From the NCBI RefSeq assembly GCF_000014265.1, contig NC_008312.1, positions 6,540,001 through 6,572,000 of the forward strand: a stretch of 32,000 nt of DNA, given 5' to 3'. A model generated the notes under the pieces. That model was not told the origin of the DNA and did no database searches. It saw nothing but the letters and a program-made list of their open reading frames with translations. Shown here piece after piece: positions 1 through 32,000 of the stretch; position 1 is the first letter of the stretch, and every line of letters begins with the position of its first letter. The stretch comes from Trichodesmium erythraeum IMS101. Lineage in GTDB: Bacteria > Cyanobacteriota > Cyanobacteriia > Cyanobacteriales > Microcoleaceae. A program made the translations under genes and the position numbers.

Positions 1-2760
1 CCTGTGAAATTATTAAATCAACAGGTTTATTATGAACATGGAGGTAATCCTTTTAAGGGGTTGCATCGCTGGTATTCTCGTAAACCTTTATCGTTTTCAA
101 GAGCTTCGGTTTTAGCTTCTTTATTGCCTGATGATATTTCTGTAGAAGAGTTTGAGTATTTATTAGGGTTGAAAAAGCGGAGCAATTCTATTCAAAAAAG
201 TGAACAGTATAAAGATGATACTAGGCTTTATAAAATTCCTCCTGATGAAACAAGAATTAAGCAGGTACATGACTACTGTGAGAAAACCTGGGGGACGAGA
301 ACACCTACTATTTTGGATGCGTTCGGTGGTGGTGGGAGTATTCCTTTTGAAGCAGCGCGGTATGGGTTGAATGTTTTGGCATCAGATTTGAATCCGGTGG
401 CAGTGGTGACAATGAAAGCAGCGATGGAATATCCTTTGAAATTCGGACCTGACTTGCAGCAGGATATTGATAAGTGGGTGCAGTGGGTAGAGGATGAGGC
501 AGAGAAACGGTTAGCTGAGTTTTTCCCGTCGTTGCCAGGGGAAACGGTGCAGAATTATTTGTGGGCCCATACGGTGGTTTGTCCGAGTTGTCAGTCGGTT
601 GTGCCTTTGAGTCCGAATTGGTGGTTATACAAACGCCCGGAAAAGCAGAATTTACATAAATGGTGTGCGGTGAAACCTATTCCTAATCTTGAAGGGAAGC
701 GGGTTGATTTTGAGTTGATAAAAGGAAGTAAGGGAAAGGGTACGACTATTAAGACTGATGAGGGTGAGTTCGACCCGAATGATTACAACACTATTAGTAG
801 GGGTGTGGGTAAATGTCCGAATTGTGGTAGCGTGATTGAGGATGATGCAATTAAATCTCAGGCACGGTCAGGAAAGCTTGGGCATCAAATGTATGCAGTG
901 GCATTTAAAAAAGGTAAGGGAAGTTTAGAGTTTAGATTACCTCAAAATGTTGACTTTGATGGATTGGGTAAAACTGATTATTATTTGAATAGTAGTTTTG
1001 AGGAATTTCAATTAAGTGGTTTATTACCAGAAATCGAAATTAACTCTGGTGAGAAAACAGACGAACTTATTAGATATGGAATTAACCAATGGTCAAAATT
1101 ATTTAATCCCCGTCAACTTCTAACCCTTGTCACTTATGTCGAAATTATTAACGATGTTAAGTTACAATTACAAGCAGAATATGAACCCGATAAAGTAGAG
1201 GCGATCGCTACTTATTTGACTTTGCTCCTAGAGCGGTGCATTGATAAAAATTCACGTTTATCTTGTTGGGATTCTTCGGTTGCAGTTGCTCAAAAGGCTT
1301 CTGTACAACACTCACTCAACTTGATGTGGAATTACCCAGAATTTAGCGGTAATGGAAAATTATGGAATTGGTGTTCCGATGTTACTTCAAATTACCAAAA
1401 GCTTTGTGCATTATTCAACTCTAAACCCCTACCTATTGACACCCAACAACACAACAAAACAATTCAAATAGACTCCGCATCAGCAGACACCCTCTACCAC
1501 ATCAGCGATAACTCAGTAGATGCCATCATCACCGACCCGCCCTACTACGCCACCATTCAATACGCCGAACTATCGGACTTTTTCTACGTCTGGCAGCGCC
1601 GAGTCTTAGGCGATATCTTCCCCGACCTCTACTTAACCGAACTCACCGACAAAGACAGAGAAGCAGTTGCCAACCCCTCCCGCTTCCGCAACATGGGAAC
1701 ATCCCCCGATGAACTTGCAAACCAAGACTACGAAGCAAAAATTGCACTCGCCTTTGCCGAACATTACCGAGTCTTGCGCGACGACGGCGTAATGACGGTA
1801 CAATTTAACCACAAAGAGTCCGGCGCGTGGGATGTCTTAGCAAAATCTCTCATTGACGCTGGTTTTGAAATCACCGCATCTTGGGCAGTCAGTACTGAAA
1901 ACCCCCAAAACCTCCATCAAGCTAAGAAAAATTCTGTTTCCAGCACCGTCTTACTTGTCTGTCGCAAACGTGACCCCAACGCCCCTCAAGCATGGTGGGA
2001 TGACCTGCAACCAGAAGTTGCCAACCAAGTAGAGGAACGCGCCCCCGACTTTGAAAAAAATGACATCACGGGAATTGACCTATATCTCAGCGCATTCGGC
2101 CCAGCATTAAACGTATTCAGTCGTTCCTATCCCATATTAGACAACAGTGGAGTAGAAGTCCGCCCCGAAGTCGCCTTTGCTGAAGCTAGAAAAGCGATCG
2201 CTAACTACCGCTTCCAGAAACTTGTACAAACAGACACAGCAGGCTTTGATATTTTGACCCAATGGTATTTATTAGCTTGGGATGCTTTCAGTGCCAGGGA
2301 GTTCCCCTTTGATGAAGCCAGACAACTTGCCCTAGCCATAGGAGGTTTCAACGTCAACGACCTGGTTAAAGTTCACAAATTATTAGACTCAACGAGTGGC
2401 ACTTGCAAATTATTAACACCCCGACAACGACTGAAAAAACGAGCATTTTCGGTCACTCCACAAGATTTTTCTAGTCAATATTTAGTAGATGACATTCATG
2501 CTATTATTGCTATTTATCAAGAAGAGGAAAATGTAGAAGTAGTCCGTCGGTTTATGGAAAAAACAGGATTATTAAGCAATGAAATGTTTATGCAAACTAT
2601 TGAAGTAGCATTAAAAGTAATTCCCGATAAAATAGAAGAGGAACAAACCTTGATGAATTTGTGTTTAATGATGGATGAAATTAAAGATAATGTCAGTACC
2701 CAAGGGAAACAATTAGAATTATTTGAACAGCAGTTAAGCTTAGATTTTGGAGATGTTTAA
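1..2760 (+). CDS. DNA methyltransferase of the DUF1156 / COG1743 type (Zn-ribbon-containing, DPPY catalytic motif); 5' end probably lies upstream of the window
   Basis: Frame 1 is open from base 1 (cct gtg aaa...), so the GTG at 4 is probably internal. GLHRWYSRKPLSFSRA resembles the DUF1156 H-x-WWARRP signature as I remember it. Motif I is DAFGGGGSIPFEAARYG (aa ~105). Cys pairs CPSC...CPNCG (aa ~193-276) form an inserted Zn ribbon. Motif IV is ITDPPYY (aa ~510). Confidence 0.85.
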   Translation, partial: PVKLLNQQVYYEHGGNPFKGLHRWYSRKPLSFSRASVLASLLPDDISVEEFEYLLGLKKRSNSIQKSEQYKDDTRLYKIPPDETRIKQVHDYCEKTWGTRTPTILDAFGGGGSIPFEAARYGLNVLASDLNPVAVVTMKAAMEYPLKFGPDLQQDIDKWVQWVEDEAEKRLAEFFPSLPGETVQNYLWAHTVVCPSCQSVVPLSPNWWLYKRPEKQNLHKWCAVKPIPNLEGKRVDFELIKGSKGKGTTIKTDEGEFDPNDYNTISRGVGKCPNCGSVIEDDAIKSQARSGKLGHQMYAVAFKKGKGSLEFRLPQNVDFDGLGKTDYYLNSSFEEFQLSGLLPEIEINSGEKTDELIRYGINQWSKLFNPRQLLTLVTYVEIINDVKLQLQAEYEPDKVEAIATYLTLLLERCIDKNSRLSCWDSSVAVAQKASVQHSLNLMWNYPEFSGNGKLWNWCSDVTSNYQKLCALFNSKPLPIDTQQHNKTIQIDSASADTLYHISDNSVDAIITDPPYYATIQYAELSDFFYVWQRRVLGDIFPDLYLTELTDKDREAVANPSRFRNMGTSPDELANQDYEAKIALAFAEHYRVLRDDGVMTVQFNHKESGAWDVLAKSLIDAGFEITASWAVSTENPQNLHQAKKNSVSSTVLLVCRKRDPNAPQAWWDDLQPEVANQVEERAPDFEKNDITGIDLYLSAFGPALNVFSRSYPILDNSGVEVRPEVAFAEARKAIANYRFQKLVQTDTAGFDILTQWYLLAWDAFSAREFPFDEARQLALAIGGFNVNDLVKVHKLLDSTSGTCKLLTPRQRLKKRAFSVTPQDFSSQYLVDDIHAIIAIYQEEENVEVVRRFMEKTGLLSNEMFMQTIEVALKVIPDKIEEEQTLMNLCLMMDEIKDNVSTQGKQLELFEQQLSLDFGDV

Positions 2761-2776
2761 ATAGCAATTTATAGTT

Positions 2777-2809
2777 AAAACTTCTACATTCAAAACTAAT
2801 AGAAGTTTT
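2777..2809 (+). terminator. hairpin between methyltransferase and helicase genes (possible weak terminator/attenuator)
   Basis: aaaacttcta (2777-2786) pairs perfectly with tagaagtttt (2800-2809). The loop is 13 nt. The stem is A/U-rich and the T-run is part of the stem. Confidence 0.3.
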
Positions 2810-2892
2810 ATCAGTAAAATTGCAGAGATAAAAGCCAACATAGACATTAAATTAATTCCCATAACTGATAATTGATAACTAATAACTGAAAA

Positions 2893-5800
2893 ATGCCTAA
2901 CTTCCGTTCCCATTATTGGTCTATTAGCTACTCCAGCAATGAAAATAATCCTATTGCTGACTTCTATATCCCAGCCTTAGAATGTGCTATTCAATATGAT
3001 AGAAAATCTGGTTTTTTTAGTAGTGCTATTCTCAGTAAAGTAACCAGAGGATTAGGAGCAATGCTTCAAAATGAAGGTAAAATACGTCTGATTATGGGAT
3101 GTCAATTTAACCCTCAAGATTTAGAAACCATTCAAAAAGGTTATGAGTTGAGAAAAGCTCTAACCCTTCGTCTTGATGCTGACTTAAAACCACCAGAAAA
3201 TTTTGCCCAGCTCAAACATTTTGAAATTCTTAGTTGGTTAATTTCTACAGGTTATTTAGATATTAAAATTGCCATTCCTCTTAAAAATAACGGACTGCCA
3301 GAAGCAAGCGATCAACAATTAGACCCCCAACATATTTTCCATGAAAAAGTTGGAATTTTTACGGATAAAAATGGCGACCAAATAGCCTTTAGTGGTTCTA
3401 ATAATGAATCATTAGGAGGATGGGAACAAAACGTAGAATCGTTTCATGTTTATTGTGCTTGGGAAGGAGAAAGAGACTTTGATAGAGTACAAGAAGAAGT
3501 ATATAGATTTGAGAAACTTTGGCATAATTTAGCTCCTAATGTGAAAGTATTTAATATTCCAGAAGCCGTTGCAGAAAAACTTTTACGTTATACTCCCTCT
3601 ACTAAACCCACTTGGAATGAAAAAGTTGAATTTGACACAAGACCATTACCATCAAAACTATCATATTTTTCTGACAACAAATCCGAGGAAAAAGAGGAAA
3701 GTAAAAACATATTTTCTACAGATAATATTGTCGAGAAAACCATCACAAATATCTCAGAAGCAGACAAAGAAAAAGAACTTCAAGCTTTTAATATTATCAT
3801 AAATTCTCATCAACATCCTGGTTGCCTAGACTACTGCTTACAATCCATCACAATCGACCCTTGGCCTCATCAAATAAAAATTCTTAAACAAGTTGCTAAA
3901 AAATTCCCCTGTAACTTTCTCATAGCAGATGAAGTTGGATTAGGAAAAACAATTGAAACAGGTTTAATCTTACGTTATTTACTCCTCACAAAAGCCATCC
4001 AACGAGTTTTAGTATTAGCACCAGCTAGCGTTCAACCACAATGGCAAGAAGAACTCAGAGAAAAATTTAATCTGCACTTTTGGAGTTACAACAAAGGAGA
4101 ATTTAAAGACCCCTACGATAACACTTCAACTATTAACAAAACTAACCCTTGGAACAGTCATAAACTAATATTAGCATCCTCCCATTTAGTCAGACGTGCT
4201 GAGAGAATGACAGAAATATTAGCAGCAGAAAAATGGGATTTAATTATTTTAGATGAAGCTCATCATGCTCGTCGCCAAGCCCCCCAAAATAGGAAAGAAA
4301 CCCCTAACTCTCTCTTGAAATTAATGCAGCAGTTACGAGAAAAAACTAAATCTTTAATCCTATTATCTGCCACTCCTATGCAAATAGATCCTATCGAAGT
4401 ATTTGACTTATTAGAACTTTTAGGATTAAAAGGACATTGGAGTTATGGGGATAATTTTTGTAACTATTTTGCCTCTTTATCAGGTAAACCAGACGAGCAT
4501 ACTTTCAATTTTTGGCAGGTAATGACTACAGATTATTTTAGACTAGGAGGAGTACCTTCCTCTCAGTTTGCATCCTATCTAAATAAAAGCGATCGCTTAA
4601 TGTCCTACCGCCTCCGAGATATTTGGCAACAAGGGAAAAAAATAGTTAATCATAAAAAACTAGCACAGGATAAACCCTTTGTGAATACTTCCCGCCAATA
4701 CCTAACTATTAATACTCCCCTCAAAGACTTGATGTTTCGTCACACCCGGGACACCTTACGTCAATATTATCGCCGTGGAATTCTCAATAGAGATATTCCC
4801 AAACGAGTTGTACAGGATAAAGCCATTATATTAGAACCCAACAGAGAAGTACAATTATATGTAGAAGTTAGTGACTATGTACGTCATTTCTATAAATTAG
4901 CTCAAAAAGAAAATCGTCAGGCGCTAGGTTTTCTAATGACTCTTTACCGCAAACGTCTCACCAGCTCGTTTTTTGCAATTCGGGAGTCATTGCAACGTCG
5001 TTTGGATGGTATTAGTATTACCGCTGACGACTTGGGAGACTTAGATGATGCTGACGATGCTATTATTACAGGATTAGAAAGTTATTGCCAAACTGAAACT
5101 GTAGACCCCCAGGAAATTGAATATTTAGAAAGTCTATTGTTGCAGTTTGAAAATACTGGTGAAGATACTAAACTATCTCACTTCATCACAACTTTAAGAA
5201 CAGAATTAATAGATAGAGACAGTGTAATTATATTTACCCAATATACCGACACAATGGATTATTTACGACGGACTTTAAAAGATTTATATGGTAGTCAAAT
5301 TGCCTGTTATTCTGGACGCGGTGGAGAAGTTTATCAAGATCAAAAATGGTGTCTAGTTCCTAAAGAGAAAATCAAACAAAAATTTCGAGCTGGAAGTATA
5401 AAAATATTATTATGTACTGAGTCAGCATCCGAAGGTTTAAACTTACAAACCTGTGGAGTAATTATTAATTATGATATGCCTTGGAACCCAATGCGAGTTG
5501 AACAGAGAATTGGTAGATTAGATAGAATAGGTCAATTTTATCCCACTGTGAGAATTTATAACTTTTATTATGATGGAACAGTAGAAGCTAAAGTTTATAA
5601 AAAACTGCGCGATCGTATTGATACTTTTCAAAATATAGTAGGCAACCTTCAACCTATTTTAGCCAAAGTTCCTACTTTTATAGAGAAAGCAGTTATGAGT
5701 GCCGACCCTGAAGAAGAAAATGTATTAATGTCTGATTTTGATAAAAATGTGTTAAATACTCCTCCATTAAGACCTGCTTTAGATGAGATGGTAGCCATGG

Positions 5801-6090
5801 ATGTAGAGACAGACTTGACGGAAATTAGACAACCGCTAATTCCTACAAATTTATCTGCTGAACTAATAGAAAACTTATTTACTGATTCGTTACTATTAAA
5901 ATTATCAGGGATAAAATTTACATTTTTAGAGGATAAATTGTGGCAGTTAAACTATCAAAATAGTAATTATCAAGTAACATTTGATGTGAATGTTTTTGAG
6001 GGTAAACCATCTGTAAGATTTATGAGCTTTGGAGAACCTTTATTTGAAGAATTGTTAGGGTTAATAATGAATAATAGCAGCAACCTTTAA
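2893..6090 (+). CDS. PLD-family nuclease domain fused to SNF2-family helicase (DISARM DrmD/DrmC-like or Hma-like helicase component)
   Basis: PLD HxK(x)4D(x)6GSxN motif: HEKVGIFTDKNGDQIAFSGSNN (aa ~149-171). Helicase motifs: ADEVGLGKT (I), ILDEAHHAR (II, DEAH), LLSATPMQ (III), ILLCTESASEGLNLQ, VEQRIGRLDRIGQ (VI). Same strand as the methyltransferase gene and 132 nt after it. Confidence 0.9.
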   Translation: MPNFRSHYWSISYSSNENNPIADFYIPALECAIQYDRKSGFFSSAILSKVTRGLGAMLQNEGKIRLIMGCQFNPQDLETIQKGYELRKALTLRLDADLKPPENFAQLKHFEILSWLISTGYLDIKIAIPLKNNGLPEASDQQLDPQHIFHEKVGIFTDKNGDQIAFSGSNNESLGGWEQNVESFHVYCAWEGERDFDRVQEEVYRFEKLWHNLAPNVKVFNIPEAVAEKLLRYTPSTKPTWNEKVEFDTRPLPSKLSYFSDNKSEEKEESKNIFSTDNIVEKTITNISEADKEKELQAFNIIINSHQHPGCLDYCLQSITIDPWPHQIKILKQVAKKFPCNFLIADEVGLGKTIETGLILRYLLLTKAIQRVLVLAPASVQPQWQEELREKFNLHFWSYNKGEFKDPYDNTSTINKTNPWNSHKLILASSHLVRRAERMTEILAAEKWDLIILDEAHHARRQAPQNRKETPNSLLKLMQQLREKTKSLILLSATPMQIDPIEVFDLLELLGLKGHWSYGDNFCNYFASLSGKPDEHTFNFWQVMTTDYFRLGGVPSSQFASYLNKSDRLMSYRLRDIWQQGKKIVNHKKLAQDKPFVNTSRQYLTINTPLKDLMFRHTRDTLRQYYRRGILNRDIPKRVVQDKAIILEPNREVQLYVEVSDYVRHFYKLAQKENRQALGFLMTLYRKRLTSSFFAIRESLQRRLDGISITADDLGDLDDADDAIITGLESYCQTETVDPQEIEYLESLLLQFENTGEDTKLSHFITTLRTELIDRDSVIIFTQYTDTMDYLRRTLKDLYGSQIACYSGRGGEVYQDQKWCLVPKEKIKQKFRAGSIKILLCTESASEGLNLQTCGVIINYDMPWNPMRVEQRIGRLDRIGQFYPTVRIYNFYYDGTVEAKVYKKLRDRIDTFQNIVGNLQPILAKVPTFIEKAVMSADPEEENVLMSDFDKNVLNTPPLRPALDEMVAMDVETDLTEIRQPLIPTNLSAELIENLFTDSLLLKLSGIKFTFLEDKLWQLNYQNSNYQVTFDVNVFEGKPSVRFMSFGEPLFEELLGLIMNNSSNL

Positions 6091-6220
6091 CTAATTATCA
6101 ATTAAATCTCCTAATAAATCACTTATATCCCCTGTGCTTTGTTTAAATTATCATCACAAATTATCAAAGTTTTCGGGTTAGCATGATGAGAAAATCCTGA
6201 GTTTTTCTAATATTACCACT

Positions 6221-6421
6221 ATGTCGTCTTGGAAAGAGGTAGAAACTGCTTACGAGGATCTTTCCCCTCATTGGGGAGGCGAAAACCGTCGTCAACACGA
6301 ACAGCTATGGTTACCTGTGCAAGAACAAATAAAAAATTATCTAAATCGTCAAAGTCCTTCCTATACAGATTTTTTAAACTATAAATTACAAGTATTAAAG
6401 AGGTATTTAAGCGGTGGATAA
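6221..6421 (+). CDS. small helical protein with W-G-G (WXG-like) motif, hypothetical
   Basis: 66 aa with an ATG start. The stop overlaps the next start by 8 nt (GTGGATAA), suggesting translational coupling. HWGGENRRQ at aa 17-25. Confidence 0.5.
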   Translation: MSSWKEVETAYEDLSPHWGGENRRQHEQLWLPVQEQIKNYLNRQSPSYTDFLNYKLQVLKRYLSGG

Positions 6422-6659
6422 TTCTCTGAAAAATGCACTTTTATCCTATGAAACTGCCTTAAATCAGCATTTGCTGGTTCTTAAGGAAGAATTTGAGATG
6501 CTAGAAACAGCATGGCGATCGCTAAATGATGTCTATGAAGGATCAGCAGCAGAAGATTTCAAAGAAGTTTGGACAAAAACCATGGCCGATTTTGAAGATT
6601 CTGTTGGCAAGATAGAAACAATACTTTATTTTATCCGAGAAATCACTGAAAATGCCTAA
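6414..6659 (+). CDS. WXG100 (ESAT-6/EsxA)-like small helical hairpin protein, hypothetical
   Basis: 81 aa. The central VYEGSAAEDFKEVW matches the [W/Y]-x-G-x-A-x-x-x-F hairpin motif of WXG100 proteins (compare S. aureus EsxA NWEGQAFSRFEEQF). It is flanked by two ~35-aa helical stretches. The C-terminal YFIRE fits Y-x-x-x-[DE]. Confidence 0.6.
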   Translation: MDNSLKNALLSYETALNQHLLVLKEEFEMLETAWRSLNDVYEGSAAEDFKEVWTKTMADFEDSVGKIETILYFIREITENA

Positions 6660-6669
6660 TTGATTTAAT

Positions 6670-7671
6670 ATGACCATTCAAGATCCCCGTATTCTCATTA
6701 TCCTGCTCAATGACTTACTTGAAGAACTCAAACGGTGGACAATTACCACCCGTGAGACTTCAACTGATATGTCATGGTATCAAAATCAAGCAGAAGAAAA
6801 AGTTATACAAGCTCAATATAATGCTGCAATTATTCAAGATCAGGCAAGCAATGATCAAAAAGCAGTCGATCAGGCTAATGATGAAGTCGCTCAATTGTTG
6901 TCTAATTGTTATCAAGGGTTGGAAAATGCTCAACAAAATTTAAGACAAGCAGAAAACAGTGAACATCAGGCGCAATCAACCTTAAAGAATTGGCAAACTG
7001 AGTTAAATCTTGCGCTGGCTTGGTTAGAAAAAGCAGAAGCTAGATTACAATGCGCTATAGAGGAAAGAAAAAAAGCAGAAATTGATGTACGCAACGCAGA
7101 ATTAGAATTACAGAACGCACAAGTGGCCCTCAGCCTTTGCCAAAATTCTGGTTCTACTGATGATAAGGGGCGATATCATGCCCCAAATTGCTATCGTCAG
7201 GAAGCAAGAGTGATTCGAGCAAAAAATGCGTGTAAAGATGCTATTCAATCTTTAAATCAAGCCATTGAAGAAGAAGCGGGAGCAAGGGATGAATTGGCCC
7301 AAGCACAAGTAAGGGTAAATTGTTGTCGTAGTGCTGTGGGATATTCTAGACAAGCTGTTCGCACAGCAAATATTGCTTTAAATCATGCTAATTCCGCCCT
7401 CAGTTTTGCCGAACGCAGTTTAGAAAATGCTCATGCTGCCAAACGTGAAGTGGAAAGAGCACAAATTGAAGCAAAAAATGAGCAGGAAATAGCAAATTTA
7501 ATGTCTTTAGCCGTTAATACAGCGCAAAAACTGACAGAAGAAGCTAGAAGTGACTTTAAAGAAGCAGAAAACTTAGGAAACCTTGCCCAACGCCTAGAAG
7601 TAGCAGTTTCCAGAGAATTAGAGGATAGGGTAGAAAGTTTGATTGAGTTAAATCGTCCACCTTTATTTTAA
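6670..7671 (+). CDS. coiled-coil protein, hypothetical (possible LXG/WXG-type helical substrate-like protein)
   Basis: 333 aa, starting 10 nt after the previous stop. Almost entirely Q/A/E/N-rich heptad-like sequence. SWYQNQAEEK (W-x-x-x-x-A) near aa 35. Eight Cys residues. No enzymatic motif seen. Confidence 0.7.
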   Translation: MTIQDPRILIILLNDLLEELKRWTITTRETSTDMSWYQNQAEEKVIQAQYNAAIIQDQASNDQKAVDQANDEVAQLLSNCYQGLENAQQNLRQAENSEHQAQSTLKNWQTELNLALAWLEKAEARLQCAIEERKKAEIDVRNAELELQNAQVALSLCQNSGSTDDKGRYHAPNCYRQEARVIRAKNACKDAIQSLNQAIEEEAGARDELAQAQVRVNCCRSAVGYSRQAVRTANIALNHANSALSFAERSLENAHAAKREVERAQIEAKNEQEIANLMSLAVNTAQKLTEEARSDFKEAENLGNLAQRLEVAVSRELEDRVESLIELNRPPLF

Positions 7672-7692
7672 ACAATTTGGAGAGTAAAACAG

Positions 7693-8094
7693 ATGGAAAT
7701 GGGAGACACCCTTTGGAGAATGAAACAGCGATCGCGCACTTTACAAGAGTATCGTAAAGATATTCGAGGTTCGTGGCAAGATGAGGCAGCAAAAACTCTT
7801 AACCATCGTTATCTTAACCCCCACGAAGATGATGAACAGAAAATGATAGAATTTATGGAAAAACAGGTTCAAGGTTTAGAAAAAGCTAAGAATGAGTTGA
7901 AAAAGGCAAAAGAATACGCTTTAGAAGCCGATCGCTACTCCCAAAAAGTTGAACATTTCTTAGAACGAGAAAAGCAAGAAGTAAAACAAGCTAATCATTC
8001 TTATGATCTGTCTATAGAATATTATGGTTTAACTCAAGCAGAATTGCTTAATATTGACGAATTAATTCAACAAGCTAACCGCAGTTGTGGTTAA
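7693..8094 (+). CDS. small helical protein with WXG-like motif, hypothetical
   Basis: 133 aa, starting 21 nt after the previous stop. GSWQDEAAKTL at aa 26-36, followed by K/E-rich coiled coil. Confidence 0.6.
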   Translation: MEMGDTLWRMKQRSRTLQEYRKDIRGSWQDEAAKTLNHRYLNPHEDDEQKMIEFMEKQVQGLEKAKNELKKAKEYALEADRYSQKVEHFLEREKQEVKQANHSYDLSIEYYGLTQAELLNIDELIQQANRSCG

Positions 8095-8124
8095 CCCAAC
8101 TTATTGCTATATTCAAAGCTATAT

Positions 8125-8727
8125 TCAAACCCTATCAATGACCTGCTTAAAAGACTTAGAAAAGTCATCTGTAGGAACACCCACCATCAATGCCGAATCA
8201 TGCCGTAGATGAATTTCCACATCCCGTTTTCTTTCCAAAAACAGACTCGCTTCCGATAAATGACGGGGTGAGAGAAAATGAACCACCTGATTAGAGGAAC
8301 CTCGCCAACCTTTATTATCATTTAATTGCTCAATATATTGTCCGTCAATGAGAACATCTACTAAAGTCAGAATATCATCAATTGCCTGATCTGATTGACT
8401 TTGCAACTGCTGAAGAGAAAAACCCGTAAAACAAATAATTGAAATCTGACGACCCTGGCGAAGATAGATGAATAATTCCCTCAGAGCGATCGCTTGTAAC
8501 ATTGGTTCTCCTCCTGAAACCGTGACACCTTCAGTACCGGGAACCGACAAAATCATCTCAGCTAACTTTTTTGGCTCTATCAAAGTAGCTTGTGTTTGAG
8601 GTATCCATTCGGGAGAAACACAACCCTTGCAGTTAAAACAGCAACCTTGTACCCAGATCGCAAATCTTTGGCCAGGACCTAAAGTACGAGTAGCAGAACA
8701 TATTTCAGCAATATTGAGTAAAGTCAT
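8125..8727 (-). CDS. radical-SAM activating enzyme of the NrdG / anaerobic RNR-activase-like family (Fer4_12, COG0602-like), orphan
   Basis: 200 aa. N-terminal GPGQRFAIWVQGCCFNCKGCVSPEW carries the CxxxCxxC cluster motif in the NrdG-like context. VTVSGGEPMLQ is the GGEP SAM-binding motif. It is the last gene of the Hsp70 operon. Confidence 0.8.
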   Translation of the reverse strand: MTLLNIAEICSATRTLGPGQRFAIWVQGCCFNCKGCVSPEWIPQTQATLIEPKKLAEMILSVPGTEGVTVSGGEPMLQAIALRELFIYLRQGRQISIICFTGFSLQQLQSQSDQAIDDILTLVDVLIDGQYIEQLNDNKGWRGSSNQVVHFLSPRHLSEASLFLERKRDVEIHLRHDSALMVGVPTDDFSKSFKQVIDRV

Positions 8728-8819
8728 ATCAGTACCTGTACAAAATTAATTGAATATTTAGCATAAGTAGCACCAAAAGCAATTAGCATTTTTGCTTGAT
8801 TTTGTATTCCTGATTCTAA

Positions 8820-9905
8820 TTATAAAATAATAGAATTTTTCGTTTTAGCTTGTTCATTCTGACGACGAGCTTCAGCCAATTCTCCATCAATTTCTGATAA
8901 TAAATTTCGGATATTTTCCATCATTTTTTCAACTTTATTCTGGTCTATTGGTAGTAAAGTTCCTAGAGCCTTATTAGATTGATAATGGGTATTTATAATA
9001 GCTAAAGCTTCCTCAGTAGCAGTTTGATACTTTTGAAATTCAGCATTTGCCGCTTGTAATTGCTCCTGCACCGAAACATATTCTTGTTGTTGCTTTGAGA
9101 GTTGATTTCTTTGTTCTTGGAGAAGATTTAACTCTCTGGATAAAGCAGCTGATAAATCTTCTCTTTGTTGTTGAGTTATAGTTATTAATTCCTTCACAGT
9201 TTCCGTAGTTTTAATTTCTCGATTATTTTGCCGAGACTGCCAGTATTCAATCTCTTCCCTCAGAGTAGTTTGCTGATGTTCTAGAGCAGTTATTCGATCA
9301 TCCAATTCTGCCTTTTGTCTCTGTAGAGATGCTAACTTTTGCTTTTGTGGTTCTAGGTAAGCAGCTTGAGATTCGAGAGCTTCTTGTAAATTATTAATAT
9401 CCGTTTCTTTGAGTTCTATTTCTATTTTCTGTAGGTGCTTTTCTTTTTGTTTTAAGTTTTGCAATTCCTGACTTTTTTGCAGTAGTTCTGCCTCTTGGTC
9501 AAACAGAATTTTTGCTGACTCTAGTAGCTGAGATTTTTCTTGAGTAATTTTTTGAATAGATGCAAAACCATTATTAATTTTATCTCTCATTTTGGGTGGA
9601 ACTGACAACTCTTCTAAATGAGGCAACCAATTATTGAGAACTTCTAATTGTATATCCAGGGTTTTTCTCAGAGCGATCGCCCAAGCTTCCAAAGTATCTG
9701 AATCAGTATCTGCTACCTGTTGTAAGATTTCAGCAGTAAAGCACATTTTCCATAAAATTACTCCTAATTCTACCAATTCAAAAGGCAATTTAATGGTATC
9801 AAATTCCGTGAAATTTTTAGATAGCTGAAATTTCTGAATTAGTCTAATAAATCGTTGTATTTCTTGTTGCATTTCTTGTTGTTGTTCTGGTAGTAAATTC
9901 ATCAC
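8820..9905 (-). CDS. coiled-coil protein, hypothetical
   Basis: 361 aa and Q/E/L-rich with long heptad-like stretches. It lies 45 nt downstream of the Hsp70 gene and 92 nt upstream of the radical-SAM gene, all on the same strand. Confidence 0.75.
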   Translation of the reverse strand: MMNLLPEQQQEMQQEIQRFIRLIQKFQLSKNFTEFDTIKLPFELVELGVILWKMCFTAEILQQVADTDSDTLEAWAIALRKTLDIQLEVLNNWLPHLEELSVPPKMRDKINNGFASIQKITQEKSQLLESAKILFDQEAELLQKSQELQNLKQKEKHLQKIEIELKETDINNLQEALESQAAYLEPQKQKLASLQRQKAELDDRITALEHQQTTLREEIEYWQSRQNNREIKTTETVKELITITQQQREDLSAALSRELNLLQEQRNQLSKQQQEYVSVQEQLQAANAEFQKYQTATEEALAIINTHYQSNKALGTLLPIDQNKVEKMMENIRNLLSEIDGELAEARRQNEQAKTKNSIIL

Positions 9906-9950
9906 TTAATAATAGGTATAGTAGGTAAATATCAGACAAATATTATATTT

Positions 9951-11546
9951 TCAATCCTCATCAGGTTTGAGTATATAACCAGGAAACATTTTAGAAATTA
10001 TCTCACCCAACTCATATTCAATTTTGCTTTCTCCTCCTTGACTTTCGATTACTAAATAAGCTATGTGAGAGCGGTCTACCTTCATACCAACTCGATATTT
10101 TGTATTAGGAGAATAATTAGGTAACTCAATCATATCTGCCAGAGAGTTTTGATGTTTAAAACCTTTAGATTGAATTTGGACCCACAAAGTAACAGTTACT
10201 CGTCGTTCTATTGGTTCAATTTCTTTCTCATAAAAATTTGTCTCTGCCAAACTATCTAAACTAGAACCTCCTTTAATCAAAGGAATATTTATTTTATCTC
10301 TTTCTCCTGTAAGAGCAATTGTTTCTAAGATAATACCTAAAGTATGAACATATTTTTCTGTAGGCTCAACTAAACCATTAGCAATCAAACAAGCACCATA
10401 AGAGATAGCATAAGCACTATTAGTAATATTAAAACTTTGCTCAATTCGCACATCATTTCTCTCAAAACCCAAAATATTTTTAATCTCTTCTTGCACTAAA
10501 ATAAACTGAGAAAATCCACCCACCATAAATAAACGATCTATTGAATAACCTTGGATTTTAATTTGCTCAATAACTCGTTTCATAACTTTTTGAATTCCTT
10601 GAGCAATAGGAGTAAATGCTTTCTGAACCTCCTCTAAAGAAACCGAATATCCTTCACCAAATTTATAAGCTTCATCATTAGCTTTGTCTTCTGGAGCATC
10701 CAAATAATTTATGAGTCTTCTAGTAGCTTTTACATGATTAGCAATTTTAACATTTTCAAATTCTCTAAGTAAGCGAATAAACTTTGAATCATTTTCCTGA
10801 ATCTGTTCACCAAATTGTTTTTGATATGCTATTTGAACAATATTTTTATCGAAAGCAACCCCAGCAGATTCTAACCCTTTATCTCCTTCTCCATCAAAGT
10901 AGAGAACTTCAATTTTATTGTTGCTATAAATTCGACATAAACTCACATCAAATGTCCCACCTCCCATGTCGCAAACTAATAAGTTACCCTGAAAAGGATT
11001 AGTATTTTCTTCCTGAGCACGACGCTGCATTTCCCAAGCATAATAAGATGCTGCTGCTATAGGTTCGCTTACCAGTTGAATTAGTTGTTTTTCTAATCCT
11101 AAATCTTTCTTAATTAACTCCTGTAAACGTTCCCTACCGAGATTATAAATATCCCGCTGCCAAATTTCTGGCACTGAAACAACTAAACGTGAAATTTCTC
11201 CTTGTTCTTTAGTAAAACTATAGTCATTATCTGGAGAAATTAATAGTTCTTTTAAGTAATCAATAGTAACACTGATAGGAGTACGATTATTCTTAAAATA
11301 TTGATTAAATTCAGATTCTGGTAACGGCAATCGCATTTTAAATTGACCGTAAGTTTCAATCTCAGGATCGTAGACAGCAATTTTCCGAGCTGAAGACCCT
11401 ATTTCAATACCTTCTAAGTCATAGGCAATGAAAGAAGGAATATACTTTTCTCCATTTAATGGTGGATAGGAATAAGCTTCAGGTTTATCGTTAGTAATAA
11501 AAGAAATAATTGAATTAGTAGTTCCGAAATCTAAGCCAATTTTCAT
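9951..11546 (-). CDS. Hsp70-family ATPase, non-canonical (beta-type substrate domain, no helical lid)
   Basis: 531 aa. Motifs: KIGLDFGTTNS (phosphate 1), LVSEPIAAASYY, LLVCDMGGGTFDVSL (phosphate 2), MVGGFSQF (adenosine). The C-terminal ~145 aa is beta-rich (VTVTLWVQIQ, YRVGMKVDRSHIAYLVIES). There is no lid and no EEVD tail. Confidence 0.9.
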   Translation of the reverse strand: MKIGLDFGTTNSIISFITNDKPEAYSYPPLNGEKYIPSFIAYDLEGIEIGSSARKIAVYDPEIETYGQFKMRLPLPESEFNQYFKNNRTPISVTIDYLKELLISPDNDYSFTKEQGEISRLVVSVPEIWQRDIYNLGRERLQELIKKDLGLEKQLIQLVSEPIAAASYYAWEMQRRAQEENTNPFQGNLLVCDMGGGTFDVSLCRIYSNNKIEVLYFDGEGDKGLESAGVAFDKNIVQIAYQKQFGEQIQENDSKFIRLLREFENVKIANHVKATRRLINYLDAPEDKANDEAYKFGEGYSVSLEEVQKAFTPIAQGIQKVMKRVIEQIKIQGYSIDRLFMVGGFSQFILVQEEIKNILGFERNDVRIEQSFNITNSAYAISYGACLIANGLVEPTEKYVHTLGIILETIALTGERDKINIPLIKGGSSLDSLAETNFYEKEIEPIERRVTVTLWVQIQSKGFKHQNSLADMIELPNYSPNTKYRVGMKVDRSHIAYLVIESQGGESKIEYELGEIISKMFPGYILKPDED

Positions 11547-11968
11547 AATATATAAAGAAGAAAAAAGTAGGAAGAAGGAAAAAGGAAGAGAGAAAGTAAA
11601 TGAGTCTATAGAACCATATAGTTCAGTTAGGGATTTTTTTGATCGCCATTTAATCTGAAGAGCTACTCTAATGGTTCCATAATTTATGAATTTTGGTATT
11701 ACTTAGTATATAGCAATCGTCAATGATTTGTGAAAAAAAACTGTAGGGATTTGGTTATATAAATCCCATTTTCGGGCTTTTATGGAGACAAAACCCCTTT
11801 TTTATAAAATGTTACAACCTATGGACAAATTGGTATAAGACTACCTCAAGTGGCAAGATTAAAATATTATTGGTAATAGTTTCATAATTTGTATAGTAAA
11901 TATTTGGAATTTTAATTATGATATACTATTACGAGTATTATATTGACTCATAAAAAGAATTAAATAGT

Positions 11969-12832
11969 ATGGAACAATGTCCCATATGTGATACTAAATT
12001 TACGAAAGGAGAGGTTAATTATTGCGCTACTTGTGGTTGGGATTTAACTCCATATCCGATAAGTTTTGAATTACCAGAGTCTTTTGTTCAGAAGGAACGG
12101 GATAAAATTTATTGGGCTAAGAATTTATGGCAGAAAATGGAATCTCAATCAGGGCAATATAAATCCGATCTATCTCAACAACAATTTCAATTCTCTGATG
12201 CCCAATTAAAAATAGAAAATTTGGAGGCAGAAAATAGAGATTGTTTGTTTAGGATAGAAGGGTTGAATCAACAATATTCTGACTTACAAACTCGTAAAAA
12301 AGAAGTAGAAGAGCAATTAGAAAATTCCGAGAATAAATGTTCCCAACTCCAAAGTAAAATAGAAAATTTGGAGGGAGAAAAGATAGAATTTTTATCTCAA
12401 ATACAAGAGTTAAATCAACAACATTCTGACTTGCAAACTCAGAAAATAGAAGTAGATGGTCAATGTTACCAACTGCAAATTGAAATAGAAAATTTAAAGG
12501 CAGAAAATAAGGGATTGTTGTCTAAAATAGAAGGGTTAAATAAACAATACTTTGACTTACAAACTCAGAAAAAAGAAGTAGAAAATCAGTTAGATTCGTC
12601 TCATAACAAGTCTTTTAACTTGCAAACTGAAAATGAGAGACTGGAGCAAGAAAACAAAAGTTTTTTGTCTCAAGTAAAACAGTTAAATCAAGAACTATCA
12701 AATGTGAAAAATGAGTTATCTGAAAAGAAAAGAGAATTAGAAGAACTTGAACAAGAATTATTATCTTTGCGATCGCAACAACCAAGTACAAACTTAAGAG
12801 GAAAAAGAAATATATGGGATATAGAAAACTAA
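11969..12832 (+). CDS. N-terminal Zn-ribbon protein with tandem coiled-coil repeats, hypothetical
   Basis: 287 aa. CPICDTKF...CATCGWDL forms a four-Cys ribbon. It is followed by four IENLEAEN...LNQQYSDLQTQKKEVE repeat units. Confidence 0.8.
   Translation: MEQCPICDTKFTKGEVNYCATCGWDLTPYPISFELPESFVQKERDKIYWAKNLWQKMESQSGQYKSDLSQQQFQFSDAQLKIENLEAENRDCLFRIEGLNQQYSDLQTRKKEVEEQLENSENKCSQLQSKIENLEGEKIEFLSQIQELNQQHSDLQTQKIEVDGQCYQLQIEIENLKAENKGLLSKIEGLNKQYFDLQTQKKEVENQLDSSHNKSFNLQTENERLEQENKSFLSQVKQLNQELSNVKNELSEKKRELEELEQELLSLRSQQPSTNLRGKRNIWDIEN
12209..12760 (+). repeat. in-frame tandem repeats (147, 126, 147 nt units plus a diverged fourth) inside the Zn-ribbon coiled-coil gene
   Basis: Unit starts (aaa/gaa ata gaa aat ttg...) are at 12209, 12356 and 12482, and the diverged unit starts at 12629. 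Nucleotide-level similarity is clearly visible, e.g. caacaatattctgacttacaaactc / caacaacattctgacttgcaaactc / aaacaatactttgacttacaaactc. Confidence 0.85.
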
Positions 12833-12901
12833 TTACTCATTAACCTCTAGTTTCCTATTGCTATTCTCGATGAGGAAATTTATTTTGTACGACTCTAAAA
12901 A

Positions 12902-13891
12902 TTAACTCAAATCCCAATCAATTTGGATCTTTTTTCCACTTAAATAAATATCTGTACTACTTAAATCTTGTTCTCTAGCCAGTACATTTATCATTTCTAT
13001 AGTTTTTTGTAATTGCATTTCTGCTTGTCCTAAACTTTCGTTCAGTCTCTGAATTCTACGTCTATTAATCCATCGATTAAATAAATTACTTTCCAGAACC
13101 TCAAGTTGATCATCAATTTCTGTGAGTTTTTCATCCTGTATTCGTGCTTGTTCTGTCAGGATACAATATAAGACAAAAGCTACAGGAATATCAAGATTTC
13201 TAGGTTCAATTTTTCCATTATCGCTATTTTTAGCAAGCTCCTTACCTAAAGTAACTGGACAGATCATTACTAACCAATCAGAGTTAGGAGCAAACAAAGG
13301 AGGAAACATTTTTTTGACATCTTCCATTAATTCTATTTTGTTTCTATGATAACAATAGTCATACTTAGTAACAATAATAACAATTGGAAAAGTTTTTTTT
13401 CGAGCTGGTCTTCTATTGATATTCAAATATTGCAGATACTGACCCATGAGGTTAGCTTTACTTTCCATTGCAATCTTTTGCAGATTAGCCTCAGTAACTG
13501 GCTCCCTTAAATCTTTGCCTGATATACAGAAGAATAAGCCATTAGATTCAGCAGCATAATTTCTAAGTGTCCTAACGTTATCATCACTGGATATGTCTAA
13601 CATAGAACCGCCACGGTAGTCCAGCCATTCAAACTCTATTAATGATTTGTATGCGTAGCAAAGTTCAAAGTTGTAAATTTGAGGTGTATCGGTACCTCGA
13701 GGCCAACGTTCCTCACCAGATTCGCCCACGATCGTTGACCATAAAGTAGCCATTTCAACGCCTTCATCTGGATCGGTTGCCTTGAGACTGAATTTACTAC
13801 CATTTTGAATAGCTGCATACATTCCTAACATAAAGCAGGTTTTGCCTGAACTTGAATCTCCTAGCATCAAAATTTTAATTTTCTCAGACAT
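12902..13891 (-). CDS. Ras/Rab-like small GTPase domain with C-terminal coiled coil
   Basis: 329 aa. G1 is KILMLGDSSSGKT, G3-like is WLDYRGG, G4-like is IIVTKYD ([NT]KxD). The C-terminal ~100 aa is a helical coiled coil. It lies 85 nt downstream of the 344-aa ORF on the same strand. Confidence 0.75.
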   Translation of the reverse strand: MSEKIKILMLGDSSSGKTCFMLGMYAAIQNGSKFSLKATDPDEGVEMATLWSTIVGESGEERWPRGTDTPQIYNFELCYAYKSLIEFEWLDYRGGSMLDISSDDNVRTLRNYAAESNGLFFCISGKDLREPVTEANLQKIAMESKANLMGQYLQYLNINRRPARKKTFPIVIIVTKYDYCYHRNKIELMEDVKKMFPPLFAPNSDWLVMICPVTLGKELAKNSDNGKIEPRNLDIPVAFVLYCILTEQARIQDEKLTEIDDQLEVLESNLFNRWINRRRIQRLNESLGQAEMQLQKTIEMINVLAREQDLSSTDIYLSGKKIQIDWDLS

Positions 13892-13975
13892 GTTGCTCTT
13901 TCTAACTTAACTAATTGGTATATATAAATTTTAAGATCAACGATAGTTGCTTTTATTTTTGGTTTTTGAAGTCAT

Positions 13976-15010
13976 TCAATTTTTAGTTGTACTGTTCTCA
14001 AATACTCTTCCTAGATAAAAACCAATTAATATACTTATAAATATATCTAAGATATATATTTTAAAGATAAATAAGAGCATAAAAAAAAGAAAAGCTGAGA
14101 TTAATAATATCCAAGTTATATGTTTCCAGAAAATAGAATCTGATAATCTTTTTGCAAAAGTATCTATTGAATTATTATAGACATCTTTTGTGCTATTGGA
14201 ATCATCTTTAATGTCAGGTTTTAAGGAATCATTTATGACTTTTGAATTCGGTTTAACTAACTTTATAAGTTGAGTTGCGTCAGAAGTTGTAGCATTTAAA
14301 AATGGTCCTTGTAAAACATCTTGCTTTCGAGGAATACCTAGGCAAAGAGAAAGAGTTATATATTTATATGGATAATCAAAGAACTTACAACAACTTTCCC
14401 ACAAATTGTGTCTATATTCTGGTTCGTCAGGGCAAATAAAAGCTTGATTTTCTCCTTCCGAGCATGGTATAAAATTTGGGTTTATAGATTTATTTAAGAC
14501 ATTAATATAATCTCTAAATTCTGTCACATTAGAATAATTTAGTACTAACTCATACGGATATGCATGAATCTTTCCTTTAGTAAATTGGTAATCTTTTAGA
14601 TACCACAGGTTTTTTAAAGATGTTAGTAAATACTCAGACTTAAAAAATTCAAGGTCTTCTAAGCCAGGCAAAATCTTCAATGAATTAAAAGAATATTTGT
14701 TGATTCTAGCAACATAACCAACGAAAATATGGAGCGATCGCCCAGCAGCATCCTTGGCCAGATATTTATATTCTGGTTCGGAACCAATTAACTCCCTAAC
14801 CATACAAGTCACGCCGAAAATACAATGCTTATGATTCTTAAATAGAGACCAACGAGGATTCCCCCGTAACTTCTCTGCATAGACTGTAGTCCCATGAATA
14901 TATTTGCGTGCCCAATTCTTTTCTTCTATTCCAAAATCATTGGGAATGGCCAGAAAACGATAATCGGCTTCTTTGGTTCTACCGTAAACTATTACAGACC
15001 ATAAGTCCAT
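13976..15010 (-). CDS. hypothetical protein with C-terminal double transmembrane anchor
   Basis: 344 aa. The N-terminal ~290 aa is globular with no motif I recognise. The C-terminus ITWILLISAFLFFMLLFIFKIYILDIFISILIGFYLG forms two hydrophobic helices. It contains a HIP1 site at 14734. Confidence 0.65.
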   Translation of the reverse strand: MDLWSVIVYGRTKEADYRFLAIPNDFGIEEKNWARKYIHGTTVYAEKLRGNPRWSLFKNHKHCIFGVTCMVRELIGSEPEYKYLAKDAAGRSLHIFVGYVARINKYSFNSLKILPGLEDLEFFKSEYLLTSLKNLWYLKDYQFTKGKIHAYPYELVLNYSNVTEFRDYINVLNKSINPNFIPCSEGENQAFICPDEPEYRHNLWESCCKFFDYPYKYITLSLCLGIPRKQDVLQGPFLNATTSDATQLIKLVKPNSKVINDSLKPDIKDDSNSTKDVYNNSIDTFAKRLSDSIFWKHITWILLISAFLFFMLLFIFKIYILDIFISILIGFYLGRVFENSTTKN

Positions 15011-15241
15011 AAATTTATACCTCTAGCTTTGTATTTAGGGACACTAATTTATATATTATCTACTGTTTTATTGAGTTTTCAAATGAAGACCTCTTTGCCA
15101 ACTCCTCGCATACGAATAGGAATTTTCGATATATTAAATATCTCTACTATCATAATAACTGTTATAATTAACTGCAAGATTTGGAATATTTTCGTTAAAA
15201 CTGTCCATTAGACATTTCAAAAAGAATATAGAGTGTTAAAT

Positions 15242-15275
15242 TCAATATTCTACCTACATCAATATTCTACATACA
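15242..15275. promoter_or_regulatory. 17-bp direct repeat in the divergent promoter region
   Basis: tcaatattctacctaca (15242-15258) is immediately followed by tcaatattctacataca (15259-15275). This lies ~95 nt upstream of the 15370 start and ~230 nt upstream of the 15010 start. Confidence 0.3.
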
Positions 15276-15369
15276 TAAGGTATGAAAAAAGGTAGATAAT
15301 TTGGAGAGATGTCTATTGTTAAGAACCTAGAATATTACAATTATTTTAAGATAAAAAAATAAACTAATT

Positions 15370-16761
15370 ATGACAAATCGCATTCGACCTCGCTCTCGTC
15401 GTCAGAATAAACCCCAAGAAGAGCGTGATATAGCCTTAATGGTTGTACTGACTTTTTTCAACCTTGGTAGTGGTGCCACAACTATCTTGGGAGCCATGCA
15501 AATATTACCAATCAAATATTTAGCTTGGACTCTTGGCGGTGCTGTTCAACTAATGTTGTTCATCTTACAAGCAGGATTAGCGGCCAATCGTACTCCTTTA
15601 CGCAAATGGTTAGCGATTATGGTATTAGCTACCGCCAGTGTTTATACTAGCTTTTTTACTTATTATGACAAACTAGCTCAAGGAACCAATGAAAAGCGGG
15701 GTATGGATATGGCACTCAAAGCTCATAATAGATTAATTTCAGAGGTATACACGCCAATGGAAGACCATCTTCGAGATTTACAACAAGAAGCTTTAACTCT
15801 TAGAGAAACTGCCAAAGCAGAAAAAGACAGAGGTATTGACACTGGATTGATTGGTTATGGAGATCAAGCAAGGAAATTTGATAAGCTAGCTCTAGAGAAA
15901 GAGATCGAAGCTAAAAATTTTCTGAATACAGTTAATCAACTTCGCCCATTGTTTGAATACAAGAGCAGAGACCTCAAACCAGTGGATATTTTGAACAAGG
16001 ATAGAAAAGCTCTATCTTCGGCACCAGAAAACTTTCGTAATAATTATCCTGAATTAAAGCGTGGTGACTATATAGATGAAGACTTGGAATTTTCCTTACT
16101 TGCCCCATATCTTAAAGTAGTAAAGAATCAGGAGGAAGCTGCTCTCCTAGCTTTGATAATTGCAATAGGAGTAGATGGGATGGCAATTATGTTGGGAACA
16201 GCAATTGTTGTCAAGTTGATACCACCCGAAGAACGTCGCTCTCCTATTGCTATTGTTGGTAATTCTATCGCTAATTTTATTAGAGATATTAAAAAATCGT
16301 CTGCCAAAGTAGATAATGCTAGTAGAGAGTCTTTCCTAGCAGAAGACGAGGATTTGCAGGCTGCGGTAGAATATGTGACTTTGAACGTGAAAGGAAAAGG
16401 TTCAAATTTTCTCAACGATTTTTACTATGCTATCTTGGAAATAGAACCACATACTATTAATTATTCAGCACTGACGCAAAAATATAGAAATTATGATAAT
16501 ATGCAAAATCCAGTCCGAGCATTCATTGATAAGCTAAGAGAGCCAAGAAGGTTGTGGGTAATAAGAAACCAGGAAAATACTGAGTGGATGGTGCCGCCAG
16601 AACATTATCATCAACTTGTAAATTGGCTACAAAAAGAAATTAAACGCCAAAAAAGCTTAGAAGCAGAGAAAAAGATAGATTATGGTTTTGGATTTTCTGA
16701 AGAAGAAACTACTATCCAATTTCAAATGCCTAAAATGCCAGTAAATCCTAATTCTAACTGA
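15370..16761 (+). CDS. multi-pass membrane protein with central coiled coil, hypothetical
   Basis: 463 aa. Basic N-terminus (RIRPRSRRQNK). Three hydrophobic helices within aa ~20-100, a coiled-coil segment, then a fourth hydrophobic helix (AALLALIIAIGVDGMAIMLGTAIVV). Confidence 0.7.
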   Translation: MTNRIRPRSRRQNKPQEERDIALMVVLTFFNLGSGATTILGAMQILPIKYLAWTLGGAVQLMLFILQAGLAANRTPLRKWLAIMVLATASVYTSFFTYYDKLAQGTNEKRGMDMALKAHNRLISEVYTPMEDHLRDLQQEALTLRETAKAEKDRGIDTGLIGYGDQARKFDKLALEKEIEAKNFLNTVNQLRPLFEYKSRDLKPVDILNKDRKALSSAPENFRNNYPELKRGDYIDEDLEFSLLAPYLKVVKNQEEAALLALIIAIGVDGMAIMLGTAIVVKLIPPEERRSPIAIVGNSIANFIRDIKKSSAKVDNASRESFLAEDEDLQAAVEYVTLNVKGKGSNFLNDFYYAILEIEPHTINYSALTQKYRNYDNMQNPVRAFIDKLREPRRLWVIRNQENTEWMVPPEHYHQLVNWLQKEIKRQKSLEAEKKIDYGFGFSEEETTIQFQMPKMPVNPNSN

Positions 16762-16797
16762 GTTACGACTTAAGCCAAAGATGAAATAATATACCAT

Positions 16798-16837
16798 TTG
16801 TAGGTGTTGACTGCCGTTAAACCCCTACTATATATGG
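16798..16837 (+). repeat. small dispersed repeat, copy A
   Basis: ttgtaggtgttgactgccgttaaacccctactatatatgg is ~75-80% identical to 18692-18730. Confidence 0.5.
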
Positions 16838-16933
16838 TAGTTATGTTTAAGTTTTGTGAGTGTTATGTCTGATGACATCCATAATTATAGGGCTTTTGAG
16901 ATTGATAAACCACATCGCCACAACCAAAACCTT

Positions 16934-16961
16934 GTAGGGAAATTCCTAGGAATGTCCCTAC
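16934..16961 (+). repeat. GTAGGGA...TCCCTAC palindromic hairpin (Nostocales-type dispersed repeat)
   Basis: gtagggaaattcc ta ggaatgtccctac forms a 13-bp stem with one mismatch, 70 nt upstream of the 17032 start. Confidence 0.5.
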
Positions 16962-17031
16962 TGTAGTCTACTAAAATAAAAACGGCTGTAAGCGAATTTG
17001 ATATTACTCAAATAAAAAGAGGAGAAAAATT

Positions 17032-18519
17032 ATGAGCGGTGAAAAATGTAAATATGTCAGGGTTGAAGAACAAGAGTTACGAAGACTACGAGAACAAGAA
17101 AGTCGCTTACGTTCGGTACAAAATGATTTGCCCGAGCGATTGAATGCTGTAAGAGAACAAGCACGACAAGAATTTCAACAACGACTGGCACCACTGGAAA
17201 ATCGCGCTCGCCAGCAAGAACAAGAAACTCAAAAGCTCAAAAGTGGTTTAAAAGATTTGGAAAAACAAACTCAAAAACGCTTACAAAGACAACGAGAAGA
17301 ATTTCAAACTGCAGTAAAAGAATCAGAATCTCGCCAAAAGCAGGCCCTACAAAGAGAAACTAATCGTTTGGAGTCTGCCATGGCTCAAGGTTTTGAGTCA
17401 CAACGTCGCGAATATTTGCAAATTACTCAGCAACAGAGACAAGAATATATTCAGTTGCTCGAACACCAGGACACTAAATTCACTCAATTGATTGATGAGG
17501 AGCGACAAGCTCGACAGGAACAAATTAAACAGGTCGTGGCCAATATACAGGAAGAGAGAGAGCGCAAAGCACAACTTGCTACCGATATGCTAGCAGATGT
17601 AGAGACAGTTTGGGAACAAATTAATCGGGATTATCAACACGAAAGATTTGCACCAGGAAAATTAGCAGATTTGCGTCGGGGACTGGAAATGGCCAGGAGT
17701 AATATTCAGTCTGGGGTGAATGAGGCAGCGATCGCTAATGCCCAACAAACTTATTTAGACTTAGCAGATTTGCGCTTGGAGTTGGAGCAGAAAGAACAAG
17801 AGTGGCAATTACTGTATAATTCAGCCTGGGAAGATTTGCGGAGTTTAATTGCTGAAGTGCAAGCCAACCGAGAATGTGAAATTGAAGTTGGTAAAGATAG
17901 TGAGACTGAGAAGTTTAAGTTTGAAGTAGATTATTGGGTTGATGGGCGTTTGAGTAAATACGAGGAGCAACTTGCTGAATTAGAGTCGCGACTAAAAGCT
18001 GGAGAATTAACCTTAAGTACAGAACAAGTAATACAGTTAGGAGCAGAAATTACCGCTTTACAACCAACTTTAGGAGAAATTGTGGAACAGGCAAAGTTGG
18101 CAATTTTAGGTTCTCAGTTGCGAGCGGAAATTGCCGATCGCGTTGTGGAAGTTTTAGATTCTTTAGGATATACTTTGGTAAATTCTGATGATGCAGTTTA
18201 TGAAGGAGATGACGAGCGGAATGCTTATGTAGTAAAGGTGAAAAACATTGCTGGGGATGAAGTGGTAACAGTTATTAGTCCAGAAAAAGAGTTTGGAACA
18301 AATTCAGTTTCGATTAATTCTTTTAGTCAAACCTTGGTTGATGAGACAGCAACTCAGGAAAATGCTAAGGCGATTTTTGATTCTTTAGAACAGGAGAAAG
18401 TTCAGGGTGTTGGGGATGTGGAGTGCAATCAAGAAGCACGACAGGATTATTATAACATGAGAGAAGTACAGCAGCGTTCTCAAGAAGTAAAAAAAGGGGA
18501 AAGAGGAAGAAATAGTTGA
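17032..18519 (+). CDS. coiled-coil protein with C-terminal globular domain, hypothetical
   Basis: 495 aa. A GAGGAG-type RBS (agaggagaaaaatt ATG) precedes the start. The N-terminal ~330 aa is extremely Q/R/E-rich coiled coil. The C-terminal ~130 aa is mixed alpha/beta (VVEVLDSLGYTLV...AYVVKVKNIAGDEVVTVISP). Confidence 0.8.
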   Translation: MSGEKCKYVRVEEQELRRLREQESRLRSVQNDLPERLNAVREQARQEFQQRLAPLENRARQQEQETQKLKSGLKDLEKQTQKRLQRQREEFQTAVKESESRQKQALQRETNRLESAMAQGFESQRREYLQITQQQRQEYIQLLEHQDTKFTQLIDEERQARQEQIKQVVANIQEERERKAQLATDMLADVETVWEQINRDYQHERFAPGKLADLRRGLEMARSNIQSGVNEAAIANAQQTYLDLADLRLELEQKEQEWQLLYNSAWEDLRSLIAEVQANRECEIEVGKDSETEKFKFEVDYWVDGRLSKYEEQLAELESRLKAGELTLSTEQVIQLGAEITALQPTLGEIVEQAKLAILGSQLRAEIADRVVEVLDSLGYTLVNSDDAVYEGDDERNAYVVKVKNIAGDEVVTVISPEKEFGTNSVSINSFSQTLVDETATQENAKAIFDSLEQEKVQGVGDVECNQEARQDYYNMREVQQRSQEVKKGERGRNS

Positions 18520-18572
18520 GAATTACCACCCTAGTTATTGTTGATTATTCAGGACGTACACAAAATATGAAC

Positions 18573-18673
18573 AGGACTTACGAAGGCAAACTCCGCAAAC
18601 CTGGTTTTTCCTAGATATTTATGTGTTAAAAACAACGATTTACTGTAGAAACCGGTTTTTTTGCGTAAGTCCT
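18573..18673. repeat. MITE-like element bounded by inverted repeat AGGACTTACG / CGTAAGTCCT
   Basis: aggacttacg at 18573-18582 and cgtaagtcct at 18664-18673 are perfect 10-bp arms. Related gcgtaagtcctg occurs at 18739-18750 and tttttgcgtaagtc at 21593-21606. Confidence 0.45.
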
Positions 18674-18691
18674 AATGAAAATATACCCCAT

Positions 18692-18730
18692 CTGTAGGGC
18701 TTAACAGCCGTTAACCATTACTAGATATGG
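18692..18730 (+). repeat. small dispersed repeat, copy B
   Basis: ctgtagggcttaacagccgttaaccattactagatatgg matches copy A at 16798-16837. It is followed by a gtagggacgttgtatccaacctctctac hairpin-type repeat (~18763-18790). Confidence 0.5.
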
Positions 18731-18827
18731 CGCTTGGTGCGTAAGTCCTGTTATTGTTATATGTAGGGACGTTGTATCCAACCTCTCTACCCATACCCCC
18801 GCTCAATAAAATATTAAATTGTTAAAA

Positions 18828-21368
18828 ATGACTGTAGAAAGAATTACAACAGGATTAAATTTACAATTTGGCGATCGCTTCCTCATCCTCTATGGTAGTA
18901 ATACCAGCGACAGTTTTTGTACCCCCGACCTTCTATTACAAGACATTGAACAAGTATTGCATCAATATCTGCAATCTCAAAATTTTCAGAGAATTCTCTT
19001 TTATTCAGGAGTGCAAAAACTCTACTTTCTCGATCAACAATCCCGCGATCTCTGTCGCCAGCAGCCTCAAAATACAGCCCATAATTCTGCACCAGCACCA
19101 AAAATGCGAGTAAAATCTGGTCCCCTGGGGCGGAAACGTCGCTTGTTAGAGCAAGAAAAACCGACACCCACACCTGCGCCCACGAATTCAGCAACACCAA
19201 GATTACAAGATACTCAAGTTATACCAATCTGGGAAAAAGTGATGACAGATAACCAACAAAAATCAGCCATCGTTTTCTCTAACGCCGAAGACCTAGCAGA
19301 ATTTGATAATAAACGTGAGTTATTTGGGCGATTTGTGAATTGGTCTCGACTACCTCCAAGCAATCACAATATTTGTATTTTGATTTTTCACCACGAAAAC
19401 CGTTCCGAGCTACAACAGTTTTGCCAGACAATAGGATTGACATTTTTAGCTAATCTCATGGCTAATCGCGATCGCTCACATACACAATGGTTCAATTTTC
19501 ATCGTCTAAACGGACCCAATATTGGAGAAATTATCGCTCTACAAAATTATTTTCGACTAGAACATCAAAAACCTGTAGATTGGAAAAGTGTTGAATCCTT
19601 ACCAGTATATATGGCAGCAGAAAATCGCTCTTTAAATTATTGGTACGATCGCTATTTAACTTCGGAAGAAATTTCTCTAACTCAAGCACGACAGCAAAAT
19701 TGGCTCTCTGGGAATATTAGCACTCAACCAGCTTTAGAGCGATTAGAACAAATGATTGGTTTACAGACAGTTAAAGATAAAATTCGAGGGTGGATGCGCA
19801 AATTGGAAGTTGAGAGCGATCGCCAACGGCAAGGATTAACACAAGAATCACCCCGCTTACATCTAGTATTTAAGGGTAATCCCGGCACTGGCAAAACCAC
19901 TGTAGCCAGGTTAATTGGGGAAATATATCGCGACTTAGGATTACTGGCTCGAGGTCATGTGCGGGAAGTAGCACGGGGAGATTTAGTGGCAGGTTATGTG
20001 GGGCAAACTGCAATTCAAACTAATGAAGCAGTAGATGATGCTTTAGACGGAGTGCTGTTTATTGACGAAGCTTATACTTTGAGTCAAGGTGGTAATGCAG
20101 ATTTTGGTCAGGAAGCGATCGATACATTATTAAAAAGGATGGAAGATAATCGCGATCGACTAGCTGTCATTGTGGCAGGATATCCAACACCGATGGATGA
20201 GTTTATTAATTCTAATCCTGGTTTGCAGCGACGCTTGGCAACAGAAATTGTGTTTGAGGATTATACCCCAGAAGAATTGCTAACAATTTTTCGTCAGCGA
20301 GTCTCGCGGGTACAGTCTTCTATTGCGCCTCAGTTAGAAGATACTTTGAGAAAATTATTGACGCAGTTGTATGAAAGTCGCAATGAGAATTTTGGCAATG
20401 CTGGTTTAGTGGAAAATCTATTTAATAAAATGGATAATTTACGAGCATCTCGGGTAATAGAAGCAAATCTTGACCCTATTCGAGAACCGTTTCAGGTTGA
20501 AGACTTGCCACCCCAGTATCAAGCAGGTGGTAGTAAAGAGGAGAATTTAGCAGATTTGTTAGAGGAATTAGAAAATAAAATTGGTTTAAATTCCGTCAAA
20601 TCAGCAATTCGAGAGATAGTCAATAATCAGTTAGCAAACCAACAGTTGGAAGCAGCAGGGTTGCCAGCGGGTGGAACTGAGACATTACACATGATATTTT
20701 CAGGAAATCCGGGAACAGGTAAAACTACTGTAGCGCGATTAGTGGGGAAGATTTTTAAAGCTTTAGGGTTGTTGCGTCAGGGACATTTTACTGAAGTAGT
20801 TCGTAGGGATCTAGTAGCAGAATATGTTGGTCAGACCGCAATTAAAACTGCTGAAGTGGTGAAGTCTGCTTTGGATGGAGTTTTGTTTGTGGACGAAGCT
20901 TATGCTTTAACAAGGGGGAGTTCGGCAAATGATTTTGGTCCAGAGGCGATCGATACTTTAGTGCCAGCATTGGAGAATTATCGCGATCGTATGGTAGCAA
21001 TATTTGCCGGTTATTCTCGTGAAATGGAACAGTTTATAGCAGCAAATCCTGGTATAGAATCTCGCGTTGCTTACAGAATAGAATTTCCTGATTATTCTGG
21101 TAGAGAAATGCTACAAATTTTTCTGAGTATGTGTCATCGGGATCAGCGTATTTGTCCGTCGAATGTATCAGTAGTTTTAGGGAATATTTTTACATATATG
21201 TATCAAAATCGTGGTGCAAATTTTGGCAATGCTCGTGATGTTCGCAACCTTTACGAACAGATGGTAAAAAGATTAAAAAATCGGATTGTACAATATAATC
21301 TTTTGGGTGAAAAAATGCTTAAATTTACTATAGAAGATATTCCGAATAAGTATAAATTAAATAAATAG
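18828..21368 (+). CDS. tandem AAA+ ATPase of the CbbX/CfxQ-SpoVK-EccA clade with ~330-aa N-terminal domain of unknown function
   Basis: Two near-identical modules. Module 1: [13 protein letters not shown] / [10 protein letters not shown] / [27 protein letters not shown] / NPGLQRR. Module 2: [13 protein letters not shown] / [10 protein letters not shown] / [27 protein letters not shown] / NPGIESR. The ATG at 18828 is preferred over the TTG at 18819. Confidence 0.9.
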
Positions 21369-22283
21369 TAACTCTAACAGGTTTACCCGATTCTAATCCT
21401 GGGTGTAAGTATGAATAAAAGACTATAGAATTCTTAAGAAAATTAATTGACCCTATCAACAGGAGTGTAGTTTATCAATTATGTTCTGCTACCAAAAAAA
21501 ATCCATGGTTTGCCCAAAATATCCCACTAATTTTTTGTGTTCTATAGAATTAATTTGTTTAATTTATAAATTATGATGATAATTCATATAACTTTTTGCG
21601 TAAGTCTTGTTTATTATGTACCAAATATTTAATGCATTTACACTATAATTAATGTTTTTGCATAAATCATGGATATATAAATCATGGATAATATTAATAT
21701 TAAATATGTGAGACCTCATATTTCAAGTTTTGAATTTTAATGTATGTAGGTTAATTCAGACTGATTTAAAATAATCATCTAGATTTAAAAACAACTATAA
21801 TTTTAGGTAGTGAAAAAGCAAATACTGATTAAGAGTTTTTATCATTTTTGTTTTCTCATGAATACTATAGTTTTATTTCTGAAACATTAATGGTATTAAA
21901 AAAACTAAATAATCTTCTCTTATTCATAACTCCAAATACCAAAATTTCTTTGTGATCACAGGCTTATTTTATCTATAGAATAAAATTCTATAGTCTTAGC
22001 AAAGAAGTAATTACTATTAATTACCTAAACCTTAAACATAATCAAAAAGTTTTAGTTATTAACTAGAATTAAATAGATAATTAATAATATTATGATTATC
22101 TATAATTCACTATTCATATAATAATAAAATTCTGTTTTTTAATACTGTCTAGTATGGTGAATAATTAAAAGTAACTATATCTAACACCATAAATAATGTA
22201 AAAAAAAAATGACTATCTAGGGGATTAGATGACAATTCCTTGAAAGATGGTTACTCTTAATTCTTAAGTATTTTTAAAGATGT

Positions 22284-22373
22284 CTAATTATTGGCGCCAC
22301 AAATCACAGCACAAATAGGAATGATTACCACATCAATCAGAAGATGATTAACACTATGTTCTACACAGGGATC
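22284..22373 (-). pseudogene. relic of an ISAs1-family transposase N-terminus
   Basis: The minus strand translates to DPCVEHSVNHLLIDVVIIPICAVICGANN*. This matches the conserved H-x-L-x-D-I-L...ICAVISGA segment of ISAs1/H-repeat transposases. Only ~30 codons remain, with stops on both sides. Confidence 0.4.
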
Positions 22374-22473
22374 TATTAAAAAATGAAAATGTTTTCCACG
22401 GATGCTATTGGTGAGTTAGTAATAAAATGTAAGTCCTACTTATATTAAGTTTTATGTGCGTTTGCCTAGTAAC

Positions 22474-22812
22474 CTACCTTAAAACCCTAGCCATTAAGTC
22501 GTCTCCATCAAGAAGTAGGGTGTTCTCTAAAGTAGAAACCAACCCATCTCCAAATCCTTTCAATAAGGCATCAATGAAAACTATATCTTTATCTTTTAAA
22601 ATAGCACCTTTGACTGTTAGATGATATTTGCTAACAAATTCTAGTACATTGATGTTTTCTGAAAACATATTAAAAGTTTTCTCCACAGGAAATTTAGTAT
22701 CCCAAATATGACCAAAGTGTTTCAGGAAACTAGCAGGAGTTTTATTACCATCCCAAACTCAAATTTCACCTCCATCTAATCTTGCTTGCTCAATGGGATT
22801 AATGCTAAACAT
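22474..22812 (-). pseudogene. 112-codon ORF of unknown function interrupted by one in-frame TGA
   Basis: ATG at 22812-22810, 17 sense codons (MFSINPIEQARLDGGEI), then TGA at 22761-22759. The same frame continues VWDGNKTPASFLKHFGHIWDTKFP into the listed ORF 22686-22474. TGG to TGA is a single-base change. Confidence 0.5.
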
Positions 22813-23076
22813 AATTTTATTTCAATTAATCATCATAACATTAATGTCAGCTACCTATATTTTTATGCCTATAGTAATACCATTAATATAAATTGGTAGT
22901 ACACTCGTGAAAAAAAACTTTAAAACTCATGACTGGAAGGCCCACAAAGTAAATGTTATCTGTGAAGGTGCTGTGGTTGCAGAACATTTAGGCCAGATAT
23001 ATATATTCACTCCAATAAATAGCAAAGCAATATAGAAGCTTCGCTTTAGTATGTGAGTAAAAAGGGACAAATCATA

Positions 23077-23505
23077 ATGAAAGTAACTACAGCAGACCGA
23101 CTACCTTACGTTAGAAAAGTGTCTGTAAAAATAGTGTGGTCCATCGACGATTACTATGTAGACGTAGAAGCCGAAACTGGTATTAAAGAACTAATCTATA
23201 TATACGAAAACCTCACAAAGTATGGGCAAGTATTTGCAGCTTATACAAACTCGCTGGAACTAGGCGGTCTCGAATACGATGATGCCTGGGGAAAAGTTTA
23301 TGATTGGTCAAAAATAGCAGAGAATATTTCAGTAAAACACGCAAAAATATCAAACGCAAAGACCAAAAGAAAGTTCAATAACGAGCCACTGCCTAATTGG
23401 TCTGGTGCTAGTGTAGAAGACTTAAGCTCAGAAGATGCAATTGTCACAATTCATGGTGGATCTGTTTTTATTATGAAGTGCACTGAGGCTTCGCCGAAAG
23501 GGTAA
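23077..23505 (+). CDS. hypothetical protein, FAAY-motif paralogue 1
   Basis: 142 aa from the ATG at 23077 (MKVTTADR...), with aaggga ~10 nt upstream. The GTG at 23053 is less likely. It shares YGQVFAAYTNS with the three downstream paralogues. Confidence 0.65.
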   Translation: MKVTTADRLPYVRKVSVKIVWSIDDYYVDVEAETGIKELIYIYENLTKYGQVFAAYTNSLELGGLEYDDAWGKVYDWSKIAENISVKHAKISNAKTKRKFNNEPLPNWSGASVEDLSSEDAIVTIHGGSVFIMKCTEASPKG

Positions 23506-23557
23506 AGTTAAGTGGCTTAGGGTAAAAAAGACCCCATCTAACAAACATTAAGAAGTA

Positions 23558-23589
23558 ATGGGGTAGCTCGTAAAAAAAAGCTACCCCAT
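23558..23589 (+). terminator. 11-bp perfect hairpin between paralogues 1 and 2
   Basis: atggggtagct (23558-23568) pairs with agctaccccat (23579-23589). The loop is cgtaaaaaaa. There is no T-tract after it. accccat at 23531-23537 offers an alternative pairing. Confidence 0.35.
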
Positions 23590-23741
23590 GAACATGCTAC
23601 AAAAAACAAAGCTAGGTAATATCATGAATATTATAACAGATGCACCATCAATAGAACACTCTAATGTTTTCTTAGACATAAACAAGAAAGACGGGAAATA
23701 CAAAATTTTAACAGCCATGGCTTTTGACTCTACATTCACTA

Positions 23742-24764
23742 GAGTTGTTGGGAAATAACTTAGGAGAGAAAAAACTCAAACGAAAACTTGACATATTTCC
23801 CTAGTAATTTGACTACTTATGCTGTCATCAGATATAAGTTCCACTCACCAGTTGCTGTTAGCATTAATTTGTCATCAAAATCATACTTGTGATTACGAGA
23901 AATCTGACTGACAGCTCCATAACGCTTGACGCCCGCCAAGGCGTTTTCACAGACTACCCTTGATTGACTCAATTTCCGAAAATCTGTTTTTGTTGCTCAC
24001 TTAACTCTCCCCCTTTTGGTTTTTTATGGGGGATTCGGATATTTTCATACTGATGCGTGGAGACCTTGGAAACCACTGTCTACTTCTATCGGAATCTCTA
24101 GAGGTATATTTCCTATCAATTTTTCCTGGTCATGGAACTTCGCTTCATGCAGCTTTCCTTCTCGTGCCTGACTCAATACCAGCACTTTCTTGTTTTGATT
24201 AACTGCTACTAGATGTTTGCGAGTGTGACGCTTTTTTTTTCCTGAATAATTCAGTTTTGGTTTTTCAGAGTGAGTTGGTCTTTGTACTGGCCGTTCTGTG
24301 CCATCCATTATCACTCGTTCTACTCGAGGGAAACGCTCTATGAATCCTTGGACACTGTTAATTTGACGCAATGCATCGCGCCTTTTTTTCTCCCAAGGCT
24401 GCTTCTAACATAGTTTGTAAGCGATGAACCCAATAATGTGCTTGACTACGGTCGATATCAAACAAGATACCAGCTAAGTCAAAAGTCGGGTAACATTTAA
24501 AGTAGAAGAGAATGTCAAACAATTTGTCTTGTAGAGTGCGTAAACGAGCCAAAAGACCTCCTCCAACAGAGCGTTGACGAGGTGAGCGAGTGCAATGTTT
24601 GCTCATACATTTGCCCAAAGGACTCCAAGAAAGATTCAAATGCTTTACGGTTTAATGGGTGTTAATGCTCTGAGTAATCTGTCTTGTTTTAAGGCTCGTT
24701 CAATATTTAGCATTTTTATGGCAAATTTTTTCTGAAATTATTTTACCTTATTTCCCAACAACTC
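23742..24764 (-). mobile_element. degenerate IS5-family / PIF-Harbinger-like (DDE_Tnp_4-type) insertion sequence, 1023 bp, flanked by TA
   Basis: Terminal inverted repeats (ta)gagttgttgggaaataa at 23740-23758 and ttatttcccaacaactc(ta) at 24748-24766. A TA dinucleotide sits on both sides. The transposase reading frame is broken several times. Confidence 0.85.
23818..24713 (-). pseudogene. IS5/Harbinger-like DDE transposase, multiply frameshifted
   Basis: The minus strand gives MLNIERALKQDRLLRALT.., then in shifted frames LQDKLFDILFYFKCYPTFDLAGILFDIDRSQAHYWVHRL, VIMDGTERPVQRP...YSGKKKRHTRKHLVAV...GKLHE, and SQSRVVCENALAGVKRYGAVSQISRNH. At least 4 frame breaks or stops. Confidence 0.8.
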
Positions 24765-25064
24765 TACTAATAAAGTAATAGAGTTATTGGGAAAACATGG
24801 CGATGTATTTGCTGCTTATGCTGATGCTATTGAATTTCTATCAACTAGAAAAGAGAAGATTCAAAAGGTTTACAGCTTCGATGTAGATATAGAAAGTCTT
24901 CAAGTAGAAGTAGTAGAAGTCTATCCAGACAGGGAAAAACATGATTGGAAAGGTCATCCAGTAACTGTCGGTTACGGTGACTTCTTAATTGGCCCAGAGA
25001 CAACAGCTTGTTTGTACTTGGGTTATGTATATATGTTTAAAAAAAAATATCTGGAGGGTCAAGT

Positions 25065-25502
25065 ATGATAGAAGATAACAATGCTGTAGTTTCAATTTCC
25101 AGTGATTTTAAAAAATTTTTAGAGATAACTAAAACCCACAACGACAACTTCTTCATAATGTTAGACTGCTCTCACAAATTTAAGTTTATAAAGGCAGTAG
25201 TTGAAGCGTTAGAACAATATGGAGATGTGTTTGCAGCTTATGTTAATACTATTAACCCTGGGCTTCCCCAAACCGAGAAAGAAGAGTTGGTCTACAACTT
25301 TTCAGAAGTAGCAAAGCGTCTTACTGTGAAAGCGGTGAAAGTCGACAAAGACTATCCAGACCACGACTGGAAGGATAGTAGTGTTGATGTTGTGTATGGA
25401 GATAGTAAAATATCAAATCATTTAGGCTACACATACATATTTACAGAAAACCCTGACGAAGCTACCGCAGAAAAAAGTGATGAGCCTAGTTTATTTTATT
25501 GA
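25065..25502 (+). CDS. hypothetical protein, FAAY-motif paralogue 3
   Basis: 145 aa. The ATGA start/stop overlaps paralogue 2. YGDVFAAYVNTIN and YPDHDWKDSSVDVVYGD..LGYTYIF align with paralogue 2 (YPDREKHDWKGHPVTVGYGD..LGYVYMF). Confidence 0.75.
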   Translation: MIEDNNAVVSISSDFKKFLEITKTHNDNFFIMLDCSHKFKFIKAVVEALEQYGDVFAAYVNTINPGLPQTEKEELVYNFSEVAKRLTVKAVKVDKDYPDHDWKDSSVDVVYGDSKISNHLGYTYIFTENPDEATAEKSDEPSLFY

Positions 25503-25503
25503 T

Positions 25504-25929
25504 ATGAAAAGTGAAAACTTCGCTTTAAACGATAGGGCAAATATGAAAGTAACCAAATCTTTTAGCCAGAAAAAGCTTATTGTAGTTGACAAAGTTAATG
25601 AGCAGTATATAGTTTCAGTTGTCTATTATAAAGACATTTCTGACAATCTTATTTCGGAGATGGAAAATAGGCTTACAATTTACGCTGACATATTCGCAGC
25701 ATTTATAAATTCTCTGCCACTTGAAACTCCGTTTGAAGAGTACGAGAATATTACGTTTAACTTTAAAAGTGTTATACAAAAATATGATGTAAAGGCAGTA
25801 CAAGTCGATACGAAGCATATCAAATCAGACTTAGGTTCAATATTTATAACGTATATAGCAGTGGGGAGAGTGTCTACTTTTGGAAACAACTGCTATGTGT
25901 TTCAGCCAATTCTACAGGAGCGTATGTGA
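25504..25929 (+). CDS. hypothetical protein, FAAY-motif paralogue 4
   Basis: The ATG at 25504 follows the stop of paralogue 3 by 1 nt. The in-frame ATG at 25543 (MKVTKSF, like MKVTTAD of paralogue 1) is an equally plausible start. Contains YADIFAAFINS. Confidence 0.65.
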   Translation: MKSENFALNDRANMKVTKSFSQKKLIVVDKVNEQYIVSVVYYKDISDNLISEMENRLTIYADIFAAFINSLPLETPFEEYENITFNFKSVIQKYDVKAVQVDTKHIKSDLGSIFITYIAVGRVSTFGNNCYVFQPILQERM

Positions 25930-26008
25930 GCGCTAAACTCTTGTAAATAAGCTTCGCTGGAACTAACGATGAGGTTAAAATCATCTCATTCACAGGATAA
26001 TGGGTTTC

Positions 26009-26038
26009 CGCCTGTATAAGTTACAATGCTTATACAGG
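26009..26038 (+). terminator. 11-bp perfect hairpin downstream of the paralogue array
   Basis: gcctgtataag (26009-26019) pairs with cttatacaggc (26028-26038). The loop is ttacaatg. It lies 80 nt after the 25929 stop and has only a weak T-tail (actacttta). Confidence 0.4.
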
Positions 26039-26048
26039 CACTACTTTA

Positions 26049-26978
26049 CAGCACTTTTCAGGTAATTGAACCACAAAGTGCGGTAAAATGGGTTTGATGT
26101 AATTGTTAAATTTAATGCCAGTATCGTATTCGAGTGATTTGCGTCGTCGCGTGATTATAGCTTGGGAAGCAAAAGAAGGCTCTCAACGTCAGTTGGCTGA
26201 AAGATTTAAGGTCAGCTTGTCTATGGTACGAAATTTGTTGCGTCATTATCGTCACTCTTGGACAAATTGAGGCCAAACGACGTGGAGGATATCAGCAGCC
26301 AATAATTTCCTATGATAATCTCAACATCATCAAATCTCTGGTAGAGGAGAAAAATGACTTATTGCTGAGAGAATTATGCGCTCGCTATCAAGAAACAACA
26401 GGAATTAGGGTGAGTATCTCCACAATGCATCGCGCCGTAGAAAAATTAGGCTTACGGTGCAAAAAAAAAGTCTTTATGCCAGTGAGCAAGATACCCCAAG
26501 AGTCCAAGAGTTACAGCACTTTTCAGGTAATTGAACCACAAAGTGCGGTAAAATGGGTTTGATGTAATTGTTAAATTTAATGCCAGTATCGTATTCGAGT
26601 GATTTGCGTCGTCGCGTGATTATAGCTTGGGAAGCAAAAGAAGGCTCTCAACGTCAGTTGGCTGAAAGATTTAAGGTCAGCTTGTCTATGGTACGAAATT
26701 TGTTGCGTCATTATCGTCACTCTTGGACAAATTGAGGCCAAACGACGTGGAGGATATCAGCAGCCAATAATTTCCTATGATAATCTCAACATCATCAAAT
26801 CTCTGGTAGAGGAGAAAAATGACTTATTGCTGAGAGAATTATGCGCTCGCTATCAAGAAACAACAGGAATTAGGGTGAGTATCTCCACAATGCATCGCGC
26901 CGTAGAAAAATTAGGCTTACGGTGCAAAAAAAAAGTCTTTATGCCAGTGAGCAAGATACCCCAAGAGTCCAAGAGTTA
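26049..26978 (+). repeat. exact 2 x 465 bp tandem duplication of the IS630-like left end
   Basis: 26049-26513 and 26514-26978 read identically by eye, including the frameshift and the A9 run. Confidence 0.85.
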
Positions 26979-27535
26979 AGACATGACTATCGACGTTGGT
27001 TAGATAAAATTGATGTCAGAAATTTAGTATTTGTTGATGAAGCCCGAATAAATTTGTCAATGTCTCGTTTATTCGCCAGAGCCGTAGATGGGGAACGAGC
27101 TGTTGGTAGTAGTATCCCAGGTAGCAAGGGTGGAAATGTTTCTTTGATTGGTGCTTTGAACCTGGATGGACTGATTGCGTCGATGACTGTACCAGGAAGT
27201 ACAAATACTGAGGTATTTATCACTTTATTAAACCCAGGTCTTACTACCTCAGTTGTGGCAAGGGGCAATCGTGGTAATGGATAATCTCAAGGTTCATCAT
27301 GCTGAACGTGTCAGAGTTGCCATTGAGTCCGTCGGTGCTCAAGTCAAGTTTTTGCCCCCTTACTCTCCTGATTTATCACAAGTGTGAGCTTTGTTGGTCG
27401 AAACTGAAGCAATTTCTCCGTTCTTGTGAGGCACGTACCCATGAATCACTGGAGCAAGCAATGGCTGAAGTTGTAAATTTCATTACTGAAGATGATGCCT
27501 TCGGTTGGTTCAACCACTGTGGTCTATTTACCTGA
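26580..27535 (+). pseudogene. IS630-family transposase, at least four frame breaks
   Basis: MPVSYSSDLRRRVIIAWEAKEGSQRQLAERFKVS..HYRHSWTN* shifts to GQIEAKRRGGYQQP...LGLRCKKK. After the A9 run (26926-26934) it continues SLYASEQDTPRVQELRHDYRRWL...VFVDEARINL. A further shift gives [16 protein letters not shown]...PYSPDLSQV*, and a last shift gives ELCWSKLKQFLR...NHCGLFT*. Confidence 0.85.
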
Positions 27536-27740
27536 AAATTGCTGTAAATATTGTGAGGCTAGATGGTGAAAACGATGCTGAAATAAAAAAACAGTTTAAT
27601 ATTGCAAGAGCAAACAACAAAGAACTGTTTTCAGTAGACGACTTTAACAATGGTGACATAAAAGCTTTACCAGCATCAACATACTAATCAAGCATGGGGC
27701 ATCTAGCCCCTAATTAACCCAAGAAAACAACAGAAAAACT

Positions 27741-28133
27741 ATGGGAATAATAGAACAAATATTAGAAGAGAGAAAAAGATTTCAGTATAAAATAGAGCAC
27801 CTTTCCATAGAAACTCTAGCAGGCATATACCCTTTTTATGAGCTAAATCATAAGTGGCTTCCATCACAACAGTCAAAGTTTATTGAGTGGATTTTTCTTG
27901 GTTTGCCAGTAAATCCAATATATATTGTTTCAAGAGGCGGTCAGCTTGATGTAGGTTATTGCGCCGAAACAATTGACGGAGCAAAAAGAATCTCTGCTTT
28001 GAAGGCATTTGTTTGCGAAGATTTGGTTCTTAGTGGTTTGCACAGGTTAAAATGTTTAAATGGAGTTAGATTTAAAGATTTACCTGAAGAAGAACAAGAG
28101 CAGTTAACGAGCAAAGATATCAGAAGCAATTGA
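27741..28133 (+). CDS. short DUF262 / ParB-Srx-fold-like protein (paralogue A), DGAKR in place of DGQQR
   Basis: 130 aa. SQQSKFIEWIFLGLPVNPIYIV...ETIDGAKRISALKAFVCEDLVLSG...FKDLPEEEQ follows the DUF262 N-domain pattern (LIDSIL-G-PIP...IDGQQRLT-L--F...F-DLP). Confidence 0.65.
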   Translation: MGIIEQILEERKRFQYKIEHLSIETLAGIYPFYELNHKWLPSQQSKFIEWIFLGLPVNPIYIVSRGGQLDVGYCAETIDGAKRISALKAFVCEDLVLSGLHRLKCLNGVRFKDLPEEEQEQLTSKDIRSN

Positions 28134-28774
28134 CTGTTGTAGGAGCTCTAGCTACTGCCATTAAGCAAACTTTATCAGCTACAAAGCTTGCTGTAGAGGC
28201 GGGGGAACCTGAACTGGTAGAGAGTTTCTGGAAAGAAATGAAAGATATTCAGGAAGGTAACTATGACGAGAGAGAGAAGTTAGCTTTACCATCTAATAAA
28301 GGGAATAACAACGAAAACAACCCAGACGGTGGTCAAGGGCCTCACACTTATGAATCCCTAGTAAAGTTAACTCTGAAAGACATTAAAGAAATTGCTTTTA
28401 ACCTTGATTTATCAGTCAAGCAAGCTAAGGAATATGGATCTGTTAGACAAAAGACTTCTTGGATAACAGCAATACTCAATAAGCAAGACGATCAACTTGC
28501 TGAGAGCAAGCCAATAGTAACTTCTCCACCACTAGAAAAAGGTGAAGATGAAATATTAGACGTTTCTTCTGTAACGCTAATAGAAGAATCAACTGATAAC
28601 TCAATTAGTGAGACAGAGCCTAAACCAGTTAGCGAGACAGATACTAAACCAACTAGCAAACTAGAAACTGAACTAATTAATGAACCAATTAATGAACCAA
28701 TTAATGAACCAATTAATAAACCAGAAACTGAGCTAGATGATTTTAACGACGAAGAAGAATATGCAGGATGGTAG
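28130..28774 (+). CDS. acidic low-complexity protein with possible Rho_N/SAP-like helix pair and INEP repeats, hypothetical
   Basis: The TTG start overlaps the upstream stop (ATTGA). An alternative ATG lies at 28238. LTLKDIKEIAFNLDLSVKQAKEYG resembles Rho-N/HeH-type motifs (weak). The C-terminus is (INEP)x3 INKP and D/E-rich. Confidence 0.5.
   Translation: MTVVGALATAIKQTLSATKLAVEAGEPELVESFWKEMKDIQEGNYDEREKLALPSNKGNNNENNPDGGQGPHTYESLVKLTLKDIKEIAFNLDLSVKQAKEYGSVRQKTSWITAILNKQDDQLAESKPIVTSPPLEKGEDEILDVSSVTLIEESTDNSISETEPKPVSETDTKPTSKLETELINEPINEPINEPINKPETELDDFNDEEEYAGW
28675..28722 (+). repeat. 12-nt tandem repeat x4 (aattaatgaacc), in frame
   Basis: Units are 28675-28686, 28687-28698, 28699-28710 (identical) and 28711-28722 (one mismatch). 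They encode INEPINEPINEPINKP. Confidence 0.9.
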
Positions 28775-28784
28775 AGGTATTATA

Positions 28785-29030
28785 ATGAGTATATTTTTTT
28801 TTTTGACTTTAACGGAGTGTATTTGTAACAATATAAATAGTGAAATACTTGCTATAGAATTTATTGGACATTTTGATCCAACGAATTGCACACAAGAAAG
28901 CATATACAACGAAACCTCTACTTTAAACTCTATTAAGCCCTTTGACTCAAAAGTAGATCCAAGATTAGACGGCAGAGATACAAGAATTTCACCATATTAC
29001 TACGAAACAGAAAGGAGTAATTTATTTTGA
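28785..29030 (+). CDS. hypothetical small protein with hydrophobic N-terminus
   Basis: ATG at 28785 with gaggt 6 nt upstream. 81 aa, MSIFFFLTLTECICNN.... It fills an otherwise non-coding gap in a tightly packed operon. No homology recognised. Confidence 0.35.
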   Translation: MSIFFFLTLTECICNNINSEILAIEFIGHFDPTNCTQESIYNETSTLNSIKPFDSKVDPRLDGRDTRISPYYYETERSNLF

Positions 29031-29203
29031 AAAAAGCACCAAGCTTAGCAGCGTCAAACACAATTACTATTGTTAAACCAAAAACAAACACAACACTTAT
29101 ATGGACCATAACCATAATGTTGTTATCAATAGTAACAATACCAGGTGTTTGGCAGTTTTCTTTTGACTTGTTTCAAAGCATAACCAAAAGTGTAGCTGAT
29201 TAA
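29027..29203 (+). CDS. unlisted 58-aa single-pass membrane protein (below the ORF-track cutoff)
   Basis: TTG at 29027 is preceded by aaaggag (29011-29017) and overlaps the upstream stop (TTGA). Sequence: (M)KKAPSLAASNTITIVKPKTNTTLIWTITIMLLSIVTIPGVWQFSFDLFQSITKSVAD*. TAA at 29201-29203. Confidence 0.4.
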   Translation: MKKAPSLAASNTITIVKPKTNTTLIWTITIMLLSIVTIPGVWQFSFDLFQSITKSVAD

Positions 29204-29260
29204 GAAGTATCTGTGGCAAACTCCGTTAAAAGTTATAAAGCAAAAGGAGTTTGCGTCTAC

Positions 29261-29659
29261 ATGAGACAAGAAAATCCAGTAATATTAGGAAAAGTATTCA
29301 ATCCTGATGAGCTTTGGCAGAAAATAGGAACTGTCAACCTAAATAGAGAATGCTTTTCCAAACATATTACAACAATTTACAACATCAACAACTGTGACTC
29401 AAGGCTTAGAAATTTCATAAGCAGATGTTTAATATCTTGGAAAAAAATAATAGTAGAAAAGTCTTTTGGCCAATCAAGCAGATTTAGCTTTGTAGCGCCA
29501 CATCAAAAGATAATAATTTCCAATGTTGAAACAATAATTAGCTTAGAAAATAGAAAGTTTTTAGTCAAACCAAATGTAATAATCTCATGTTTTTCTACTA
29601 GTTGGGACATAGATAATTACAGAGATATTATTAGAACAACAATAACAGGCTTCAGATGA
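29261..29659 (+). CDS. hypothetical protein
   Basis: ATG at 29261 is preceded by aaggag (29244-29249), so it is preferred over the GTG at 29213. 132 aa. The stop overlaps the next start (ATGA). Confidence 0.6.
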   Translation: MRQENPVILGKVFNPDELWQKIGTVNLNRECFSKHITTIYNINNCDSRLRNFISRCLISWKKIIVEKSFGQSSRFSFVAPHQKIIISNVETIISLENRKFLVKPNVIISCFSTSWDIDNYRDIIRTTITGFR

Positions 29660-30324
29660 GATTTGATAATGAAGAAGACCGTAAGAACCAGAAACTTCAG
29701 ATAAGCATTCTAGGATTCTACGACGAAGAAATAAGACTAATTAAAACTGAAGAGTCATCAGTAATAGTTACTAATTCTAAGGAAACATTACAGTCTAAAA
29801 TAAAAGCTATTAATGCAGTTACACCTGTAATGAAGAATATTAATAATTCTAGTTACTACTACACTATTACTGTACTAAGAATTGACAATTTAAACGTCGA
29901 GTTCTATAACATAGATTCATACTATGAAGTAACAATGGCAAAAATAAACGAAACGCTAGACATAATAAAACGAGTGTTATACTCAGAAATTTCAACGTCA
30001 ATAGTAAGGTATCCATCAGGAAACGTAATATTTTCTTCTGATACTTGCTTAAACAATGACGGAAGTTATACCATAACAGGATTTGACTACACTAACACAA
30101 GCGCTGAAAAATATTACGCTGTTGGTGAGTACGATAAAATGCTGAGATACCTTTTTAAAGATAAATTCCTTCGTGAATACAAGGTGTTAGGTTATCTTTC
30201 GAGAGAACTTTTGGATCCTAACAGGACTAAGCCCTTAAAGGAAGTCGAAGTCTACATAAATAGCAAAATAATTACATTCGGTGGTTTCCCCGCAGCTATA
30301 GAGGAATATTCTATTGCAGCATAA
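29656..30324 (+). CDS. hypothetical protein
   Basis: 222 aa, N/Y/I-rich. The ATGA overlaps the upstream gene. No motif recognised. Confidence 0.6.
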   Translation: MRFDNEEDRKNQKLQISILGFYDEEIRLIKTEESSVIVTNSKETLQSKIKAINAVTPVMKNINNSSYYYTITVLRIDNLNVEFYNIDSYYEVTMAKINETLDIIKRVLYSEISTSIVRYPSGNVIFSSDTCLNNDGSYTITGFDYTNTSAEKYYAVGEYDKMLRYLFKDKFLREYKVLGYLSRELLDPNRTKPLKEVEVYINSKIITFGGFPAAIEEYSIAA

Positions 30325-30355
30325 ATCCTAATTCAACTAAATAATTGAACAACAG

Positions 30356-30387
30356 AAAGCTTGTACCGATTTTGGCACAAGCTTTTT
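30356..30387 (+). terminator. intrinsic-terminator-like hairpin with T-tail
   Basis: aaagcttgtacc (30356-30367) pairs with ggcacaagcttt (30374-30385), a 12-bp stem with one mismatch. The loop is gatttt. It is followed by tt, making a 5-T run. Confidence 0.5.
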
Positions 30388-30408
30388 GTCGTAAAGCAAC
30401 TACTAACA

Positions 30409-30885
30409 ATGTATCAATTAGCAGAGAAAAAAGCAACTATGATTACCGATGAAGAAGTATTTGAAAGCATAAACAAAGATTTCAAGCAGAACACAGGTTT
30501 CTTTGTGTCTGTTATAAAGTGTGGTACTGAATACCTGAGAAGTGTAGATTACGAGAACTCAAAGCTAAAAAACCGCTTAGAGTTTCCTACAAATCTTGTA
30601 AAAATAAGGGTAATAGATTCTCCCATAAATATAATAGAAAGTAACCAATTAGCGAACGCGCTAAACATTTTTTACTTTGAAATAGACTACCAGACAAACA
30701 GGTATTCGTGGGAGGAAAACAGGGAACGTTCTACAGAAAATTTTGTAAAGCTTTTTGAGAAAATAGATAAACACCTATTTGATACGATAGTAAAGAAAAG
30801 AGCGAACGTAGCCTTTCTAATGTCTCACAAAGTAGCTAAGATATCCTTTAAAACAAGGTTTTTCGGGCTTATAACTCGTTTATGA
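30409..30885 (+). CDS. hypothetical protein
   Basis: The ATG at 30409 (MYQLAEKK...) is preferred over the TTG at 30361, which lies inside the terminator hairpin. 158 aa. The stop overlaps the next start (ATGA). Confidence 0.55.
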   Translation: MYQLAEKKATMITDEEVFESINKDFKQNTGFFVSVIKCGTEYLRSVDYENSKLKNRLEFPTNLVKIRVIDSPINIIESNQLANALNIFYFEIDYQTNRYSWEENRERSTENFVKLFEKIDKHLFDTIVKKRANVAFLMSHKVAKISFKTRFFGLITRL

Positions 30886-31466
30886 CCTACGAGTTTAAGA
30901 TGTCAGAGTTTGACCCTGAGATTGACTTAAAATACATAGGTTATTTAGCTTTAGCCTACGACAAAAAGGAAGGAAAACCTGTCTCCTCCCCAAACGACAT
31001 TCTAGTAATAGAGCAGGAAATTAGGGATGTCTCAAGACGCATAAACTATAGAAACACAGAAATCCCCATAGAAAACCTTGTATCAAACATAATCCCGGGC
31101 TTCACATCAGAGTGGGGTATCGAGAAAAAGTCAAGGGTAATTGAAGATGTGTTACTTGGAGTACCTATTAACCCAATATGGGTTGTATCTCTTGACACAT
31201 ACGATGAGGATCGGTTTATAAAGATTATTACTGGAGAAGAAGTCGTAATGGCATTGAGCGATTTTATTTGTAATAAGTTTTCTTTGTTTGGAATGAAACT
31301 AATACAAAGCTCAAAAGGTGTAAAATATCAAGATTTCTCAGTGCAAATGCAGAGGAAAATTACCAGGTCAACTGTCAGGCTTTTAGAACTAAACCCACGA
31401 GTCGAAGGCAAAATCCTGGCATACTTACGCAAGTCAAACGCCTATGGAGTAAATAATGCCTGTTGA
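30882..31466 (+). CDS. DUF262/ParB-like paralogue B, motif degenerate (TGEEV in place of DGQQR)
   Basis: 194 aa. KKSRVIEDVLLGVPINPIWVV...IKIITGEEVVMALSDFICNKFSLFG...YQDFSVQMQ aligns with paralogues A and C. Confidence 0.6.
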   Translation: MTYEFKMSEFDPEIDLKYIGYLALAYDKKEGKPVSSPNDILVIEQEIRDVSRRINYRNTEIPIENLVSNIIPGFTSEWGIEKKSRVIEDVLLGVPINPIWVVSLDTYDEDRFIKIITGEEVVMALSDFICNKFSLFGMKLIQSSKGVKYQDFSVQMQRKITRSTVRLLELNPRVEGKILAYLRKSNAYGVNNAC

Positions 31467-31917
31467 ACTAACAAAGCCTTGGAACATAGACGAAATACAC
31501 TACTGTTGGATAGAATGGCTAATTGAAACGCCTTACACAGAACCAGCAGTAGACTTTGACAACGATGAGAAGTCTAGAGTTATTGAAAAAATTTTCCTTG
31601 GAATTCCCATCGGTCCAATAACCGTAGCACCATTCTCAACAAAGGATTGTAACAAAATAATAGTTGACGGCGCAAAAAGAGTAAAAGCTATAAAAGACTT
31701 TTGTGCTAACAATCTAAAAATGTCTGGACTTCAGGCCTTGTTTAGCCTAAACGGCGCTACTTACCTTGACTTATCAGAGGAACAAAGGTTTGAGTTTAAA
31801 TGTTCTATTATTCACATAGTAAAGCTTGAAGAACATGATGAAGACGCCATAAACTACGTTTGTTCTAGTAACCCAGGCAATAGCCACTGGCTAAAACATG
31901 GTGCTCCGCATGAATAG
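31456..31917 (+). CDS. DUF262/ParB-like paralogue C (DGAKR motif)
   Basis: 153 aa with an 11-nt overlap with the upstream gene. EKSRVIEKIFLGIPIGPITVA...IIVDGAKRVKAIKDFCANNLKMSG...YLDLSEEQRFEF. Confidence 0.65.
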   Translation: MPVELTKPWNIDEIHYCWIEWLIETPYTEPAVDFDNDEKSRVIEKIFLGIPIGPITVAPFSTKDCNKIIVDGAKRVKAIKDFCANNLKMSGLQALFSLNGATYLDLSEEQRFEFKCSIIHIVKLEEHDEDAINYVCSSNPGNSHWLKHGAPHE

Positions 31918-31937
31918 GTAGTGCTTTAGGTAAAACA

Positions 31938-32000
31938 ATGACTGAAGAATTAATCAACCTAACATGGAAAAGTGTAAGTGATATTAACAACCCAGACAAT
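31938..32000 (+). CDS. 5' end of a further ORF running off the window
   Basis: ATG at 31938, 20 nt after the previous stop. 21 open codons (MTEELINLTWKSVSDINNPDN) reach the window edge. Confidence 0.35.
   Translation, partial: MTEELINLTWKSVSDINNPDN

Follow-up and report, generated by a model that had tools for sequence, protein, structure and literature searches.

We were interested in elucidating whether the thirteen genes at positions 6221-21368 of a 32,000-nucleotide stretch of the Trichodesmium erythraeum IMS101 genome (the window) form a single, undescribed conflict system, as an initial annotation had proposed. All 13 open reading frames (ORFs) were verified at the coordinates and strands of that annotation, and independent gene callers predict the same genes on Trichodesmium contigs. 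The five transcription units stand as a reading of gene orientation only, but gained nothing from a promoter and terminator scan of the stretch, which gave a signal no better than shuffled sequence. The surroundings are those described earlier: a DUF1156 methylase and a PLD-SNF2 helicase, both matching known anti-phage models, reside upstream of the block, and split transposases and IS/GmrSD-like DNA follow downstream. The HIP1 motif (GCGATCGC) occurs 13 times within 1201-19823, against 0.05 expected, and not at all beyond 19823. This density shows that the Trichodesmium copy has long been resident in the genome, in agreement with the previous claim. A crude heptad script likewise supports at least six coiled-coil-dominated proteins (those of 333, 361, 287 and 495 residues, the C-terminus of the GTPase and the middle of the 463-residue protein), and it limits hydrophobic segments to the 344- and 463-residue proteins, the two presumed to be membrane-anchored. 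No model in PADLOC v2, NCBIfam or Pfam names the cluster or either of the modules described below.

Comparison with approximately 160 related loci divides the block into three parts. The 13 genes do not constitute a single system: the first unit lacks relatives in these loci, and the two other parts also occur singly. The first unit (6221-8094, forward strand) is an orphan cassette of four genes encoding helical or coiled-coil proteins of 66, 81, 333 and 133 residues. Homologues were found neither in the approximately 160 related loci (phmmer, E≤1) nor on plasmids, and exact copies occur on Trichodesmium contigs only; the cassette is best read as a lineage-specific neighbour outside the proposed system. 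Four small WXG-like proteins had been counted, but the cassette contains three small ORFs, and the WXG100 matches of its proteins (E 0.041 and 0.27) fall far below the cutoff, even though the 81-residue ORF, at E 0.041, aligns in register. The remainder (8125-21368) combines two modules, both conserved and horizontally mobile, with a tendency to travel together. Module I (11969-16761) encodes four proteins: a DO-GTPase2-like GTPase and its partner, together with a four-transmembrane (4-TM) protein and a coiled-coil protein bearing a zinc ribbon. The five proteins of Module II (8125-11546 and 17032-21368) are an NrdG-like radical-SAM enzyme, a coiled-coil adaptor, a lid-less Hsp70, a coiled-coil protein of 495 residues and a tandem AAA+ protein of the CbbX/SpoVK type.

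The TRAFAC GTPase of Module I (Tery_4245, 329 residues, 12902-13891, reverse strand) ends in a coiled coil and carries the motifs GxxxxGK[T] (G1), DYRGG and TKYD, of which GxxxxGK[T], DYRGG and TKxD are conserved among homologues. It is indeed a P-loop GTPase, but the former label "Ras-like" is imprecise, since it fits DO-GTPase2 (PF19993) best, scoring 27.2 bits where the cutoff is 27; precomputed PF19993 matches exist on many homologues. Its constant partner (344 residues, 13976-15010, reverse strand) combines a conserved N-terminal globular domain of about 240 residues with a variable C-terminus, which is a transmembrane hairpin, a glycine-rich transmembrane segment or a polar tail among relatives and a hydrophobic hairpin here (hydrophobic segment at residues 298-316). 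The partner family counts 659 representatives at E≤1e-3, and none of 40 members and none of 109 homologues has a Pfam match. The best fold match of its AF2 model (pLDDT 78.6) is TagF (9t0n, E 4.7e-5), at a low TM-score of 0.31 and without sequence support. With the GTPase as anchor, 79 genome loci were compared, and in 74 of them the partner adjoins it. Such loci span cyanobacteria, Bacteroidales, Clostridia, Planctomycetota and Ktedonobacterales, and the pair is frequently doubled (GTPase-partner-GTPase-GTPase-partner).

Two accessory proteins complete Module I. The zinc-ribbon protein (287 residues, 11969-12832, forward strand), which adjoins the GTPase in 12 genome loci, bears an N-terminal CPxC...CxxCGW ribbon followed by a coiled coil. 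This ribbon recurs on varied proteins (32 ORFs of 108-697 residues in 26 loci), and three genes of a Scytonema locus match the ribbon alone. The 4-TM protein (463 residues, 15370-16761, forward strand) has N-terminal hydrophobic segments, a coiled-coil stretch, a further segment at 257-275 and a C-terminal domain, and no family match was found. In Trichodesmium, Okeania, an Oscillatoriales MAG and Nostoc S4, its gene and that of the partner are transcribed divergently; the gene for the 4-TM protein is also found in loci L091 and L180.

In Module II, the radical-SAM enzyme (200 residues, 8125-8727, reverse strand) shows the strongest conservation of all these proteins, with 67-77% identity across Oscillatoriales and Nostocales. 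Its assignment as NrdG-type holds in so far as it matches Fer4_12 (E 2.9e-30), has invariant C29-x3-C33-x2-C36 and SGGEP motifs and scores 94 bits with TIGR02491 (NrdG; cutoff 126). The adjacent adaptor (361 residues, 8820-9905, reverse strand) consists of a variable N-terminal helical part and a conserved C-terminal coiled coil of about 200 residues. In Nostocales, its place is taken by STAND proteins of 1260-1316 residues, with NB-ARC and TPR domains by Pfam and the same C-terminal coiled coil; residues 160-361 of the adaptor match residues ~1098-1289 of these proteins in BLASTP and alignment. The Hsp70 (9951-11546, reverse strand) matches Pfam HSP70 with 82 bits over profile positions 163-372 of 599 only, and its PDB matches are the nucleotide-binding domains of BiP and DnaK. 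As previously recognized, it is lid-less: the nucleotide-binding domain (residues 1 to ~390) is followed by a β-rich domain of about 140 residues, in which alignment revealed no helical lid and which we read as probably substrate-binding-β-like.

The two remaining proteins of Module II are encoded on the forward strand. The 495-residue protein (17032-18519), the constant neighbour of the AAA+ protein, has a conserved MSGxK at its N-terminus, contains the motifs HxRFAPG and DYW and ends in an α/β domain. Its 204 homologues are all annotated as hypothetical, none with a Pfam match, and a PDB fold search with the AF2 model of residues 190-495 (pLDDT 83.5) returned no match. The AAA+ protein (849 residues, 18819-21368) is the tandem of the CbbX/SpoVK/EccA clade already suspected, in which an N-terminal domain of about 300 residues precedes two intact modules; AAA and AAA_lid_6 each match twice, as do GNPGTGKT and DEAY, and both Walker A/B pairs are intact. 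It matches TIGR02881, TIGR02880 and TIGR03922 (EccA, 427 bits) of NCBIfam and, in the PDB, CbbX (3syk, 195 bits) and EccA1 (166 bits). We anchored 80 metagenome loci on the radical-SAM enzyme and counted components in the 45 loci of at least 8 kb, which contained the tandem AAA+ in 28 cases, Hsp70 in 23, the 495-residue protein in 21 and the adaptor in 16. The G+C content of radical-SAM-anchored loci ranges from 0.32 to 0.68.

The orthologues are syntenic in many cyanobacteria and beyond. At least seven gene orders bring Modules I and II next to each other (window/L007; L012/L091; L018; L021/L022; L014/L020; L162; L180). Three cyanobacterial plasmids bear module genes, and the mobilizable Calothrix plasmid pCAL6303.02 holds both modules contiguously within 17.3 kb, beside parAB. 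An alternative reading is a defence-island mosaic, in which at least three unrelated, uncoupled systems (the GTPase pair; Hsp70, adaptor and radical-SAM enzyme; coiled-coil protein and AAA+; the orphan cassette) became co-located by accumulation of cargo. The modules are indeed often apart: the GTPase is present in just 4 of the 45 radical-SAM-anchored loci, Okeania and 39 Pleurocapsales loci have the GTPase pair without Module II, and three loci (L143, L147, L151) combine only the radical-SAM enzyme, the 495-residue protein and the AAA+, without Hsp70. The Limnoraphis cluster has unrelated genes scattered through it, among them GUN4, a transposase and toxin-antitoxin pairs. We nevertheless regard this mosaic as unlikely, because unrelated cargo would hardly become adjacent in that many gene orders and also lie with all parts contiguous on a 56-kb plasmid. 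Module II genes, moreover, are often co-directional on a single strand (L107/L108, L117, L145), forming one array in several metagenome loci, and an N-terminal fusion to one and the same zinc ribbon recurs on different proteins in the loci of both modules, pointing to a common docking domain.

Recurring next to each other in cyanobacteria, the two modules look like an undescribed multi-part immune system. We consider it most likely, with moderate confidence, that together they make up an NTPase-gated conflict system of several components with an anti-invader or abortive-infection role. In the order of events that we infer, the GTPase would act as the switch of Module I, accompanied by the 4-TM and zinc-ribbon coiled-coil proteins, and the variable C-terminus of the partner would direct the output to the membrane, presumably as membrane damage. 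In Module II, the adaptor or sensor may dock via its conserved C-terminal coiled coil, its N-terminus being presumably exchangeable between the small helical domain present here and the NB-ARC-TPR sensor of Nostocales. It would work with the lid-less Hsp70 and the NrdG-like radical-SAM enzyme, which, acting on a putative substrate, would provide the sole clear catalytic output, and the 495-residue protein and the tandem AAA+ may assemble, reset or unfold the complex.

The replacement of the adaptor by a STAND protein favours such a conflict role, as do the neighbours found across loci, namely CHAT and TPR-CHAT proteases, Ser/Thr kinase, PP2C, FHA, vWA, dynamin pairs, and toxin-antitoxin genes inside or next to the clusters. 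Hallmarks of the same kind are the pseudogenised copy in L180, a Geminocystis plasmid on which Module I adjoins an anti-phage dCTP deaminase and dGTPase, and the position in the window between an anti-phage module and IS/GmrSD-like DNA. The neighbours bear out an association with defence-like genes, and a comparison of flanking genes with defence models gave only modest support, with a handful of strong matches to defence models (Cas1, CARF, RT, C5 methylase, PDC-S17) among 150 proteins, counted without a control set. Against a conflict role, profile searches recognised no toxin, nuclease, TIR or pore domain in the nine module proteins, the fold search with the 495-residue protein was empty, the modules are often separate, and the Trichodesmium copy is long resident. 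What endures of the initial proposal is an unnamed, syntenic and mobile gene set with defence-like neighbours, for which we infer a defence role; a single system without precedent does not.

A cell-biological or stress role, mainly in multicellular cyanobacteria, would likewise account for the enrichment of the families in filamentous cyanobacteria; such a system might serve membrane remodelling or repair or cytoskeleton-like assemblies of coiled coils, actin-fold Hsp70, GTPases and dynamins. The coiled-coil-rich content, the dynamin pairs beside many GTPase loci, the long residence, the missing toxic effector and a membrane-related stress role previously suggested for DO-GTPases are all compatible with it. 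We find it rather improbable, given the patchy distribution (126 relatives in 185,579 species genomes), the plasmid-borne and pseudogenised copies, the shuffled gene order, the swapping of components for STAND and CHAT proteins, and the presence of the modules in unicellular Geminocystis, Pleurocapsales and non-cyanobacterial lineages. Type VII-like or other protein export, with WXG100-like substrates from 6221-8094, an EccA-like AAA+ and membrane proteins, is very improbable despite the EccA matches, the in-register 81-residue ORF, the TagF fold match of the partner and the pairing of WXG100 proteins with soluble secretion-type ATPases in CoCoNuT-associated cassettes, and is largely refuted by the absence from the approximately 160 related loci of the small-protein cassette, which cannot be a conserved export substrate, the more so as the WXG100 and TagF matches are poor, the AAA+ is closer to CbbX than to EccA1, and profile searches found no FtsK/EssC/EccC ATPase, EccB/D/E or T6SS structural genes in the window.

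The gene set can be compared with known systems at the level of single enzymes and of whole loci. The radical-SAM enzyme shares with NrdG and other glycyl-radical activases the small Fer4_12-type fold with CX3CX2C and GGE, and NrdG is its best-scoring named family. Unlike NrdG, it scores below the family cutoff, has a conserved C-terminal extension of about 50 residues and is embedded in an Hsp70/AAA+ cluster, with neither NrdD nor another glycyl-radical enzyme nearby and no conserved Gly motif in the C-termini of the adaptor or Hsp70. The AAA+ protein is a classic-clade enzyme with AAA_lid_6, and CbbX, SpoVK and EccA provide its closest solved structures and HMMs. Enzymes of the CbbX (red-type Rubisco activase) clade pull on protein tails, as established for CbbX. 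The protein described here differs in its tandem modules, its long N-terminal domain and its invariant partner, the 495-residue coiled-coil protein instead of Rubisco, sporulation or ESX genes.

Among whole loci, DO-GTPase/GAP1 systems and CoCoNuT accessory cassettes are the closest precedents, and the defining parts of both are missing here. Type III CoCoNuT accessory cassettes, which supplement predicted defence operons (Bell et al., eLife 2024, PMC11090510), share extensive coiled coils, Hsp70-like NBD/SBD, tandem SpoVK-family AAA+, zinc ribbons, the vWA/PP2C/kinase triad, WXG100-like small proteins and glycine-zipper tails. The McrB-like GTPase, McrC/DUF2357, HEPN and helicase core are all missing here, only the C-terminal ATPase domain is intact in the CoCoNuT AAA+ whereas both are intact here, and CoCoNuT loci are without the radical-SAM enzyme of Module II. 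The GTPase-centric DO-GTPase/GAP1 conflict systems, a computational prediction (Kaur et al., eLife 2020, PMC7159879), likewise feature a TRAFAC GTPase of Pfam DO-GTPase2, frequently doubled, an adjoining, usually downstream constant partner with variable, often transmembrane C-termini, zinc ribbons, an Hsp70 without substrate-binding domain or lid, kinase/PP2C/vWA association and mobile, variable neighbourhoods. By analogy, the themes of the constant downstream partner, C-terminal transmembrane fusions, lid-less Hsp70 and kinase/PP2C/vWA would support a conflict role here. On the other hand, the partner matches no GAP1-N1, -N2, -M or -C model in any of the 40 members or 109 homologues, GASH and FNIII components are missing, and the zinc ribbon resides on a separate protein instead of being fused to the GTPase. 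The present clade is centred on cyanobacteria, from which DO-GTPase/GAP1 systems were reported to be "nearly completely absent", and is coupled to a radical-SAM/tandem-AAA+ module undescribed in that work (PMC7159879). The GTPase part is not without precedent, being a divergent relative of these predicted systems; the general kind of system proposed here was foreseen by Kaur, Burroughs, Iyer and Aravind (2020), and the cores themselves are undescribed.

The block at 6221–21368 of the window, a stretch of the Trichodesmium erythraeum IMS101 chromosome, is a composite of two conserved, mobile and often linked modules and an orphan cassette. All 13 open reading frames (ORFs) of the initial annotation were recovered with the same coordinates and strands, and other gene callers agree on Trichodesmium contigs. 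Its coiled-coil and membrane assignments match a crude heptad/hydropathy script, and profile searches upheld the four nucleotide- or cofactor-using cores, namely a radical-SAM enzyme (rSAM), an Hsp70, a GTPase and an AAA+ protein. The division into five transcription units has gene orientation as its sole basis, with the strands as proposed. Scans of the window for Rfam families, tRNAs and promoters or terminators were empty or uninformative. The block goes unnamed by current tools: nothing specific came from PADLOC-DB v2, NCBIfam or Pfam in 6.2–21.4 kb. None of the component proteins of this interval significantly matched a named anti-phage system among the PADLOC-DB v2.0 HMMs, where we observed coiled-coil noise (LmuB/JetC), a generic AAA+ likeness to IetA and TRIP13, and weak matches to pVip (E 3e-4) and PDC-M61B (E 2e-4). 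The proteins of 344, 463, 495, 361, 333, 133, 81 and 66 aa had no family match at all in PADLOC-DB v2, NCBIfam or Pfam. The proposal of a single 13-gene system was rejected because the first unit, the cassette at 6221–8094 (+; ORFs of 66, 81, 333 and 133 aa), found no relatives in the approximately 160 related loci compared (phmmer, E≤1), in plasmids or elsewhere. The cassette was seen only on Trichodesmium contigs, at the same position, and is treated here as a lineage-specific neighbor.

Module I (11969–16761) comprises the GTPase (12902–13891, minus strand), an adjoining 344-aa protein designated the partner, a 463-aa membrane protein and a 287-aa zinc-ribbon coiled-coil protein. The GTPase, which is 100% identical to Tery_4245, retains the GxxxxGKT, DYRGG and TKxD motifs. 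Its original description as Ras-like was right as to GTPase but imprecise as to family, the best being DO-GTPase2 with a borderline score (PF19993, 27.2 bits against a cutoff of 27), which places it among the DO-GTPases. PF19993 is precomputed for dozens of its homologues and PF19975 for some. Scanning of 185,579 species genomes identified 126 relatives. For 79 loci, including flanks of up to 10 kb per side, the neighboring genes were analyzed by tblastn and all-against-all ORF clustering. These 79 are spread over cyanobacteria, Bacteroidales, Clostridia, Planctomycetota, Ktedonobacterales, Selenomonadaceae and Epulopiscium. The window encodes one GTPase without a fused zinc ribbon, adjoined by the separate zinc-ribbon protein; Nostocales and plasmid relatives encode two or three GTPases, and the Nostocales unit is doubled in the order GTPase-partner-GTPase-GTPase-partner. 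A Ser/Thr kinase gene lies directly 5' of the GTPase in 39 Pleurocapsales-type loci, and other loci carry a 400-aa Hsp70 consisting of the nucleotide-binding domain (NBD) only 5' of the unit and a dynamin pair 3' of it.

The partner family is the sole near-universal neighbor of the GTPase (74/79 loci), with 659 representatives at E≤1e-3 among 1.84 billion. Its N-terminal domain (about 240 residues) is conserved and its C-terminus variable. In our family alignment (e.g., L018 7644–8894 and L025 10962–11951), the C-termini are transmembrane (TM) hairpins, glycine-rich (zipper-like) TM segments or polar tails with a conserved GFK...DWF end. In doubled systems, the two partner copies of the alignment mostly differ in C-terminus class. 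The AF2 model (pLDDT 78.6) has one significant PDB neighbor, the type VI secretion regulator TagF (E 4.7e-5), with a TM-score of only 0.31. We rejected homology with TagF, as this is a fold-level hint without sequence support, and the literature searched gave no confirmation that the TagF fold is tied to the regulation of GTPases. Pfam models, including those of GAP1, matched 0/40 family members and 0/109 homologues; at the level of these Pfam searches GAP1 identity thus has no support, although a distant homology may exist.

Module II (8125–11546 and 17032–21368) consists of the lid-less Hsp70, a 361-aa adaptor encoded between the Hsp70 and rSAM genes, the rSAM, a 495-aa coiled-coil protein and the tandem AAA+ protein. 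The rSAM is NrdG-like (Fer4_12, E 2.9e-30) and shows 67–77% identity across distant cyanobacteria. A true NrdG was rejected because its TIGR02491 score of 94.4 bits is under the equivalog cutoff of 126.1 and no NrdD or PFL-like gene was found in the window or the related loci. Among the 80 metagenome loci retrieved with the rSAM as anchor, 45 of at least 8 kb were counted: 28 carry the tandem AAA+, 23 an Hsp70, 21 a member of the 495-aa family, 16 the adaptor, 13 a zinc-ribbon coiled-coil protein and only 4 the GTPase. The rSAM loci span a G+C content of 0.32–0.68. Their genes are often co-directional and vary in order, for instance AAA+, zinc-ribbon protein, Hsp70, x, 495-aa protein, adaptor and rSAM in L107/L108, Hsp70, x, x, rSAM, 495-aa protein and AAA+ in L145, and rSAM, two 495-aa proteins and AAA+ in L151 (x, other genes). 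The AAA+ protein contains two intact AAA plus AAA_lid_6 modules with Walker A and B motifs and belongs to the CbbX/SpoVK/EccA clade (TIGR02881, 508 bits summed over two stretches; CbbX 3syk, E 1.7e-56). In the Hsp70, the nucleotide-binding domain is followed by merely about 140 residues, and the helical lid is absent.

Module II varies in the protein encoded between Hsp70 and rSAM. In Tolypothrix, Brasilonema, Calothrix and several metagenome loci, this position is taken by an NB-ARC plus TPR protein of 1260–1316 aa, whose final ~200 residues share homology with the coiled coil at the C-terminus of the window's 361-aa adaptor. The Hsp70 copies paired with the NB-ARC-TPR adaptor (L021 4705–6267; L086 15771–17330) have a degenerate GGGTFD phosphate-binding motif, reading GSSS[LF]N instead, which suggests that Hsp70 ATPase activity is lost where a STAND NTPase is present. 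Going by established knowledge of STAND/NLR proteins, a constant tail that takes different heads, including a STAND NTPase, would match the sensor/adaptor architecture of immune systems. The swap between a small helical head and a putative NB-ARC-TPR sensor on one coiled-coil tail offers a direct way into the coupling of sensing to the enzymes. We also considered a glycyl-radical acceptor site in the C-termini of the adaptor or Hsp70, for which the pattern is RVxG[FWY]; this was rejected, as a conserved Gly motif is absent and the "YRVGM" stretch of the Hsp70 is a mismatch.

The 495-aa family counts 204 homologues, all labeled hypothetical and none with a Pfam assignment; the genera represented are Aerosakkonema, Okeania, Stigonema, Scytonema, Nostoc, Calothrix, Limnoraphis, Arthrospira/Limnospira, Laspinema and Halothece. 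The C-terminal half was modeled confidently (pLDDT 83.5), and a search with it against solved folds gave no match. Fusions with an N-terminal zinc ribbon (CPxC...CxxCGW) involve 32 different ORFs from 26 loci, with up to three such proteins per locus, and the ribbon may serve as a shared docking domain. The Scytonema hofmannii PCC 7110 locus (L178, 10001–21512) encodes the AAA+ alongside a tandem pair of 495-aa paralogues and two Hsp70 proteins, of which one has a weak DUF8340 match; three different proteins start with the same zinc ribbon, and a CHAT protein is encoded 6 kb upstream. The partner, 495-aa and 463-aa membrane families have no Pfam model and could be defined from the alignments of this work.

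Each module often occurs alone, and the two are adjacent in at least seven arrangements among the loci compared: in Trichodesmium (the window and L007), Oscillatoriales (L012, L091), Scytonema (L018), Tolypothrix and Brasilonema (L021, L022), Anabaena cylindrica and a MAG (L014, L020; AAA+ part only), a 4.7-Mb assembly (L180) and a low-GC contig (L162). The mobilizable plasmid pCAL6303.02 of Calothrix PCC 6303 carries all but the 463-aa protein within 17.3 kb, beside parAB. Module I is also found on two further cyanobacterial plasmids, Geminocystis pGM01 and Anabaena sp. 90 pANA01. On pGM01 of Geminocystis sp. NIES-3708 (L186, 1451–14383), the GTPase-partner-GTPase-GTPase-partner unit has a more distant NrdG-like rSAM gene directly upstream and neighbors encoding an anti-phage dCTP deaminase, a dGTPase, BrnT, HigB and decayed UvrD helicases; this region is clearly a plasmid defense island. 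pANA01 encodes a 1889-aa CHAT protein, Hsp70, a C39 peptidase and dynamins alongside Module I. Recurrent neighbors of the clusters include CHAT and TPR-CHAT proteases, PP2C, vWA and FHA proteins, and MNT/HEPN, UPF0175/PIN-like and Uma2 genes lie in or beside them. Comparison of 150 flanking proteins with defense models gave few strong matches (Cas1, CARF, RT, methylase, PDC-S17) in what is a rough count with no control set. A phage origin was rejected, as GTPase, partner and 495-aa homologues are absent from phage and viral collections except for one viral-classed contig (L167, IMGVR_UViG_3300019373_000210, 9992–17614) with an rSAM, a 495-aa-like protein and a tandem AAA+, which may reflect carriage by a prophage or misclassification of the contig.

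The defense-like context initially proposed for the block was borne out: the 5' genes match DUF1156-methylase and PLD-helicase anti-phage models, and split transposases and GmrSD_N-like genes lie on the 3' side. The region 4–6090 encodes a DUF1156 N6-methyltransferase (HmaB model, 272 bits) and a PLD plus SNF2 helicase (PbeA, PLD_Helicase and DrmD models; NF042964, 392 bits), a known type of DNA-modification defense module. With its start at base 4, the first ORF may be truncated by the window edge, and additional components may be encoded upstream. Against an expectation of 0.05, HIP1 (GCGATCGC) has 13 sites in 1201–19823 and 0 in 19824–32000, and the G+C content drops to 0.27–0.29 at 21–23 kb, a pattern that suggests a recent insertion of foreign DNA beginning within the 3' end of the AAA+ gene or just past it. 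Decayed insertion sequences at 24045–24639 and 26362–27535 comprise a DDE_Tnp_4 transposase split from its HTH_Tnp_4 N-terminus and IS630-like DDE_3 transposase fragments. Three small paralogous ORFs cluster at 27741–28133, 30882–31466 and 31456–31917. Two of them match GmrSD_N (DUF262) at 25 and 28 bits (cutoff 33), 30882–31466 has no Pfam match, and none of the three has the C-terminal DUF1524 nuclease that usually follows; they may be remnants, or else form a small-protein family. Four further neighboring small ORFs (23053–23505, 24787–25068, 25065–25502 and 25477–25929) have the motif [YH]G[DQ]VFAAY in common, degenerate in the fourth (YADIFAAF), and no family match, and thus form a tandemly amplified gene family of the foreign segment outside known families.

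With moderate confidence, we regard a multi-component NTPase-gated conflict system as the most likely role of the modules. A membrane or cytoskeletal role instead of defense is possible, since no toxin-type effector domain was recognized in the module proteins, the defense-flank check is rough and the modules often stand alone; DO-GTPases have also been linked to membrane stress in the literature. Within the conflict-system reading, we tentatively propose that Module II is a widespread undescribed immune system, often wired to a new cyanobacterial GTPase-switch branch, in which chaperone-type ATPases would gate an rSAM effector with non-viperin chemistry. Its parts would be the lid-less Hsp70, an exchangeable sensor/adaptor, the NrdG-like rSAM, the 495-aa protein, the tandem CbbX-type AAA+ and zinc-ribbon adaptors, and the effector chemistry could be, e.g., protein radical activation or a new nucleotide product. 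Trichodesmium and its relatives (e.g., Arthrospira/Limnospira, Nostoc, Scytonema) are of ecological and industrial weight, and their phage defenses are poorly known.

In the CoCoNuT study, McrBC-type systems come with add-ons that include coiled coils, Hsp70 NBD/SBD proteins, tandem AAA+ proteins of the SpoVK type, TerY-P triads and WXG100 cassettes (Bell et al., 2024; PMC11090510). The block has only such accessory themes in common with these Type IV restriction systems, which are defined by an McrB-like AAA+ GTPase (NxD motif), a McrC/DUF2357 partner and HEPN or PD-(D/E)xK nucleases. Membership was rejected because no window protein matches McrB/AAA_5, DUF2357 (McrC) or HEPN. A Type VII (ESX/Ess)-like secretion system was likewise rejected, as the window contains no FtsK-type (EccC/EssC) ATPase and no Ecc/Ess membrane components, the AAA+ scores 427 bits against the EccA model (cutoff 467), and the small ORFs, three and not four as first counted, have sub-threshold WXG100 similarity (E 0.041 and 0.27; 14.6 and 12 bits, cutoff 27.3). 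A full-text search of the literature found no paper describing an Hsp70/radical-SAM/AAA+ module. The initial proposal of an undescribed conflict system is partly supported. Module II appears undescribed; if the reading is true, it would be a broadly distributed module coupling Hsp70, a tandem AAA+ unfoldase and a small rSAM enzyme, a combination known from no described defense system.

Module I has a precedent in computationally predicted GTPase-centric systems, of which the block would be a variant. The predicted systems combine DO-GTPases with GAP1 (GAP1-N1 or -N2, -M and -C domains, adjoining or fused to the GTPase) and a third component, GASH with GAP1-N1 or an FNIII-repeat protein with GAP1-N2; paired paralogous GTPases occur in 38% of them, N-terminal zinc ribbons on the GTPase in 60%, and Hsp70, tubulin and kinase/PP2C/vWA themes sometimes (Kaur et al., 2020; PMC7159879). 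Module I differs in its partner, which GAP1 models do not match, and in the third component, as Pfam detected neither GASH nor fn3 among the window proteins or in ten scanned representatives of neighbor-gene clusters from the related loci. The logic and the GTPase family are nevertheless the same. If true, Module I would represent a cyanobacteria-centered branch of GTPase-switch conflict systems in a phylum from which they were reported to be "nearly completely absent" (Kaur et al., 2020; PMC7159879).

Follow-up and report, generated by a model that had tools for sequence, protein, structure and literature searches.

The NrdG-like radical-SAM protein (rSAM) of Trichodesmium erythraeum IMS101 belongs to a conserved five-gene module that couples it to protein-remodelling ATPases and not to ribonucleotide reductase. 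An Hsp70-like ATPase, a coiled-coil protein and rSAM make up one half of this module, and the other half consists of the helical protein w495 and a tandem AAA+ ATPase. We favour, with moderate confidence, the explanation that this is a chaperone- and unfoldase-coupled radical-SAM module directed at protein, whose target and chemistry we infer, and that it is probably an NTPase-based conflict system of multicellular bacteria.

Organization of the module

The window is the whole stretch of 32,000 nucleotides that was analysed (NC_008312.1:6540001-6572000). The two halves of the module lie 5.5 kb apart in it on opposite strands, and the following genes are considered here:

11546..9951, minus strand: Hsp70-like ATPase, 531 aa (ORF with a Pfam HSP70 match)
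9905..8820, minus strand: coiled-coil protein, 361 aa (ORF, no Pfam family)
8727..8125, minus strand: NrdG-like radical-SAM protein (rSAM), 200 aa (ORF with a Fer4_12 match)
11969..12832, plus strand: zinc-ribbon and coiled-coil protein, 287 aa (DUF7491 coiled coil)
12902..13891, minus strand: DO-GTPase2-like GTPase, 329 aa, an insertion between the two module halves
13976..15010, minus strand: 344-aa protein with a hydrophobic C-terminus (ORF), accompanying the GTPase
15370..16761, plus strand: 463-aa protein, apparently membrane-spanning (ORF upstream of w495)
17032..18519, plus strand: w495, of a helical family of ~480 aa; conserved hypothetical protein and core partner of rSAM
18819..21368, plus strand: tandem CbbX/SpoVK/EccA-type AAA+ ATPase, 849 aa; core partner of rSAM

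The ORFs bear out the original prediction that the Hsp70, coiled-coil and rSAM genes are co-directional, with intergenic gaps of 45 nt (Hsp70/coiled-coil) and 92 nt (coiled-coil/rSAM). That prediction took the three-gene operon as the unit and rSAM as an orphan activase. Neither view holds: the most constant partners of rSAM across phyla are w495 and the AAA+ ATPase, encoded at 17032..21368 of the window, and rSAM adjoins homologues of both in loci of other species. The observation itself is confirmed, and its interpretation is supported in part.

Recurrence and gene order

Recurrence was assessed in 74 loci centred on rSAM. w495 is present in 43 of them and the AAA+ ATPase in 39, the two occurring together in 34; Hsp70 homologues lie within 10 kb of rSAM in 31, Hsp70 is accompanied by the coiled-coil gene in 19, and 12 loci contain none of the four. 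When the sample is restricted to loci with at least 8 kb on each side (27 non-cyanobacterial and 15 cyanobacterial), w495 and AAA+ are both found in 22 of the 27 non-cyanobacterial loci, and the coiled-coil gene in 14 of the 15 cyanobacterial ones. rSAM, w495 and AAA+ are co-linear in this order in 16 non-cyanobacterial loci, and a w495 homologue directly follows rSAM in most non-cyanobacterial loci. In Chloroploca, Pyrinomonadaceae, Ruminococcus and cyanobacteria, the Hsp70, coiled-coil and rSAM genes follow one another in this order, separated by about -3 to +28 nt, and this trio order with near-zero gaps extends over cyanobacteria, Chloroflexota, Acidobacteriota and Firmicutes. The trio thus recurs across phyla, so that the refuting condition named in the original prediction, a complete lack of such neighbourhoods in related genomes, does not hold.

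All five genes are contiguous on the Calothrix mobilizable plasmid pCAL6303.02, and a metagenomic protein (P0366) is an rSAM fused to a CbbX-type AAA+ domain. The gene order in Chitinophaga (L036) is DO-GTPase2, GAP1-N2, rSAM, w495 and an AAA+ ATPase fused to STAND and TPR domains. Remote rSAM relatives, carried on plasmids, pair either with a PIN protein and ClpB-D2-like AAA_2 ATPases or with AAA, DUF1257 and DUF2997 genes.

The radical-SAM protein

rSAM matches Fer4_12 in Pfam (2.9e-30), and its family comprises 552 clusters at 50% identity (E<=1e-30). When its profile is searched against 1.84 billion representatives, the best matches span positions ~3-199, fragments excepted. The NrdG-style motifs noticed originally are indeed present (CCFNCKGC and GGEP); CX3CX2C (C29, C33, C36) and GGEP (G72-G73-E74-P75) are invariant in the family, and the C-terminal GS-NQ motif, common to NrdG, is also invariant across phyla. 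Together with an N-terminal GxGxR loop, these motifs form a core of ~150 aa resembling NrdG and PflA. Unlike NrdG, which is compact (~150-160 aa) and ends just past GS-NQ, the rSAM family has a conserved C-terminal extension of ~50 aa (residues ~150-200), which is missing from three phage NrdGs. The loop differs as well: where E. coli PflA and three phage NrdGs have Asp, rSAM has Leu, and the relatives of rSAM have Leu, Glu or Asn at the Asp position of DGxGxR, with GxG invariant and Arg nearly so. In the PFL-AE structure, this Asp reportedly contacts the substrate.

These features bear on a possible housekeeping role of rSAM, in which it would activate a class III NrdD or other glycyl-radical enzyme whose gene lies elsewhere in the genome. 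Among the curated models, NrdG scores best (NCBIfam TIGR02491, 6.5e-27), and JGI names many homologues 'anaerobic ribonucleoside-triphosphate reductase activating protein', in favour of such a role. However, the NrdG score of 94.4 bits is below the equivalog cut-off of 126.1, PRK11121 gives 63 bits against a cut-off of 199, and NCBI labels the homologues only as 'radical SAM' or '4Fe-4S single cluster domain' protein. The ~50-aa extension and the missing loop Asp also argue against this role. Consistent with the view that this is no ordinary nrdDG arrangement, nrdD is found in neither the window nor the related loci, and an ORF with a C-terminal glycyl-radical motif (RxxGY) is absent from the window and recurrent in none of the related rSAM loci; a six-frame scan of the window finds R[VIT]xG[FYW] only in stop-to-stop segments of 20-28 aa, in agreement with the absence of a glycyl-radical partner noted from the start. 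In four phage NrdG positive controls (L093, L095, L098 and L099), the same pipeline places NrdD with RRITGY directly upstream. rSAM never adjoins nrdD or pfl in the loci examined and is linked across phyla to AAA+, w495 and Hsp70, with the fusion to AAA+ in P0366. rSAM is a member of a large clade that is distinct from NrdG and linked to AAA+ ATPases, and we give the housekeeping role almost no credence.

Since the closest relatives of rSAM, NrdG and PflA (94 and 53 bits), act on polypeptides, rSAM would also do so, and the analogy predicts hydrogen abstraction from a protein substrate. Alternatively, it may act on a small molecule or nucleotide in the manner of viperin or QueE, giving a toxic or signalling product, with the AAA+ ATPase, Hsp70 and the coiled-coil protein as sensors or regulators. 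The Fer4_12 fold also includes QueE, which uses a small molecule, weak matches to the QueE, viperin and pVip models are obtained, and the search of the w495 fold and of the coiled-coil glycines gave no protein target. However, the scores for QueE (20 bits) and viperin (15 bits, cut-off 180) are far below those for NrdG and PflA, leaving the original analogy with viperins without sequence support. In addition, the GxGxR loop typical of protein activases is kept, each of the recurrent partners is a machine that handles proteins (Hsp70, CbbX-type AAA+ and ClpB-like AAA+), and genes for nucleotide processing, such as a nucleotide kinase or a cyclase, are not recurrent in the related loci. A small-molecule substrate is thus unlikely. 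Prokaryotic viperins (pVips) resemble rSAM in being radical-SAM enzymes in a defence context, but they belong to a different radical-SAM subfamily, and the PADLOC pVip match (E~3e-4) covers only the cluster-binding segment.

It has also to be considered that rSAM may be mainly a sensor with no substrate chemistry, informing the ATPases of oxygen, redox state or SAM depletion through its [4Fe-4S] cluster or SAM site. Among the matches listed, most hosts are aerobic or oxygenic, such as cyanobacteria and Nocardia. Such hosts are unfavourable to classical glycyl-radical chemistry, which would fit a sensor. All catalytic motifs, including GGEP and GS-NQ, are invariant across phyla, however, as expected for an active enzyme, and a pure sensor is very unlikely.

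Hsp70 and the coiled-coil protein

The Pfam HSP70 match (PF00012, 3.7e-23) of the 531-aa Hsp70 is confined to the nucleotide-binding domain, and with the DnaK equivalog model it reaches 76 bits, the cut-off being 822. Across an alignment of 41 sequences, the ATPase residues D6, K70, E161, D193, G195 and T198 do not vary, confirming that the nucleotide-binding motifs are kept. The beta-sandwich substrate-binding domain goes undetected by sequence. The AlphaFold2 model (mean pLDDT 89) predicts such a domain, placing a beta-rich domain at ~395-520 behind the nucleotide-binding domain (1-390); one short helix follows, the chain ends at residue 531 and the helical lid is missing, as originally described. 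In Foldseek, this model matches DnaK/BiP structures, both full-length and lid-truncated, at E~4e-23 across ~580 alignment columns. An invariant YRVGM of the beta-domain lies inside a predicted strand and not at a loop tip. Neither DnaJ nor GrpE is found among the window ORFs scanned against Pfam, in line with the original remark that no such gene is adjacent.

The conserved portion of the coiled-coil protein is its C-terminal ~200 aa, and in related loci its gene is directly upstream of the rSAM gene, in most cases at -3 to +10 nt. In Nostocales, this C-terminal region forms the end of a protein of ~1260-1316 aa, and a scan of the Calothrix copy finds TPR repeats. The coiled-coil protein behaves as the partner of Hsp70: in Lyngbya, one of its paralogues lies behind a second Hsp70 that is without an rSAM. 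The suggestion that it is the substrate of rSAM loses ground for its conserved C-terminal ~130 residues, because no conserved glycine is found there, which speaks against a glycyl-radical site in this region. In Oxynema and a Desulfobacteraceae MAG, an unannotated gene of ~346-348 aa, which may be a counterpart of the coiled-coil gene, follows Hsp70 with rSAM not adjacent.

w495 and the tandem AAA+ ATPase

w495 combines long helices with a small C-terminal alpha/beta domain. It matches no family above threshold in Pfam, NCBIfam or PADLOC, and its homologues, where named, are labelled 'hypothetical protein' in every source, save for one UniRef 'Smc' label. Its AlphaFold2 model (pLDDT 77) has no structural match in PDB or BFVD, and structural comparison does not find a glycyl-radical-enzyme fold in it.

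The 849-aa ATPase has two AAA modules with AAA_lid_6, matching SpoVK (2.3e-153), CbbX (1.3e-128) and EccA (1.4e-127) and, structurally, CbbX (3SYK/3SYL, 1.7e-56). Walker A (GNPGTGKT) and Walker B (LF[IV]DEAY) motifs can be read from the sequence in both modules. Both modules are thus of the same family as CbbX, the red-type Rubisco activase, SpoVK and EccA1. In contrast to these proteins, however, they are arranged in tandem behind an unrelated N-terminal domain of ~300 aa, which has no detectable PDB homologue, and are linked to rSAM, with no link to Rubisco, sporulation or ESX genes.

Plausible mechanism and biological role

In the explanation that we favour, rSAM would be catalytically active and modify a polypeptide, and a canonical glycyl-radical enzyme loop would be an unlikely target. 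The beta-domain of Hsp70 and the coiled-coil or TPR adaptor may capture or present a client, and the AAA+ ATPase may unfold or thread it, thereby exposing a backbone or side-chain C-H to the 5'-deoxyadenosyl radical. The client would then either carry a stable modification or undergo oxygen-dependent backbone cleavage at the radical-bearing residue.

The defence-island setting, the plasmid carriage, the STAND/TPR fusions and the DO-GTPase/GAP1 association suggest that this may be a conflict module of the anti-phage or abortive-infection type and of the NTPase/chaperone-based kind predicted for multicellular bacteria. A zinc-ribbon adaptor shared N-terminally by variable genes also points to this role: the N-terminal ~70 aa (CPIC...CATC) of the 11969..12832 product, which may be an accessory or effector-adaptor component, recurs N-terminally in GUN4, dynamin-like and other proteins of related cyanobacterial loci. 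No PADLOC-DB v2 system model is matched above noise by the module components, the matches being noise-level or generic (PDC-M61B, 1.9e-4; pVip, 3e-4; IetA/TRIP13 through a generic AAA domain), and the literature has yielded no match to the module and no described function.

The DO-GTPase/GAP1-N2 conflict systems include predicted Hsp70-containing ones (Kaur, Burroughs, Iyer and Aravind 2020, PMC7159879). The module resembles them in its Hsp70 component, in its enrichment in filamentous or multicellular bacteria, in the DO-GTPase2-like gene inside the window module and the DO-GTPase2 and GAP1-N2 genes just before the Chitinophaga rSAM, and in the predicted logic of NTPase switches and chaperones coupled to variable effectors. 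The Hsp70 theme of those systems, however, involves GrpE and DnaJ-fused FNIII proteins, with no radical-SAM protein and no CbbX-type AAA+, whereas GrpE, DnaJ and GAP1 are not found among the scanned ORFs of the window. CoCoNuT type III systems (Bell et al. 2024, PMC11090510) contain CnuD, an Hsp70-like protein, and tandem AAA+ extensions of the SpoVK type. The module is similar in its lid-poor Hsp70-like NBD/SBD protein with a coiled-coil partner and in its tandem SpoVK-family AAA+, which some CoCoNuT loci have in predicted defence superoperons. It differs in having no McrBC GTPase or nuclease, HEPN domain or CARF domain, and in the invariant ATPase residues of its Hsp70, the Walker motifs of CnuD being described as degenerate; radical SAM is nowhere mentioned in that paper.

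A rather unlikely alternative is a non-defence module of filamentous or multicellular bacteria, in which rSAM would mature, repair or control the quality of a cellular protein or complex with dedicated chaperones. In cyanobacteria, rSAM, Hsp70 and w495 show strong conservation, and CbbX, to which the AAA+ modules are closest among solved structures, remodels a metabolic enzyme. In the Laspinema/Oscillatoria group, and also in Oxynema and Arthrospira, the module genes are dispersed among housekeeping genes, which in the Laspinema/Oscillatoria group looks like long vertical residence. Against this alternative, the distribution is patchy (a genome scan finds rSAM at >=62% identity in at least ~27 cyanobacterial species representatives), the module is carried on a plasmid, some neighbourhoods contain restriction-like genes, transposases, DO-GTPase genes and STAND fusions, variable genes share the N-terminal adaptor, and no conserved candidate client gene is found in the neighbourhoods of related loci.

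The cyanobacterial rSAM proteins, at 62-84% identity, are unusually conserved for a defence gene, which counts against a role in conflict. Also at odds with the explanation that we favour are several loci in which rSAM occurs alone, without module partners, and the GTPase of the window, whose match to DO-GTPase2 (PF19993), at 27.2 bits, barely exceeds the cut-off of 27, with no GAP1 detected in the window. Paralogues of this GTPase lie beside the module in three loci (L007, L016 and L033), and its homologues are found in only 4 loci, most module loci being without a DO-GTPase; the full pair of DO-GTPase2 and GAP1-N2 is beside rSAM only in Chitinophaga.

Homologues of the 344-aa protein, for which no family was found, adjoin the GTPase in 4 loci. 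The 463-aa protein, likewise without a family, is seen only in the window and in a Trichodesmium MAG (L007), and its membership of the module is uncertain. An Hma-like methylase gene and a PLD-SNF2 helicase gene also neighbour the module in the window.

Layout of the trio and structure of its Hsp70-like protein

The original prediction placed three co-directional genes in the window, and the ORF listing confirms them on the minus strand, with intergenic gaps of 45 and 92 nt:

11546..9951, minus strand, Hsp70-like protein, 531 aa
9905..8820, minus strand, coiled-coil protein, 361 aa
8727..8125, minus strand, radical-SAM protein (rSAM), 200 aa

The rSAM gene shows 98% identity to that of Trichodesmium sp. 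MAG_R02, in which the gene order is the same (L007). A promoter and terminator scan around the trio gave counts equal to the shuffled expectation and was uninformative.

The ATPase residues of the Hsp70-like protein are invariant in a family alignment of 41 sequences, and the protein scores far under the DnaK and HscA equivalog cut-offs. Its Pfam HSP70 match is confined to the nucleotide-binding domain. The AlphaFold2 model (pLDDT 89) has a nucleotide-binding domain followed by a beta-rich domain at residues ~395–520, and the chain ends at residue 531. Foldseek aligns the whole model with both full-length and lid-truncated DnaK/BiP (E~4e-23). Therefore, at the level of predicted structure, its description as a lid-less Hsp70 with a beta substrate domain is right. 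In agreement with the claim that neither DnaJ nor GrpE is encoded next to the trio, no family of either kind was found among the scanned window ORFs.

Recurrence and order of a five-gene module

A genome scan with an rSAM alignment yielded at least 80 loci from many phyla, whose ORFs were called and then searched with the window proteins and family HMMs; the HMMs replaced single-linkage BLAST clustering, which had merged coiled-coil and AAA proteins. Homologues of all three trio proteins are common in filamentous cyanobacteria, and the trio is also present in Lyngbya PCC 8106 and Scytonema hofmannii PCC 7110. Chloroploca, Pyrinomonadaceae and Ruminococcus likewise have Hsp70, the coiled-coil gene and rSAM in this order, separated by about -3 to +28 nt. 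The most constant neighbours of rSAM are two other genes of the window:

17032..18519, plus strand, helical protein, 495 aa (w495)
18819..21368, plus strand, tandem ATPase, 849 aa (AAA+)

Across the 74 loci analysed, w495 is present in 43 and AAA+ in 39, with both in 34; Hsp70 occurs in 31 and is accompanied by the coiled-coil gene in 19, and 12 loci have none of the four. When only loci with full 8-kb flanks are considered, w495 and AAA+ are both found in 22 of the 27 non-cyanobacterial loci, usually in the order rSAM, w495, AAA+, and the coiled-coil gene is found in 14 of the 15 cyanobacterial ones. On pCAL6303.02, a mobilizable plasmid of 56 kb in Calothrix PCC 6303, the five genes lie side by side without interruption. 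The module of Trichodesmium is split into two divergent halves, between which lies a cassette encoding a zinc-ribbon/coiled-coil protein, a DO-GTPase2-like GTPase (a borderline match, 27.2 vs 27 bits) and two apparently membrane proteins. The five genes form a conserved, partly mobile module. The original prediction is borne out in part: the enzyme is not a normal NrdG, and the trio recurs across related genomes. However, the activase is not an orphan, w495 and AAA+ being its most constant neighbours, and the unit is one of five genes rather than three.

The module genes are scattered in Desmonostoc (L001), Laspinema/Oscillatoria (L006 and L022–L026), Arthrospira (L103) and Oxynema (L104). In these scattered cyanobacterial loci, rSAM either stands by itself next to a transposase or lies ~3.4 kb from the coiled-coil gene, with housekeeping genes in between; Hsp70 stands alone in Arthrospira, adjoining GUN4 genes.

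Relationship of rSAM to NrdG

NrdG is the best-scoring model for the 200-aa protein, a radical-SAM enzyme of the Fer4_12 family; the cyanobacterial orthologues of this protein share 62–84% identity. The GxG of the N-terminal GxGxR loop, CX3CX2C, GGEP and GS-NQ are invariant in rSAM, its distant relatives and three phage NrdGs. In contrast to NrdG, the rSAM family has a conserved C-terminal extension of ~50 aa, and the Asp residue of DGxGxR in E. coli PflA and the phage NrdGs is replaced by Leu in rSAM and by Glu or Asn in its relatives. A profile search of 1.84 billion representatives retrieved 552 clusters (50% identity) at E<=1e-30, the best matches spanning the extension. Genuine NrdGs of phage contigs served as a control: they directly follow an NrdD bearing RRITGY, and no NrdD-type RRITGY gene is found in any rSAM-family locus. 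Viral contigs gave 11 matches, and the four closely examined (L093, L095, L098 and L099) carry a bona fide NrdG beside NrdD; only one of the 11 (L092) carries the rSAM, w495, AAA+ module. rSAM belongs to a clade that is separate from NrdG and linked to AAA+ ATPases. Among the 552 clusters is a metagenomic protein of 483 aa (P0366) that combines rSAM and a CbbX-type AAA+ in one polypeptide.

In P0366, the extended NrdG-like rSAM part lies at residues 25–160 and the CbbX-type AAA+ module with AAA_lid_6 at 271–482; a second metagenomic protein, P0363, has a TPR segment N-terminal to rSAM. Artefacts of assembly or gene calling may play a part. The contig L092 (IMG/VR UViG_3300019373_000210), classed as viral, encodes rSAM, a 382-aa gene, two w495 paralogues and a 1203-aa AAA+; it may hold a copy of the core module that is carried by a prophage or has been misclassified.

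Distant relatives of rSAM on plasmids share 30–36% identity with it and have the same C-terminal extension. On pW18-2-a of Moellerella (L088), the neighbours are a large AAA protein, a PIN-domain protein, a hypothetical protein and a ClpB-D2-like AAA_2 ATPase, with ardA adjoining; on pRLgr12_2 of Rhizobium (L089), they are a ClpB-D2-like AAA_2 and a 2086-aa AAA protein. Bacillus and Paenibacillus plasmids (L090 and L091) carry AAA and DUF2997 genes, the latter plasmid also DUF1257. The plasmid relatives thus keep to the same theme as the module, with rSAM beside AAA-type ATPases.

Search for a glycyl-radical partner or site

The claim that the window encodes no large protein with a glycyl-radical motif holds, as R[VIT]xG[FYW] occurs there only in fragments of 20–28 aa. 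A search of all ORFs in the loci for this motif near C-termini gave 11 scattered chance matches and no recurrent family. The AlphaFold2 model of w495 lacks the glycyl-radical-enzyme barrel, so w495 was rejected as a novel glycyl-radical protein. The C-terminal region of the coiled-coil protein contains no conserved Gly. The invariant YRVGM stretch in the beta-domain of Hsp70 could be taken as a degenerate RVxG; since it has no spacer residue and the model places it in the middle of a strand, it was treated as structural. The obvious candidates of the module thus yielded no glycyl-radical-type site.

Partner proteins

In the 849-aa protein, an N-terminal domain of ~300 aa, for which no relative was detectable, is followed by two AAA+ modules of the CbbX/SpoVK/EccA type, both intact. 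Homologues of w495 are labelled 'hypothetical protein' where named, save one UniRef entry, 'Smc'. The AlphaFold2 model of w495 is made up of long helices, with a small C-terminal domain of alpha/beta type, and has no significant structural match in PDB or BFVD.

No family was assigned to the 361-aa coiled-coil protein, in which conservation is confined to the C-terminal ~200 residues. In Nostocales, the same region closes a protein of ~1260–1316 aa, in which TPR repeats were found in the scanned Calothrix copy. In Lyngbya, a second Hsp70 that lacks an accompanying rSAM is followed by a coiled-coil paralogue, and in Oxynema and a Desulfobacteraceae MAG, a gene of similar size, a candidate homologue, follows Hsp70. 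From these arrangements, we take the coiled-coil protein to be an adaptor of Hsp70.

The second paralogous module of Lyngbya PCC 8106 (L002, 12065–16780) encodes a 577-aa Hsp70, a 552-aa protein and a 354-aa coiled-coil paralogue, with no rSAM. Its counterpart in Scytonema hofmannii (L005, 3310–6607) encodes a 581-aa Hsp70 and a 516-aa protein.

Resemblance to conflict systems and possible function

An N-terminal zinc-ribbon segment of ~70 aa in a 287-aa protein of the window (11969..12832, plus strand) recurs in related loci. It is common to three GUN4-domain proteins of Lyngbya (L002, 4128–7089) and is also found in a dynamin-like protein of Scytonema (L005, 14073–16580) and several module-adjacent proteins. 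The segment seems to be an adaptor domain that variable genes have in common, and resembles those on variable effectors of conflict systems (PMC7159879). In Chitinophaga, the gene order is DO-GTPase2, GAP1-N2, rSAM, w495 and an AAA+ fused to STAND and TPR domains; the rSAM neighbours in Thiomargarita are AAA_21 and DUF4276 genes. Kaur et al. predicted GTPase-centred conflict systems with Hsp70 (PMC7159879), which, however, have no radical-SAM or CbbX-type AAA+ component. CoCoNuT systems, as described in PMC11090510, combine CnuD proteins, which are Hsp70-like, with coiled coils and with tandem AAA+ proteins of the SpoVK type, again with no radical-SAM enzyme. PADLOC gave nothing specific for any module component, and no description of the module was found in the literature searched.

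The genomic setting suggests a conflict function. However, the strong conservation of the cyanobacterial genes and their dispersal among housekeeping genes in some lineages count against a pure defence reading. The module combines known kinds of component, namely activase-type radical-SAM enzymes and chaperone/NTPase conflict systems. Glycyl-radical enzymes belong to anaerobic metabolism, and to our knowledge NrdG/PflA-type activases are known only as their dedicated partners. Here, a large activase clade (the 552 clusters) is wired to a lid-less Hsp70 and a CbbX-type tandem AAA+, or to ClpB-like AAA+ in distant relatives; its hosts include many aerobes or oxygenic phototrophs, and plasmids carry some of the copies.

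rSAM is presumably active and, by analogy with its nearest relatives, which act on polypeptides, would act on a polypeptide presented by Hsp70 and adaptor and unfolded by AAA+. If so, radical-SAM enzymes would have a new class of protein chemistry, and the predicted chaperone/NTPase-based conflict systems of multicellular bacteria would gain a new effector type; none of these systems, as far as we know, has been experimentally tested so far. A speculative scheme, to which we assign a low probability, is that the activase-type enzyme is an immune or conflict effector performing radical 'proteolysis' of an Hsp70-captured, AAA+-fed target. In this scheme, a phage or host protein would be captured by the Hsp70-like protein with its adaptor and passed by the tandem AAA+ unfoldase to the radical-SAM enzyme, and rSAM would place a backbone radical on this client; oxygen would turn the radical into peptide cleavage or inactivation, the hosts being largely aerobic or oxygenic. 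If true, this would be the first glycyl-radical-activase-type enzyme acting as an effector of an immune or conflict system. A compact construct for direct testing is provided by the uninterrupted operon on the Calothrix plasmid.

Other genes of the window

Two genes at 4..6090 on the plus strand, immediately upstream of the module, look like a restriction/defence pair of the Hma-like kind. The first encodes a DNA adenine methyltransferase of the DUF1156/HmaB-like type (918 aa; PADLOC HmaB, 2.6e-81) and the second a PLD-SNF2 helicase (1065 aa) that matches the PbeA, PLD_Helicase, BrxH and DrmD models at ~1e-75. Four small co-directional genes at 6221..8094 (plus strand) encode helical or coiled-coil proteins of 66, 81, 333 and 133 aa and run towards the rSAM gene, approaching its stop codon to within 30 nt. 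None of the four received a family assignment; the 81-aa protein looks WXG100-like by eye, with no model match. The region 21400..32000 has a low coding density with short ORFs only, including a DDE_3 transposase fragment (26922..27284) and a GmrSD N-terminal fragment (27741..28133), and looks like decayed mobile-element and restriction genes.
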